A stretch of DNA of 60,573 nucleotides from the NCBI GenBank assembly GCA_041687115.1, contig JAWLCP010000004.1:88-60660 (forward strand), given 5' to 3'. The notes below the pieces were generated by a model that made no database searches, was not told where the DNA came from, and saw only the letters and a program-made list of their open reading frames with translations. The DNA is from Anaerolineae bacterium (lineage in GTDB: Bacteria; Chloroflexota; Anaerolineae; B4-G1). Below, piece after piece: positions 1 to 60,573 of the stretch (positions are counted from its first letter, which is position 1; every line of letters begins with the position of its first letter). The translations under genes and the position numbers were made by a program.

Positions 1-1
1 C

Positions 2-103
2 CTGGAGATCACGGGCCAGGAGATCGGCGCGGTGCGCCACGAGACGGGAGAACCGGAGGGCAGGAAGCGAGGAGCCAGAGGCAAGGGGGGAGGGCAACGA
101 TGA
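2..103 (+). CDS. 3' end of a probable ABC transporter ATP-binding protein (partial)
   Basis: Frame 2 reads LEITGQEIG...GQR*, resembling the 'LEDVFLEITG' tail of ABC-2 ATPases. Its TGA overlaps the ATG of the permease (ATGA). Confidence 0.55.
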   Translation: MEITGQEIGAVRHETGEPEGRKRGARGKGGGQR

Positions 104-864
104 GGGACAGAATCGTCAGGCGGGTAATGGACGAGGTGAGCCAGGCGTGGACGGTGGCGGTCAAGGACATCAAGGTATACTACCTCAAGCCGGGCATGAT
201 CATGTTTGGCTTGATGATGCCGTTCTTCATGTTCTTCTCCTTTTCGGTCAAGCGGGAGATGGCGGCGGCGCAGGGGGTGGCCCGCCTTCTGGCGCTGACG
301 ACGTTCTTTACGGCTGCGTCGACCGGGCCGTTCATCATCCCCTTGGAGCGGCGGCTGGGCACCTACGACCGGCTGCTGGCGGCGCCGATGTCCCTGCTCT
401 CACTGCTGCTGGGCAAGATTGCGGTGGGGGCCTTCTTCGCCATCGCTGTCTCCGTGGTGGCGCTGATCGCGGGGGTGGCGTTGTTTGGGGCCCGGGTGGT
501 GTCGCCGGGGTTCCTGCTCGCCGGGGTCATTCTCAGTTCATTCTCCTTCTCCACGCTGGGGCTGATCTTCGGCTCCATCCCCACCCGCAACCCCGGGGAC
601 GTGCAGATGCCCAGCACGCTGCTGCGCTGGGGCTTGCTGTTTATCAGCGGCGTCTTCGTCCCGTTGGCCGAGATGGGGGTGGTGGCGCGGGCTCTGGCGT
701 ATCTGTCGCCGTTGACGTACGCGCAGGATCTGATGAACCACGCGGTGTTGAACGCGGGGCTGCTCAATCCGTGGTTGGACCTGGCTGTGCTGGCTGTGGG
801 TGGCGTGCTGTTCCTGGTGCCGTCGATCCTCATGCACCGTCGGAGCCGTCGTCTGGGATATTGA
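100..864 (+). CDS. ABC-2 type exporter permease
   Basis: About 6 TM helices, with 'ERRLGTYDRLLAAP', 'FISGVFVP' and 'SPLTYAQD' ABC-2 motifs. Confidence 0.9.
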   Translation: MRDRIVRRVMDEVSQAWTVAVKDIKVYYLKPGMIMFGLMMPFFMFFSFSVKREMAAAQGVARLLALTTFFTAASTGPFIIPLERRLGTYDRLLAAPMSLLSLLLGKIAVGAFFAIAVSVVALIAGVALFGARVVSPGFLLAGVILSSFSFSTLGLIFGSIPTRNPGDVQMPSTLLRWGLLFISGVFVPLAEMGVVARALAYLSPLTYAQDLMNHAVLNAGLLNPWLDLAVLAVGGVLFLVPSILMHRRSRRLGY

Positions 865-940
865 TGGCGCCGGAGTGACAGGGCACTATTGCGTCGTGAC
901 ATTTCGTCCTCGTTGATGGGAGCGATAGGGAGCTCGGTGC

Positions 941-3900
941 TCAGTCGTCGCCCTTGATCCATCTAACGTGGACCCTGGTCCCCTCACCGACCGCGCTGTC
1001 GACAGTGAGCTGGGCTCCGATGTCCTTCGCCCGCTCGCGCATGATTCCCAGCCCGAGGCTGTCGGGTGGTAGAGCGTCGACGTCGAAGCCGATGCCATCA
1101 TCGACGATCTCCAGCTCCACGTCCTCCGCGTAGCTCAGCTGCACGGCGGCCCGAGTGGCCCCGGCGTGCTTGGCCACGTTGTTGAGCGACTCCTGAGCGA
1201 TGCGGTAGAGGGCCACCTTGACGTCCACCGGCAGCGGAGAATGACCGATGATGCGGACGTCGACCGGGACGCGGGCGCGGCCTGTGATCGACTCCGCCAG
1301 CTGGCGGAGCAGTTCGCGCATCTCCGCGTCGGTGAGCGCGGATGGGCGGAGCTCGAGCAGCAGCGTACGCATCTCGGCGAGAGCGCCGCGGGTGAGCTCT
1401 CGCAGCTCCTGGAGCCGTTGCGCGCCTTGCTCAGGGTCTCTCTCCCAGATCTTGGGCAGCACGTCTGCGATCAGGCTGGCGGAGAAGAGCGTCTGGGTCA
1501 CCGCGTCGTGGAGGTCGCGGGCCAGACGGCTCCTTTCGGCGGCCACGGCGCTCTTCTCGGCGTGAACGCGCAGCCGGGCGTTCTCTATGGCCAGAGCCGC
1601 TTGATCGGCAAGCGTGGTGGCCAGGTCGATCTCCTCGGTGGAGAAGTCGTGCCTCCGGTGGTAGAAAAGGGACAGGGCGCCGTAGACTTCATCCTGAACC
1701 ACGATGGGAACGGCAAGATACGATCGGAAGGTTCCGCCGACGATGGTGGCCCAGGACCGCACGCTCGGATCGGTCAGCAGCTGCTCGCCAGTAGGATCGT
1801 TCAGCCGGGCCTGGACGTCCACTGCGGCAAACGGCTGGCGGTTCAAGGTGGCCCGGTTCGGCTCCGTGTCAATGAGGGGCAGCGGCCCAATGTGGATGAA
1901 TCCATCTGGCATGCCGCAGGCCGCCTCAATCTCGATCAGCTCGTCATCGAGGGCGAGGTGGTAGACGACCCCGGCCTGAGCGTGCAGGAGCCGGCAGGCC
2001 TGCGCGACGATGGTGTTCAACACCTCGCTCAGGGGACGATCGGTGTTGAGGATGGCCAGAACCTCTCGCAAACCCTCGGCCACCCGGCGTCGTCGCTCGC
2101 TCTCCTCGAGCCGCTCCTGTTCGGCTTCGTATAGCCGCGCGTTCTCCATCGCCGTGGCGGCCTGGGCAGCGAAGGCCTGGGCCAACTCGGCCTGCTCCAG
2201 CGTGTAGTAGTGGGGCTCGCGGTGGTCGAGGGCCAGCATACCGAGCAGCCTGTCTTTGACGATCAACGGTACGCCCATCCAGGAGCGGATGTAGCCATAG
2301 GTTGTGTCCAGTTCGTCGCCCGCCGTCTCCCGGAACGCCTTCGCCAGGTGGCTATCGCCGCGCACGTCCGGAATCAGGACGGGCTGCCTGCGCTCTATGA
2401 CGGCCCGATTGGCGCCGGCGTCCTCGACGTGGAAGCAGATCTCCAGCGCCTCGGCCTGTGGAATCGGGCCGCGATAGGCGAGCAGTCTCAACTGCTCGTC
2501 CTCCAGGACCATCACCGACGCGGCGTCGTAGTCGACGACGGATCTTAACTGGTCGAGAATCAGTCCCAGGAGCGGCTCCAGCTCCAGGGTGGAGGCCACG
2601 TTGTGGGAGACCTCGAGCAGCGTGGAGAGCTCGTGCGTCCGTTCCGCAACGCGTTGCTCCAGATTGTGCTGCGCGGCGACCCGGTCGGTGATGTCGGTGA
2701 CGAAGCCCTCCAGAGCCTCCAGGTCCCCCTCCGACGAGTAGACCCCCCGCCCGCGTTCCCATACCCACCGCTCGCCGCGGGGCGTGACGAGGCGATACGT
2801 GATCTCGAACGGGCGGCCGTCCGCCAGGGCGGCCTGTATGGCTTCCCAGACCTCCTCTCGGTCGTCCGGATGGATCAGATCGCCGTATGTGACGGTCTGG
2901 CCGCCGGTCAGGTCTTCTGGGTGGTAGCCGGCGAGATCCAGGCTGCCCTCGCTGACGAACTCCATGGTGCGGTCCCGATCGTTTCGAGCCCGGTAGGCCA
3001 TGCCGGGAAGGTTGCTGATCAACGTGGACAGCATGCGCTCGCTCTCGTGGAGCGCCTCGTGCGCCCGCTTCTGCTCGATGGCTACGCCGACGAGATGTGC
3101 GCCGACCTCGATTGTGCGGAGCTCGGCGTCGGTGGGTGCGCGAGGATGGCAGTAGTACATGGCGAACGTCCCAACCACGTCTCCTTCGGGCGAGAACACG
3201 GGTTCAGACCAGCAGGCGCGCAACCCGTAATCGAGGGCCAACTCGCGGAGGCCCTCCCACCGCGGATCCTCGGCAATATCCTCCACGATCACGCGCTCAC
3301 CGAGGTAGGAAGCCGTGCCGCAGGAACCCACCCTGGGACCGATCTTGAGACCCTCAATGGACGCCACGTACTCCTCGGGCAGGCTGACGGCGGCACCACG
3401 GTGGAGGTGCCCCTGTTCGTCCAGCAGGAGGACGAGCCCCTGCATCCCGGGCCACTGCTCCTCGATGATGGATACCAGCGTGTGGAGCGTCTCGGAGAAG
3501 CCTCCGCCGGTCGCGAGCAACTCCAGGAACTGTCGCTGACCGTCCTGGATCGCCTGGGCCCGCTTCCGTTCCAGCGCGTTGACGAGGATGGCGGCGAGCA
3601 TCTTGAGCAGCTTGATGCTTTCATCGGACCAGGCCCTCTCGTCGCGCACGGCATCGAACCCCACCAGTCCGAGGGTTTCCCCTTGATACTGCATCGGCAC
3701 GGCCACCAGGGATTGGATGTCCTGCGCCTGGAATGCGTCCCGTTCCGGGCTCGCCTCGGGGGGGAGGTCGGCAAGGGAAGGGATGTGGAGGACCTCTCCC
3801 TGCATCAGTATCTGGTTCGACCAAGCGAGGGCGTCCACCGGCACGTTCTTCATCCGCTCGATTTGAGGGTCGATGCCTGGAGCACACCACTCATGGGTGT

Positions 3901-5005
3901 TGTGCATCGTGCGCTTGTCTCCGGAGAAGAGGAAGACGTAGCTTCGATCTACGTCCATGAACTCCCCCACGGCCTGCAGCGCCTCGGTGACAGCCTCGTC
4001 GATCTCCTCTGGTGCCCGGTTTATGAAGTCCGCCGAGATGGTAGAAAGGAGATTCTCGAACGCCACGCGGCGACGCAGCTCGGCGGTCCGATGCTCCACC
4101 TGCTGCTCGAGTCGGTCGTGGGCCTCGCGCAGCTGCCGCTCGGCCTGTCGCTGCTCTGTGACGTCGATGCCCGTGGCGATGACGTATTCGACGGCACCAT
4201 CGTCGTCCAGGAGGGCGGTGTTCGACCAGCTGATCAATCGCCGCTCTCCGCCTCTCGTGAGCCAGTAGTTCTCGTGAGCCTTCGGGAACTGGCCTCGTTT
4301 GAGATCGTGGAACACAGCGCTGACCGAGTCGGTCTCTTCCTCCACAACGAACAGATCCCAGAAGCGCTTACCCTTGACCTCTTCAGCGGTCCAGCCCGTC
4401 GTCTCCTCGCACGCGTGGTTGAAGCCGACGATCCGCCTTTCCCGGTCCACGACCACCACCAGCGCGCCGGCCGTATCCAGGACGGCAGAAGTGAAGTTCC
4501 GCTCCCGCTCCAACGCCTCGTTCGCGCGGCGAAGCTCGGCCGTCCGCTGGCTCACCATCTCCTCGAGCCGGTCGCGATGGCGTTCGAGCTCCCGCTTCGC
4601 CTGCACCCGCTCCGTGGCGTCGATAGTCACGTTGAGGATACCAGTTACCCCGCCGGCATCGCTGATAGGGGCCAGCACCACGTCCCAATATGAGACGTTG
4701 TCGCCGGTCTCCAGACGGAGCGCTTCCTGCTCGATCGTCTCTCCCCTCAGAACGCGTTCAAACAGAGGGTGGGCGACCGACTCAGCGCCGGGCGCCAGAT
4801 CGGCGTAGCGTGTTCCGGGCACCGCTGGCTTGGCCGAAGGAGGCCCATGGCGATCGATGAACTCGGCCCAGGTTGGGTTGCAGCGCCTTAGCCGATAGTC
4901 GCGGTCGAAGATGGCGATGCCCATGGGCATGCGATCAAAGAGGGTGGTGAGGAGGCTCAGTCGTTCTCCCAGCAGCGGGTCACGATTCTCGGGGTTTGTC
5001 GGCAT
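941..5005 (-). CDS. Soluble multi-PAS/GAF sensor histidine kinase, HisKA_3 (NarX/LiaS type)
   Basis: PAS-PAS-GAF-GAF-PAS-GAF-GAF order, H-box 'ERSRLARDLHDAVTQ', and 'QESLNNVAKHA', 'DDGIGF', 'GLGIMRERA'. Start set at ATG 5005 (GGAAGGA upstream) rather than 5161. Confidence 0.92.
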   Translation of the reverse strand: MPTNPENRDPLLGERLSLLTTLFDRMPMGIAIFDRDYRLRRCNPTWAEFIDRHGPPSAKPAVPGTRYADLAPGAESVAHPLFERVLRGETIEQEALRLETGDNVSYWDVVLAPISDAGGVTGILNVTIDATERVQAKRELERHRDRLEEMVSQRTAELRRANEALERERNFTSAVLDTAGALVVVVDRERRIVGFNHACEETTGWTAEEVKGKRFWDLFVVEEETDSVSAVFHDLKRGQFPKAHENYWLTRGGERRLISWSNTALLDDDGAVEYVIATGIDVTEQRQAERQLREAHDRLEQQVEHRTAELRRRVAFENLLSTISADFINRAPEEIDEAVTEALQAVGEFMDVDRSYVFLFSGDKRTMHNTHEWCAPGIDPQIERMKNVPVDALAWSNQILMQGEVLHIPSLADLPPEASPERDAFQAQDIQSLVAVPMQYQGETLGLVGFDAVRDERAWSDESIKLLKMLAAILVNALERKRAQAIQDGQRQFLELLATGGGFSETLHTLVSIIEEQWPGMQGLVLLLDEQGHLHRGAAVSLPEEYVASIEGLKIGPRVGSCGTASYLGERVIVEDIAEDPRWEGLRELALDYGLRACWSEPVFSPEGDVVGTFAMYYCHPRAPTDAELRTIEVGAHLVGVAIEQKRAHEALHESERMLSTLISNLPGMAYRARNDRDRTMEFVSEGSLDLAGYHPEDLTGGQTVTYGDLIHPDDREEVWEAIQAALADGRPFEITYRLVTPRGERWVWERGRGVYSSEGDLEALEGFVTDITDRVAAQHNLEQRVAERTHELSTLLEVSHNVASTLELEPLLGLILDQLRSVVDYDAASVMVLEDEQLRLLAYRGPIPQAEALEICFHVEDAGANRAVIERRQPVLIPDVRGDSHLAKAFRETAGDELDTTYGYIRSWMGVPLIVKDRLLGMLALDHREPHYYTLEQAELAQAFAAQAATAMENARLYEAEQERLEESERRRRVAEGLREVLAILNTDRPLSEVLNTIVAQACRLLHAQAGVVYHLALDDELIEIEAACGMPDGFIHIGPLPLIDTEPNRATLNRQPFAAVDVQARLNDPTGEQLLTDPSVRSWATIVGGTFRSYLAVPIVVQDEVYGALSLFYHRRHDFSTEEIDLATTLADQAALAIENARLRVHAEKSAVAAERSRLARDLHDAVTQTLFSASLIADVLPKIWERDPEQGAQRLQELRELTRGALAEMRTLLLELRPSALTDAEMRELLRQLAESITGRARVPVDVRIIGHSPLPVDVKVALYRIAQESLNNVAKHAGATRAAVQLSYAEDVELEIVDDGIGFDVDALPPDSLGLGIMRERAKDIGAQLTVDSAVGEGTRVHVRWIKGDD

Positions 5006-5044
5006 GCTTGCGTTCCATCCTTCCAGTCCCCACCGTGGGGTGTC

Positions 5045-5098
5045 TTGCTTCTTCGCACCGAAGGAGTATACTATAGCACATCTTGTGGGATTTTGCAT
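5045..5098. promoter_or_regulatory. Overlapping divergent sigma70-like promoters for kinase and regulator
   Basis: Plus strand TTGCTT-N16-TATACT (5045-5072). Minus strand ATGCAA-N17-TATAGT with an extended TG. Confidence 0.5.
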
Positions 5099-5159
5099 TG
5101 ACGGCCGTGAGATTGCCCGGTGGGTCTGTCTGCGCCGTAGTCGAAGAAGGAGAGGGATC

Positions 5160-5801
5160 ATGGATCAGACGGATATGATTAACGTCTTGTTGGTCGACGA
5201 CCACGCTGTGGTGCGCAGCGGTCTGGGGGCCTTCCTGATGGCGTTTGACGACCTGGAGCTGATCGCGGAGGCGAGGAGTGGGGAAGAGGCCGTGGCGCTG
5301 TGCAACCGCTTTCATCCCAACGTGGTGCTGATGGACCTCAAGATGCCGGGGATGGGTGGAGTCGAAGCGACGCGCAGAATTCGGGAGCACTGGCCAGAGA
5401 TCCAGGTTGTGGCTCTAACCAGCTTCAAGGACAACGAGCTGGTGCACAGCGCCATGGAGGCCGGTGCGATCGGCTACTTGCTGAAGAACGTCTCCGCCGA
5501 TGACCTGGCCGAGGCTATCCGGGCTGCCCACGTGGGTCGACCGACGCTGGCACCCGAGGCGGCGCAGGCCTTGATTGAGTCGACCAGGCACGCACCCCAG
5601 ATTGGCTTCGACCTGACCGATCGGGAGCGTGAGGTGCTGTCGTTGATGGTCGAGGGGATGAGCAACCCGGAGATCGCAGAAGAGCTCATGGTCAGCCGAT
5701 CCACGGTGAAGTTTCACGTCAGCAACATTCTCTCCAAGCTGGGGGCCGACAGCCGCACAGAGGCCGTGGCCCTCGCCCTCCAGCACGACTTGATCTCCTG
5801 A
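5160..5801 (+). CDS. NarL/LuxR family response regulator
   Basis: REC (VDDH, LMDLKMP, LTSF, YLLK) plus LuxR HTH (LTDREREVL...TVKFHVSNILSKL). AGGAGAGG precedes ATG 5160. Confidence 0.95.
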   Translation: MDQTDMINVLLVDDHAVVRSGLGAFLMAFDDLELIAEARSGEEAVALCNRFHPNVVLMDLKMPGMGGVEATRRIREHWPEIQVVALTSFKDNELVHSAMEAGAIGYLLKNVSADDLAEAIRAAHVGRPTLAPEAAQALIESTRHAPQIGFDLTDREREVLSLMVEGMSNPEIAEELMVSRSTVKFHVSNILSKLGADSRTEAVALALQHDLIS

Positions 5802-5884
5802 GGGCGGTGCGGATGACGCGAGGATCCGCCCCGCGAGCCGAAGGACCCTCGTGAGCTCCCGAGCCCCTTGCACCTTCTTCCAGG

Positions 5885-5916
5885 CCCCGACGTCCATCGA
5901 AGGCGGGGATTTTTTT
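5885..5916 (+). terminator. Probable intrinsic terminator
   Basis: CCCCG...CGGGG stem followed by a T7 run downstream of the regulator. Confidence 0.5.
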
Positions 5917-5936
5917 CGTGCGTCGGGTGGCGGCTA

Positions 5937-5954
5937 CCTGGTCAGGTGACCAGG
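5937..5954. promoter_or_regulatory. Perfect palindrome CCTGGTCA-GG-TGACCAGG, candidate operator
   Basis: 8-2-8 inverted repeat about 45 bp upstream of TGtTAGACT (extended -10 at 6000-6005). Confidence 0.5.
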
Positions 5955-6066
5955 GCGAAGACTGATCGATGGGACGGTGCGCGAGCGGACCGGGTGTGTT
6001 AGACTAACTGGCGACAAGGAGAGTGTCAGGTGGAGGGAGAGGGCGTGTGGTTACGAGGTGAGGGTA

Positions 6067-6468
6067 ATGCGTGTCTTGGTGGCTGATGATCATCCGAAGG
6101 TCCGCTCCGCAATTCGGCTGCTGCTGGAGCAGGATGCGGATATTCGGGTGTTGGGCGAGGCTGTGGATGCGATGGGCCTCCTCGATTGGGTAGGTGCGGC
6201 GTGCCCTGACGTGGTGCTGCTCGACTGGGAGCTCCCAGGACGCGACATTGGGGAATTGGTTGCTTCCATTCGGCAGCATTGCCCTCGGGTGGACGTGATT
6301 GCCATGAGCGGACGGCCGGAGGCGCAGCGAGCGGCGGTGGTCGCGGGGGCCGATGCGTTCGTCAGCAAGGGCGATCCACCGGAGCGGTTGCTGGAGACAG
6401 TCAGGAATTGCAGAGGCACGACCAGCGACGAGGGATCCAGGGAGGTGCAAGACTCCGGGGTGTCGTGA
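6067..6468 (+). CDS. Receiver-only response regulator (NarL-like REC, no HTH)
   Basis: MRVLVADDHPKVR...LLDWELP...AMSG...FVSK; ends without an output domain. Confidence 0.85.
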   Translation: MRVLVADDHPKVRSAIRLLLEQDADIRVLGEAVDAMGLLDWVGAACPDVVLLDWELPGRDIGELVASIRQHCPRVDVIAMSGRPEAQRAAVVAGADAFVSKGDPPERLLETVRNCRGTTSDEGSREVQDSGVS

Positions 6469-6701
6469 GGCTGAGGGGCGGGCTCAATTTCCTGGTACGT
6501 GCCGGCGGGTGGTATCGTACCTTCGCAGGTACGCCCTGCATAGCGACCGGACCTCTTTGGCGGAGCCTTGGTTGTGCGAGCGTACTGTGGTCTGCAACAG
6601 CTTCCTCCGCCCTGAGCGCAATGGGGAGGATTACCACGACATCGATCTTCATCTGCAATGCGCTTGGTCCGTCTGGCGCGGGAAGGCGGATCACTGCATA
6701 C

Positions 6702-6730
6702 TTGTCTTGCTCTCGACTGGGGTTTATAAT
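6702..6730 (+). promoter_or_regulatory. sigma70-like promoter of the large kinase operon
   Basis: TTGTCT-N17-TATAAT. Confidence 0.6.
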
Positions 6731-6898
6731 GCTTGATGTACGCTCATCGATCGCTGGGTAGCCCGGGCGCATCCTCCTCACCTTCTCGAGAACGAGCCAG
6801 CCAGAAGAGCGTTGAACCATCTTGTCCTGCCCAAGCTCTGGGTAGAGACATGGATGGCGATTTTCGGCCAGACGGCCTGGGGAATCGACTGCCGGGGG

Positions 6899-9800
6899 AT
6901 GGGCTCGATGCGACGCGCACCATCGCTGTGCCTCATCTTAGGGATGCTGATCGGGATCATCCCATTGACCGGGATTTCCTGTGGATGTGCGCGGGCTAGT
7001 TCGGCTGGAGCCATCGTACCATCGCTGCCCGGCGAGTCCAATCGTGGATCTTCCCAGCTATTGGGGAGTAGCCCCGCGCCGGTCGCATCTCAGCACCTCA
7101 CATTCAGGCGTCTCACCCTCGAGGACGGCCTGTCCCAAAGCTCGATCTACTGCATCGTGCAGGACGGGCAGGGGTTCATGTGGTTCGGAACCGAGGACGG
7201 GCTCAACCGCTACGACGGCTACGACATAAAGGTCTACCGGCACGATCCGGACAACCCCCACAGCTTGAGCAGCAACACCATCCTGGGCTGCGAGCGTGAC
7301 CAGCGCGACGTGGTGTGGATCGTCACGGGGGACGGCACGCTCCACCGGTATGAGCCAGAGACGGGGCGCTTCATCCGCTATAGCCTGGCACTGGAGGACC
7401 CGTTCCAGCAACTGGGTGGCGCGATCACCACGCTTCACGGCGACGTGCAGGGACGATTGTGGGTCGGGACGTACGGCGACGGGCTGGTGCGCTACGATCC
7501 GGAGGAGGACGCCTTTTCGGCCTATCGGCACGACCCTACCGACCCCACAAGCCTGAGCCACCGGGTGGTCTGGCGGATCCATGAGGACCGAGAGGGTGTC
7601 ATCTGGGTGGGCACAGAGGGCGGTCTGAACCGCTACGACGAGGAGACGGACAGTTTCCTGCGCTACCCGTACCGGGATTTCCCGCCCGGCGGCTACCAGT
7701 ACGATCCGCCTGTGCACGACTACGATCCTGCGTTCCAGCCTCACAACCCGGATGCGCTGGGCAGCCCGGCGGTGACCTATCTGGCGGAGGACGATGCCGG
7801 TTCGTTGTGGGTGGGGACGCGATATGGGGGGCTGAATCGGCTCGACATGGGGACCGGACGGTTCACGTCGTACCTCTACGATGCGTCGTTTGAGCCGGAG
7901 GACCCGGGCACATTCTCCGGCAACTCGGTGCGCGAGCTGCTGGTCGATCACCTGGGCGCCATCTGGGTCAGCTCGGCTCACTGGAACGTGGACGAGACCC
8001 GCACCTACGCACGCCTGGGGTTGGAACGGTTCGACCCGGAGACGGGCGACATCGAGCGCTTCGTAGCCGACCCGGAGGACGCCTGCAGCCTTCCGCACGA
8101 CGCCACGTGGCGCATATATGAGGACAGCCGGGGCACGCTCTGGCTCCACACCTTTGCGGGTGGGGTCGAGGTGTACGATCGGACGACCGGGTGCTTCGTG
8201 CACTACGGCCACGATCCCGATGACGAGGGAACCCTCAGCGGAGATGACATCACCCGGTTCTACGAGGACGAGGCCGGGGGCCTGTGGATCGGGACGACCG
8301 TCAGTGGCATGAGTCTCTACGATCCCACCTGGGCGAAGTTCGCCTCCTACCGTGTGACCGCCCCGGACGGCGAGCGCCTGAGCAACAACTCGATCTGGCG
8401 CTTCGGCGTCTCCCCGGAGAACCTTGACGCTGAGGGGCGGGCACGAGCGCTGTGGGTCTCCACGTTCGCCGGCATCAACTACTGGGATCGTCGTGCCGAC
8501 ACCTTCACGTTCTACGAGATCGACCCGAAGCTTCCCGATAACCAGGCTTACGCGATCGTGGAAGACGCTGAGCGGGATGCACTCTGGCTGGCGACGAGCA
8601 TGGGGCTGGAGCGGGCGACGCTCCCGGGTGATGTCTCCACAGCGCCGGAGACGCTAGACTTCACGCGCGTTCTGACGCGCTCCAGCGCTGCGATAGGTTA
8701 TGTGCTGGATCTGCACCCGGCCGGCGCAGATCAACTGTGGGTGGCACAGTATGGTGTTGGTCTCCACCGCCTCGATCTGACGGCGGAGCAGATCGTTGCG
8801 ACCTATCGACACGACCCGGGTGACGAGGACAGCCTCGGGGACGACCGTGTGAGGGCCATCTTTCCGGCGCGGGATGATGGTCTGTGGCTGGTGACGGCGA
8901 GTGGCGTTGACCATTTCGACCCGGCGACAGAGGCGTTCACCCATAGCCTGCACGATCCCGATGATCCTCAGAGCGTGGCGGAGCGGGTGCTCTGGCTGTA
9001 TGAGGATGAGGCGGGCGCTGTCTGGCTGGGTACAAATGGCGATGGCCTGCAGCGGCTGGATGCGGGGACGGGCCGGGTGATGGTCACGTATGGGGAGGAG
9101 GAGGACCTGCCCAACAACGTGGTGTACAGCGTCCTGCCGGACGAGGCCGGCCACCTGTGGCTGAGCACCAATCGAGGCCTGGCGAGGTTCGATCCGGTCA
9201 CTGAGACCTTTCAGAGCTACACGTCTGCAGATGGTCTGCAGAGTAATGAGTTCAACTACAGGGCGGCCCTCCGCGCACCGGACGATGAACTGCTCCTTGG
9301 TGGCGTCAACGGGATCAACAGCTTCTATCCCAAGGACGTAGCCCCCAGCGCCTACGTACCACCCATCGTCATCACCGAGATCCAATTGGGCCCGCCCCGG
9401 CCGCCGCGTGGAGCTGGCGGAGGCAGTGGCACGTCCGCAGAGGGTGGGAGCGAGACTGTCCTGGAGACACCGACCCACCTCACCGAAGAGATCGAGCTCT
9501 CCTACCAGGATCGGATCCTATCGTTTGAGTTCGCCGCGTTGCACTATGCTATCCCGGAGCGGAATCAGTACGCGTATCTGATGGACGGGTTCGACAGGGA
9601 CTGGAACTACGTGGGCAACCGGCGCTTCGCCACCTACACGAATCTGCCGCCTGGGAGGTATACGTTCCGGGTGAAGGGTTCGAACAGCGACGGTGTTTGG
9701 AATGAAGAGGGGACTTCATTGAGCGTCACCGTCACGCCGCCATTCTGGGCCACGTGGTGGTTCCGCGGGATCCTCGGTCTGTTGGTGATAGGGGGCGCCG

Positions 9801-12013
9801 TGACCGGGTACCGCCTCCGGGTGAGGAGTGTCGAGGCGCGGAGCCGGGAGCTGGAGAGGCAAGTCGCAGAGCGAACCGAGGAGCTGGCGGCGGTCAACGC
9901 CATCGCGGCCGTGGTGAGCCGCTCTCTGGATCTGGATGAGATGCTGGCCGATGCCCTGGACAAGACGTTAGAGATGATGGGTCTCGAGGTGGGGGGAGTC
10001 TATCTGCTGGATGAGGAAGCCGGCATGCTAGACATCGCTGTCCAGCGAGGATTCAGACCTGAGATGGTGGCCGAGATCGACGCATTGAAGGTGGGCGAGG
10101 GGTTCTCAGGCCGCGTTGCGCAGTCAGGGGAGCCACTGGTGGTGGCGGATGTATCGGAGGACCGTCGTCTGACACGGATGGTGGTGCAGGAGGACGGGCT
10201 CGGCTCGCTCGCTGTGGTCCCCTTGAGCGCGAAAGGGAATGTGCTGGGGACGCTTTTCACGGCCACACGGGGCTATCGAGAGTTTGCGGACCGGGACGTG
10301 CAGTTGCTGACGGCCATTGGCCGTCAGATCGGGGTGGCTGTGGAGAACGCTGCTCTCTATGAGGACACGAGACGCCGGCTGGCACAGCTGACGGCGCTCC
10401 AGGAGACGACGATGGCGGTGGCCAGTACGCTGGAGCTGGAGAGACTTCTGCACTTGATCGTGCACCACGCTGTACGGTTGGTCCAGGCCGAGGGGGGCCT
10501 CCTCAACCTGGTCGATTGGGAGGCCGGCGAAGACGAAGTCGTCGCCGCCGTCGGAATCGCGGCTGGTTCGGTCGGTATTCGCTCCAGTCTCGGGGCTGGA
10601 TTGTCGGGGTGGGTGGCGAAGCATGACGAGGCCGTGGTGTCGAACGACGTTCGAGCGGATGCCCGGATTGACGCATCGGGCCTTCACTCGCTGGAGTCGG
10701 AGAGCGGGAAGCGGATCCAGAACACGGCTGCGGCCCCTTTGAGCATCAAGGATCGCGTGGTGGGGACGCTGGTGGTGCTGAACAAGGGAAGTGGCGAACA
10801 GGATCTGGACCAGGGTGATCTCAACCTGCTCCAGGCCTTCGCCAACCAGGCAGCCACGGCCATTGAGAACGCACGCCTCTTCGAGGCTGAGCAACGCCGG
10901 GCGGAGCAGTTCCGGGTGATCAGCGAGGTGGGGCAGCGGTTCACGTCGATTATGAGCATCGACAGCGTCCTGCAACAGGTGGCGGAGTTGATCCAGAGCG
11001 CGTTCGCGTACGACCACGTGGGGATCGCGATGATCGAGGACGGTACGGCCGTCTACCGGGTTGGCGCGGGCAAGCTGTGGGGAGAGAACGGTTTTGAGTT
11101 CTCGCCGGCACGCCTCCGAGTCGGCGAGGAGGGCATCACCGGCTGGGTGGCCAGCAGAGGGGAGCCGCTCCTGGTGCCCGACGTGCGGGAGGAGCCGCGC
11201 TACGTGTGGATGGAGGGCAGCAGCACCCTTTCTGAGCTCATCGTGCCCATCACCCTCAAGGGGGAGGTGATTGGTGTGCTGGATGCTCAGAGCGACCAGC
11301 TGGACGCCTTCGACGATAGCGATCTTACGGTCCTCCAGGCTCTGGCGGATCAAGCGGCCGTGGCCATTGACAACGCCCGCCTGTATGAGCAGGCCCAGCG
11401 ACTGGCCGTGGTCGAGGAGCGACAGCGTCTGGCCCGCGAGTTGCACGATTCGGTGACGCAGGCGCTTTACGGCACAACGCTATACGCGGAAGCGGCGGCG
11501 CGGCAGCTGGCGACCGGGGAGGTGGAGCTGGTCGCGGATCATCTACGGGAGCTGCGGGACACGGCGCAAGAGGCGCTGCGGGAGATGCGTCTGCTGATCT
11601 TCGAGCTGCGGCCCTCGATTCTCGACACCGAGGGGTTGGTCACGGCCCTGCGGGCGCGGCTGGAAGCGGTGGAGGAGCGAGCGGGACTGGAGGTACTTCT
11701 CCGGGTCGAGGGAGAGGGGACCGTGCCCGCCGAGATCGAGGAGGGGCTATACCGCATCGCGCAAGAGGCGTTGAACAACGCGCTCAAGCACGCCTGCGCC
11801 GGACGGGTCAGCGTGTGCCTGGACCGGGGGGAGGAGGCGGTCGTTCTGGAGATCGTAGACGACGGCCTTGGTTTCGATCCCAGCACGGCTGTGGAGGGCG
11901 GAGGACTTGGCCTGGATGGGATGATCGAGCGGGCAGCCAAGATGGGAGGGGAGCTGGTACTGGACAGCGAACCGGGGGCGGGAACGAGGGTGCGAGTGGA
12001 GGTGCCTCGATGA
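6899..12013 (+). CDS. Membrane sensor kinase: Reg_prop beta-propellers, Y_Y_Y, TM, 3x GAF, HisKA_3/HATPase
   Basis: Hydrophobic N-terminus, many 'D..G.LWVGT..GL.RYD' repeats, Y_Y_Y 'YTNLPPGRYTFRVKGSNSDGVWN', 'PPFWATWWF' TM and H-box 'ERQRLARELHDSVTQ'. Start uncertain (6812-6908). Confidence 0.92.
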   Translation: MGSMRRAPSLCLILGMLIGIIPLTGISCGCARASSAGAIVPSLPGESNRGSSQLLGSSPAPVASQHLTFRRLTLEDGLSQSSIYCIVQDGQGFMWFGTEDGLNRYDGYDIKVYRHDPDNPHSLSSNTILGCERDQRDVVWIVTGDGTLHRYEPETGRFIRYSLALEDPFQQLGGAITTLHGDVQGRLWVGTYGDGLVRYDPEEDAFSAYRHDPTDPTSLSHRVVWRIHEDREGVIWVGTEGGLNRYDEETDSFLRYPYRDFPPGGYQYDPPVHDYDPAFQPHNPDALGSPAVTYLAEDDAGSLWVGTRYGGLNRLDMGTGRFTSYLYDASFEPEDPGTFSGNSVRELLVDHLGAIWVSSAHWNVDETRTYARLGLERFDPETGDIERFVADPEDACSLPHDATWRIYEDSRGTLWLHTFAGGVEVYDRTTGCFVHYGHDPDDEGTLSGDDITRFYEDEAGGLWIGTTVSGMSLYDPTWAKFASYRVTAPDGERLSNNSIWRFGVSPENLDAEGRARALWVSTFAGINYWDRRADTFTFYEIDPKLPDNQAYAIVEDAERDALWLATSMGLERATLPGDVSTAPETLDFTRVLTRSSAAIGYVLDLHPAGADQLWVAQYGVGLHRLDLTAEQIVATYRHDPGDEDSLGDDRVRAIFPARDDGLWLVTASGVDHFDPATEAFTHSLHDPDDPQSVAERVLWLYEDEAGAVWLGTNGDGLQRLDAGTGRVMVTYGEEEDLPNNVVYSVLPDEAGHLWLSTNRGLARFDPVTETFQSYTSADGLQSNEFNYRAALRAPDDELLLGGVNGINSFYPKDVAPSAYVPPIVITEIQLGPPRPPRGAGGGSGTSAEGGSETVLETPTHLTEEIELSYQDRILSFEFAALHYAIPERNQYAYLMDGFDRDWNYVGNRRFATYTNLPPGRYTFRVKGSNSDGVWNEEGTSLSVTVTPPFWATWWFRGILGLLVIGGAVTGYRLRVRSVEARSRELERQVAERTEELAAVNAIAAVVSRSLDLDEMLADALDKTLEMMGLEVGGVYLLDEEAGMLDIAVQRGFRPEMVAEIDALKVGEGFSGRVAQSGEPLVVADVSEDRRLTRMVVQEDGLGSLAVVPLSAKGNVLGTLFTATRGYREFADRDVQLLTAIGRQIGVAVENAALYEDTRRRLAQLTALQETTMAVASTLELERLLHLIVHHAVRLVQAEGGLLNLVDWEAGEDEVVAAVGIAAGSVGIRSSLGAGLSGWVAKHDEAVVSNDVRADARIDASGLHSLESESGKRIQNTAAAPLSIKDRVVGTLVVLNKGSGEQDLDQGDLNLLQAFANQAATAIENARLFEAEQRRAEQFRVISEVGQRFTSIMSIDSVLQQVAELIQSAFAYDHVGIAMIEDGTAVYRVGAGKLWGENGFEFSPARLRVGEEGITGWVASRGEPLLVPDVREEPRYVWMEGSSTLSELIVPITLKGEVIGVLDAQSDQLDAFDDSDLTVLQALADQAAVAIDNARLYEQAQRLAVVEERQRLARELHDSVTQALYGTTLYAEAAARQLATGEVELVADHLRELRDTAQEALREMRLLIFELRPSILDTEGLVTALRARLEAVEERAGLEVLLRVEGEGTVPAEIEEGLYRIAQEALNNALKHACAGRVSVCLDRGEEAVVLEIVDDGLGFDPSTAVEGGGLGLDGMIERAAKMGGELVLDSEPGAGTRVRVEVPR

Positions 12014-13623
12014 CGGCCGACGGACTCGGCTGGGCCGACGAACTCGGCTGGGCCGACAAAGTCGGCAGGGCTGACGGGGTTCGTGGGAGTGGCGGTCACA
12101 AGCCCATTCGTGTGCTGGTAGTGGACGATCACGCGATCGTCCGGAGGGGCATCCGGGCTTTGCTGGAGACCGAGGCAGATATCGAGGTGGTGGGGGAGGT
12201 CGAGGATGGACGGCAGGCGGTCGCTGAGGCGGTGCGCCTCCGGCCCGATGTGATTCTCATGGATCTGATGATGCCAGGGATGGACGGGATAGAGGCCACG
12301 CAGCGAATCACTGCCCGCCAGCCGGAAACCCGTGTCCTGGTGCTTACGAGCTTTGCCGGTGACGACAAGGTCTTCCCGGCGATCAAGGCGGGCGCACTGG
12401 GGTATCTTCTGAAGGACTCCAGTCCGGATGAGTTGGTGAGTGCCATCGGGAAGGTGTATCGTGGTGAGTCGTCGCTCCATCCGAAGATCGCTGAGAAGGT
12501 GCTGCAGGAACTGACTCCCCTCTCGGAGCAGGGGGTGGCACCAGATCCGCTGACCGAACGGGATATGGACGTGCTCCAATTAGTGGCACGCGGGCAGAGC
12601 AACGGAGAGATAGCCAGTGCGCTGGCGGTCAGCGAGTCGACGGTGCGCGCGCACGTCCACGATATCCTGAGCAAGCTCCACCTGGTCAGTCGGACCGAGG
12701 CGGTACTGTATGCCTTGCGAGAGGGCCTGGCGTCAGTTGACGACCTAACGCCGGGCTACGTGAGCAGACTGCTGGCGATGACTGGAAGAGATGCGGACTT
12801 GACGCCGTCGGTCGGCCGATCGCCCGTGGCGGGCGCCAGCAACGATGAGCTTGAGGCTCTACGCCTGATTGCCGCCGATCACCAGAAGGTCGGGCAGGAG
12901 CTGGCCCTGGCGGGGGAAATCCAGGCGGGTTTCCTTCCCGACACGCTTCCGGACGTCCCCGGCTGGCAACTGACTGCAACCCTGGAGCCGGCCAGGGAGA
13001 CCGCGGGGGATTTCTACGATGTCATCCCCCTGCCCAACGGACGGCTAGGGATAGTGGTTGCGGACGTCGCCGACAAAGGCGTGGGCGCAGCGCTATACAT
13101 GGCTCTGGCCCGGACGCTCATCCGGACCTACGCCGCTGACTACGACACGGAGCCTGAACGCGTGCTCAGTGTCGTCAATGATCGCATCCTGATGGATACG
13201 CGGGCCAGCCTGTTCGTGACCGTCTTCTACGGCACCCTCGATCCAGTGAGCGGAACACTGACGTACTGCAACGCAGGACATAATCCACCGTACCTGCTGA
13301 CTGCCCGGGACAGGCAGTCGGTTCAGAGACTGGGAAGAACCGGGATACCGCTCGGCATCTACAGGGACCAGGCCTGGGAAAGAGGCGCTGTTCCCGTAGC
13401 ACCCGGGGTAACATTACTGCTTTACACGGATGGCGTCACGGAGGCGCAGAACCGAGACGAGGCATTTTTCGGCGAGGAGCGATTGCTGGCGGTGGCCCGG
13501 GCGAGCCTGGGACGTTCGGCCCGGGATATGCAGGAGCGGGTGATCGCGGAGGTGCATCGCTTCGTGGGCGGTGTCCCTCGGTCGGATGATATCACGGTGA
13601 TGGTTGTGATGAGGGAGCCTTGA
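12010..13623 (+). CDS. NarL-type response regulator fused to a PP2C/SpoIIE phosphatase
   Basis: REC plus LuxR HTH, then 'AGDFYD', 'VADVADKG', 'CNAGHNPP', 'YTDGVTEA', 'SDDIT'. ATG overlaps the kinase stop (ATGA). Confidence 0.9.
   Translation: MTADGLGWADELGWADKVGRADGVRGSGGHKPIRVLVVDDHAIVRRGIRALLETEADIEVVGEVEDGRQAVAEAVRLRPDVILMDLMMPGMDGIEATQRITARQPETRVLVLTSFAGDDKVFPAIKAGALGYLLKDSSPDELVSAIGKVYRGESSLHPKIAEKVLQELTPLSEQGVAPDPLTERDMDVLQLVARGQSNGEIASALAVSESTVRAHVHDILSKLHLVSRTEAVLYALREGLASVDDLTPGYVSRLLAMTGRDADLTPSVGRSPVAGASNDELEALRLIAADHQKVGQELALAGEIQAGFLPDTLPDVPGWQLTATLEPARETAGDFYDVIPLPNGRLGIVVADVADKGVGAALYMALARTLIRTYAADYDTEPERVLSVVNDRILMDTRASLFVTVFYGTLDPVSGTLTYCNAGHNPPYLLTARDRQSVQRLGRTGIPLGIYRDQAWERGAVPVAPGVTLLLYTDGVTEAQNRDEAFFGEERLLAVARASLGRSARDMQERVIAEVHRFVGGVPRSDDITVMVVMREP
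12015..12076 (+). repeat. 18-bp tandem repeat, about 3.4 copies
   Basis: GGCCGACGGACTCGGCTG / GGCCGACGAACTCGGCTG / GGCCGACAAAGTCGGCAG / GGCTGACG, encoding ADGLGW-ADELGW-ADKVGR-AD. Confidence 0.85.
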
Positions 13624-13724
13624 CGCTGGATCTCAGCGGATCCGATTGGCACGGCTTGAAGGAGTTATCAGGTGATCATCGAGGCAGACGGCGAGAGGCG
13701 ACGGGCGACGGCGGAGGTGCCTGA

Positions 13725-14435
13725 ATGACGGGGACACACGACGACCAGAGGACGGACGACCAGGCCAGGCCGATTCGCGTGCTGGTGGTGGACGACCACG
13801 TCGTGGTGCGGCGGGGCATTCGGGCCTTGCTGGGTACGGTGGACGAGGTCCAGGTGGTGGGCGAGGCTCCGGACGGTGAGGAGGCATTGGAGAGGGTCAA
13901 GGCCCTGCGCCCCGACGTGATCCTGCTCGACCTGCTGATGCCCCGAATGGACGGCATCGAGGTGACGCGCCGCCTGGTCGCGGAGGATCCCAAGACGCGG
14001 ATCCTGGTGCTCACCAGCTTCGCCGCGGATGACCAGGTCTTCCCCGCCATCAAGGCCGGGGCGCTGGGCTACCTGCTGAAGGACACAGGACCGGAGGAGT
14101 TGGTGCGGGCCATTCGTCAGGTGTACCGCGGCGAGTCGTCGCTGTCACCCGCCGTCGCCCGGAAGGTGCTCCAGGAGCTATCGCGCCCGCTGGATCGACC
14201 GCCGACGCCAGATCCGCTGACGGAGCGGGAGCTGGAGGTGCTGCAGGTCGTGGCCAGAGGACTGAGCAACCAGGACATCGCCGCCGAGTTGATGATCAGC
14301 GAAGCGACGGTGCGCACTCACGTGAGCAACATCCTGGGTAAGCTGCACCTGGCCAGCCGCACGCAAGCTGCGCTCTACGCTCTGCGCGAGGGGCTGGCCT
14401 CGCTGAATGACGTTGATGCCGACGTAGCGGGCTGA
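13725..14435 (+). CDS. NarL/LuxR family response regulator
   Basis: Complete REC plus HTH; close paralog of the N-terminal half of 12010-13623. Confidence 0.95.
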   Translation: MTGTHDDQRTDDQARPIRVLVVDDHVVVRRGIRALLGTVDEVQVVGEAPDGEEALERVKALRPDVILLDLLMPRMDGIEVTRRLVAEDPKTRILVLTSFAADDQVFPAIKAGALGYLLKDTGPEELVRAIRQVYRGESSLSPAVARKVLQELSRPLDRPPTPDPLTERELEVLQVVARGLSNQDIAAELMISEATVRTHVSNILGKLHLASRTQAALYALREGLASLNDVDADVAG

Positions 14436-14476
14436 CGATGGGATGGCTTCGGCTGGGCTCCAGGAGGGGATTGAGG

Positions 14477-14530
14477 CGGTACTTCTCCATCGTGCCCACG
14501 GTGGCGCGATTCGAGCTGGCGATGGAGCAG
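14477..14530 (+). pseudogene. Short oligoendopeptidase F fragment
   Basis: Translates RYFSIVPTVARFELAMEQ versus [18 protein letters not shown] in pepF near 49197. Confidence 0.6.
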
Positions 14531-14672
14531 TCAAGCCCTGGGCAGGCTGCGCAGAGACTGAGTTCGCGCAACGGCTTGCGGCGAGGCTGGGAGCTACGCT
14601 TATGGGTACGATGATAGAGGCAGTGGAAGGCGCCAAGGAGCTGTCGATGGCCGAAGGTGATGTCTGACCGGA

Positions 14673-14711
14673 TGCAACATTCTTCGTAAGGAGCGTACGA
14701 CTGGCGCGGAG
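14673..14711 (+). repeat. Truncated copy (boxes 1-2) of the 123-bp regulatory module
   Basis: TGCAACATTCTTCGTA-N7-TACGACTGGCGCGGAG, with the same spacing as the full copies; joins the pepF relic at GAG. Confidence 0.75.
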
Positions 14712-15764
14712 CCCGACCTGGCGATCTACAGGCATTACGTCGAGGACCTGGAGCGCCAGAAGGAGCACGTCCGCTCGAGCGACGTCGAAGAGGTTCTGGC
14801 GATGGCCATGGACCCGCTAAGTGGCGCCTCGTCGACTTATAGCGCTCTCACGAACGCCGACCTGCCTTTCGAGCCGGCGCGTGGCGAGGACGGCGAGGAA
14901 AGGGAGGTGGGCTTCGAGCAGGCAGTCGAGTGGATCTGCGCGGGGCTAGCTCCGCTGGGCGACGAGTACGTCGAGACGCTTCGAGCGGGCGCGATGGAGA
15001 AGCGCTGGGTGGATCGGGCGCGGAACAAGGGGAAGCGTCAGGGCGCCTTCTCCAGCGGCGCCTACGACACGCAGCCGTTCATCATGATGAGCTACGCCGA
15101 TGACGTCTTCAGCCTGAGCACGCTGGCCCACGAGCTGGGTCACTCGATGCACTCGCTGCTGACGCGGGAGAACCAACCCTACGTCTACGGCCGGTACTCC
15201 CTCTTCGTGGCCCAGGTGGCCTCCAACTTCCATCAGGCGATGGTGCGCGATTACCTGTTCCGCACGGAGGAGGATCCCGACCTCCCGTTGGCCCTCATCG
15301 AGGAGACCATGTCGAACTTCCACCGCTACTTCTTCATCATGCCGACGCTGGCGTGGTTCGAGCTGGAGATGCACCAGCGGGTGGAGCAGGGGGCGCCGGT
15401 TAACGCCCGGACGATGATCGATCTGACGGCGGATCTGTTCAACGAGGGGTATGGTGAAGAGATCGTTACTGATCACGATCGCAGCGGCATCACCTGGGCA
15501 CAGTTCGCCCACATGTACATGAACTTCTACGTCTACCAGTACGCGACCGGAATCTCCGGGGCCCATGCCCTGGCCGATCGGGTGCTGGCTGGCGAGCCGG
15601 GGGCGGCGGAGGCGTACGTCGAGTTCCTGAGTTCAGGCGGCTCGGTCTATCCCCTCGACGCGCTCAAAGCCGCCGGGGTGGATCTGACCACGCCGGAGCC
15701 GGTGGAGAAGGCCTTCGGATCACTGGCGGAGGTAGTAGATCGGCTGGAGGCGTTGGTGCTGTGA
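14709..15764 (+). pseudogene. pepF: Truncated, internally deleted oligoendopeptidase F paralog
   Basis: Highly similar to 47832-49637, but lacks about 130 N-terminal aa and 119 internal aa. The zinc-ligand motif AEVASN reads AQVASN. Confidence 0.88.
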
Positions 15765-15858
15765 TCATGCTGAACCGGCAACCACGTGCCCCCATCTGTG
15801 CCGAATAGGCCAGTAGGTAGCCAGGGTCGTCGGTGCGCGGGCGTAACGGCTAGCAGGA

Positions 15859-15981
15859 TACAACATTCATCGTAGATCGAATACGATGAGCGTGGAGAAG
15901 GATCGTCCTCAGGACGGTCCTTTTTTCGTACCGCCAATCGAACCTTCTTCCGATGACAGTGGGCTCCGTCTGGCGTACACT
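15859..15981 (+). promoter_or_regulatory. 123-bp repeated regulatory module, copy 1
   Basis: TACAACATTCATCGTA...hairpin AAGGATCGTCC-TCA-GGACGGTCCTT...ATGACA-N17-TACACT. Confidence 0.85.
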
Positions 15982-16131
15982 AGGAACGACCCTGATTCGG
16001 GGTTCCTCTGATCCATGGCCTTAGTGATTCTGTATTGGCCCGCCGGCGGGGACTGGGCGAGGTGACCGTTCTGAGGCTGCCGGTGCTGTCGCTCCGGCAA
16101 GAGACGAAGACCCAATAGAGGAGAGCAGACG

Positions 16132-16367
16132 ATGACGACTCAAGCAATCCCCCGCTCCGACGACTGGCGGAGAAGCTCCTGGGTACAGGTGCTCGCCATC
16201 GTCATAGGCTACGGCTCAACCTACGTCCCGACGGTGGTCGCTCAACTGGGAGGAGATCAGCCGTCGGCTATCACGCCTTCGGCCGGGTCGCGCCTTTGAT
16301 GCTCGCGCACTATCTTCACGACGCCGTTCAGTTCGCAGCGGTCTATATCATAGTGAATGGATTCTGA
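16132..16367 (+). pseudogene. Internally deleted membrane protein, probable CPBP relic
   Basis: GAGGAG RBS plus MTTQAIPR...; a second frame reads YHAFGRVAPLMLAHYLHDAVQF, like the C-terminal HxxxD/N motif of CPBP proteases. Confidence 0.5.
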
Positions 16368-16453
16368 TATCGTTCGGGATCGTGCGCACCGGTTCGATCA
16401 TCAGACGCGCGAGAGGGCGACGGCGGCAAAGCCGCTGAGCCCTGGGATCGTAT

Positions 16454-16939
16454 ATGGGAGGACGTACCGTGTGGACAGAGACCGAAATCAAGCCGCGGTG
16501 GGCAGCGCTCACTGTTTGGGGTGTGGTGAACGCGGTCAACGTCCTGCAGGCTACGGGGTTCACCTCGCGGGTGTGGACCGGAGATAGGGCGATCAACCAC
16601 CTCCTGGGCCGCGTGATCATCGCCCTCGCAGCGCCAGCAGCTGTGGCGCTATTCGCTTTCCTTCGTGCCCGAGCTGGCTGGCTCCAGGGGGTTGGCCCGG
16701 CTGTGTACCTCGTCTTCATCGCCCTAGAGCTCGCTGTCGATTACCTCTGGCCCGTTGAGTTCCGGTCTCCCGTGAGGCCCGAGATTCTGGTGCCCTATCT
16801 GGTGCTCTTCTTCGGGTCGATTCTGCTGATGGGGCTGCCCATGTTCGGCGCCAACCGGCAGTTGTGGCTCGTCACCGTGGTCACCACCGTGCTACTGCTG
16901 GGGTCGATGGTCGTGGCAATGCGCCGAAGCGTTGCCTGA
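16454..16939 (+). CDS. Hypothetical membrane protein (paralog of 41926-42363)
   Basis: About 5 TM; shares DY..(x)..R.P.R..I.VPY.VL...P....R.LW with 41926. Confidence 0.8.
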   Translation: MGGRTVWTETEIKPRWAALTVWGVVNAVNVLQATGFTSRVWTGDRAINHLLGRVIIALAAPAAVALFAFLRARAGWLQGVGPAVYLVFIALELAVDYLWPVEFRSPVRPEILVPYLVLFFGSILLMGLPMFGANRQLWLVTVVTTVLLLGSMVVAMRRSVA

Positions 16940-17013
16940 GGCTCCTATGGTGGCAGCTGGCTACATCTGGTCAGGACCCAGCTGATCGAGCGCGGCGACA
17001 GGAGGATTCACAT

Positions 17014-17484
17014 ATGAGAAGCCTGGTCGTCTACTACTCCCTATTCGGAAACACGCAGAGAATCGCGGAAGTGATCGCTGAAAGACTGGAGGAGGAAGGG
17101 CACGTGCGCGTGGTCGGGGCGGACCAGCTGACTACCTCTGACCTGGACGGGGTCGACCTGGTCGTGCTGGGGAGTCCAACCCACCGTATGAACGTGCCCG
17201 AGACGGTGCGACCTGTTCTGGAACGGTTGCCCAAAGGGGCGCTCCAGGGCGCATCCGTCGCCGCTTTCGATACGTCGTACAAGATGTCCGCACTGTTGAG
17301 TCGTTTCACTGCGGTGCCGAAGTTGGCCCGAAGGCTGCGCAAGCTTGGCGGGACACCCCTCGTCCCACCGGAGACCTTCCACGTGCTGGGAAGGGAGGGC
17401 CCGCCATATGACGGCGAGATCGAGCGGGCGAGGGCGTGGGCGGACTCGATTCTCGCAGGGCTCGGGAGCACGCGTGGCCGCTAG
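17014..17484 (+). CDS. Flavodoxin family protein
   Basis: YYSLFGNT FMN loop, LGSPTH, AAFDT; GGAGGA RBS. Confidence 0.88.
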   Translation: MRSLVVYYSLFGNTQRIAEVIAERLEEEGHVRVVGADQLTTSDLDGVDLVVLGSPTHRMNVPETVRPVLERLPKGALQGASVAAFDTSYKMSALLSRFTAVPKLARRLRKLGGTPLVPPETFHVLGREGPPYDGEIERARAWADSILAGLGSTRGR

Positions 17485-17500
17485 TACCGATTCGTGAGGA

Positions 17501-18406
17501 ATGAATCACCAGCAGGAGGCGAGAATGTCCAAGGTCAAGCGAGCCATTCTGCTCTCGTTTCGCCTGGCACTCACGTGCGTAGCTATGGGGGTCGCCTACC
17601 TCCTGAGCACGATGGTCATTGGCGAGACCAACGTACCGATGACGGCAGAGGAGGCGGGTCAGGCCGGTATAGCGCTCGTGTTTGTCTCCTCAGTTAATGC
17701 GCTGGTGCTGTCGTCAATCATCCTGCGGTCGCCCCGGCACGGGTTGAAGCTCATCGGCCTGGTGATCCTGGTTCAGTTCGGCGTAGAGACGCTGATGACG
17801 CAGATCGAGACACTGTACTTCAACAGCGCACTAAGGATGGGAAGTGGTGAGTTTGCTGCTATTGTCGCTGCAGGTGCCCTCCGGGCGCTGATCTTCTCGC
17901 CTCTTGCCGTTCTCATTCTGGGGAAGACGAGGAAGTCGGTGAAGCCGGAGGAGCAGAGGGCGACGGCAGCTCTGTCCAGCCGGGTCAAGCGCTTCGCTGC
18001 GCTGGCGGTGTTCTACGTGGTTGTCTACTTCTTCTTCGGCTACTTCGTGGCTTGGCAGTGGGAGGAGACGCGCACGTTCTACGCGGGGAATACCGCCATT
18101 GAGCCGTTTCTCAGACACTTCGGCGATCTCTTCCTCAGGGAGGATCCGGTCATCATCCCATTCCAACTGCTGCGAGGCGCGTTGTGGACCGGGCTTGCCC
18201 TTGTCATCGTGCGTATGATACGGGCCAGCCGGTGGGGAACCTCGCTGGCAGTGGCCTTGACGTTTGCGGTGCTGCTATCCCTGCCGATTGGACTGTTTCC
18301 CAATCCATACATGCCGCCGATGGTGCGCCAGGCGCACTTCTATGAACTGGCCTCCTCTATGCTAGTATTTGGCGGCATCGCAGGTTGGGTCTTGCACACC
18401 AACTGA
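17501..18406 (+). CDS. Hypothetical multi-pass membrane protein
   Basis: About 8 hydrophobic segments; alternative start at 17525 with an AGGAGG RBS. Confidence 0.8.
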   Translation: MNHQQEARMSKVKRAILLSFRLALTCVAMGVAYLLSTMVIGETNVPMTAEEAGQAGIALVFVSSVNALVLSSIILRSPRHGLKLIGLVILVQFGVETLMTQIETLYFNSALRMGSGEFAAIVAAGALRALIFSPLAVLILGKTRKSVKPEEQRATAALSSRVKRFAALAVFYVVVYFFFGYFVAWQWEETRTFYAGNTAIEPFLRHFGDLFLREDPVIIPFQLLRGALWTGLALVIVRMIRASRWGTSLAVALTFAVLLSLPIGLFPNPYMPPMVRQAHFYELASSMLVFGGIAGWVLHTN

Positions 18407-18498
18407 GGCAGCGGACGAACGTCCTTCATTGGCCGGACGAGCTGCCTGGTACCCATGGTTTGAAGATGGGGAAGGAAGGATAGAAGAGGCGCCATCAC

Positions 18499-18687
18499 AT
18501 GAAGAGGTCTCGGTTCATCGTTAGCATCGCCATGTTGATCGTCGGCATCGCCCTGGTCGCCGTGGCTGTGCTGATGGTCCTGTTTGGAAACGACTCTAGC
18601 GCCGTCGCAGCGCCGATCGGTGTCCCTGGTCTGGCGCTTATCGCAGCCTCGGGTCTGGTGCTCACCGCGCCCTCGCGGAGGCAGTAG
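18499..18687 (+). CDS. Small 2-TM protein (paralog of 42429-42587)
   Basis: MKRSRFIVSI...AVLMVLF...GLALIA..SRR; AGAGG RBS. Confidence 0.65.
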   Translation: MKRSRFIVSIAMLIVGIALVAVAVLMVLFGNDSSAVAAPIGVPGLALIAASGLVLTAPSRRQ

Positions 18688-18852
18688 ATCGCCCATCTGC
18701 CCCGGAAGCGCTGACCGCTGCGAGCTAAGTCCCCAGGTCGTCCGGGATGGGTCGTGGAAAGCCGCTTCAGGGCCCTTCTGTCATTGGGAGCCGGGAGGGG
18801 CGGGAGAAGCAAGATCGGTTGCGTGAGACAGTGAATAGGGGAGGACCCGACG

Positions 18853-19683
18853 ATGGCGAGACAGAAGACTCCGTGGTTGTATCTTATTATGGCCTACGGG
18901 CTGGCCTGGCTCTTCTGGATCCCGGTGGCGCTTACCGGCCGGGACTATCAGGCCTCGCCTATTCTACTCCTGCTGACGTTGATAGGCGTCTTCGGACCCG
19001 GTCTGGCGGGCATCATCCTCACCTACGCCCGGGAGGATCGAGGAGGGCGACGCGACTTCTGGCGACGGACCTTCGATCTGCGCCGCACTCGTCCCCGCTG
19101 GTACGTGCTGATCGTCGTCCTCTGGCCAGCCGGGCACCTGGTGAGCACCGCCGTCAGTCGGTTGCTGGGGGCCTCGCTGCCGGACCCTCCGCTTCTGCGG
19201 GAGCTGGCCGCCCAACCGGTTACCATTCCGGTGGTCCTGGTCCTCTATCTCCTCCAGGCCGGGCTTGAGGAGCTGGGCTGGAGGGGCTACATGCTCGAGC
19301 GGGTCCAGCGTACCCGGGGGCCTGTAGAGAGCTCACTGATCGTGGGACTCTTCCACGCCTTCTGGCACCTCCCGATGTTCTGGGTCGTGGGGACGAACCA
19401 GATAGAGATTGGGTTCGGGCTCGATTTCCTGCTATTCATCGCCACCGCGGTCTCGTCGTCCTTCTACGCGACGTGGTGCTACAACGACAACGGCCGCAGC
19501 ACGCTGGCGGCCACGCTGCTGCACTGGACGGGCAACCTGTGCATCGATCTATGCACCGACGGGCCCGGTACGCTGGAGTACCGTGTCTACACGGTGGTGA
19601 TGGTACTGGGTGCCCTGGCGATCGGGGCGGTGTGGAGCGAACGGGCCGGGAAGGGCAAGCGAGCTCGGGTGGTGGGTGCCTAG
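18853..19683 (+). CDS. CPBP (CAAX/Abi) family intramembrane metalloprotease
   Basis: EELGWRGY, HAFWHLP and HWTGN motifs. Confidence 0.92.
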   Translation: MARQKTPWLYLIMAYGLAWLFWIPVALTGRDYQASPILLLLTLIGVFGPGLAGIILTYAREDRGGRRDFWRRTFDLRRTRPRWYVLIVVLWPAGHLVSTAVSRLLGASLPDPPLLRELAAQPVTIPVVLVLYLLQAGLEELGWRGYMLERVQRTRGPVESSLIVGLFHAFWHLPMFWVVGTNQIEIGFGLDFLLFIATAVSSSFYATWCYNDNGRSTLAATLLHWTGNLCIDLCTDGPGTLEYRVYTVVMVLGALAIGAVWSERAGKGKRARVVGA

Positions 19684-19820
19684 AGGAGCTCGAGCAGGTT
19701 CCAGTGGGAGAAGGATGGATGGATAGCGAGTAGAAGCGTCGATGGTCTACGACCCGGACACAGGCACCGTCACCCAGCAGTGGGTCATCTATACGCCGGC
19801 CGAATCACAGGGAGGGAATT

Positions 19821-20597
19821 GTGAGCGGAGAGACCAAGTTGAAGCCGATGCCCCTGTGGCTGTCAGCGCTGTTCTTCGGTGTGCCCACTACGATCGGCGT
19901 CGTCGCCTTGTACGTCGTGATGCCAGCCCTGGCTCACTCCGGACTCTCCCTTTTCTGGAACTACATGCTGACCGTGGTGGCGATGTTCCCCCTGCTGCTT
20001 GGTGCCGCGCTCGTTGGCTATCGCGTGGAGGGACGCGCCTTCTCTTGGGATGGTCTCCGTAGCCGTTTCCGCATCTTCCGGCTCGACCGGGAGGACTGGC
20101 CGTGGACGGCCGGCTTGCTGGTCGTCTATGTGGGAGGGCAGCTGCTGCTCATGCCGACGGCGAAGTGGCAGGCGTCGGTTCTGCCGATTCCACTTCCCGA
20201 GGGGCTTCCGCACGCCCTCGACCCTCGGGTGGCGAAGACGTCCATTCCTGCAGACTTCCTTGGCGTCCCGCTGCGAGGGAACTGGGGCATGGCGCTGGTG
20301 TACTTGCTGATCCTGAGCTTGAACGTCGTCGGGGAGGAACTCTGGTGGAGAGGCTACGTGCTCCCACGGCAGGAGCTTGTTCACGGCAGATGGACGTGGT
20401 TGGTGCACGGGATCCTGTGGACGCTGTTCCACGCCCCATTCTGGTGGAATTTGATCGCACTCCTGCCCTCGACGCTGTCTCTGTCATTCGTCTCGTCGCG
20501 CTTCGGTAAGACGACACCGGGCATCATTGTGCACTTCGTGAACAACGGGCTCGGATATGTCATGATCCTCCTTGGCATCCTGGGACTAGGATCCTGA
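19821..20597 (+). CDS. CPBP family intramembrane metalloprotease
   Basis: EELWWRGY, WTLFH and HFVNN motifs. Confidence 0.9.
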   Translation: MSGETKLKPMPLWLSALFFGVPTTIGVVALYVVMPALAHSGLSLFWNYMLTVVAMFPLLLGAALVGYRVEGRAFSWDGLRSRFRIFRLDREDWPWTAGLLVVYVGGQLLLMPTAKWQASVLPIPLPEGLPHALDPRVAKTSIPADFLGVPLRGNWGMALVYLLILSLNVVGEELWWRGYVLPRQELVHGRWTWLVHGILWTLFHAPFWWNLIALLPSTLSLSFVSSRFGKTTPGIIVHFVNNGLGYVMILLGILGLGS

Positions 20598-20750
20598 CCA
20601 AGAGTATGTCCCAGGCAGCATCCGATTCGCCGATCCTTCGGCAGCCGGCGGAGACCCAGGGCCGGTGCCACCCGAACCAGGCGTACAGGCGGTGAGATAC
20701 TGGAGAGCGAGTCAATAGACGGTCGCGGCGCAAAGGGAAGAGTGTCCAGC

Positions 20751-20778
20751 TTGCCCCGTAGGCAGTCGGCGATACAAT
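20751..20778 (+). promoter_or_regulatory. sigma70-like promoter
   Basis: TTGCCC-N16-TACAAT upstream of yjbQ. Confidence 0.45.
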
Positions 20779-20850
20779 GGTGGTCAGAGCCGACCCCACT
20801 CCCGTTCACTCGGGCAAATCGCCTCAACACTTGGTTCGCAAGGAGGGTTC

Positions 20851-21270
<420 letters not shown>

Positions 21271-21375
21271 CAGGGCGCGGAGTTATCTTGCGCGCGCTCG
21301 CTTGAGGCTCTGCTAGGCTAGGGCGGGGCACGTTCCTGTTGGGATTGGCGGGCTTATGGTTCTAGGAGCGCTACT

Positions 21376-21693
21376 ATGAGGGACACATCGTTCCGGAGCA
21401 CTGCTCTGACACGAGTCCTTAGCACATATGCCATCGTGATGTTCGCGATGATGTGGGTCGCGTTCGCTATTGCACTAGTTGTGAACCCTGAGCGGCTGGA
21501 CGTGCTGTGGAATTGGGTGCGGGCGCTGCCCTCGGTGGCCGAGATCATTGTCTGGGTGTTGTTTCTCCCTGGTATGGTGGGGCTCTGGATCTGGGAATCC
21601 TCTTGGTCAGCTCTCGTACGCCTGTTGGCATCTGCGGGAATCGTCGCCTGGACCGTCGTTGCTGTGTCCAGCTTCCTGCGAGCCGTGAGGTAG
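21376..21693 (+). CDS. Small hypothetical membrane protein
   Basis: 3 TM, Trp-rich; AGGAG RBS. Confidence 0.75.
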   Translation: MRDTSFRSTALTRVLSTYAIVMFAMMWVAFAIALVVNPERLDVLWNWVRALPSVAEIIVWVLFLPGMVGLWIWESSWSALVRLLASAGIVAWTVVAVSSFLRAVR

Positions 21694-21787
21694 GCTTGCC
21701 TACGCGGGCCAGGGGTCACACCAGGTGAAGCGTCCTTCGCACCAAGTTCTGGAACAGGAAGATTCCGCGTGACTGTTCACGCGACGT

Positions 21788-21844
21788 GACGAACTCGGCG
21801 GCGTCGAGCGCAAGCGCGTGCTGGTCACAATCACCGGGGAGTGA
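21788..21844 (+). pseudogene. yjbQ 3'-end remnant
   Basis: DELGGVERKRVLVTITGE* versus [18 protein letters not shown] of yjbQ. Confidence 0.65.
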
Positions 21845-21900
21845 GCCTCGAATGCGTTCCGAGGCACGGGGGGGACCCGCGGGGTGATCGGAGGTGTGCT

Positions 21901-22860
21901 ATGAGATCATTTCTGCTGCGCGAGTGGCAGGCGTTTCTGCGGTATGAGGAACTTCCCGGGGGCGCACCACCGATCCTCTATCTCAGCGGCCTGGGTATGC
22001 CGTCGCACGCGGTGCTTGCCGCCGTCGTGGCTCAACACGCGGTGCTGGCCGCGCGCCGCTCCGTATTCATCGACCTTCTGGGTTGCGGCTTCAGCGATGC
22101 GCCCGACGATTTCGACTACACGCTGGAGCAGCACACGCGTACGGTGGCGATGCTGCTGGACCATCTGGGCGTAGCAGGCTGCGACGTCGCGGGGTACAGC
22201 ATGGGGGGAGCGGTGGCCATCACGCTGGCGGCAACCCGTCCTGATCTCGTGTCGCGTCTGGCCCTCTTGGAGGCGAACCTCGACCCTCTCGGTCCCGGCG
22301 AAGGGGCCATCAGCACGGGGATTGCCTGTCAGACCGAGGAAGCGTTCTGTGCCGAAGGGTTCGACGACTTGCTCGCCTTCTGTCGCCGAGGCGGGCTGGA
22401 GGGAGACGACACGGCAGCAGCTTTCGCCGGCGCGATCCAGGTGGCCGCGCCGCACGCCCTCCACCGCAGCGCCGTCCACCTGGTCCGAGCGACCAGGCCG
22501 ACCATGCGGGAACGGCTGTTGGAGATGGATATGCCGCGGGCCTACATCTTCGGAGAGAAGTCACTGCCCGATCCTGACTATGATGCGCTGGCTCGCGAGG
22601 GTATCCCGGTCTTGATCGTGTCCGAGGCCGCGCACGGCATGCTCTTCGACAATCCAGCCGGCGTGGCCGAGGCCCTGGCTCTATCCTTTGGGATATCACG
22701 GCGAGATGGGCGTGTCTGGCGCCCTGTGCGGCCTCCTGCCGAGAGCCCCATTGCTTCGAGATTGGCTCCTTCCGGACATCTTCACCCTCTCCTGGCTCAC
22801 GCTGCTCTCATCGATCGTAGGCACCCGCCAGATACAACATTTGTCGTACGCGACCTATGA
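21901..22860 (+). CDS. Alpha/beta hydrolase, copy 1 (aberrant C-terminal extension)
   Basis: GYSMGG nucleophile elbow; near-identical to 33046-33818. After AEAL it reads on into non-homologous DNA and into module copy 2. Confidence 0.85.
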   Translation: MRSFLLREWQAFLRYEELPGGAPPILYLSGLGMPSHAVLAAVVAQHAVLAARRSVFIDLLGCGFSDAPDDFDYTLEQHTRTVAMLLDHLGVAGCDVAGYSMGGAVAITLAATRPDLVSRLALLEANLDPLGPGEGAISTGIACQTEEAFCAEGFDDLLAFCRRGGLEGDDTAAAFAGAIQVAAPHALHRSAVHLVRATRPTMRERLLEMDMPRAYIFGEKSLPDPDYDALAREGIPVLIVSEAAHGMLFDNPAGVAEALALSFGISRRDGRVWRPVRPPAESPIASRLAPSGHLHPLLAHAALIDRRHPPDTTFVVRDL

Positions 22861-22955
22861 GCTCTGTGGAGAGGAACCGGCTCCGAGACGGTCCTTTCTT
22901 CGTAGGCTAATTCCGCCTTTCCTTTGATGACTGCGCCGGTGTCTCGTTGTACACT
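22833..22955 (+). promoter_or_regulatory. 123-bp repeated regulatory module, copy 2
   Basis: TACAACATTTGTCGTA...AGACGGTCCTTTCTTCGTA...ATGACT-N17-TACACT; aligns to copy 1 without gaps. Confidence 0.85.
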
Positions 22956-23187
22956 GAGCAACAGCGGCCCCTGGACATCAGCGTGGCCCTTCTGCCGTCT
23001 CTTGGGGCAGGCTACTTCGCGTCGGCTAGGGCAGGGATCGCCGGTGCGATCGAGAGTGGGCTGGGCCCTTCACTGCGGCAGGGACGACGGTGGCGACTGC
23101 TTCCGCGACTGAGAAAGACCGAGACCCGTCATGCAGCGGCCGATGCTGGTCACCCGGACCCAGTGGATTCAAAGGAGGAGAGAGACA

Positions 23188-24237
23188 GTGAAGCCTTTGC
23201 ACAGAGAGATCATCGTGTTTGTGGGTGTCCTGCTGCTGGTGCTGGCGATCCTCTGGGAGGTTGTCGGCTACGAGCCAGACAAATCGTGCACCATCTTCAC
23301 TGCGGTCCAGGGCGACACGGTCCTGTATGGCAACAGCGAGGATCAGCACAACCCGAATCCCGTGTTAGGATTCTATCCCGCCTCAGCCGCGGGCTTCGGA
23401 TCCGTGCACTTCGGCGTCCGGTCCTCTGACGGTCAGGTCAACTTCGAAGGCGCCGTGAACGACCAGGGATTGGCCTGGGACGTCAACAGCACACCCAGAT
23501 TCAAGTTGACTCCGCACCGGGAGAAACCGTACTGGCTCGGGGCGGAGAACTACCTGACAACCATCACGAAGAAGGCCGCATCCGTTGAGGAGGCCATCCG
23601 GATGGCAGGCGAATTCGACTTCGGGGGTGCGATGGAAGGCCAGATCCACATCGCCGACGCTTCCGGCGATGCGGTGGTGATCAGCGCCGGGTCCGACCGA
23701 GGGATCGCCTTCACGCGCAAGCCAACCGGAGAGGGATATCTCCTCTCCACCAACTTCAACCTGGCTCAGCCGGAGAGAGGACCGGTGGACTGGCGTTGGG
23801 ACGCAGCCCGCACAAGACTGGACGCGCTCCGCTCAGAAAAGCCTCTGACGCCAGCCTACGCGAGGAGCATCCTGGAGGCGGTCCATCTGAAGACCCTTAC
23901 CAGCTACACCCTGTACAGCAACGTGATCGACCTGAAGAACCGCACGGTGTACCTGCATTACATGTCTCAGTTCGTTGAGGTGGCCGAGATCGATATGCTG
24001 GAAGAGCTGGCCCAGGGGCAGCGGGTCGTTGAGATGCGGGAGTTCTTCAGCCCTTCTACGGCCGCGGCTGGAGACGCAGCCTACCAGCGATTCGCCACCA
24101 GATTCAGGCTGGCCAAGGTCGGCGTCGTAGCAGCTGGCTCGATGCTGGTCGTTGGGCTCACCACCCTGGTGGTCAGGAGACTCTGGAACCGGCGTGAGAA
24201 GGGTAAGTCGCCGCTCTGGGTGTCGGGGGTTTCCTGA
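23188..24237 (+). CDS. Membrane-anchored Ntn-hydrolase (C45/choloylglycine hydrolase-like)
   Basis: Hydrophobic N-terminus then 'SCTIF...YGNSED', 'GAVNDQGL', 'STNF', and a C-terminal [11 protein letters not shown] precedes GTG 23188. Confidence 0.75.
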   Translation: MKPLHREIIVFVGVLLLVLAILWEVVGYEPDKSCTIFTAVQGDTVLYGNSEDQHNPNPVLGFYPASAAGFGSVHFGVRSSDGQVNFEGAVNDQGLAWDVNSTPRFKLTPHREKPYWLGAENYLTTITKKAASVEEAIRMAGEFDFGGAMEGQIHIADASGDAVVISAGSDRGIAFTRKPTGEGYLLSTNFNLAQPERGPVDWRWDAARTRLDALRSEKPLTPAYARSILEAVHLKTLTSYTLYSNVIDLKNRTVYLHYMSQFVEVAEIDMLEELAQGQRVVEMREFFSPSTAAAGDAAYQRFATRFRLAKVGVVAAGSMLVVGLTTLVVRRLWNRREKGKSPLWVSGVS

Positions 24238-24295
24238 GCAAGGCCCCATGATCGGCGTCGGAATCCGTGTGTGAGACAATGGAGGTTTGGGCACC

Positions 24296-25068
24296 ATGAA
24301 TCGAAGGATGTTCCTCAAGGCGTCGGCCTCACGGCTGGTGCGCTGGCTCTTGGCGGGGCGGCCGTCTACGCCGCAACCAGAGACTCTGACGTGCTCGATG
24401 ATCACTTCGAAGGTACCGAGAAGGTCTTGGTGACCCGCTTTGGCCTGGGCAAGGCCGGCGGACTCCTGGAGGAGGTGCGCCAGGAGTATGAAGCCCTCAG
24501 GCCCGAGATGCCCTACATCGGCGGAGAAGAGAATATGTTCACCGAATGGCTCACCTATGGCGTGTACTACCTGGCCGTGTATCGGGTCCTTACGGCGGAG
24601 GGACAGCGCGTCGAAGAAGTGGGCAAGGTTATCTTCGATGCGTTCCAGGCCATGGCGGATTACCCGCAGTGGTTGCTTCGTCTCGTTGGGAGCCTGAGAT
24701 ACAACGATCGGTACGTGAATGGGCTCAAGGAGGCGACAGCCCGAACGCAGGAGCGTCGCTATCCCGGCGACTGGGTCGCCACGTTCCTCGAAGGCGACGG
24801 GGAAGCGTTCGACTATGGGATAGACATCACGGAGTGCGGGATCTGCAAGTTCTATCGCGCCCAGGCCGCCGAGGAGCTGGCTCCGTATCTGTGCTTGAGC
24901 GACTACGTCGTGAGCGAGGCCTTTGAGAGAGGCCCAGTGCGATACCGAACGTTGGCCGAAGGGGCGGACGTATGTGACTTCCGCTATGGGAAAGGGCGAG
25001 AGACGTTTGTGAACCCCCTACGGGACGGCTGGCCGCCCACGTTCCTCACCGGGAAGGAGGGACTCTAG
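24296..25068 (+). pseudogene. L-2-amino-thiazoline-4-carboxylate hydrolase-like protein with a frameshifted Tat signal
   Basis: Body has 'ITECGICKF...CLSD...TLAEGADVCDFR'. MNRRMFLK at 24296 (GGAGG RBS) is one base out of frame with GVGLTAGALAL. Confidence 0.75.
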
Positions 25069-26618
25069 TGAAGAAGGTGGTCTATGCGATCGCAGGGCTG
25101 GTGGCGGTGGCGCTGATCGCTTGGGTCGGACTGGGCGCCCTGGGTAGCAACAGGAGCCCCTTTGTCGGCCCGACGTCCGTCGAAGACCCTCTGCCCTCGG
25201 CCCTGGTCTCGGACCTGGAGAGATACGTTGAGAAGGCGATGAGCCAGAATGGAGTCCCGGGTGTCTCGATGGTCCTCGTGCACGGCGACCAGGTCGTCTA
25301 TACTCGCGGTATCGGCGTGAGGGATCTTCGGACACGGGATCCGGTTACCACCGAAACGCTCTTCGGGATCGGGTCTACCACCAAGTCGATGACGGCGGTC
25401 ATGATGGCATCCCTCGTAGACGACCGTCTGATCGACTGGGACACACCGGTCACGGAGGTCATGCCAGGGTTCGCCCTATCGGACCCGGCGACCTCAGAAG
25501 CAGTCTCGTTTGAGCATACGCTGTGCATGTGTACCGGCGTTCCCCGGCGGATGGAGGAGATCTCCGTCCGCTACAGCGACATGTCCGCCGAAGATGTGAT
25601 CGACTCCCTGGCAACGATTCCGCTGTCTGACGCTTTCCAGCATCGCTTCAACTACTCCAGCCGGATGCTCGCTGCAGGAGGCTATGTGGCCGCGATGGCC
25701 GCGGGGAGCGAGTATGGCGAACTGGCCGAGGGCTACATCAACCTGATGCAGGAACGACTGCTGGACCCGCTCAGCATGACCGCGTCGACTTTCTCCATTC
25801 CGGAGGCTGTCTCCAGCGGAGACTGCGCAACCCCATACTACTCCGCGCTCTCCGGATGCGAGGCAGTCCCGCCTGACATCGAGGGCATGTTCACACCGAT
25901 TGCGCCGGCCGGGGCGATGTGGTCGAACGCTGATGATATGGCGAAGTACCTGATCATGCTGCTCAACCGCGGAGTGAGCGCCGATGGGGAGCGGGTGGTC
26001 TCTGCCGAGAACTTGGCTTACGTTTGGGAACCATGGGTGGACATAGATCCTCAGATCAGCTACGGCCTGGGCTGGCACGTCGAGGATTACCATGGGTTGA
26101 CCGTCATCCACCACCCCGGCGGCACGGTTGGCTTCGCCTCTGAGCTGGTGATCATCCCGGAGCGCAACGTCGGCTTCGCCCTCCTGACGAACCGACTGGA
26201 TCAGATCAAGCCCCTTGGCAGGATGGCCACGTACCGCCTGCTGGAGATGTTGACCGGCAGTGAGCAAGTCTACGATCGGGAAACCCGCCAGGCAGCCCGG
26301 GACATCCGCCGGCAGGTGCTCTTGCTGTCCGTTCTGACCAAGAAGAGGGTGAATCCGGACAACGTCGCGCCGTACCTGGGTGTATACCACAACGACGTGC
26401 TGGGTGAGGTCGAGCTTGTCCTCCACGAGGACAACACGCTGTGGGTCGACTTCGGCGAATACGAGTCGAGCATACGTCCTCTGCGTCTTGAGGAGAACCA
26501 GTTCATCTTCCTCGAGAGTGTCTTCATCGGGAAGACACTTGCGCTGACCATGGACTCCACCGGCGAGGTCACGATGAGGTGGCCAGGTGATGAAGATGTC
26601 TACACGTTCACCGGGTGA
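25068..26618 (+). CDS. Serine hydrolase, beta-lactamase class C/S12 family
   Basis: FGIGSTTKS (SxxK), FNYSS, YGLGW, HPGG; N-terminal anchor. Confidence 0.9.
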   Translation: MKKVVYAIAGLVAVALIAWVGLGALGSNRSPFVGPTSVEDPLPSALVSDLERYVEKAMSQNGVPGVSMVLVHGDQVVYTRGIGVRDLRTRDPVTTETLFGIGSTTKSMTAVMMASLVDDRLIDWDTPVTEVMPGFALSDPATSEAVSFEHTLCMCTGVPRRMEEISVRYSDMSAEDVIDSLATIPLSDAFQHRFNYSSRMLAAGGYVAAMAAGSEYGELAEGYINLMQERLLDPLSMTASTFSIPEAVSSGDCATPYYSALSGCEAVPPDIEGMFTPIAPAGAMWSNADDMAKYLIMLLNRGVSADGERVVSAENLAYVWEPWVDIDPQISYGLGWHVEDYHGLTVIHHPGGTVGFASELVIIPERNVGFALLTNRLDQIKPLGRMATYRLLEMLTGSEQVYDRETRQAARDIRRQVLLLSVLTKKRVNPDNVAPYLGVYHNDVLGEVELVLHEDNTLWVDFGEYESSIRPLRLEENQFIFLESVFIGKTLALTMDSTGEVTMRWPGDEDVYTFTG

Positions 26619-26708
26619 GTACCATAGACAGGATCGATGAACATCCGTCCGTCCCATCCATCTGTTCGCAGGCGAACTCATTGCTGCGAGTGCCGAGTTC
26701 GAGGACTT

Positions 26709-26816
26709 TCCGGCGCGACGGAGACGGCGAGATCTACCTGATGGATGCCGACGGCGGCAACCGGCAGCAACTGACTGACAACTCAGTTGAAGATGAGTTC
26801 CCGGCGTGGCGGCCCG
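26709..26816 (+). pseudogene. Single TolB-like (PD40) repeat remnant
   Basis: RDGDGEIYLMDADGGNRQQLTDNSVEDEFPAWRP with no rest of the propeller. Confidence 0.65.
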
Positions 26817-26887
26817 CAATGCGAGAGGAGACGGATGCGCCAGGCCCCTCTGTGATTCCAGTCCCGGGATGCGAGTGAGATCTTGAG

Positions 26888-28180
26888 ATGCCTAGAAGCC
26901 CTGTCGGAATGAGCGCTTTTGTCCTCCGCGTGGCTCTGTGTCTTGCGGTGGCGAGCGGGTGCGCGGCGCCCCAGCTCACTGCTACGCTCACACCGTCGAT
27001 CGCATCGACGACGGTGGTCACTGCCGCCTCCTCCCCAGCGGACGGCGGCGCGGATGTCGATTCCGGCGGAACCCCTGAATCCGGCAGCGGTGGAGGCGGT
27101 GCACCGACCACCGCGCAGCAGACCGGCTCCCTGGTGCTTCTCGGAACCGTGGTCGACGGGACCGGCTCTGAACCGCTGCCAGACGCGGCCCTGGTGATCC
27201 AGGGGCAGCGTATCGTCGCCGTGGGGCCGCGGGCTGAGGTTGAGATTCCCCTCGGCGCCCAGGTCATCGACCTGCCCGGCGCCACCATCCTGCCGGGCCT
27301 GATCAACGCCCACGTCCACAACGCCTACAACGTCTCTAACCTGGAAACCTGGGCTGCAGCTGGGGTGACCACGGTGCGCGATCTCGGTGCGCCCGGCGGA
27401 GGCAACTACCTGGCGAGGCGCGCCCGGCTGACCGATGATCCCCGGCACGCTCGTCTCGTCGCCGGCGGCCCGCTGGTGACCGTCCCCGATGGTTATCCCA
27501 TCGCCGGCAACGGCTTTCCGTCTCTGACTGTGGCCTCGCCTGAGGACGCCCAGGAGAAGATAAACCAGCTCATCGACGACGGTGCCGATGTCATCAAGAT
27601 CACCCTCACGTCGGGGGCGGCGCCGAGCCTGTCGGCGGAGGAGGCGTCCGCCATCGTGGAGACCGCCCACGCGCGGGGTATCCCGGTCACGGCCCACGCG
27701 ACGACGGCCAAGGATCTGAAGCGCGCCCTGGATGCCGGCGTGGACGATGTGGCCCACATAGCGACGGACCGCGTGTCCGGCAGGCTCATCCGGCGCATGG
27801 TCGCAGCCGACGTCTCCTGGGTGCCGACGCTGGCCATCCTGGAGGGCAGAGGGGTGGGCAACCTGCGCCGCTTCCTGAAGGCCGGTAGGCGGGTGGCGCT
27901 GGGCACCGACGCAGGTTATCTGGACGGCGTCGAGATCGGCCCGCCGGTCAACGAACTCGAGGCGCTGGAGCTGGCCGGCATGACGCCTATGCAGATCATC
28001 GTGGCCGCCACGCGGAACGCGGCCCTCGTATGCCGCCTCGAGGACGAGCTGGGTACCCTGGAGGTGGGTAAAATCGCCGACGTGCTGATGGTGAAGGGTG
28101 ACCCGCTCGAGGATCTGGATGCCTTGAAGGACGTGTCCCTGGTGGTGCATCAGGGTGTGGTCATTCGACAAGAAGAGTAG
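26888..28180 (+). CDS. Amidohydrolase family lipoprotein
   Basis: Lipobox-like VASGC, PGLINAHVH, ADVIKI, AHA, LGTDAG, GKIAD. Confidence 0.88.
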   Translation: MPRSPVGMSAFVLRVALCLAVASGCAAPQLTATLTPSIASTTVVTAASSPADGGADVDSGGTPESGSGGGGAPTTAQQTGSLVLLGTVVDGTGSEPLPDAALVIQGQRIVAVGPRAEVEIPLGAQVIDLPGATILPGLINAHVHNAYNVSNLETWAAAGVTTVRDLGAPGGGNYLARRARLTDDPRHARLVAGGPLVTVPDGYPIAGNGFPSLTVASPEDAQEKINQLIDDGADVIKITLTSGAAPSLSAEEASAIVETAHARGIPVTAHATTAKDLKRALDAGVDDVAHIATDRVSGRLIRRMVAADVSWVPTLAILEGRGVGNLRRFLKAGRRVALGTDAGYLDGVEIGPPVNELEALELAGMTPMQIIVAATRNAALVCRLEDELGTLEVGKIADVLMVKGDPLEDLDALKDVSLVVHQGVVIRQEE

Positions 28181-28299
28181 CCCAGGGGATAGGACTTGCG
28201 CAGCAATTCTGCATCATCGCCGTTGGCGGGATGCGGCGAGGTGACTCTCCGGGAGCCGTTGAGTTGCCGCTTGGTCGGGCACCTGGTGGAGAAGGACAG

Positions 28300-29309
28300 A
28301 TGACCACCGATGAGCGGGCCATCACGGTGCCCGGGGCACCGTCCATCTCCGGGCTGGCGTTTCGCCGTTTCCGTGGTGAGCCCGACTATCCGATTATGGT
28401 GGCCATCCTGAACGCCTGCGACGCCGCGGACGGGCTGGACCATGTCAGCACCATGGACGAGATCGCCCACGCGTTCGCCCACCTGAGGAACTGCGATTCA
28501 CGGCGGGACATGCTACTCGCCGAGATCGACGGGGAGACCGTCGCCTTCAGCCGCGTATCCTGGTCGCAGCAGGGCACGGGTGAACGTCTGTACAAGTGCT
28601 ATGGCTTCGTGCACCCCGACTAGCGGCGCCGGGGGCTCGGCACCGCGATGCTGCGCTACAATGAGCATCTCCTACGGAACATCGCTCGCGGGCATCCCGC
28701 GGAAATCCCTACGTTCCTCCGAGTCTGGGCAGCCGACACGGAGGTCGGTGCCCTGGCCCTGTACGCCAGCGTCGGCTACAGGGCCGTGCGGTACATCATT
28801 GAGATGATCCGCCCCATCAGCGCGCCCGTGCCGAACGCGCCGCTGCCGGTGGGTCTGGAGGTGCGGCCGGTCAAGCCGGGCCATATTCGCGCCATCTGGG
28901 AGGCCAGGTGCGAGGCGGGCCGCGACCACTGGGGCTACGTGGAGCCCAGCGACGATGACTACGAGCGCTGGGCTTCGGACCCGCTCTTCGCCCCGGAGCT
29001 GTGGAAGGTGGCCTGGGAAGGCGACCAGGTGGCGCGGGCATGGTGCTCAATTGGGTCGACGGGGAGGAAAACGACACATTCCAGCGCCAGCGTGGCTACA
29101 CGGAAGGCATCCTGGTGCGGCGATTCTGGCGGCGGCGCGGCCTGGCTCGCTGCCTTCTGGTGCGGAGCATCGAGATGTTCCGGCAGACGGGTATGGAGGA
29201 GACCACCCTGCGTGTGGACACGCAGAACCCTTATGGCGCCCTGCGGCTCTACGAAAGCATGGGCTACCGGGAGGTCCGCCGGCACGCTTTCTTCAACAAG
29301 GAAATGTAG
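28300..29309 (+). pseudogene. Tandem GNAT acetyltransferase, disrupted
   Basis: VHPD*RRRGLG (TAG at 28621) plus a CG duplication at 29035-36; second motif A 'WRRRGLA' and 'ALRLYESMGY'. Confidence 0.85.
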
Positions 29310-29542
29310 CCGCCGGGCAGTCCGTGACGGTGGTCGCTGTGGTGACGTAGCAGGATAGATCGTTTCTCATCAGAGAGTGTGCAGCGGTTGCCTTTCTCGG
29401 ACGGGCACTGGACGACAGCCTGATCGAAGTGCAGGGCGGGGCGGTGCGTCGACGGAGACGCGAAGTTGGCGCTCACCATCAATCTACGCTATGATCGTGC
29501 GGGAGAAACGACCAACACAGAGACGGATCCAGGGAGGCTAAC

Positions 29543-30730
29543 GTGACTCAGACGACCATCCGCCGGATGTCCACCGAAGAGGTACTGGGGCCGCTGTTCC
29601 GGCTGACCAGCTACTCGCTCCACCCCTCGCCCCCGTTTCGCGACGAGGACGACTGGGCGGACATCATCCGCGGGCGGAAGGGCGTCGTCTACTTCGCCAT
29701 GCTCGAGGGCGATGAAGCAGTCGCCACCGTGGCGGGCTCGGCGATGACGCAGCAGGTGCGCGGGGAGCTGTACGACGCGAGCGGCGTGTGGGGCGTGGTC
29801 ACCGACCCGGCCGCCCGCGGCAAAGGCTACTGCCGGCGCCTGATCGCCAGTCTGTTGGCCGCGCACCGCGACGAGGGGCGGCCGCTTTCGTGCCTCTACC
29901 CCTTCCGGGCCTCGTTCTATGAGAGACTCGGCTACGTGAAGTTGCCCCTTCCGCTCAGGGTCAGATTCGACCCGAAGGTGCTGCTGCCCCTGCTGAAGAA
30001 AGACCTGGGCGGAGAGGTCGAATTGATGCTGATCGGCGACGGCTACGACACCTATCGGTCCTATCTGTCGAGGCTGCAGCGACGCATCCACGGCATGGCC
30101 ATGTTCGTCCACGGCGAGAAGGAGCGGGCCCAGAGGACGAACCGGTCGTGGCTGGCGGTGGCGAAGGTAGATGGAGAGGTTGTCGGACTGATGCTGTACC
30201 GCCTCGAAGGGCAGGAGGTCACCCAGTTCACACTGCGAGCCCATCGCTTCTACTACGACAACAGTCGGGCTAAGTACTTGCTTCTGCAGTGGATATCACG
30301 CCACGTCGACCAGGCCAGCGAGGTCGAGCTCTGGCTGTCCCCCTTCGAGCGGCCAGAAACCTGGCTCGCCGACCTGCACGTCTCCGCTGAGTCCTTCGCG
30401 CGGGGACCGATGGGACGGGTGGTCGACGTGGCCGGTCTGGCGGGGATGGAGATTGGGCCGGGTCGCTTCACGGCCCGGGTCAGTGACCCCCTCTGCCCCT
30501 GGAACGAGGCGGTGTGGCGATTTGAGACCGAGGATGGACGGCTGCGGGTTGGCCCCGGGAACCAGGCCGACTCCGAGCTCACCATCCAGGCGATGGCCGC
30601 GCTCATCTACGGGACCCACGACCCGGCCGACTTCGTCTTCCGCAACTGGGGCGACCCGCCAGAGGCACTGCGGGCCACGATGCGGACTATGTTCCCTCCC
30701 CAAGTGCCCTATCTGCACGAGATGTTTTGA
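29543..30730 (+). CDS. Eis family GNAT acetyltransferase
   Basis: VVTDPAARGKG, LYPFRASFYERLGY, MGRVVDV, DPLCPWN, SCP2-like C-terminus. Confidence 0.88.
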   Translation: MTQTTIRRMSTEEVLGPLFRLTSYSLHPSPPFRDEDDWADIIRGRKGVVYFAMLEGDEAVATVAGSAMTQQVRGELYDASGVWGVVTDPAARGKGYCRRLIASLLAAHRDEGRPLSCLYPFRASFYERLGYVKLPLPLRVRFDPKVLLPLLKKDLGGEVELMLIGDGYDTYRSYLSRLQRRIHGMAMFVHGEKERAQRTNRSWLAVAKVDGEVVGLMLYRLEGQEVTQFTLRAHRFYYDNSRAKYLLLQWISRHVDQASEVELWLSPFERPETWLADLHVSAESFARGPMGRVVDVAGLAGMEIGPGRFTARVSDPLCPWNEAVWRFETEDGRLRVGPGNQADSELTIQAMAALIYGTHDPADFVFRNWGDPPEALRATMRTMFPPQVPYLHEMF

Positions 30731-30969
30731 GCAGGATGCCGCCACTTGGAAGCATCCGTTGGGAGATGAGATGTCTGTGGAAGTGGGTGACATATCCAAT
30801 AGAGGAATCATCGTGGTCAGATCGGCCAGGACCGTTCGGGATACTCAATAGTTAGCCAGTCAAGGGGAAGATACTCCAAGACTACTCCAGTGGAGACTAA
30901 GGGCGAACGTCTCCTATCATATTCGCCCCCTCGATTGCGGAGTGACAGTGCCCAAAGGAGAGAAGCATA

Positions 30970-31974
30970 GTGCGTCAGGTTGAGATAGTAGGCTCATACT
31001 ATGAACTAGGCTTGAAGTATGGGAGGTTCGTAGCTGAGAACAAGCTAGACTGGTGGTGGAAACAGCCAACTGAGTCCGCTCTCGCGCCTGTCAAGGAATG
31101 TGAGCGTGAGATCGCAGTCCACGCTCCAGGGTTACTGGAAGAAATCAAGGGCATCGCTGAGGCCTGCGAGAGTGACTATGACCTGGTCCTGGCCAACATG
31201 ACGGTGAGCTACTGGGAGCTGTCTGCCTGCAATGTCGTTGCTGTCTCCGGAAATCAATGTCGACATGGTAGGACGATCTTTGCGCGCAATCATGACTGGC
31301 TTGATGAGGATCAAGAGTGGGTGACCTGTTTCAGAACGCATGCCAGTACCGGCCTACGGCACATCGGATTTGGATTCGCAGATGTGGGACGATCTGGTGG
31401 CGTCAATCAAGAGGGGCTCGCGATCTCTAGCGCCGCGATTTGATATCTGAACAAGCCAAAACCTGGTCTCCGGTCTCACCTCGCTACACGCTGGGTACTG
31501 GACACATACTCAGACACACGGAGCGCGGTGGACTATCTTGAGCGAATCCCCCATTACGAGGCCGTGTCGTTCTTGATTGCAGACAAGGAGGGACATATCG
31601 CTCGCGTGGAGGCCGCGCCTGAAGGCGTAGACGTTGCCTTGACCCAGGACGGCATGCTTGCAGCCATCAACTTAATCCAATCGGAAGGGATGGAGCACCT
31701 TGAACGCATTGCTGAGGAAGGATACATTGTCTATCGACACAAGGCGCGCATTGCGGCCTGGTACGACCACCACAAAGGCCAGATTGACCTGCATACTGCA
31801 AAGAGGCTATGCAGCGACCACGAGATCGGTCTTTGCGATCATGGCGAGACCAGGTCTGAGCCCTTCGGCACGATCTATTCCTGGGTCGCTGAGCTAGGCA
31901 CAGGTGAAATTCACGTCGCTCACGGAAGACCATGCGAGAACGAGTACAAGGTTATCGAGCTTGAAGTGTCATAG
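30970..31974 (+). pseudogene. Peptidase C45 family (Ntn, acyl-CoA:6-APA acyltransferase-like) with an in-frame TGA
   Basis: GSYYELG..YG, EEIKGIAE, ACNVVA..ARNHDW, GVNQEGL. TGA at 31441, then the same frame continues to GRPCEN. Confidence 0.82.
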
Positions 31975-32124
31975 TGAATGCCGAGGTGATGACCCATATG
32001 CCCCAGTTGGGTGTCGTGAATGGTTCAGGTCAGCTTTCAGAACTTCCCGCCGACGCAAAGCAGAAACAAGATTGAGATGAAGAGAATGAGAAAAGCAGTA
32101 GATAGACTAAGTAAGGAGGCAACC

Positions 32125-32637
32125 GTGGAACCGAAGATCATCAAACAAGGCGAGATGACCATCGTCGGCATGGTCTACTATGGCAACCCCTTCAAAGACG
32201 TGGGGGGCGCGCCTGAGCAAAACGAGGTCGGCAAGCTGTGGACGCGATTCAGCACCTATTGGGATAGCCATAGCGAGGCGTTCAAACACGAGGTCAACCC
32301 CAGCGTGGGATGGGAATTGCACATCACCACCGACGAGTATGAGGAGACCAAAGAGTACTATGTGATGGTTGGCATAGAGGTGTCCAGAATCGAGGATCTG
32401 CCCGGGCCCATCTTTGCCAAGGTGCTCCCCGCCGGGCAATACGCGGTGTTTACGCTCGAAGGCGAGCAGATGAACAGCAACTGGGGAGATGCCATCTACA
32501 AGGAATGGCTGCCCTCATCGGTCTATGAGGAAGCCATCGGGTGCACCATCGAGCGCTATGATGAGGACCGCTTCAAAGGATGGGGCGACCCAGGCTCTGA
32601 GGTTGACATCTGGGTGCCGGTCAAGCCCAGACAGTAA
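32125..32637 (+). CDS. GyrI-like small-molecule binding protein
   Basis: LPAGQYAVFT, IYKEWLP, IERYDE, EVDIWVPV; TAAGGAGG precedes GTG 32125. Confidence 0.88.
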   Translation: MEPKIIKQGEMTIVGMVYYGNPFKDVGGAPEQNEVGKLWTRFSTYWDSHSEAFKHEVNPSVGWELHITTDEYEETKEYYVMVGIEVSRIEDLPGPIFAKVLPAGQYAVFTLEGEQMNSNWGDAIYKEWLPSSVYEEAIGCTIERYDEDRFKGWGDPGSEVDIWVPVKPRQ

Positions 32638-32647
32638 AGGACTGAGG

Positions 32648-32950
32648 ATGGGGCTCTCTTCGCCTGACAGTGTGAATGGATCCGAGGAACCGCGTGAACC
32701 GAGTGTGGTGAGCATACTGCTGAGGCTTATGGCCTATGTGCTCATTCTAGCGGCGATCTTGCTTGCGTCTGCTGGTCGCTTGGACTGGGTGATGGGTTGG
32801 ATCTACATGGCTCCTTATGCTTGTGTGACCGTCTTCGGTGTGCTCGTTGTGCCGCTAGACCCAGGATTGATTGAAGAACGCACCCGGATCAACGAGGGGA
32901 CGAAGGAGTGGGACAAGCGCATCTCGGTCGTTGGACGTGCGCTATACCCT
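32648..32950 (+). pseudogene. N-terminal fragment of an isoprenylcysteine carboxylmethyltransferase-like membrane protein
   Basis: LLASAGRLDWVMGWIY...LIEER....KEWDK, then loss of similarity. Confidence 0.6.
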
Positions 32951-32957
32951 TCGGCTC

Positions 32958-32993
32958 AAGCGCAGGCGGGTGGTCACGATCATCGGGGAGTGG
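32958..32993 (+). pseudogene. Second yjbQ 3'-end remnant
   Basis: KRRRVVTIIGE(W) versus [11 protein letters not shown]. Confidence 0.55.
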
Positions 32994-33045
32994 GCCCTAG
33001 ATAGCTGGCGGATACCAGGTGACCGAGAGGGAGTGGAGGTGTCTT

Positions 33046-33843
33046 ATGAGATCATTTCTGCTGCGCGAGTGGCAGGCGTTTCTGCGGTATGAGGAACTTC
33101 CCGGGGGCGCGCCACCGATCCTCTATCTCAGCGGCCTGGGTATGCCGTCGCACGCGGTGTTTGCCGCCGTCGTGGCTCAACACGCGGTGCTGGCCGCGCG
33201 CCGCTCCGTATTCATCGACCTTCTGGGTTGCGGCTTCAGCGATGCGCCCGACGATTTCGACTACACGCTGGAGCAGCACACGCGTACGGTGGCGATGCTG
33301 CTGGACCATCTGGGCGTAGCAGGCTGCGACGTCGCGGGGTACAGCATGGGGGGAGCGGTGGCCATCACGCTGGCGGCAACCCGTCCTGATCTCGTGTCGC
33401 GTCTGGCCCTCTTGGAGGCGAACCTCGACCCTCTCGGTCCCGGCGAAGGGGCCATCAGCACGGGGATTGCCTGTCAGACCGAGGAAGCGTTCTGTGCCGA
33501 AGGGTTCGACGACTTGCTCGCCTTCTGTCGCCGAGGCGGGCTGGAGGGAGACGACACGGCAGCAGCTTTCGCCGGCGCGATCCAGGTGGCCGCGCCGCAC
33601 GCCCTCCACCGCAGCGCCGTCCACCTGGTCCGAGCGACCAGGCCGACCATGCGGGAACGGCTGTTGGAGATGGATATGCCGCGGGCCTACATCTTCGGAG
33701 AGAAGTCACTGCCCGATCCTGACTACGATGCGCTAGCTCGCGAGGGCATCCAGGTCTTGATCGTGCCCGAGGCCGGGCACGGCATGCTCTTCGACAATCC
33801 AGCCGGCGTGGCCGAGGCTTTGATCAGCGCTCTTGCGAGCTGA
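33046..33843 (+). CDS. Alpha/beta hydrolase, copy 2 (intact length)
   Basis: GYSMGG, AGHG; GGAGG RBS. Confidence 0.9.
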   Translation: MRSFLLREWQAFLRYEELPGGAPPILYLSGLGMPSHAVFAAVVAQHAVLAARRSVFIDLLGCGFSDAPDDFDYTLEQHTRTVAMLLDHLGVAGCDVAGYSMGGAVAITLAATRPDLVSRLALLEANLDPLGPGEGAISTGIACQTEEAFCAEGFDDLLAFCRRGGLEGDDTAAAFAGAIQVAAPHALHRSAVHLVRATRPTMRERLLEMDMPRAYIFGEKSLPDPDYDALAREGIQVLIVPEAGHGMLFDNPAGVAEALISALAS

Positions 33844-33876
33844 GCGCCACTGGAGCAGAAGGCGCCCCGCGCCGGA

Positions 33877-33999
33877 TACAACATTGATCGTAGGGACCGT
33901 ACAACCACCGTGGAGAAGGGCGGTCTCCCAGACGGTCCTTCTCTCGTACTTCGAATCCGATCTCTGTCGGATGACAGGGGGCCCGTTCTGTGGTAGGGT
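33877..33999 (+). promoter_or_regulatory. 123-bp repeated regulatory module, copy 3
   Basis: TACAACATTGATCGTA...AGACGGTCCTTCTCTCGTA...TCCGATCTCTGTCGG-ATGACA-N17-TAGGGT. Confidence 0.85.
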
Positions 34000-34101
34000 G
34001 CAAGTGGGGACATCTGCGCTCTAGAATGTCGGGGAAGTCGGCAGAACAGTCTGGAGCCGTACTGGAAGGCATAGGGACTAGTTGTCAAGAGGGAGGCAGC
34101 C

Positions 34102-34416
34102 ATGATCGTGACGACCACGCCCACTGTGGAGGGGCACGTGGTTGAGGAGTACCTGGGCGTCGTGACCGGCGAGGCGATCCTGGGCGTGCACATCGGCCGG
34201 GATATTCTGGCTGCGGTCACGGACATCGTTGGCGGGCGATCGGTGGAATACGAAGAGGAAGTGCGCGAGGCGCGGCAGGCAGCCCTGGAGGAGATGGCGG
34301 CCGAGGCAAGCCGCAGAGGGGGAAACGCAGTGATCGGTGTCGACATCGACTACGAAGTGATCCGCGAAGGGATGATGATGGTGGCCGCCAGCGGCACAGC
34401 GGTGAGGATCGCGTAG
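34102..34416 (+). CDS. ybjQ: YbjQ/UPF0145 family protein
   Basis: MIVTTTPTVEG..YLGVVTGEAI..DIVGGRS..NAVIGVDIDY..ASGTAV. Confidence 0.93.
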   Translation: MIVTTTPTVEGHVVEEYLGVVTGEAILGVHIGRDILAAVTDIVGGRSVEYEEEVREARQAALEEMAAEASRRGGNAVIGVDIDYEVIREGMMMVAASGTAVRIA

Positions 34417-34450
34417 ACCCGCCGCTCACCCGCCATAGAGTGAGGGATCG

Positions 34451-35365
34451 ATGACCATCAACGAGTCAGCGAACCGCGTGGTCCTCATGACCAGGGGGTT
34501 GCGCAAGTCCTATGGTCCCGTGCGAGCCCTGCGAGGCGTGGATCTAGAGGTGCGGCAGGGCGAGATCTTCGGCTTTCTCGGCCCCAACGGGGCGGGCAAG
34601 ACGACTACCATCCGCTGCTTGCTGGACCTGATTCGGCCCGACGGCGGCACAGTTCGCGTCCTGGGCATAGACCCTCAGGCCGATCCGGTAGCGGTTCAGG
34701 CGCGCTGCGGCTACCTCCCGGGCGAGCTTCGGCTGAACGACAACATGACCGCCGAGCGTCAGCTCCGGTTCTTGAGCGACATGCGGGGCGGGACGGTTGA
34801 CTGGGGCTTCACCCGCGAGCTCGCCGAGCGACTTGATCTAGCTATGGGCCGACCGATCAAGAACCTGTCGAAGGGGAACAAGCAGAAGATCGGCGTGGTG
34901 CAGGCGCTGATGCACCGTCCGGATTTGCTCTTGCTGGACGAACCGACGGCTGGTCTCGATCCGCTGATGCAGCGGGAGGTTCTGGGACTGATCGAGGAAG
35001 CCCGGGCCGACGGGGCCACGGTCTTCTTCAGCTCGCACGTCATCAGCGAGGTGCAGGCGGTGGCCGACCGCGTGGCGATGATCCGCCAGGGTGAGATCGT
35101 CGAGGTGGCCGAGACCTGGTCTCTCATCGACCGGGCCCTGCGCCACGTGTCCATCGAGTTCAAGCGGCCGATTGGGCCTGACGCCCTTTCCGGTCTGCCG
35201 GGAGTGATCGTGCTCTCCTGGAGCGATCGCACGCGGGTCGACCTGCAGGTCAAGGGCGACATGGAAGGGCTGATCAACGCGCTGAGCGGCCTGCCGGTCC
35301 GCGACCTGGAGACGAGCAAGCCCTCTCTGGAAGAAGTGTTCGTAAGGGCCTACGAGAAGAGCTGA
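34451..35365 (+). CDS. ABC exporter ATP-binding protein
   Basis: GPNGAGKTT, LSKG, LLLDEPT, SSH. Confidence 0.95.
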   Translation: MTINESANRVVLMTRGLRKSYGPVRALRGVDLEVRQGEIFGFLGPNGAGKTTTIRCLLDLIRPDGGTVRVLGIDPQADPVAVQARCGYLPGELRLNDNMTAERQLRFLSDMRGGTVDWGFTRELAERLDLAMGRPIKNLSKGNKQKIGVVQALMHRPDLLLLDEPTAGLDPLMQREVLGLIEEARADGATVFFSSHVISEVQAVADRVAMIRQGEIVEVAETWSLIDRALRHVSIEFKRPIGPDALSGLPGVIVLSWSDRTRVDLQVKGDMEGLINALSGLPVRDLETSKPSLEEVFVRAYEKS

Positions 35366-35384
35366 GGTCACAAGGGGGCGTGAC

Positions 35385-36239
35385 ATGTGGATCACACTGC
35401 GCTGCACACTGTCCTCGCTGCGGGGACAGATCATCGGGTGGGGCCTGGGCGTGGCGGCGCTGGGACTGATTCTGATCCCGTTCTACGACGTCTTCATGGC
35501 GGAGCAGGCGGACTTCCTGGAGATGGTCGAGAATTATCCCCCAGAGTTCCTGGCGTTCTTCGGCGGGGACGCGGCGAGCCTGGCCACGACTGAGGGATAT
35601 CTGGGGATGTATGCCTTCTCCATGCTCCCGGTCATCGTCGGCATCTTCGCCGTGATCGTTGGGAGCGGCCTCTTGGCCAGCGATGAGGAGAGCGGCCGGC
35701 TGGATCTGATCGCCGCCTATCCGGTGAGCCGGGCCGGGCTTTTCTGGGGGCGGAGCCTGGCCTTCGTGGGAGCGAGCCTTGGCATCCTGACCCTGGGCTG
35801 GCTCGGCTTCACCGCCCTGCTGGGTGGCTCGAGCTTGGACGTGGGATGGGGGCAGATGGCCCTGCCCTTCCTGCCGCTGCTGGCGCAGACGCTGGTCTAC
35901 GGCGCGCTGGCGCTGCTATTGAGCATGCTCCTGCCCGCCCGACGACTGGCGGGGGCCGTCGCCGGCGGCGTGATGGTGGCCAGCTACTTCCTGTCGTCGA
36001 TGTCGGGCCTGGATGAGAGACTGGCAACCGTCGCCCAGTTCCTGCCCTATCACTACTTCCAGGGGGGTGACGCGCTCAACGGGCTGGACTGGGCCTCTTT
36101 GCTCGGTCTGCTGGCGGTGGCGGGCGCGCTGTCCGTGCTCGCCTGGTGGCGCTTCGAGCGGCGAGATATTCGCGTGGCCGGCGAGGGTGACTGGCGCCCG
36201 CCAATCCCACGCTTCGCCAGACGGACAGAGACCGCGTAG
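35385..36239 (+). CDS. ABC-2 family permease
   Basis: 6 TM; 'DEESGRLDLIAAYPVSR', 'FERRDI'. Confidence 0.88.
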   Translation: MWITLRCTLSSLRGQIIGWGLGVAALGLILIPFYDVFMAEQADFLEMVENYPPEFLAFFGGDAASLATTEGYLGMYAFSMLPVIVGIFAVIVGSGLLASDEESGRLDLIAAYPVSRAGLFWGRSLAFVGASLGILTLGWLGFTALLGGSSLDVGWGQMALPFLPLLAQTLVYGALALLLSMLLPARRLAGAVAGGVMVASYFLSSMSGLDERLATVAQFLPYHYFQGGDALNGLDWASLLGLLAVAGALSVLAWWRFERRDIRVAGEGDWRPPIPRFARRTETA

Positions 36240-36267
36240 AGGATCCGCGCCTTCCAGAGCTTCGCTC

Positions 36268-36390
36268 TACAACATTCATCGTAGATCGCGTACCATCAGC
36301 GTGGAGAAGGACCGTCTGCGAGACGGTCCTTCTTGCGTATGGCAGATCCCTCTTCCTTCTGATGACGGCGACGGGGTTCTGTTGTACACT
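36268..36390 (+). promoter_or_regulatory. 123-bp repeated regulatory module, copy 4
   Basis: TACAACATTCATCGTA...perfect 13-bp stem AGAAGGACCGTCT-GCG-AGACGGTCCTTCT...ATGACG-N17-TACACT. Confidence 0.87.
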
Positions 36391-36517
36391 GAAATCGACT
36401 GATTTGGCGGGCGCGGAGTTAGTAGGGCAGGTTGGCGCATCCAGTCCTGCCGGCGAGCGATCCCGCGATATAGGCGTCGCCTGCGTGTCTCGAGCACCAT
36501 CAAGGGAGGAAAGGGAG

Positions 36518-36835
36518 ATGAGATCCAGTTCAGGACGAAACGGTGATTCAGAGGAGCGCCGCAGAGCTCAGCCGGTGGGCAGCATGATCGGCGCGGGGAT
36601 TGCCATAGGCGCCGGGTTCGGCGTGGCCCTGGGATTGGCCTTCGACAATCTTGCCCTCGGAATCGCCATCGGCTCGGCCACGGGCGTCGCCGTGGGTGCG
36701 GCCATGGAGCAGAACCGCCGCGGCACGGCGGCCGAGACCCACGGAATCGGCAACACGTGGTTGTGGGTTCTGGTCGGCGTGGGACTGGCACTCTTTGGCC
36801 TCGTAGTGCTCGCCGGGTTCCTGCTGTTGAGGTAG
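36518..36835 (+). CDS. Small glycine-zipper membrane protein
   Basis: GAGIAIGAGFGVALG / GIAIGSATGVAVG plus a C-terminal TM; GGAGG RBS. Confidence 0.75.
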   Translation: MRSSSGRNGDSEERRRAQPVGSMIGAGIAIGAGFGVALGLAFDNLALGIAIGSATGVAVGAAMEQNRRGTAAETHGIGNTWLWVLVGVGLALFGLVVLAGFLLLR

Positions 36836-36871
36836 AGCGAAAACGGGGGTCAATCCCCAGCATGGGGGATA

Positions 36872-37246
36872 ATGGAGAGCGCCATGCGAGTGCTGATTGC
36901 GGACGATCGACCGCGGTCCCGGCAGGGGCTGAGGGCGTTATTGGCGACGCAGCCGGGGATCGACGTCATCGGTGAGGCGGGCGACGGCCACGGAGTTCTG
37001 GAACTGGTCGAGACGACCAACCCGGATGTAGTGGTGATGGACGCCAAGATGCCGACGATGGACGGGCTGGCGGCCACGCGCACGATCAAGGAGAGGTGGC
37101 CGGAGATTCGAGTCATCGTGCTCACCATGTACAGCACGCACCGGGCCGAGGCAATGGCTGCTGGAGCGGATCGGTTCCTGGTGAAGGGATGCTCGGCCGA
37201 GAGGCTGCTGGAGGCGATTCTGGGGCGCGAGGAGGGAAAGCGATGA
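36872..37246 (+). CDS. Receiver-only response regulator
   Basis: VLIADD, VMDAKMP, VLTMY, FLVK; no HTH. Confidence 0.88.
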   Translation: MESAMRVLIADDRPRSRQGLRALLATQPGIDVIGEAGDGHGVLELVETTNPDVVVMDAKMPTMDGLAATRTIKERWPEIRVIVLTMYSTHRAEAMAAGADRFLVKGCSAERLLEAILGREEGKR

Positions 37247-37482
37247 TACCCCCTTACACGTACGTGGCCGGACGGTTGGCGGAGGAGCGTACCCAAGATA
37301 TCCTGCGGGAAGGGGAGCACGCCCGACTGATGAGAATGGCGCGGCCGATCAGGCGTGGGCAGATCGATCGGCTGCTGGCAAGAGTCGGTCAAGTGCTCGT
37401 GTGGAGTGGCGAGCAGCTGCGGGCGCGCTGCGAGCCAGTGCAGGCCAGTCTGGGAGAGTCGACCATGCGTGTCAGCCGGTGA
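37243..37482 (+). CDS. Small hypothetical protein
   Basis: ATGA overlap with the REC gene; GGAGG RBS; LAEERTQDILREGEHARL helix. Confidence 0.65.
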   Translation: MIPPYTYVAGRLAEERTQDILREGEHARLMRMARPIRRGQIDRLLARVGQVLVWSGEQLRARCEPVQASLGESTMRVSR

Positions 37483-37595
37483 GGATGGAGTGACGAGGCG
37501 GACTCGCTGCTACTTCCCACTCCCGGGCTGTCGGGAGTACGAGGGATACGATTCGAAGGAAGCTAGATGAGGGAGGGTGGGAGGAGCACGGCATC

Positions 37596-38108
37596 GTGAT
37601 CACCCCTGTGCCTGGCGAGACGGTCTGGGAGGCAGTTCAGCGGACGATGCGCCCAGAGGTCGATGAGGCGAATCGAGCGCTGAACGAATTCCTAAACGAG
37701 GTGCTGCGCATGGACCTGAAGGTTAACATCCTGGTCATCTTCGCCTTCTTCACCGGCGGGCTGTTCCTGGTAGCCATCGGCGTGGTGATCGTCGGCGGCA
37801 CCGGGGCCTCGGTGTGGAAGCGCCTTTCGCGTCAGGCGTGGGCGCTGGCAGGGCTGGCCGCGTCGGGAGACACGCCCGTATGGGTGGGGCTTGCCTTGGG
37901 CATACCGATCTTCCTATTCGTCCTTGTAGCACCACTGGTGCTCTTCTCCGGGCTGCGAGAGGTGTTTGTGTCCAGCCTGTGGACCTTGACGTATCGGGAT
38001 CTCCGGGGCATGAAGCGCTTCGAGGCGGAGCCACTCCCGGCAGTGGACCCATCGAGACTTGAGGCAGCACCTGCTGGTTCATTGGGCATAGACCCGTGCG
38101 ATCGGTGA
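37596..38108 (+). CDS. Hypothetical membrane protein, possibly a chimeric remnant
   Basis: Two hydrophobic stretches; GGAGGAG RBS; ends SLWTLTYRDLR. Confidence 0.45.
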   Translation: MITPVPGETVWEAVQRTMRPEVDEANRALNEFLNEVLRMDLKVNILVIFAFFTGGLFLVAIGVVIVGGTGASVWKRLSRQAWALAGLAASGDTPVWVGLALGIPIFLFVLVAPLVLFSGLREVFVSSLWTLTYRDLRGMKRFEAEPLPAVDPSRLEAAPAGSLGIDPCDR

Positions 38109-38224
38109 CGATCCCTCGGCTTGCCTGAGACCACCTGAGGCGATGAGCGGACTCGGGCTTGTTATGACGGGCGCGTCGCGGACCCTGGCTACAAGGCCGT
38201 CTTATGGGGAATGGAGGTAGGTTG

Positions 38225-39001
38225 ATGAAGAGTGAGGAACAATTCTTCGATTTCGCGGCCGAGGCGGGCCTTACGAAGCACCTTGGAGGCGTCGAGGCGA
38301 CAGACGAGTTGGCCCACCTCTGCCGCATTGACGAGGATAGCTACGTCCTGGACGTGGGCTGCGGCGTCGGCGCCACGCCGGTGTATCTGGTCAAGACCTA
38401 CGGCTGCCGCGCGATGGGCGTCGACATCGTGCCCCGCATGATCGAGCGTTGTGAGGAGCGGGCACGAAGGGAGAGGGTGGCCAGCAGGACTGAGTTCCGG
38501 GTGGCGGACGCCCAGCATCTCCCTTTCGACGACGACCTTTTCGATGCCGTCATCACCGAGTCTGTGGCCGCCTTCCCGGAGGACAAACAGGAAGCGGTGA
38601 ACGAGTTCGTGCGGGTGACGAAGCCGGGCGGCTACGTGGGGCTGAATGAATCGACCTGGCTGAAGACGTCACCGCCGCCGGATGTGGTCGCCTGGGCGTC
38701 CCAGGAGGTCGGCGCGAGCGTGAGCCCGCTGACTCGCGATGAGTGGGTGGAGATGCTGGAGGCCGCCGGCTTGGATGACATCGTCGTAAGAGTCCGCGCC
38801 ATGGAAATGCGTGATGAGGCCAAGGGTATCCTCCGGAGATACGGGGTTGGCGGCATGCTTCGTTCCATGTGGAGAGCGCTGCGCATGTACCTCCGGAATC
38901 CGGCCTACCGAAGATTCGTGACACGAGTCCGTCAGGAGGGGATCACGCCTGAGAACCTCGACGAGCACTTCGGCTACGGGCTCTACGTGGGGCGGAAGTG
39001 A
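38225..39001 (+). CDS. Class I SAM-dependent methyltransferase
   Basis: HLGG..AT, VLDVGCGVG, ADAQHLPF, RVTKPGG. Confidence 0.92.
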   Translation: MKSEEQFFDFAAEAGLTKHLGGVEATDELAHLCRIDEDSYVLDVGCGVGATPVYLVKTYGCRAMGVDIVPRMIERCEERARRERVASRTEFRVADAQHLPFDDDLFDAVITESVAAFPEDKQEAVNEFVRVTKPGGYVGLNESTWLKTSPPPDVVAWASQEVGASVSPLTRDEWVEMLEAAGLDDIVVRVRAMEMRDEAKGILRRYGVGGMLRSMWRALRMYLRNPAYRRFVTRVRQEGITPENLDEHFGYGLYVGRK

Positions 39002-39058
39002 TCCACTCAGTGGAAGCGGGAAACGAGGCACATCATGTTCAGAGAAGGAGATTAGAAC

Positions 39059-39991
39059 GTGACTGACATGGCGATTCGGATGGAGAACCTGACCCGGGAT
39101 TTTGACACGGTGAGAGCCCTGGACGGTCTCTCGCTGGAGGTGCCGTCTGGCATCATCTTTGGATTCCTGGGCCCCAACGGCGCCGGCAAGACCACCACGA
39201 TCAACGTCCTGCTGGGCCTGCTGGAACCCACGGCTGGGCGCGCCGAGGTGCTGGGCTTCGATACCCGAACCGATGGAGACGAGGCGCGCACCCGCACCGG
39301 AGCCCTGCTCGAGCACACCGGGATCTACGAGCAGCTGAGCGCCGAGGACAACCTGGAGTTCTACGGTCGGGTGTGGCGCATGCCCGCCGATGATCGGCGT
39401 GCCCGGATCAAGGAGCTCCTGACCGACATAGGGCTCTGGGAGCGCCGCAAGGATCCGGCCGGGACGTGGAGCAAAGGGATGCAGCAAAAACTGGCTCTCG
39501 CCCGGGCGCTCCTGCACCGGCCGCCCCTGGTGCTGTTGGACGAGCCCACCGCCGGTCTCGACGTCCCCTCGGCGGCAGCCGTACGCGATCATCTGGAGTC
39601 CCTGGTGGCCCGGGAGGGGGTGACCGTCTTCCTGACGACCCATAACATGGCGGAGGCCGAGAGGCTGTGCAGCCAGGTGAGCGTGATCCGCGAGGGGAGG
39701 TTGGTAGCGCTGGGACATCCCGATGAGCTGCGAGCCCAGGCCAGCGGTCCTCGCGTGGAGATTGTGGGGCGCGGGCTGAGCGAGAGCGTGCTGAGTCTGC
39801 TGCGGAAGCGACCGGAAGTGATCTCCGCCGAGCGAGAGAACCAGCACGTGGCCGTGGACTTGCGCGAAGGCGCCGAGACTGCGCCGCTGGTCAGCCTCAT
39901 GGTAGGCGTGGGTGTCCAGGTGGACGAGGTCCGTCGCGGGAAGGCGAACCTGGAGGACGTGTTCATGACGTTGATGGAGGAGGAGAGATGA
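39059..39991 (+). CDS. ABC exporter ATP-binding protein
   Basis: GPNGAGKTT, WSKGMQQK, LLDEPT, TTH. Confidence 0.95.
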   Translation: MTDMAIRMENLTRDFDTVRALDGLSLEVPSGIIFGFLGPNGAGKTTTINVLLGLLEPTAGRAEVLGFDTRTDGDEARTRTGALLEHTGIYEQLSAEDNLEFYGRVWRMPADDRRARIKELLTDIGLWERRKDPAGTWSKGMQQKLALARALLHRPPLVLLDEPTAGLDVPSAAAVRDHLESLVAREGVTVFLTTHNMAEAERLCSQVSVIREGRLVALGHPDELRAQASGPRVEIVGRGLSESVLSLLRKRPEVISAERENQHVAVDLREGAETAPLVSLMVGVGVQVDEVRRGKANLEDVFMTLMEEER

Positions 39992-40728
39992 TGGCCGACA
40001 CGCTGACCGTGATGTGGAAAGAGAGGAAGGGGCTGTTCCGCGTTCGGGGACGCCGAGCTCAGGCTCTGCTGGCCCTGTTCAGCCCGCTTCTGCTGGCCGT
40101 CTACTTCCCATTGCAGGAGGGGCCGGATTGGGTGGAGAGCCCGCTGTCCGTGCTGCTGTGCTTCGTCACGCCCCTGATCCTGGTAGGCCTCTCCATCCCG
40201 GATTCCTTCGCCGGTGAGCGGGAGCGTCACACCCTGGCCACGCTGTTGGCCAGCCGCCTTTCGGACCGGGCCATTCTCTTTGGCAAGTTAGCGACGTGCG
40301 TGGGCTTCGGCTGGAGCATGACAGCCGTGCTGTTGGCGGTGAGCCTCGTGGCCGCGAACGTCGCCAACTGGCGCGGCCCGATCCTGTTCTACAAGCCGTC
40401 CCTTCTGGGCGCTGACCTGGCATTCAGCTTCCTGGTAGCGATGATGACCGCTGCGGCGGGGGTGCTGTTCTCCCTGCGGGCGGCGACGGCCCAGGAAGCG
40501 CAGCAGACGCTGATGGCCGTGCTGCTGATCCCACCGATGATCCTCCAGTTTGCGCTGATGGCTATCATGGGATCGGAGTCCGGGGAGGCGCGTCTCCGGG
40601 AGGTGCTGGCGACGCTCAGCTTCGAGCAGGTCATCCTCGTCATCGGGGTTGTCTTGCTCGTGCTGGACGCGGTGCTGCTTGCGGCGGCGATGGCGCGCTT
40701 CAAGCGATCGCGCCTGATTCTGAGCTAG
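39988..40728 (+). CDS. ABC-2 family permease
   Basis: DSFAGERERHTLATLLAS; 6 TM; overlaps the ATPase stop. Confidence 0.9.
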   Translation: MMADTLTVMWKERKGLFRVRGRRAQALLALFSPLLLAVYFPLQEGPDWVESPLSVLLCFVTPLILVGLSIPDSFAGERERHTLATLLASRLSDRAILFGKLATCVGFGWSMTAVLLAVSLVAANVANWRGPILFYKPSLLGADLAFSFLVAMMTAAAGVLFSLRAATAQEAQQTLMAVLLIPPMILQFALMAIMGSESGEARLREVLATLSFEQVILVIGVVLLVLDAVLLAAAMARFKRSRLILS

Positions 40729-40820
40729 AGGCGATTGAGGTCACGCTTTCCGCATCGACGCGCAAGGCTACAGCGAGGCGGTGGCGGATTGGCTGGATCA
40801 TCTATGGTCGGACAGGGGCT

Positions 40821-41603
40821 ATGTCGAAGTCACAGATGATGATCGGTTCTATGTTCCTGGTCGCGCTGCTGGCTGGTTGCGCACAGCCGTCAGACGCTTG
40901 CGCATCCCCGGTTCCTGTGGATCTATCGGACCCGGAGACGCATGCCTTGGACGATGATCTGCCCTTCCGATTTCCGCTGGACGATCACACCGTCCATCTC
41001 TCCGCAGAGCCGTTCTACTGCCCGTTCGCAGCCCCTGGCTGGGCGAAGCGCGGGCCGTTCGTGCATCGGGAGAACCACGCGGCCGAGGACACCCTCAGGC
41101 CGGCCGGCACCCCGGTCTATGCGATGGCCGACGGCGAGGTGAGCTTCTCGGGCCCGATGGGCGGGTACGGATGGCTGGTGATCGTCGACCATCAGGAGGC
41201 CAACCTGTACTCGCTTTACGGTCACCTGAGCCCTAGCCGCTGGCAGATCGAACCTGGGCCGGTGGCGAAGGCGGATCTCATCGGCTACCTGGGCGACCCA
41301 GACGAGAACGGGGGGAGTGCGGAGAATCCGCTGAGGACGCACCTCCACTTCGGCGTGCGCCTTGGTCAGCGCGCAGACTATCCCAGCAATGGGGCGTGGC
41401 GCTGGCAGGCCGGATGGATCAGACGATGTCCCCAGGACGTGGGCTGGCTGCAGCCCTCCCTGGTGATCACGGAGCAGGAGGTCTCCAGCGGAGGCTTCCC
41501 GGGACCAGCGGGAGGGTTCCTGGTCAGATGGTGGATAGAGTTGCTCTATCGAACGATTCGCCAATTCAGGCAATCGAGAATGCAGTTAGTAGATGGGAGG
41601 TAA
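40821..41603 (+). CDS. M23 family metallopeptidase, lipoprotein
   Basis: LLAGC lipobox; HAAED (HxxxD), YGHL, HLHF. Confidence 0.85.
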   Translation: MSKSQMMIGSMFLVALLAGCAQPSDACASPVPVDLSDPETHALDDDLPFRFPLDDHTVHLSAEPFYCPFAAPGWAKRGPFVHRENHAAEDTLRPAGTPVYAMADGEVSFSGPMGGYGWLVIVDHQEANLYSLYGHLSPSRWQIEPGPVAKADLIGYLGDPDENGGSAENPLRTHLHFGVRLGQRADYPSNGAWRWQAGWIRRCPQDVGWLQPSLVITEQEVSSGGFPGPAGGFLVRWWIELLYRTIRQFRQSRMQLVDGR

Positions 41604-41606
41604 CCG

Positions 41607-41774
41607 ATGACGTATCGCGTGCATCATGTCAACATCAGAATGACACAGGATCAAGGCGAACTGGAGCGCTTCCTGAACGGCCTGGAGGGCGAGGTGGTGG
41701 CCATCATCCCTAACGTGACGCCTTTCCCGGCTACCTTCGTCAACTTCCTCTTGATCGTGGAGAAGATCGGCTGA
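41607..41774 (+). CDS. Small hypothetical protein (55 aa, absent from the ORF track)
   Basis: GGGAGG RBS; MTYRVHHVNIRMTQDQGELERFLNGLEGEVVAIIPNVTPFPATFVNFLLIVEKIG; GC3-rich codons. Confidence 0.7.
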   Translation: MTYRVHHVNIRMTQDQGELERFLNGLEGEVVAIIPNVTPFPATFVNFLLIVEKIG

Positions 41775-41785
41775 ACGCGTCCTGG

Positions 41786-41881
41786 AAACCTGACAGGTCT
41801 ACAGGATACATCAGCCGCCAGACACCATTCGGTTTCCGGACACGGCTTCTCCTGTGGTACCGTCTCAGACCTGTCAGGTTT
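41786..41881. repeat. 15-bp perfect inverted repeat pair, REP/MITE-like
   Basis: AAACCTGACAGGTCT (41786-41800) ... AGACCTGTCAGGTTT (41867-41881). Confidence 0.8.
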
Positions 41882-41925
41882 GTGTGGCGGCGTGGCGAGA
41901 GGTCGCCAAGAGTGGAGGGTGACAG

Positions 41926-42363
41926 ATGTCTAGGCTAGACAGCCTCGATAGGTTGTTCGTCGTCTGGGCGTTCTTCTTTCAGATCGTCCTGATCGTCCAC
42001 TTCGCCCTGCGGAAGCTATTCTTCGAGAGCTACACGATGAGGTATGGATGGCTCGTGTACGCGCTCTGCATCCCGGCGGTGGTGTTAAGCATCGTCCTGC
42101 TGCTCCGTGGGAAGAGCTGGTCGTTCTGGCTCGGCGGCTTCCTGTTCCTGATCTTCGCCGCCTTCGGTTACTGGATTGACTACGTGCAGGGGATCCAGTG
42201 GCGCAACCCGCTGCGTGTGTCCATTATGGTACCCTACGTGGTGTTGTATCTGAGCACGGTGATGTTCTACTGGTGGCCGGTGGGCCTCCTCAGCCGTCCG
42301 CTGTGGGTGGCCTACGGGATCCTCTTCATCATCGGGACGATTCTTAACATCACGTCTCACTGA
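41926..42363 (+). CDS. Hypothetical membrane protein (paralog of 16454-16939)
   Basis: 5 TM; IDYVQGIQWRNPLRVSIMVPYVVL. Confidence 0.82.
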   Translation: MSRLDSLDRLFVVWAFFFQIVLIVHFALRKLFFESYTMRYGWLVYALCIPAVVLSIVLLLRGKSWSFWLGGFLFLIFAAFGYWIDYVQGIQWRNPLRVSIMVPYVVLYLSTVMFYWWPVGLLSRPLWVAYGILFIIGTILNITSH

Positions 42364-42428
42364 GTTCCGGGTGAGTGTGCGCTCCGTACGCGGTGATGCG
42401 CCGCGCGGCGCCTCGAAGGGGGATACAG

Positions 42429-42587
42429 ATGAGATACACTCAAATGAACAACTCACGATTCATCGTTGGCATCATCCTCATTGCCGCGGCAGTGCTGATG
42501 TTTCTGTTCACTGACTACTCCACCGCTGGTGTGATTGCCATCGGCATCCTCGGTCTGGTGAGCATCGCCATCTCGAGAAGAGGGTGA
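42429..42587 (+). CDS. Small 2-TM protein (paralog of 18499-18687)
   Basis: MNNSRFIVGIILIAAAVLMFLF...GLVSIAISRRG; start at 42429 or 42444. Confidence 0.68.
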   Translation: MRYTQMNNSRFIVGIILIAAAVLMFLFTDYSTAGVIAIGILGLVSIAISRRG

Positions 42588-42882
42588 TCTAGCGCTTGAG
42601 AGCAGCGGCCCGAGCCGCGCTGGGAGGGACCACGCAGGAAGCCCTCGGCGGATTGCCGGAGAGATGAGCATGTGCAGTGTTGGCTTCAACGAGAGCTACA
42701 ACCGGTCTGGCGCTGTCCATATGCGCCGGCGTTCAGCTGCAGACTGCCGTCTTCCGATGAAACCGTGGCGCCCCTGTTTTCGAACCGCAGTGACCATTGC
42801 TGGGTATCCTGTTTGTGGTGGCAGCGGCTGATGCCGAGGTGGCGTGCGTGAGTGAGGGACGGTCGCTCTCGAAGGTGAGGTC

Positions 42883-43946
42883 ATGCGAGGTCCGCGAATC
42901 GGGCGGGTTGCGGTTTTCTTGCTGCTGACCTTTGCTCTGTGCTGGGGCTTTCATCGGTTGGTGGCGGTGACCATCGGACACAGCGCGTATCTCGAGCTCG
43001 GTCTGTCGCCGCTGGACATGCTATTCCCGACAGCGGTGGCGCTGATCCTGCGGCTTTTCGTCTTCAAGGATAGTCCGGTCCATCTCCGGGGCTATCGCGG
43101 GAAGCCCAGCTGGATTCTGTAAGGATTCCTGCTGCTCACGGGCGTCTACGGCGTGTCACGCTCATGGCTTTGTGGATTCCAGGTCAACCAACGGTCATTC
43201 AGGGCATGGGCAGCATGCTCCTAACGCTATGGACGCTGCTCTTCCTGCTCGTAATGGGGCAGAGTAGCAAGGAGGAGCTGGAAGAAGCGGGGTTGCAGAT
43301 CGGGGATACCGACTGGGGCCTGAGGTTGCCTGTGGGCGTGGTCCTCTTCTTCGCCCTCCAGGCGGGGCTGAATCTGCTCCTGGGCTTGGGGCAGTTCCAG
43401 GGCCCGAGGGAGCAGGTCTACGGAGTTCCCGTTCCGGAGAACCTTTACCCTTTGGGGCTGGTGGCGGCGTTCGGGCTGGCGGTGACCGGCGTCCCGCTCA
43501 CCGGGTTGGCCGTGGTCTTTGGGGAGGAGTATGGCTGGCGCGGCTTCCTCCAGGACGAGCTGACTCCGCTCGGGAAGAGGCGCGGGGCGCTGCTGGTGGG
43601 ACTGGTCTGGGGCCTGTGGCACATTCCGGTGGTCCTCAGCGGCGCTCACACGTACCCCGCGACCGCCCTGGGGGTCGGGTTGGGGCTGGTGTTCTTCGTG
43701 CTGTGGGGGCTCGTGCAGAGCTACGCCGTGCTGAAGACCGGGGGCATCTGGGTGGCGGCCTTCCTGCACGGGCTGGTGAATAGCGTGTATGCCTATGGCC
43801 TCGAGTACGTGGTGCGCCCGGACGACAAGGTGTTCTCCTTCGGGCTGGGCGTGTATGGCCTGGCCTGCCTGGCCCTAATAGTGGGGTTCATCTTACGGGA
43901 TCCCATCTGGACAAGGAGACGCCGGAACGAACGATGGCAGTGGTAG
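42883..43946 (+). pseudogene. CPBP family protease, disrupted
   Basis: TAA at 43120 and a frameshift near 43153; downstream part has EEYGWRGF, WGLWHIP, HGLVN. Confidence 0.82.
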
Positions 43947-44003
43947 CCCGACAGGCTCGGTACGCCCTCGCGCGAGGCTAGTCGAGTGAGGAGGATGCAA
44001 CGG

Positions 44004-44234
44004 ATGACGTGGATTGACAGCTATGAACCGGAAGTGATCGAACTGGCTCTGGCGAGGCTGCGGGAGGATGGCGTCGTCTGGCAGGACCCTTCCGTTGGCG
44101 ACGACATACCTGAGAGCCTCAGAAGAGAACGGACTGACAGAGAGCCCGATTCCCCTTGCCGTCTCGGCCTGTCCCGAAAGGCTGAGCCTGTGCGCTCGAT
44201 CCTGGCGTGGCTGAAGGTGCGAGGGGTCGTCTGA
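44004..44234 (+). CDS. Small hypothetical protein
   Basis: GAGGAGG upstream of ATG; MTWIDSYEPEVIELALARL; no recognisable motif. Confidence 0.4.
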   Translation: MTWIDSYEPEVIELALARLREDGVVWQDPSVGDDIPESLRRERTDREPDSPCRLGLSRKAEPVRSILAWLKVRGVV

Positions 44235-44395
44235 TGACATCCGCGCCGTCGATCGGCCTGGGGACGGTGTGTACAGATCAACAGCGCGAGGCCGAACTGG
44301 GATGCGACGAACGTGGAACGTGCACATTGGCCAAGAAACGGCGATCCAGGTGAGCCGGCGTCTATCAGGTCTGTTCGCGGGGCTACTGCCGCTGG

Positions 44396-45421
44396 CTAAC
44401 GGAGCGGCCGGCCGGGGATGTGGCGCCTCCAGGTTTCCGTCCGCTCGGCGAGGAGGTGCTCGGTACGGATGATCCGCCGCGTCTGCGTCTGACCGCGCAT
44501 GACCAGCGAGTGCGACTCGGCGCGCTTTCCACTGTAGCGGACTCCCCGCAGGATGGGTCCATCGGTGATGCCCGTCGCGGCGAAGAACACCTGATCGGTG
44601 TTCACGATCTCCTCGGTGACAAGAATCCGGTCGAGGTCGAAGCCGGCCGCGATCACCTCCGCCTGTTCTTCATCGCTCTGAGGCCTCAGACGCCCGATCA
44701 TCGCTCCGTCTGTAGCCCTCAGCGCACAGGCGGCGATGATTCCTTCGGTGATCCCTCCCACCCCCATGAGGACGTCGACGTGGGTACCGGGGCGTCCGGC
44801 GAGCAGAGCACCGGTCACGTCCCCCTCGTCCCGAAGCATCGCGTGAGCCCCGGCCTGGCGGATCTCGGAGATCAGATCTTTGTGCCGGGGGCGGTTAAGT
44901 ACGAACACGGTCAGGTCTTCGACGTCCTTCTCTTTGGCGCGGGCGACCAACGCCAGAGTCCACGCGGCGGGAGCGTCGAGGCACTCCGGGACGAGGGCAT
45001 CTGCGACCTCGGCATCGACCACGATCTTCTGCATATAGGCCGTTCCACTCGGTCTCCACAGGGCCCCGCGGGGCGCGACCGCCATGACGGCGATGGCGCC
45101 CGGGTGGCCCTCGGCGACGAGGTTGCGACCATCGATGGCGTCAACCACCAGGTCGAGCGTGGGCCCCTCACCCGTACCGACGCACTGGCCTGATCGGAGC
45201 GCGTCACAGGTGTGGACCCGTGCCTCCTCTCCCAGGGTCACGGCGGCCTCAATGTCGACGAGGTTGAGAGCAGCGTGCATCTGCTCGGTGGCCGACGTGT
45301 CGGCCTCCATTGGCTTTCCCAGCCCCACCCACCGTCCGGCGGCCAAAGCCGCTGCCTCGGTGGCGCGCACCAGATCGAGGCCCAGGTTGTGCGGTGGTTC
45401 GTTATGTACTTGGTTGACCAT
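44396..45421 (-). CDS. glpX: Class II fructose-1,6-bisphosphatase-like protein (divergent)
   Basis: LVRATEAAALAA, YMQK, RPRH, GDV, FFAATGITDG..L.GV. Confidence 0.88.
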   Translation of the reverse strand: MVNQVHNEPPHNLGLDLVRATEAAALAAGRWVGLGKPMEADTSATEQMHAALNLVDIEAAVTLGEEARVHTCDALRSGQCVGTGEGPTLDLVVDAIDGRNLVAEGHPGAIAVMAVAPRGALWRPSGTAYMQKIVVDAEVADALVPECLDAPAAWTLALVARAKEKDVEDLTVFVLNRPRHKDLISEIRQAGAHAMLRDEGDVTGALLAGRPGTHVDVLMGVGGITEGIIAACALRATDGAMIGRLRPQSDEEQAEVIAAGFDLDRILVTEEIVNTDQVFFAATGITDGPILRGVRYSGKRAESHSLVMRGQTQTRRIIRTEHLLAERTETWRRHIPGRPLR

Positions 45422-47555
45422 ACTTGACAGCCTCCAGCAGATTCTCGCGCTCCCAGGCCTGCAGGCCTCCCTCTAGCGCGCGGACGTTCTCAAACCCTCG
45501 GTCCCGCAGCACCGCCGCCGCCCGCGTGCTCCGTCGCCCTCCGCGGCAGACGAGAACGACGGGGCGATCTCGAGGGACCTGTGAGTCCCTCAACAACTGT
45601 GGAAGAGGAATAAGGCGTGCCTCAGGGATGTGTGCGCGATCGTACTCGCGGGGTTCGCGCACGTCGACGACCAGGGGGGGCTCGTTCCCGCGCAGGGCCT
45701 TCCACAGCTCCTCGGCCTCGATCTGGGGCACCTCGTCTACCTCCAGGTCCTCCGGCCAATCGACCTCTGCCTCGTAGAGCCGCTTGGGCAGGTTCTGGCA
45801 TGGCCCGAAGGCCCGGACCGAGCACTCGTAGATGCAGATCGCGGGATCGAGGACCCTGTGGAACAGGTAGCTCACGTCTCGGTCTGGGTGGAGGAAGTGA
45901 TCCTCTCCCACGTACTCGTAGAAGCCGGACGACTTCATCAAGTCAAGGACGCGCTGGTGGACGTGGACGAAATAGACGTCGCCCCCGAGGTCACGGTAGG
46001 TCTGAACGATGCTCTCCAGGGCGTGAATGCCGCTGATGTCGCAGTTTTCCACCGAATACATACGGAGCAGCAAGAAGCGCTGCCTGGGATGGTCCTGACG
46101 CTGTTCTTCGATCGATTCCTCGATGTGGCTCACGGCTCCGAAGTAGAGATCGCCGAGAATCTCGATCACCCCCAGCTGGGGGCAGGAGGGCTGGCCCGGA
46201 CGGGGGGCGAAATAGCGGAAGTCATCGCTCATCTTCACCGCTCGCACCCGGGGCCTGCTGGTCTCCAGCAGATAGTAGACGATCGACACACCGATGCCGG
46301 CCAGGACCGCAAACTGGAGCGGGATCAGCAGCGTGGCAGCCATCGTGAGCACCATGATGATCCGGTCACTGCCGCCGGCTTGCCAGATCCTGGCGATTTC
46401 GTCCTGGACGACCAGGTTCCAGGCGATGACCATGAGGACCGCGGCCAGGGCCGCCAGGGGCACGTACGCGGCCAGGGGTGCCAGGACGAGCATCGCGACG
46501 AGCACAAAGAGGCCCGTGAAGACGCTGGCCAGCTGCGTCTTGGCCCCCGCCCTGTGGTTGACGGCCGAACGGGTGAACGAGCCGCAGCAGACATAGCCCG
46601 AGAAAAGACCGGATGCGACGTTCGCCAGCCCCTGGCCGACCAGCTCCTGGTTGCTGTCCAGTCGCTGTCCCGTCTGGTTCGAAATGCTGCGGGCGACAGA
46701 TATGGCCTCCACGAGCCCGATGGCGGCGACGGCGAGAGACCCGGTGAGCAGTTTGGCTGCCAGCCCCGGATCGAACTGCGAGACGTCGGTCAGGGGCGGC
46801 AGGCTGCGTGGCAGCTCTCCGACCACCCGTACGCCCAGTGCATCAGGCCCCACGATTCCTACCACCGCAGCTGCCGCTGTCATCCCCATGAGGGGCCCTG
46901 GGAGTCGACGGTTCACCCGCTGCAGTGCCAGGATGATGAATATCACCCCCAACCCGAGCGCCAGGCTGGGCCAATGCATGTGCGGCACGTGTGAGAGAAT
47001 GTCGGGGATCATCTCCCAGAGGCTCGGCTCGATGGAGCGAGGGAGCTGAAGGAGGTGTTCCACCTGGTTGAGCGCGATGAGGATGCCGCTCGCCGCTGTG
47101 AATCCAACCACGACGGAGTCCGAGACGAAGTTCACCAGCACGCCGAGGCGTGCCAGCCCCATCAGGAGCTGGAACCCGCCCCCCACCACAGCCAGGAGAG
47201 CTGCGGCGGTGAGGTATGCGCCAGTCCCCGGCTCCTCCATGCTGACCAGCGTCGACAGCACCAGGAGCGAGGCCGCGTTCGTCGGGCCGGTCTGGAGCTG
47301 GTTTGAGGAGCCCCACAGCGCTCCCACAATGGAACCGACAATGGCCGTGTAGAGGCCCACCCGTGCCGGCACACCGGCGATGAACGCGTATGCCATCGCC
47401 TGTGGCAACATCACGACGGCCACGGTGAGTCCTGCGATGAGGTCAGAGCGGAGGTATCGGTGCCGATACCTGCGGACGACGCGAAGGGGCTGCGCGAGGA
47501 GACGTATCACGAACTGCACGTGACGCGTAAGCGGATGGTTCTGTTTCATGATCAC
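45402..47555 (-). CDS. SulP/SLC26 anion permease with STAS and C-terminal rhodanese domains
   Basis: DLIAGLTVAVVMLPQAMAYA, GPT, NQELVGQGLAN, GSFTRS, GDLYFGA, then VDVREPREY...CRGGRRS. Confidence 0.93.
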   Translation of the reverse strand: MIMKQNHPLTRHVQFVIRLLAQPLRVVRRYRHRYLRSDLIAGLTVAVVMLPQAMAYAFIAGVPARVGLYTAIVGSIVGALWGSSNQLQTGPTNAASLLVLSTLVSMEEPGTGAYLTAAALLAVVGGGFQLLMGLARLGVLVNFVSDSVVVGFTAASGILIALNQVEHLLQLPRSIEPSLWEMIPDILSHVPHMHWPSLALGLGVIFIILALQRVNRRLPGPLMGMTAAAAVVGIVGPDALGVRVVGELPRSLPPLTDVSQFDPGLAAKLLTGSLAVAAIGLVEAISVARSISNQTGQRLDSNQELVGQGLANVASGLFSGYVCCGSFTRSAVNHRAGAKTQLASVFTGLFVLVAMLVLAPLAAYVPLAALAAVLMVIAWNLVVQDEIARIWQAGGSDRIIMVLTMAATLLIPLQFAVLAGIGVSIVYYLLETSRPRVRAVKMSDDFRYFAPRPGQPSCPQLGVIEILGDLYFGAVSHIEESIEEQRQDHPRQRFLLLRMYSVENCDISGIHALESIVQTYRDLGGDVYFVHVHQRVLDLMKSSGFYEYVGEDHFLHPDRDVSYLFHRVLDPAICIYECSVRAFGPCQNLPKRLYEAEVDWPEDLEVDEVPQIEAEELWKALRGNEPPLVVDVREPREYDRAHIPEARLIPLPQLLRDSQVPRDRPVVLVCRGGRRSTRAAAVLRDRGFENVRALEGGLQAWERENLLEAVKYGQPST

Positions 47556-47611
47556 CTACGTTCTACACGTTGGGTTCGCGATAGACTACCCCTTCTACTT
47601 CGCCGCGTCAA

Positions 47612-47639
47612 ATTGTACCACATCGGGTTGGAGCGTCAA
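47612..47639 (-). promoter_or_regulatory. sigma70-like promoter of SulP-glpX
   Basis: Minus strand TTGACG-N16-TACAAT with an extended TG. Confidence 0.6.
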
Positions 47640-47730
47640 CGGGACGGTGGTTGGCGAATGGCGGTGACGGGACCAGGGGGGCGACCGGACTCCTTGGGGC
47701 CGCAGGGATGCGCCCCCCATCCCTGAGCAC

Positions 47731-47759
47731 TGGCAGAGCACCGGCGACGGTGATACAAT
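47731..47759 (+). promoter_or_regulatory. Extended -10 promoter of pepF
   Basis: TGaTACAAT at 47751-47759. Confidence 0.45.
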
Positions 47760-47831
47760 GGGGGGGCAGAGCAGCAAGACGTGCAAACGGGAAGCCCAAA
47801 TCGTGCAAGTACAGACAAGGGAGTCAATGAC

Positions 47832-49637
47832 ATGGCAGAAGCTACCCTTCCGGCTCGTGAGGAAGTCGCTCTTGAGCAGACCTGGAATCTCGAAAGCATC
47901 TTCCCCTCCTTGGAGGGCTGGGAAGCCGCCTATGAGGAAGTGAAGGCCAGGCTTCCTGAGCTCGCCGAGTATGAGGGCCAGTTGGAGCAGGGACCTCCAA
48001 CCGTGCTCGAATGCCTGGACACGTGGCAGGGGGTGATGCGGCTAGCGGAGAAGGTGTTCGTCTACGCCATGCTGGAGAGCTCCGTGGATGTCTCCAACCA
48101 GGAGGCGTCGGCTCGATCCGGTCAGGCGCGCAGCTTGATAACCCAGGCGGCGTCGGTTGCGGCGTTCATCGAGCCGGAGCTCATGTCGATCGGGTTCGAC
48201 ACGCTGTATGGGTGGCTGGATGAGGAGCCCGAGCTGGCCATCTACAGGCATTACGTGGAGGATCTGGAGCGCCAGAAGGAGCACGTCCGCTCGAGCGACG
48301 TCGAGGAGGTCCTGGCGATGGCCATGGATCCGCTGAGTGGCGCCCCGACGACCTACAGCGCTCTCACCAACGCCGACCTGCCTTTCGAGCCGGCGCGCGG
48401 CGAGGACGGCTCGGAGAGGGAGGTGGGGCAGAGCAGCATCGATGATCTGATCACCGACCCGGACCGAGAGGTGCGTCGCACGGCCTGGCGGAACTACGCC
48501 GACGGCTACCTGGCGTTTCAGAACACCCTCGCCGGCCTGCAGACTGTTGGCTTCAAGCGGGACGTGTTCAACGCGCGTGCCCGTCGGTATCCGTCCTCTC
48601 TGGAGGCATCCCTGTTCCCGAACAACATCCCCACCGAGGTCTTCCACAACCTCATTGAGGTCTTCAAGGAGAACCTTCCCACCTGGCACCGCTACTGGCG
48701 TGTCCGCCGCGAGGCTCTGGGTTACGATGAGCTGCACGTCTACGACATCAAGGCGCCGCTGACGGAAACGAAGCCCGAGGTCTCCTACGAGCAGGCGATC
48801 GAATGGATCTGCGCGGGAATGGCGCCCCTGGGCGATGACTACGTGGAGACCCTACGCGGAGGCGCGACGGAGCACCGCTGGGTGGACCGGGCGCGCAACA
48901 AAGGGAAGCGCCAGGGAGCATTCTCGAGCGGGGCGTACGACACCCAGCCGTTCATCATGATGAGTTACGCCGGCGATGTCTTCAGCCTGAGCACGCTCGC
49001 CCACGAGCTGGGTCACTCGATGCATTCGCTGCTGACGCGGGAAAACCAGCCCTACGTCTACGGTCGGTATTCCCTCTTCGTTGCCGAGGTGGCGTCCAAC
49101 TTCCACCAGGCGATGGTGCGGGACTACCTCTTCCGCACCGAGGAGGATGCCGACCTCCAGTTGGCACTCATCGAGGAGACGATGTCGAACTTCCACCGCT
49201 ACTTCTTCATCATGCCGACCCTGGCGCGGTTCGAGCTGGAGATGCACCGGCGGGTAGAGAAGGGGGCACCGGTCAACGCCAGGACGATGATCGACCTGAC
49301 GGCCGATCTGTTTGCCGAGGGATATGGCGACGAGGTCACCGCCGACCGTGACCGCATGGGGATCACCTGGGCACAGTTCAGCCACATGTACATGAACTTC
49401 TACGTGTACCAGTACGCCACCGGGATCTCCGGGGCCCACGCCCTGGCGGACCGGGTGCTCGCGGGCGAACCAGGGGCGGCGGAGGCGTACGTCGAGTTCC
49501 TGAGTGCGGGGAGCTCCGTCTATCCCCTGGATGCCCTGAACGCCGCCGGGGTGGACCTGACCACGCCCGAGCCGGTGGAGAAGGCGTTCCGGTCTCTCTC
49601 GGAGGTGGTGGATCGATTGGAGGCCTTGGTGCTGTGA
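47832..49637 (+). CDS. pepF: Oligoendopeptidase F (M3B)
   Basis: [36 protein letters not shown]. Confidence 0.95.
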   Translation: MAEATLPAREEVALEQTWNLESIFPSLEGWEAAYEEVKARLPELAEYEGQLEQGPPTVLECLDTWQGVMRLAEKVFVYAMLESSVDVSNQEASARSGQARSLITQAASVAAFIEPELMSIGFDTLYGWLDEEPELAIYRHYVEDLERQKEHVRSSDVEEVLAMAMDPLSGAPTTYSALTNADLPFEPARGEDGSEREVGQSSIDDLITDPDREVRRTAWRNYADGYLAFQNTLAGLQTVGFKRDVFNARARRYPSSLEASLFPNNIPTEVFHNLIEVFKENLPTWHRYWRVRREALGYDELHVYDIKAPLTETKPEVSYEQAIEWICAGMAPLGDDYVETLRGGATEHRWVDRARNKGKRQGAFSSGAYDTQPFIMMSYAGDVFSLSTLAHELGHSMHSLLTRENQPYVYGRYSLFVAEVASNFHQAMVRDYLFRTEEDADLQLALIEETMSNFHRYFFIMPTLARFELEMHRRVEKGAPVNARTMIDLTADLFAEGYGDEVTADRDRMGITWAQFSHMYMNFYVYQYATGISGAHALADRVLAGEPGAAEAYVEFLSAGSSVYPLDALNAAGVDLTTPEPVEKAFRSLSEVVDRLEALVL

Positions 49638-49883
49638 CCGGGGTGGCCCAGCGAGACGGGCAACATCGACGTTGCCGTCCCGGTTGAAAGCCGTTTCACG
49701 CTCGACGCGGAGTCGGAGATTGGCTCTGTCAACTCGCATTTCGAGCTGGAGGATCTGGAGTCCGGAAGCACGCGCGGCGATCTGGGGCAGTGGCTCAAGG
49801 GGCGTGCCAACGGGAGTCAGGCCAGTTCGAACGTGATCCTGCGGACGGAGACGGGCAATATCCGGATTGTGCCCCTGCGGTAG
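49638..49883 (+). pseudogene. Start-less C-terminal fragment of a DUF4097-like beta-repeat protein
   Basis: SETGNIDVAVP..FTLDAESEIGSVNSHF..VILRTETGNIRI*, in frame directly after the pepF TGA. Confidence 0.6.
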
Positions 49884-49928
49884 AGGGTGTGCACGTAGAG
49901 CAGGAAGAGTGGTGGAAGGGGGTGTCCC

Positions 49929-50738
49929 CTGAAAGTTCTGATTGTCGTTGCTGCCGTTGCCGTCGCTCTGGTCTTGCTGGTCTGGCTGGGGCTGCAGATA
50001 CGTCCCAGGCCACTTCCGGCCTTCCCGCAGCCAGGTTCGGTGACGGAGAGCGTGCCGTTGCCCGATGGCTTACCGGCGCCCGTGGAGCGCTTCTACCGTC
50101 AGCTCTACGGCGACAGCGTGCCGGTCGTGGAGTCCCTCGTGATCAGCGGCCGGGCTGACATGCGCATCATGGGGATCACGTTCCCGGCCCGCTTCCGCTT
50201 CACTCACGTCGCCGGGCAGGGGTATCGTCACTACATTGAGACCACCATCTTCGGCCTCCCGCTGATGCGCGTCAACGAGTGGTATCTAGATGGTCAGGGG
50301 CGTCTCGAGCTGCCCTTCGGGGTGGAAGAGGGTCCGGAGGTGGACCAGGGGGCCAATCTGGGGTTATGGGCCGAGACGCTCTGGGTGCCGTCGATATTCC
50401 TCACCGATCCGCGGGTGCGGTGGGAGCCGGTGGACGAGGAGACTGCCTTGCTCTTCGTCCCCTTCGGTGAGAGAGAGCAGCAATTCGTGGCGCGGTTCGA
50501 CCCCGAGACTGGCATGGCCCACATCCTGGAGTCGATGCGCTACAAGGGCACTGACAGCGAGGAGAAGACGCTGTGGATCAACGAAGCGTCGGAGTGGGGC
50601 GCGGTCGGCGAATATGAGACCGCCACGACCAGCGCGGCCACCTGGTTCGACGAGGGATCGCCGTGGGCCGTGTTCAGTGTAGAGGACATTCGCTGCAACG
50701 TGGATGTGGAGGACTACATCCGCTCGAAAGGGCTGTGA
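49929..50738 (+). CDS. Membrane-anchored hypothetical protein (DUF6544-like)
   Basis: [41 protein letters not shown]... lacks an in-frame ATG, so the start is uncertain or frameshifted from GTG 49922. Confidence 0.7.
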
Positions 50739-50914
50739 ATGGGAGAATGGCGCTGAAGTAGGATTGCCTCCGGACAAGCTCTTCCTGGTGGCTGCCGGGG
50801 CCTTGACCAGCGCCAGGTCGCTTCAGTGGGGCCTGCCCACGGGGATCGAGGCGCTGTTCATATCGGTCTGGTTCTTGCGACACTGCCAAAGGTAGCAGGC
50901 CTGCAGTCGGAGAG

Positions 50915-52639
50915 ATGGAGATGAAGAAGCAACTTCGTATAGTGCTAATTGCCGCACTGCTCGTGCTCGTGGGAGTGCTGGCCGCCTCGGCATTGAGCAA
51001 CATAGGCCTGCCGAAGCAGGTGGAGGTCGTGGAGCGGCTGAGCGAGGCAGAGAAGGCACGCCTGACCGAGATGTTCCATCTGCGGCGGGCGCTGGGCAGC
51101 CAGGTCTGGCCGGGGTGGGGCGAGGCGGAGATCCCCGTCATCGTCCATAACGAGGCATATGTCTTCTTGGTCGGCTATCCAGAGGGTGAGACGCCGCCGG
51201 ACGGGTGGGTCCGGGTGCCGCAGGATGAGCAGCGGGGCGGGCCGTGGGAGGCGGTGCCCGGGGACACCTTCCAGGGACAGCCGTACTATCGCCAGCAGCT
51301 AGTGGGTACGGAGGAGACGCCGGAGAACTTCACCGTACGGGTCGGCGAGTCCTGGGCGGTCACGTTGTGGACCCGGGAGTATGCCAGGGTGTCCTTCTTC
51401 TCGGAGTTCCCGGGGGAGGTGCCGCCCCTCCTGCGGCCGGTCGTCCCTTATCGGCTCGTCTGGCGGTTCCTGCTCGGCGCGACGGAGACGTATGTCGGGG
51501 CCCTGGCCCACGAGGCCTTCCACGCCTACCAGGGAATGGAGGCGCCCGAGCGGCTGTACGCAGCCGAGTTCGCCGGGCCTCTAGAGAGTGGGTACCCCTG
51601 GCACGACGATGAAGCGGAGAGTGCGTGGCAGGCCGAACTGGACGCACTGCACGGCGCGGTGAAGGCCTCGTCGGACGCGGAGGCAGCGGATCTGGCAGGG
51701 GAGTTCCTCGTACGGCGTGAGGAGCGGCGCAGGGCCCACGCGTTATCGGGCGAGATGGTGGACTTCGAGCGCCAGCGTGAGTGGCTGGAGGGGTTGGCCA
51801 AGTACGCCGAGCTCTCCATCCAGCTGGAGGCGGCGCTCGACGAAGACTACAGTCCCGTGCCCGAGATCCACGACGACCCGCACTTCAATGGCTATGGGAG
51901 CCGCGAGCGTTTCTGGCGGCAGCAGGTGGACGAGATCACGCGCATGACAGGCCGCAGTGGCGAGGTGCGCTTCTACTACAGCGGCTTCGCGCAAGGGGTG
52001 CTGCTCGACCGTCTGATGCCCGACTGGAAGTCCCGGGTATGGGACGAGGACGTATGGCTGGAGACCCTGCTTGCCGAGGCCGTCGAATTGCAGGCAAGTG
52101 GGATTCGCCCTAAGCGCCTTTACTTTCTGGGCCCAGGGCTCGTGGCAGCCCTGGCGCAGCACACGATTCACGAGAGCACGCACTACGTGGCAGCCAGGCT
52201 GTTGCATGAGCAGGTGGCGGAGTTCCGCTTTCTGACGAACGGATGGCTCACCAGCCGGGTGATCTACGCCACGCCGGTGGGGGAGCGCGCCGGTGCCCAT
52301 TGGCTACTGATCGCCTGGGCGCCGGCTGTGGTCACGACCCTCATCGGCTACGCTCTCTACCGCACGCGTGCCCGGTGGCTCACGGATGTGCCTCTGCTCA
52401 ATGCCTTGCTCTGGTTTGCCACGGCGTACTTCCTGCTGGTCGATGCACTGTACTTCGCCCTCCTGTCGCCGTTCTTCGGCGGGGGCGACGTGGCCGCCGT
52501 GGCGGCCGTGGGCTGGCCGCGCTGGCCGGTGCACGTGGTGTCGGGCCTGGTGCTGCTCTTCAACGTGCGTCTGGTGTACCAGCTGCGCCAGGAGAGCAAG
52601 GCGCAGCCCGAACGGTACTTGCCGGCAGAACGGAGCTAG
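50915..52639 (+). CDS. Fusion of an exported HExxH protein and an M50-like membrane HExxH domain
   Basis: AHEAFH...EGLAKY in the first ~390 aa; IHESTH, IAWAP and GGD among TMs in the last ~180 aa. Confidence 0.7.
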   Translation: MEMKKQLRIVLIAALLVLVGVLAASALSNIGLPKQVEVVERLSEAEKARLTEMFHLRRALGSQVWPGWGEAEIPVIVHNEAYVFLVGYPEGETPPDGWVRVPQDEQRGGPWEAVPGDTFQGQPYYRQQLVGTEETPENFTVRVGESWAVTLWTREYARVSFFSEFPGEVPPLLRPVVPYRLVWRFLLGATETYVGALAHEAFHAYQGMEAPERLYAAEFAGPLESGYPWHDDEAESAWQAELDALHGAVKASSDAEAADLAGEFLVRREERRRAHALSGEMVDFERQREWLEGLAKYAELSIQLEAALDEDYSPVPEIHDDPHFNGYGSRERFWRQQVDEITRMTGRSGEVRFYYSGFAQGVLLDRLMPDWKSRVWDEDVWLETLLAEAVELQASGIRPKRLYFLGPGLVAALAQHTIHESTHYVAARLLHEQVAEFRFLTNGWLTSRVIYATPVGERAGAHWLLIAWAPAVVTTLIGYALYRTRARWLTDVPLLNALLWFATAYFLLVDALYFALLSPFFGGGDVAAVAAVGWPRWPVHVVSGLVLLFNVRLVYQLRQESKAQPERYLPAERS

Positions 52640-52657
52640 CTCGGGCTGCTTTCAGGA

Positions 52658-53116
52658 ATGGATACCGAGATCACCTACGCCGGCATCTGGGAACGCTTCT
52701 GGGCGCTCGTGATTGACGTTTTGCTCTTCTGTGCCGTTTTCTTTCCGGTCACGCGCATCGTGAAAGGCGTGTGGATCATGAGCGCCGCCGATCATCGCTG
52801 GGCCAATGGGCTGTTCATTACCGACCCGCTATGCCTGATCTTCCTGGCGGTAATGGTGCTCACCTTCGTGCTACTCGAGGGTCTGTTCGGGGCAACCGTG
52901 GGGAAGTGGGTGCTGGGGCTGCGCGTGGTGGGCCCGGATGGCGGAAAGCCCGGCCTGGCGCGGAGCGCGGTGAGGAATCTCCTGCGCCTGGCGGACGGGC
53001 TGCCTGCTTTCAACATCCTGGGCGTGATCCTGATCCTGCGCTCGCCCCAGCGAGCGCGCTTCGGCGACCGGGTGGCGGACACGCGGGTCGTGCGATATCA
53101 GCATAATACCTGGTAA
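52658..53116 (+). CDS. RDD family protein
   Basis: YAGIWERFWALVID, GATVGKWVLGLRVV, RFGDRVADTRVV. Confidence 0.9.
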   Translation: MDTEITYAGIWERFWALVIDVLLFCAVFFPVTRIVKGVWIMSAADHRWANGLFITDPLCLIFLAVMVLTFVLLEGLFGATVGKWVLGLRVVGPDGGKPGLARSAVRNLLRLADGLPAFNILGVILILRSPQRARFGDRVADTRVVRYQHNTW

Positions 53117-53146
53117 CGATGTGCTGCCTTATACACCTGTGCCGCT

Positions 53147-53174
53147 TTGAATTCCGCTCACCTGACTGTATAAT
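53147..53174 (+). promoter_or_regulatory. sigma70-like promoter
   Basis: TTGAAT-N16-TATAAT. Confidence 0.6.
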
Positions 53175-53456
53175 GGCGGCAGCAGCGCACTGGCTGCGGT
53201 TCTCCTTCGGTTAACGTACAAACCTTCCTCGGGCCTGGACCACCCGTTCTCGATGAGGGTAAATCTGTTGCACGTGATCTTGCGGTTCATCACCGCCCCT
53301 GGCCCTAGTTCTGATGGATGTCGGCGTGTTCGATGTGGTCAGCGGACGGCGCTGGGTCGATGCGCACGGCGATGATTCGACAAGCTATGACAGTAGTCTC
53401 CGACTTTCCTTAGGAAGCGATGGGTTGGTCGTCCTCGAGTGATCTTGGAGGTAAGC

Positions 53457-55232
53457 GTGACGCTTGAGCAGGGAATCGTCTACGCCGTCATTCTCATGAT
53501 CCTGATCTTACCCATGCTCAGGCGCTTTCGCTATGATCTGATAGCCCTGTTCGGCGTGCTGCTGCTGGTGATCGTGGGCATCATCTCGGCGGACGACGCC
53601 TTTGGCGGCTACGGGCACGCCGCAGTGGTGACGGTGGCGGCCGTGCTGGTGTGCAGTCGGGGCCTGCAGAACTCGGGCGTCGTCGATCTTCTGGCCAGCT
53701 GGTTCTGCAACGTCGGGGAGAGCCTTGGTGTCCAACTCGCCGTCCTCTGCGGACTGGCCGGGCTGAGCTCGGGGTTCATGAACAACGTCGGCGCCCTGGC
53801 CATCTTCATGCCCGTCGCCATCCGCATGGCGCACGAGAGCGACCGCTCCCCTGCCCTCTACCTGATGCCGCTGGCCTTCAGTGCGCACTTCGGCGGGATG
53901 ATGACCCTCATCGGCACGCCGCCCAACATCATCATCGCCACCTTGCGCGCGGAGTACGTAGGCGAGTCCTTCGGGATGTTCGACTTCGCTCCGCTGGGCC
54001 TGGGGGTCGCTTTCTTCAGCATCGCCTTCATCGCGCTGGTCGGGTGGCGCCTGATCCCCGAACGGAAAGGGGGGGTTTCAACGCGGAGCTTGTTCGAGAT
54101 TGAGGACTACTTCAGCGAGGTGCGGGTCCCAGCTGATGCGAGACTGGCCGGCCAGCCCGTGCGGGAGCTGAAGGAGGTGACCGACGCCGACGTGCTGATC
54201 GTGGGGATCCTCCGTGGCGACGAGCGTCTGCCGGCACCCTCGGGTTTGGAGGTCATCCAGGGCGACGACATCTTGCTCGTGCGAGCCGATGCGGATAACC
54301 TGGGCCGGTTTATCCAGGAGGCGCGACTGGGGCTGGCTGAATCGAAGGCCATCCATGAGGACGGGCTGCAATCCAGCGACATCGGCACGGTCGAGGCTGT
54401 GATCTCCCCCGATTCAGTTCTGGCGGGGCAGACGGCGCGCGGGGTGGACCTGCGCTGGCGCTACGGCGTGAACCTGCTCGCCGTATCCCGCCGTGGCGCT
54501 CAGCTTCGGGCCCCGCTGGGCAGCATCCAGCTCCGGGTGGGCGACGTCGTCCTGCTGCAGATGCGGCGGGAGACCATGTGGGAAACGCTGGGGGCCCTCG
54601 GCTGTCTCCCATTGGCGATGCGCGGGATCAAGCTGGGGCGACCCCGGCGCATACTCCTCTCCACCGGCATCTTCGGCGCGGCCATGGTGACCGCCGCCAC
54701 GGGACTCCTGCCTGTGCAGGTGACCATGACGCTGGCCGCCTGCGCCATGATCGTGGCCGGGCTCCTGACGCTGCACGAGGCCTACGAGAGCATCGATGGG
54801 CCCATCATCATCCTGTTGGGTGCCATGATTCCCCTCGGCGTGGCGATGGAGAATACCGGCGGCGCGGAGCTGATCGCCAACCAGATCCTGAGGTTGTCTC
54901 AGCTTCTGTCTCCGGTGGGCACGCTGGTCATTCTACTGCTCGTCACCATGTTCCTCTCGGACGTGGTCAAGAATGCGGCAGTGGTGGTTCTCATGGGGCC
55001 CATCGCGCTGAGCGTGGCCGAAGGGTTGGGGGCCTCGCCCGACCCCTTTCTGGTGGCGGTCGCCATCGCCGGTTCGTGCGCCTTCCTTACCCCCATCGGC
55101 CACCAGTCGAACGTGATGGTGTTGGAACCGGGCGGCTATCAGTTCGGCGACTACTGGCGCTTGGGACTCCCTCTGGAGTTCATCATCGTCGCCGTGTCCG
55201 TGCCGCTGCTCCTCATGCTGTGGCCGCTGTAG
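53457..55232 (+). CDS. SLC13/CitMHS family permease with two TrkA-C domains
   Basis: SGFMNNVG, TLIGTPPN, two RCK_C repeats, FLTPIGHQSN, PGGYQFGDY; GGAGG precedes GTG 53457. Confidence 0.92.
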   Translation: MTLEQGIVYAVILMILILPMLRRFRYDLIALFGVLLLVIVGIISADDAFGGYGHAAVVTVAAVLVCSRGLQNSGVVDLLASWFCNVGESLGVQLAVLCGLAGLSSGFMNNVGALAIFMPVAIRMAHESDRSPALYLMPLAFSAHFGGMMTLIGTPPNIIIATLRAEYVGESFGMFDFAPLGLGVAFFSIAFIALVGWRLIPERKGGVSTRSLFEIEDYFSEVRVPADARLAGQPVRELKEVTDADVLIVGILRGDERLPAPSGLEVIQGDDILLVRADADNLGRFIQEARLGLAESKAIHEDGLQSSDIGTVEAVISPDSVLAGQTARGVDLRWRYGVNLLAVSRRGAQLRAPLGSIQLRVGDVVLLQMRRETMWETLGALGCLPLAMRGIKLGRPRRILLSTGIFGAAMVTAATGLLPVQVTMTLAACAMIVAGLLTLHEAYESIDGPIIILLGAMIPLGVAMENTGGAELIANQILRLSQLLSPVGTLVILLLVTMFLSDVVKNAAVVVLMGPIALSVAEGLGASPDPFLVAVAIAGSCAFLTPIGHQSNVMVLEPGGYQFGDYWRLGLPLEFIIVAVSVPLLLMLWPL

Positions 55233-55352
55233 CATCCACCCGAAATCAAGCCCCTCGCGTTCAACGTGGAGCCGCAGGCCGGCCGGCGGTGGGTTGCATT
55301 CCCACGCTTTCCGGTTATAAAGGGGGTAACCAACCGGCCTAGGAGAGTGTGA

Positions 55353-57098
55353 ATGAAACCGTTGATTCGAATGGGCCGCTTCGTACGGCCCTACTGGAAG
55401 TCCGTCGTTCTATCGATGGTCCTTCTGGTCGGCGTCGTGGCGGCCGATCTGTTGATCCCGCGTCTCACGCAGCGCGTGATCGACGAAGGGATTGCCCAGC
55501 GCGACATCGGCAACATCGTGCGCACCGCGCTGTTGATGCTGGGAGTGGCCCTGCTGAGCGCCCTTTTCGCGGTGGCAAACACGGTGCTGTCCGTGCGGAC
55601 CGGGCTCAGGACGGGGGCCGATCTGCGCAGCGCCATCGTCCGCAAGGTGCAGACGTTCTCGTTCGGCGACCTGGACGATTTCCAGACCGGTGAGTTGATC
55701 GTCCGCTCGACCAGCGATGTGCGAATGGTGGAGATGGTGGTGCAGATGAGCATGCGGATCATGGCCCGCGCTCCGCTCTGGGCCCTGGGCAGTATGGCCA
55801 TGCTGGTGCTCACCAGCCCGCAGCTCACCCTTATCATGGGAGCACTCGTGCCCGTGATCGCCGTCTTCGTGTGGTTGTTCCTGACCAAAGCCCGCCCCCT
55901 CTTCCTCGCCGTGCAGGAGAAGCTCGACCGTCTCAACCAGGTGCTTCAGGAGAACCTGGCCGGGGTGCGCGTGGTGAAGGCATTCGTGCGCGAAGGCTAC
56001 GAGATTGACCGCTTTGGGCGAGCCAACCGCGACCTTCTCGACCAGACTCTGCACGTCATGCGAGTCCTGGCCCTCGTCATCCCCACCATGTTTCTCCTCG
56101 TCAACCTGGGCGTGGTTGGCGTGGTCTGGTTTGGGGGGATCTCCACCATTCAGGGCACCTTCACCGTCGGTCAGCTGGTGGCGGCGGTCAACTACATGCT
56201 CTACGCCCTCTTCCCGATGATGATGCTGGGCATGATGGTCATGCCGATCTCGTCCGCCAGCGCGTCGGCGGGGAGGATATGGGAGGTGCTGGACACGGAG
56301 CCGGAGGTGAAGCCCGCAGCCGACACCGTCTCATTGGACCGCATTGGGGGACGGGTCGTGTTTGAGGACGTCTGCTTCAGCTACGACGGCGACTGCGGTG
56401 AGATGGTGTTGAAGGACGTCGACCTGACTGCGGAACCTGGCCAGACGGTGGCCCTCTTGGGCGCCACGGGCGCCGGGAAGTCGACCCTGGTCCACCTCAT
56501 CCCTCGCTTCTACGACGCGGACCGGGGGCGGGTGATGGTGGACGGGGTGGACGTGCGGGAGCTGCCCCTCCACCAGCTGCGCACCCACGTGGGCGTCGCG
56601 CTGCAGGAGCCGGTGCTGTTCACCGGCACCATCCGCGACAACATCCGCTACGGGCGCCCCGACGCTCTGGAGAGTGAGGTGATCGAGGCGGCGAAGGCGG
56701 CTCAGGCGCACGATTTCATCACCTCCTTCCCGGACGGGTACGACACCGAGGTGGGACAGCGCGGCGTGAACCTGTCGGGTGGGCAGAAGCAGCGCATCGC
56801 CATCGCCCGGGCGCTCCTCGTCCATCCAGAGGTGCTGATCCTGGATGCCAGCACGTCGAACGTCGACGTGAAGACCGAGATCGAGATCGAGAGCGCGCTG
56901 GAGCAGCTGATGGACGGTGCAACCACGTTCGTGATCGCACAGCGGGTCAGCTCGGTGCTGACCGCAGACAAGATCGTCGTCCTCGAGCGCGGTGAGGTGG
57001 TCGCGGTAGGGACGCACGAGGAGCTTATGGAATCGAGCGAGATCTATCAGGAGATCTACCGCTCCCAGTTGGGAGACGGAGGAGTGGCCAGTGGCTGA
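55353..57098 (+). CDS. Heterodimeric ABC exporter, degenerate-site subunit
   Basis: TMD plus GATGAGKST, LSGGQ, ILDASTS, IAQR. Confidence 0.94.
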   Translation: MKPLIRMGRFVRPYWKSVVLSMVLLVGVVAADLLIPRLTQRVIDEGIAQRDIGNIVRTALLMLGVALLSALFAVANTVLSVRTGLRTGADLRSAIVRKVQTFSFGDLDDFQTGELIVRSTSDVRMVEMVVQMSMRIMARAPLWALGSMAMLVLTSPQLTLIMGALVPVIAVFVWLFLTKARPLFLAVQEKLDRLNQVLQENLAGVRVVKAFVREGYEIDRFGRANRDLLDQTLHVMRVLALVIPTMFLLVNLGVVGVVWFGGISTIQGTFTVGQLVAAVNYMLYALFPMMMLGMMVMPISSASASAGRIWEVLDTEPEVKPAADTVSLDRIGGRVVFEDVCFSYDGDCGEMVLKDVDLTAEPGQTVALLGATGAGKSTLVHLIPRFYDADRGRVMVDGVDVRELPLHQLRTHVGVALQEPVLFTGTIRDNIRYGRPDALESEVIEAAKAAQAHDFITSFPDGYDTEVGQRGVNLSGGQKQRIAIARALLVHPEVLILDASTSNVDVKTEIEIESALEQLMDGATTFVIAQRVSSVLTADKIVVLERGEVVAVGTHEELMESSEIYQEIYRSQLGDGGVASG

Positions 57099-58947
57099 GG
57101 CGAGAAAGGAGCGAGAGCGACGAGAAGGTCCGGGCCCAGGACACGGCCCAGGGAGGGGCGGGGCGCGCATCGAGCGGGCGGAGGACGTCGGGGGCACCTT
57201 AGGACGGCTACTGGCGGCCTTTCGACCCTACACCCTGAGGCTGATCGTCGTCTTCTTCCTGGTGATCGTCAGCACGGCGCTCAACCTGGTAGCCCCGTTC
57301 TTCATGGGGCTGGCCATCGACCGTTTCATCGGCGCGGGGGACGCGGGCGGCCTGCGGCGCATGGTGGTGCTGATGCTGGGAGCGTACCTGGGCGCCTGGC
57401 TGGCCCAGGGAGGGCAGTCCTTGCTCATGGCGACGATCTCCCAGCAGCTGCTGCGGGACCTGCGGGAGCGCCTGTTCGTCCATCTCCAGAGCCTGTCGCT
57501 CAGTTTCTTCGACCGCCATCCCCACGGCGAGCTGATGAGCCGTCTGACGAACGACCTGGACGTCCTGAATCGCGTCCTCTCGCAGCAGGTGACCCAGACG
57601 GTCTCCGGGCTGCTCACGCTGGTCGGAATCCTGGTGATGATGTTCGCCATCAACTTCTGGCTGGCGTTGGGCTCCATGATCGTGTTTCCCTTCATGCTCT
57701 GGTTCGTGGGCTGGGTGGGCCAGCGCACGCGGAGCGGATTCCGGGACTACCAGCGGCGCATCGGGCAGCTGAACGGGCAGTTGGAGGAGATGTTCAGCGG
57801 GCAGCGCGTCATCATCGCCTACGGTCAGGAGGCCCGCGCGTTGGCCGACTTCGACCGGGCGAACGAGGTGGTGCGGGATGTGGGCACTCGTGCTCAGACC
57901 TTAGCCATGCTCGTCGCGCCCCTGATGGGCATTCTGAGCAACGCGAACATCGCCATCCTGGCCGGACTGGGCGGGTGGATGGTGCTGGAGGGCCTGGCCA
58001 CCGTGGGCACCATCGCCACCTTCTACAACTACTCCCGCCGCTTCGCCGCACCGCTGCGGCAGCTGGGCGACCTCTACAACCAGCTCCAGTCGGCTCTCGC
58101 CGGTGCCGAGCGCGTCTTCCAGATCCTCGACGAGGAGCCGGACATGCCCGACGCACCGGATGCGGTGGAGCTTGAGGAGGTCGACGGCGAGGTCGTGTTC
58201 GACCACGTCGACTTCGGCTACGAGCCCGGCGTCCCGGTCATCAAGGACGTCAGCCTGGAGGCGTGGCCGGGCCGGACCTTCGCCCTCGTCGGGCCGACGG
58301 GAGCCGGCAAGACCACGATGGTCAGCCTGTTGACGCGCTTCTACGACGTCGATGCTGGATCGATCTCCATCGACGGGGTCGACATCCGCGACGTGATCAA
58401 GGAGAGCCTGCGCCGGCAGCTGGGCATCGTACTGCAGGACACGTTCCTGTTCTCCGAGTCGGTCATGGAGAACATCCGCTACGGACGGCTCGACGCGACG
58501 GACGAGGAGGTGATCGCCGCGACGGAGCTGGCGAACGCCGATCAGTTCATCCGCCGTCTTCCGGAGGGGTACGACACGAAGCTGACGGAGCGGGGGGGGA
58601 ACCTGAGCCAGGGGCAGCGACAGCTGCTCGCCATTGCCCGCGCGATCCTGGCCGACCCGAGGATCCTCGTCCTCGACGAGGCGACCAGCAGCGTCGACAC
58701 GCGGACCGAGATGCGCATCCAGGAGGCGCTGCTGCGGCTGATGGAGGGGCGGACGAGCTTCGTCATCGCCCACCGCCTCAGCACCATCCGGGATGCCGAT
58801 CGCATCCTCGTGGTGCGGGACGGCCGCATCGTGGAGCGTGGGAACCACGAGGAGCTGCTGGCCCGGCGCGGCTTCTACCACGACCTGTACACCAGCCAGT
58901 TCAAGGGGCGCGAGATCCCGGAGGGAACGGTCGCCGCCGTCCGCTGA
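57091..58947 (+). CDS. Heterodimeric ABC exporter, consensus-site subunit
   Basis: TMD plus GPTGAGKTT, LSQGQ, LDEATSSVD, IAHR. Confidence 0.94.
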   Translation: MAEARKERERREGPGPGHGPGRGGARIERAEDVGGTLGRLLAAFRPYTLRLIVVFFLVIVSTALNLVAPFFMGLAIDRFIGAGDAGGLRRMVVLMLGAYLGAWLAQGGQSLLMATISQQLLRDLRERLFVHLQSLSLSFFDRHPHGELMSRLTNDLDVLNRVLSQQVTQTVSGLLTLVGILVMMFAINFWLALGSMIVFPFMLWFVGWVGQRTRSGFRDYQRRIGQLNGQLEEMFSGQRVIIAYGQEARALADFDRANEVVRDVGTRAQTLAMLVAPLMGILSNANIAILAGLGGWMVLEGLATVGTIATFYNYSRRFAAPLRQLGDLYNQLQSALAGAERVFQILDEEPDMPDAPDAVELEEVDGEVVFDHVDFGYEPGVPVIKDVSLEAWPGRTFALVGPTGAGKTTMVSLLTRFYDVDAGSISIDGVDIRDVIKESLRRQLGIVLQDTFLFSESVMENIRYGRLDATDEEVIAATELANADQFIRRLPEGYDTKLTERGGNLSQGQRQLLAIARAILADPRILVLDEATSSVDTRTEMRIQEALLRLMEGRTSFVIAHRLSTIRDADRILVVRDGRIVERGNHEELLARRGFYHDLYTSQFKGREIPEGTVAAVR

Positions 58948-59018
58948 GGGAGCAGCTGGATCTGATCGGCTGCAGCCTGGGATTGACGGGGCTCGGTCGT
59001 TGAGAGAGCCGTGGGTCG

Positions 59019-60572
59019 TCAGGTGGGACCGTGGACGTCGTCGAGCTCCTCCTCCACCACCTCCTCCAGCGGGCGAGACTGGGCGCGGGCCTTTATGGTG
59101 GTCACCTGGCCCTCGGGCAGCGTGGCCGCGATCTCCGCGAACAGGTTGGCGGTCTGCTCCTCCACCGCCTGGCTGATGGCGGACTGACCCAGGGCGAAGG
59201 CAACCAGAGCCAGCGCTCGTCCCGCGTTCCCCCCATCGGCCCACAGACGGGCGAGGCCCACCAGCGTCTTCAGAACGGTGGGGATGGCGCTGGCGTCCCG
59301 GGCGATCTCCAGGGCCTCGCGGAAGCTCTCCCAGGCCCGGTCCCGTTGGCCCAGACGGTAGCAGGCTTGTGCGAGGTTTGCCAGCGTGTTGGCCAGCCCT
59401 GCTCGAACGCCCACCTGCCGATAGAGTTCGACGCTATCGCGACAGAGGCGTTCCGCGCTCACGTAATCGGCCTGCTCCATGGCGATATACCCGAGATTGT
59501 TCAACGTGATCGCCACACCCCAGGTGTCGCCTAGCTCTCGGTAGACCGACGACGCCTCACGCATCCAGCGCCTGGCCGCCTCTGGATCTCCCAGTCGGAA
59601 CGCCGCGTGACCGAGATGCGTGAACGCGTTGGCCGTGCCCACCCTGTAGCCGACCTCCTGGCAGATCTTCAAAGAGGCTTGTAGGACCTCCTGGGCCTCA
59701 GCGTATTCACCCAGAGTGCACTGCACCAACGCGAGGTTGTTCAGTGCGGAGGCGATGCCCTGGCGATCGCCGATCTGTCGGCGGAGCCTCAGGCTTTCCT
59801 GACACTGTGCTTTGGCCTCGTCGAAGGCACCCCGGCGGCGCGAGACCAGACAAAGGTTCCCGAGGGTGACCGCCATTCCCCATAGATCCCCGTATTCTCG
59901 GTAGAGATCCAGACTGCGGCCAAAATAGGCCTCGGCCTGAGTATAGTCGCCCCGAATGTGCGCCATATACCCGAGGCCGTGCAGCGGGAGCGCCATCTCG
60001 CGCCGGGCCCCCAGGCGTTCGAAGACGGACAGGCTGCCCTCGAACAGCTGCTGGGCCTGATCGGCGTGCTGCGTGAACTCGCAGCACTTCCCCTGCCGCG
60101 CCAGCAACTGTCCCCAGAGCCGCTGTTCGTCTGGAGTCAGGTCCTCGAGCGTCGCCTCCCGTGGAAGCAGGGCAGCGGCCGCCCCGGCGAACGTCTGCGT
60201 ACCCTCTTGATACCAGCCCTGCATGCGGTAGAAAACGTACAGGGCCTCCAACGATCTCCCCACCACGTCCATCGCCGCCCCGTCTCCCAATCCACGAGTC
60301 AGGCGATCGACGGCCCAGCGCCAGCCTGCTCGCACGTTGTCGATCTCGGCCCGGATGGCGTTCACCGCCTCTCGCTGGTGTGCTCCCTTCAGCGCCGGCT
60401 CCTGGGCCTCAAGAAAGGCCGCGTAATGGTCAGCGTGCCGCGCTCGCGCCTCCGCCTGCTGCTCGCGGTCCTCATGCAGCTTCTCGGCGGCGTACTGCCG
60501 CAAGAGCTCGTGCACGTGGTAGCGCCCATCAGACGCCCGCACCAGGAGCGACTTGCCGACCAGAGCGGACAG
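59019..60572 (-). CDS. C-terminal part of a TPR-repeat protein, probably STAND/NB-ARC ATPase type (partial)
   Basis: LVGKSLL...RYHVHELLRQYA winged-helix motif, EIDNVRAGWRWA, about 7 TPRs (ALNNLA/TLNNLG); frame open to the window end. Confidence 0.85.
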   Translation of the reverse strand: MSALVGKSLLVRASDGRYHVHELLRQYAAEKLHEDREQQAEARARHADHYAAFLEAQEPALKGAHQREAVNAIRAEIDNVRAGWRWAVDRLTRGLGDGAAMDVVGRSLEALYVFYRMQGWYQEGTQTFAGAAAALLPREATLEDLTPDEQRLWGQLLARQGKCCEFTQHADQAQQLFEGSLSVFERLGARREMALPLHGLGYMAHIRGDYTQAEAYFGRSLDLYREYGDLWGMAVTLGNLCLVSRRRGAFDEAKAQCQESLRLRRQIGDRQGIASALNNLALVQCTLGEYAEAQEVLQASLKICQEVGYRVGTANAFTHLGHAAFRLGDPEAARRWMREASSVYRELGDTWGVAITLNNLGYIAMEQADYVSAERLCRDSVELYRQVGVRAGLANTLANLAQACYRLGQRDRAWESFREALEIARDASAIPTVLKTLVGLARLWADGGNAGRALALVAFALGQSAISQAVEEQTANLFAEIAATLPEGQVTTIKARAQSRPLEEVVEEELDDVHGPT

Positions 60573-60573
60573 C

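Follow-up and report, generated by a model that had tools for sequence, protein, structure and literature searches.

A non-coding repeat of 123–136 bp heads several unrelated gene groups in an uncultured Chloroflexi genome. Its predicted promoter, a covarying hairpin, a tightly held length and its synteny with one response-regulator gene suggest that the module is probably a promoter cassette that carries its own terminator and depends on the neighbouring regulator, by which it would be read.

Module copies in the window and in related genomes

The window (the whole stretch of 60,573 nucleotides analysed) contains four full copies, starting at 15859, 22833, 33877 and 36268, and one truncated copy at 14673, all on the + strand. 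As the first-pass annotation had described, the full copies align with zero gaps over 123 bp, gaps starting only ~25 nt 3′ of the −10 element, and pattern counts and the covariance model confirm this inventory. Box 1 (TACAACATTNNTCGTA, ≤2 mismatches) matches the window five times, always on the + strand, where 0.05 matches are expected, and GACGGTCCTTNNNNCGTA matches four times against 0.30 expected; neither count was matched in shuffles (0/100 of the window for the former, 0/100 for the latter). Across the entire assembly (239 contigs), box 1 gives five forward and zero reverse matches and a control pattern none on either strand, and type-A copies, as those of the window are termed, were found nowhere beyond these five. 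With filters off, the covariance model recovers the four full copies from the full window at E-values of 4e-25 to 3e-21 and the truncated one (14669–14717) at 0.0036, the remaining matches being opposite-strand reads of hairpins only.

By alignment and covariance model, copy 1 (15859–15981) comprises box 1 at 15859–15874, a TAC half-site at 15882, a hairpin core at 15898–15922 with TTTTTT directly 3′, and a promoter with −35 ATGACA (15953–15958) and −10 TACACT (15976–15981). The corresponding elements are box 1 at 22833–22848, hairpin core at 22872–22896, −35 ATGACT (22927–22932) and −10 TACACT (22950–22955) in copy 2 (22833–22955); 33877–33892, 33916–33940, ATGACA (33971–33976) and TAGGGT (33994–33999) in copy 3 (33877–33999); and 36268–36283, 36307–36331, ATGACG (36362–36367) and TACACT (36385–36390) in copy 4 (36268–36390), which occupies the putative ancestral position. 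The truncated copy (14673–14711) retains box 1 (TGCAACATTCTTCGTA), the 7-nt spacer and box 2 as far as GCGGAG. It starts 238 nt past the stop codon of the regulator gene at 13725–14435, where relatives have a full copy, and is broken at 14708 by the junction with an M3 peptidase gene fragment. This partial M3 oligopeptidase duplicate (14708–15764, ORF 14802–15764, + strand; repeat families D2 and D4, 86–92% identity) covers Pfam Peptidase_M3 profile positions 162–456 only; 14708–14911 matches 48224–48427 at 92%, and the intact gene lies at 47781–49637.

The repeat, first noticed in the window, extends to ~45 further copies detected with a covariance model in related Anaerolineae MAGs. Model R1 places copies in 11 of 101 related genomes (G000 included) and model R2 in 18 of the 48 genomes of the family, at 1–13 matches per genome. 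An exact 18-base pattern from the promoter half, searched against 185,579 species genomes, occurs in 19 stretches, 18 of them in MAGs titled Anaerolineales, Anaerolineae or Chloroflexia, and the 19th, in a Peribacteria MAG, does not match the module's covariance model. A sister module type, distinct from type A, follows paralogous kinase–regulator pairs in G028, G039, G018 and G016. At 12 further loci with regulator homologues (61–87% identity), several on contigs that stop 150–640 nt from the gene, R1 with filters off detected module-like sequence only in L069 and L065 and a partial hairpin in L058; L067 was added later by R2. The proposal that spacing is under selection gains weight from the comparison, as 25 of 28 copies are 135–137 nt long despite a mean pairwise identity of 58% (minimum 0.39). 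Within the window the copies are 63–71% identical to each other, a divergence by which these same-genome copies are judged old, and orthologous copies across species retain the identical downstream gene.

A mobile or recombination element, either a MITE whose promoter faces outward or a cassette junction resembling attC, would likewise be repeated and head cassette-like cargo, in which a Cass2 gene occurs; the truncated copy is a recombination junction, and relatives' contigs often break at the module. We consider such an origin very unlikely, as the consensus lacks terminal inverted repeats, copies per genome are few with every copy oriented as its downstream gene, the old copies keep those genes across species, and no integrase or transposase domain was found among the window ORFs scanned. 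The first-pass annotation had named random orientation with target-site duplications as the mark of a MITE; instead, the window copies all lie on the + strand, and 24 copies show no target-site duplications beyond chance 4–5-mers. Nor does the module form an imperfect palindrome over its full length, bounded by RYYYAAC/GTTRRRY, as the attC reading would have it; judged by its sequence features, it is neither a MITE nor an attC site.

Hairpin, putative operator and predicted promoter elements

The hairpin has the stem AAGGACCGnC/GnCGGTCCTT followed by a T-run on the + strand only, and we read the two together as a predicted intrinsic terminator. In a MAFFT alignment not fitted to structure, 78.6% of stem cells pair against 49–51% with partners slid, and two-sided changes affect 37 cells against 18.7 in shuffles (0/500 reach 37) and 13–26 when slid; a model-fitted alignment gives the same covariation picture. 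The region had earlier been divided into a box 2 and a box 3: the right half of the former and the left half of the latter are the arms of this single covarying hairpin, which, with the T-run behind it, had been missed as a putative terminator. A simple consensus scan of 17000–36900 flagged copies 2–4 neither as terminators (3–4 T in the 8-base window) nor as promoters (8 of 12 positions matched, or a weak −10). A metatranscriptome contig (33615–34324), one of a set of assembled contigs that cannot show transcript starts, spans copy 3 without a break, which implies either read-through RNA or DNA carried over in the RNA library at this point.

Five copies have a divergent upstream gene, and their hairpins (−6.9 to −15.2 kcal/mol) are all among the nine weakest of 29, a comparison that involves five related copies and crude gene calls. 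These copies keep a length of 135–136 nt, and box 1 and box 2 can still be recognised in them; this persistence where the hairpin decays indicates that the spacing constraint acts on DNA. The conserved 5′ half, from box 1 to the hairpin, could otherwise be a structured RNA, either a 3′UTR-derived sRNA or an attenuator, given the covarying stem, the + strand U-run and a possible pairing of TCGTA (box 1) with TACGA (box 2), in which 74% of cells pair against 20–46% slid. However, two-sided changes in the latter helix occur in only 3/7 pairs, no better than in shuffled or slid controls, and the C–G pair in it is disrupted in 12 of 28 copies; RNAalifold gives no helix besides the hairpin, no promoter was found 5′ of box 1, and the divergent-upstream copies, which receive no incoming transcript, preserve both boxes and the exact length. 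A structured RNA thus appears highly improbable, and with no Rfam family at the gathering threshold the module is, by sequence comparison, no known RNA family.

Box 1 is a 16-bp 7-2-7 site, TACAnCA-TT-nnTCGTA (TAC-N10-GTA), with a TAC half-site 7 bp downstream. The end triplets TAC (offset 0) and GTA (offset 13) occur together in 23 of 28 copies, in agreement with the NarL-type geometry originally ascribed to it; the common bases of the type-A heptamers are TAC and one other only, and the left heptamer is absent from three copies (G013, G007). At the same offset, other lineages carry different yet palindromic 7-2-7 sequences: TACCAGAAACCTGGTA (G015), TACATCAATTGGTGTA (G101) and TACGCCATCCCGCGTA (G102). 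Conserved patches 3′ of the hairpin read CGTA-N7-TC-N10-C, and the 7-2-7 symmetry claimed for box 4 from copy 3 does not hold generally across copies. Box 1 has its centre ~122 bp 5′ of the expected start, and the predicted terminator lies between the two, a placement that is distant for a simple activator.

The predicted promoter, (C)GATGAC(A/G)-N17-TAnnnT, is of sigma70 type and its conserved positions are the functionally important ones: GATGAC and TAnnnT are each present in 27 of 28 copies, the 17-nt spacer between −35 and −10 is unconserved, and conservation ends immediately past the −10. The ATGACN-N17-TACACT/TAGGGT layout reported at first is present as given. Downstream genes are co-directional with the module in nearly all gene maps, and the comparative data support the idea of one promoter architecture reused before unrelated cargo. 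A further promoter reading, TACAAC-N17-TACGAT, was rejected, its final T occurring in only ~1/3 of copies. An alternative sigma factor might instead recognise CGATGAC-N17-TAnACT, with the upstream boxes accessory or UP-like, for GATGAC is stricter than is usual for a housekeeping −35 and both module types keep CGATG without variation. This is improbable: the −10 fits the housekeeping TAnnnT pattern, gene maps in which some ORFs were checked against Pfam showed no sigma-factor gene next to a copy, and neither box 1 nor the tie to the regulator gene would be explained.

Regulator gene neighbourhood and cargo

Three + strand genes precede the copies. The first (6812–12013, longest ORF) encodes a sensor histidine kinase of 1733 aa with Reg_prop repeats, Y_Y_Y, three GAF, HisKA_3 and HATPase_c domains in Pfam, and its orthologues adjoin module copies in five genomes (G012, G007, G006, G027 and G013). 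The second (11815–13623 as the longest ORF, the true start probably later) encodes, by Pfam, a response regulator joined to both a LuxR/GerE HTH and a SpoIIE/PP2C phosphatase domain, with orthologues in G007 and G012 at 64–66% identity. The third (13725–14435) encodes the candidate module regulator, a NarL-family protein of LiaR/VraR type (REC + GerE HTH in Pfam) whose nearest matches among solved structures are VraR/LiaR (5hev, E 2.9e-60), DevR and NarL. A type-A module lies directly behind its orthologue, after 3–257 nt, in seven other genomes (G007, G027, G013, G012, G103, G101 and G015), which lends further support to the original interpretation; genes for a small membrane protein and a lone receiver usually come next there. 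In the window this regulator-to-target junction is divided by 21.6 kb of extra module-headed operons. Since the genome holds 18 GerE-domain proteins, three such regulators being encoded in the window, it is the gene neighbourhood that points to 13725–14435.

The same arrangement could reflect a terminator followed by an ordinary or repressed promoter, with the boxes bound by another factor, by the REC–HTH–PP2C fusion or by the regulator in a repressing role. The type-A −35 (ATGACA/G), −10 (TACACT) and 17-nt spacer are fairly near consensus, so that an activator may be dispensable; C-N-GATG overlapping the −35 is strongly conserved even in sister modules with an otherwise poor −35, as would suit an operator, and the number of GerE-domain proteins leaves room for other binding factors. 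Against this, synteny in the seven genomes ties the module to one gene in particular, the orthologue of 13725–14435, and the sister type's poor −35 (GATGTG/GATGCG) is typical of activated promoters. We regard this alternative as unlikely. It parts from the favoured explanation solely over whether control is positive or negative, or over which protein is involved.

Genes headed by the module are diverse. Copy 1 precedes a first ORF with a ribosome-binding site (16132–16299) and then a 161-aa membrane protein (16454–16939). A hydrolase ORF upstream of copy 2 extends 28 nt into box 1, and the downstream operon, from 23131, encodes among others an ATC hydrolase, a beta-lactamase-fold protein, an amidohydrolase and a GNAT protein. 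Copy 3 is followed by YbjQ (34102–34416), which is preceded by module copies also in G010 and G007, and by an ABC-2 transporter (34451–36239). Copy 4 heads the putative first target operon (36515–37246, + strand), composed of a small glycine-rich membrane protein (36515–36835) and a receiver-only response regulator (36872–37246); the same pair follows the module in G027, G006 and G012, where the receiver orthologues share 56–68% identity. Overall, the cargo is rich in envelope-related functions, including ABC transporters, peptidases, DUF2807 and PadR. One cargo gene encodes a Cass2 'integron-associated' protein.

Proposed regulation and comparison with known systems

In the regulator-dependent cassette that we favour, the kinase would, on a presumed signal, phosphorylate the LiaR/VraR-like regulator, whose dimers would bind at box 1 and at the phased patches 3′ of it, turning the promoter on (or off). 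The terminator would halt transcription arriving from the upstream gene, and by blocking read-through would leave each downstream operon dependent on the regulator alone. The ancestral copy would sit between the regulator gene and the small-membrane-protein/receiver operon, the other copies heading envelope-related cargo (ABC-2 transporters, YbjQ, CAAX proteases, peptidases and hydrolases), and four module-headed units would have accumulated inside the ancestral junction of the window genome.

The proposed operator resembles those of NarL in Escherichia coli, which are 16-bp sites of two inverted heptamers 2 bp apart with outer TAC...GTA and extra single heptamers close by, exemplified by the engineered narG −89/−89 site TACCCCTAAAGGGGTA (PMC4549865). 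Both regulators combine REC with a GerE/LuxR HTH, and NarL sites can act far upstream, narG being activated from −89 and −195 (PMC4549865). In contrast, the inner four bases of the module heptamers differ and are poorly symmetric in type-A copies, the putative site lies ~122 bp from the expected start beyond a predicted terminator, and the host is an Anaerolineae MAG. Envelope-stress regulons of LiaR, VraR and CesR in Firmicutes share the 16-bp inverted-repeat geometry, the CesR motif being quoted as TCAGHCTnnAGDCTGA (PMC4447274), and include the closest solved homologues of the regulator. As here, a first target adjoins the regulator's operon, small membrane proteins are encoded and the cargo is envelope-rich; unlike LiaS with LiaF, the kinase is a 1733-aa GAF/propeller protein, the operator sequence differs, a second regulator is fused to PP2C, and the module, locked in length at 136 bp, contains a predicted terminator.

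Like Rho-independent terminators, the hairpin has a G+C-rich stem of 10–17 bp, a loop of 3–5 nt, a T-run of ~4–6 on the coding strand of the upstream gene, and covariation, whereas its stem sequence is conserved among paralogous copies, length is kept where the stem has decayed, and the T-run is short in copies 2–4. Correia and other MITE-type elements are short intergenic repeats able to supply promoters and terminators to neighbouring genes. The module is likewise a short repeated intergenic unit, but it differs in lacking terminal inverted repeats and target duplications, in its low copy number and fixed orientation, and in the age and divergence of its copies, which are linked to one regulator gene. 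If it is read by the neighbouring regulator, the module marks that regulator's target genes, and its copies would outline a stress regulon.

Copies of the module and their conserved length

Four full copies of the type-A module, a non-coding repeat of 123-136 bp, lie on the plus strand of the window at 15859-15981 (copy 1), 22833-22955 (copy 2), 33877-33999 (copy 3) and 36268-36390 (copy 4), together with a truncated copy, also on the plus strand, from 14673 to ~14711 that keeps box 1 and box 2 of the four 16-bp boxes (offsets 0, 23, 56 and 79). The full copies are 63-71% identical to one another and align over 123 bp with zero gaps, the first gaps appearing ~25 nt beyond the -10 element. The first-pass annotation had listed four gap-free copies and one truncated, and this inventory was borne out by a covariance model run on the window with filters off, which scored the four full copies at E 4e-25 to 3e-21 and the truncated copy at E 0.0036, with no further copy. 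With at most two mismatches, box 1 occurs five times in the window, on the plus strand only (0.05 expected), and the box 3 pattern four times against 0.30 expected; across the whole assembly of 239 contigs, box 1 was found five times forward and never in reverse. A MITE or transposon end, which the annotation had named as the reading to adopt for randomly oriented copies with target-site duplications, was accordingly rejected: all five copies are forward and none reverse, the flanks are unconserved with best flank repeats of 0-5 nt, and identity between copies is 63-71%.

The truncated copy is joined at 14708 to a partial duplicate of an M3 peptidase gene, whose intact form lies at 47781-49637. 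This M3 oligopeptidase duplicate (14708-15764) is 5'-truncated, internally shortened and fused to the broken module copy, with 86-92% identity to the intact gene in their common blocks. In a related genome (G010, locus L042), a 602-aa gene lies directly 5' of the module, and the left flank of that module closely resembles that of window copy 1.

Among relatives, a covariance model built from the four window copies (R1) detected the module in 11 of 101 related genomes, the source assembly included; with the source assembly left out, the counts were 7/12 in the genus, 9/47 in the family, and 1/27 and 0/26 in two sister families. A second model built from 31 copies (R2) found it in 18/48 family genomes. 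An exact 18-base pattern for the promoter half matched 19 stretches among 185,579 species genomes, 18 of them in 12 MAGs whose titles read Anaerolineales, Anaerolineae or Chloroflexia; the 19th, in a Peribacteria MAG, is without a model match and is thus attributed to chance. By our own arithmetic ~17 chance matches to this pattern would be scattered over all bacteria, so the signal lies in the concentration in one lineage.

Pairwise identity among the 28 type-A copies compared averages 0.58 and falls as low as 0.39, and 25 of the copies are 135-137 nt long, the remaining three 129-132 nt, in line with the earlier proposal that spacing is under selection. Conservation begins a few bases 5' of box 1 and stops directly after ACTG. 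Contigs of related MAGs, as at loci L058, L060, L062, L065 and L068 (genomes G010, G003, G078, G088 and G082), often end no more than 150-450 nt past the regulator gene or within the module. Such ends are consistent with a repeat that breaks short-read assemblies, and copy numbers from MAGs are therefore lower bounds.

Predicted promoter, candidate operator and hairpin

With the T of box 1 as offset 0, and over the 28 type-A copies, the module opens with TAC at 0-2 (24/28) and GTA at 13-15 (26/28), the two occurring together in 23/28, followed by a TAC half-site at 23-25 (23/28) and GTGGAG at 33-38. The stem AAGGACCGnC (39-48) then pairs with GnCGGTCCTT (54-63) and runs into a T-run, beyond which lie GTA at 69-71 (25/28, with the preceding C68 and G69 in 28/28), TC at 79-80 (23/28), GATGAC at 93-98 (27/28; ATGAC(A/G) in 25/28), an unconserved 17-nt spacer between -35 and -10, and the -10 element TAnnnT at 117-122 (27/28).

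This arrangement predicts a sigma70-type promoter, in which the functionally important positions are conserved and the spacer is free, and the ATGACN-N17-(-10) layout first noticed in the window thus recurs across the wider set. Downstream genes are co-directional with the module and in most maps start 20-250 nt or more past the -10. A consensus promoter scanner with a 9-of-12 threshold left copies 2-4 unlisted (8 of 12 positions matched, or a weak -10), and a consensus terminator scan likewise left out the hairpins of copies 2-4, which have too few T; the promoter and terminator elements are therefore sub-consensus. The module may instead, though this is unlikely, be an alternative-sigma promoter, a reading to be set against the conserved TAnnnT. 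Another candidate, a TACAAC-N17-TACGAT promoter inside boxes 1-2, was rejected because its final T is not conserved. Parts of 33000-37400 are contained in 11 metatranscriptome runs from three studies, as Logan contigs throughout, and one contig bridges copy 3. Four runs on 17500-37400 gave scattered contigs with adapter-tagged ends and no pile-up of ends; assembled contigs are uninformative on starts, ends and strand.

NarL sites are described as inverted heptamers 2 bp apart, e.g. TACCCCTAAAGGGGTA, with activation of narG by NarL from -89 and -195 (PMC4549865), and LiaR/CesR sites as 16-bp inverted repeats (PMC4447274). Box 1 shares with NarL sites the geometry of two heptamers and a 2-bp gap with TAC...GTA outer ends, present in 23/28 type-A copies. 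The 7-2-7 palindrome proposed for box 1 thus stood in its outer ends but only weakly in its inner symmetry: the inner bases of type-A box 1 are only weakly symmetric, and the heptamers share little beyond TAC. Sequences at the same offset elsewhere, TACCAGAAACCTGGTA in G015, TACATCAATTGGTGTA in G101 and TACGCCATCCCGCGTA in G102, are more symmetric than type A, and G027 carries a second box 1, 23 bp upstream of the first. Against the 7-2-7 reading, the left heptamer is absent from three copies and box 1 lies ~122 bp from the expected start.

The hairpin is predicted to be an intrinsic terminator, a covarying G+C-rich stem followed by a U-run. On a MAFFT alignment, which was not fitted to structure, stem partners pair in 78.6% of cells, against 49-51% with slid partners. 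Cells changed on both sides number 37, against 18.7 in shuffles (0/500 reach 37) and 13-26 when slid, and covariation in the model-fitted alignment agrees. The T-run occurs on the plus strand only, with 2-5 T in the 8 nt past the stem plus two T inside the stem, and is a stronger argument for the strand than the wobble pairs of the core stem (26 G-T vs 16 A-C), which lean mildly to plus.

Five copies (L055, L054:5645, L051, L052 and L050:2375) have a divergent upstream gene, and every one of their hairpins, at -6.9 to -15.2 kcal/mol, belongs to the nine weakest in a set of 29. Where the upstream gene is co-directional, most copies reach -15 to -28 kcal/mol. One co-directional copy is weak (-8.3), and another copy sits at the start of its contig, so that its upstream side falls outside it. 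The copies in this comparison are mutually related and the gene calls are our own crude ones. As the hairpin decays where the upstream gene is divergent, the stem would serve the upstream transcript. Decayed-hairpin copies are still 135-136 nt long with recognisable box 1 and box 2 sequences, which argues that the boxes are independent of the stem and that the length constraint acts on DNA.

These copies also count against readings of the module as an RNA. RNAalifold, run on both strands, predicted the hairpin alone, on the plus strand, and nothing on the 31-row MAFFT alignment; a Rfam 15 scan of the whole window gave 0 matches at gathering score; and pairing of box 1 with box 2 was dismissed for lack of convincing covariation. 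RNA readings thus fail on the Rfam, pairing and RNAalifold results as well as on the divergent-gene copies. An integron attC site was rejected since pairing is limited to the central 17-bp stem, the TACAAC and ctGGTAcACT ends are not complementary in the consensus, inter-copy units span up to 8 or more genes, and the ORFs scanned contained no integrase domain. A small ORF across the hairpin (e.g. 15886-16011) was set aside because its start codon is not conserved among copies.

Regulator neighbourhood, cargo and sister module

Directly upstream of the modules in the window lie a 1733-aa kinase (Reg_prop, Y_Y_Y, three GAF and HisKA_3 domains), a fusion protein at 11815-13623 that combines REC, a LuxR/GerE HTH and a SpoIIE/PP2C phosphatase, and a NarL-family regulator (REC plus LuxR/GerE HTH) at 13725-14435, whose nearest solved structures are VraR/LiaR (5hev, E 2.9e-60), then DevR and NarL. 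The count of three local GerE-domain regulators given by the first-pass annotation was confirmed, out of 18 in the genome. The fusion protein is kept beside the kinase in G007 and G012 (64-66% identity), and over REC and HTH it shares 64-65% identity with the adjoining regulator. A second kinase of 1406 aa (PAS, four GAF, HisKA_3) is divergent from the third NarL-type regulator (window 4911-5801 and 941-5161, minus strand).

Module and nearby REC plus GerE-HTH regulator co-occur in seven genomes. A type-A module follows the regulator orthologue at 3 nt (G103), 18 nt (G007), 24 nt (G015), 35 nt (G027), 56 nt (G101), 81 nt (G013) and 257 nt (G012); none was seen in G003, G034 and G068, where the downstream sequence is short or the contig ends. 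Among 12 further regulator-homologue loci (61-87% identity), several with contigs that stop 150-640 nt past the regulator gene, R1 with filters off returned module-like sequence only in L069 and L065, with a hairpin in L058, and R2 later added L067. In G006 (L041, G006:C35, local 4300-9853), a MacB-type ABC transporter, comprising an ATPase and a 1588-aa protein with four FtsX repeats, lies between regulator gene and module.

A receiver-only orthologue of 36872-37246 lies downstream of the module in G012, G027, G006 and G103. The window has the truncated copy 238 nt past the regulator gene and copy 4 ahead of a small membrane protein and the receiver; the intervening 21.6 kb, with copies 1-3, therefore sits inside the ancestral junction. 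The upstream boxes may, less probably, be bound by a repressor or some other protein, an alternative to be weighed against this recurrent adjacency to the regulator gene.

Downstream of the copies, recurrent families include receiver-only proteins (5), ABC ATPases (5), ABC-2 permeases, glycine-rich small membrane proteins (4) and YbjQ (3), with further cargo comprising CAAX proteases, M23/S41/M1 peptidases, DUF2807, PadR, GNAT, ICMT and hydrolases, so the claim of one architecture before unrelated cargo holds among relatives; in L044 a copy heads a paralogous kinase-regulator pair. The most similar copies are those 5' of the same gene in different species, which indicates that the paralogous copies are old. 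Copy 3, for instance, is nearest to L014 (0.76) and L016 (0.70), the latter likewise 5' of YbjQ.

Copies 1 and 4 share sequence past the -10, and the hydrolase genes upstream of copies 2 and 3 are 99% identical, the similarity stopping before the module. These alpha/beta-hydrolase genes (21890-22680 and 33035-33830) are ~99% identical from ribosome-binding site to near the 3' end and then fully divergent; the first ORF extends into box 1 of copy 2. The pair looks like gene conversion within an older duplication, and sequence comparison points to spread of the window copies by segmental duplication, then gene conversion. Elsewhere in the island, adjacent ORFs 30970-31443 and 31528-31974 match the AAT/peptidase C45 family, one its N-terminal and the other its C-terminal part, and are therefore probably a split gene; G+C in the window is lowest over 31000-33000 (0.55-0.56), which contains a Cass2/GyrI-like gene.

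A sister module, type B, occurs in the source assembly on contig G000:C31 (L083; 3144-3280, 11135-11248 and 11981-12117) and on the minus strand of G000:C127 (L084; ~3855-3905). Boxes of GTCATTTG(T/A)C recur in it at intervals of ~22 bp, together with a hairpin, GTCTTCTGACCGATG(T/C)G and a -10 of sequence TATGAT, and it lies 3' of paralogous kinase-regulator pairs (58-66% identity) in G028, G039, G018 and G016. Its cargo in the source assembly comprises a YkuD L,D-transpeptidase, DUF3160, a serpin and Yip1 with a MacB-type ABC transporter; a type-B promoter also lies between a kinase-regulator pair and groES-groEL (Cpn10 and Cpn60 by Pfam). The recognition helices of type-A and type-B regulators are nearly identical, and comparing them tied the box differences to no protein differences.

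A predicted regulon and its growth

Collectively, these comparisons indicate that the repeat is genuine and conserved, uniting a predicted terminator, operator and promoter, that it is part of a predicted LiaR/VraR-like two-component regulon of Anaerolineae, and that it is amplified in the source genome. Regulator binding, transcription starts and the direction of control are likewise predictions. Every element is of a known kind; what is unusual is that the composite is length-locked and has accreted next to the regulator gene. A search of literature listings found no published description of the module.

A bolder and rather improbable reading is that of a length-locked nucleoprotein promoter, in which regulator dimers at ~-122/-100 and ~-60/-40 would be held in fixed register across the embedded terminator. 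The 136-bp unit would then be a portable recruiting cassette: segmental duplication, along with recombination at copies of the module, would bring new cargo operons into the regulon, and these would accumulate in cis with the regulator gene on one side and its ancestral target on the other. If true, a regulon island would have been built without any integrase.

Experimental genetics is almost lacking for uncultured Anaerolineae, and the analysis provides for them a computed regulon of a two-component system, defining a cis-element, a candidate regulator and ~45 predicted target operons across genera. Envelope functions, among them transporters, peptidases and CAAX proteases, are well represented in the cargo. 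With terminator, operator and promoter predicted at fixed spacing, and this layout kept at only 58% identity, the module offers a natural case for studying spacing constraints on regulator-dependent promoters and the growth of regulons by copying of a control cassette.
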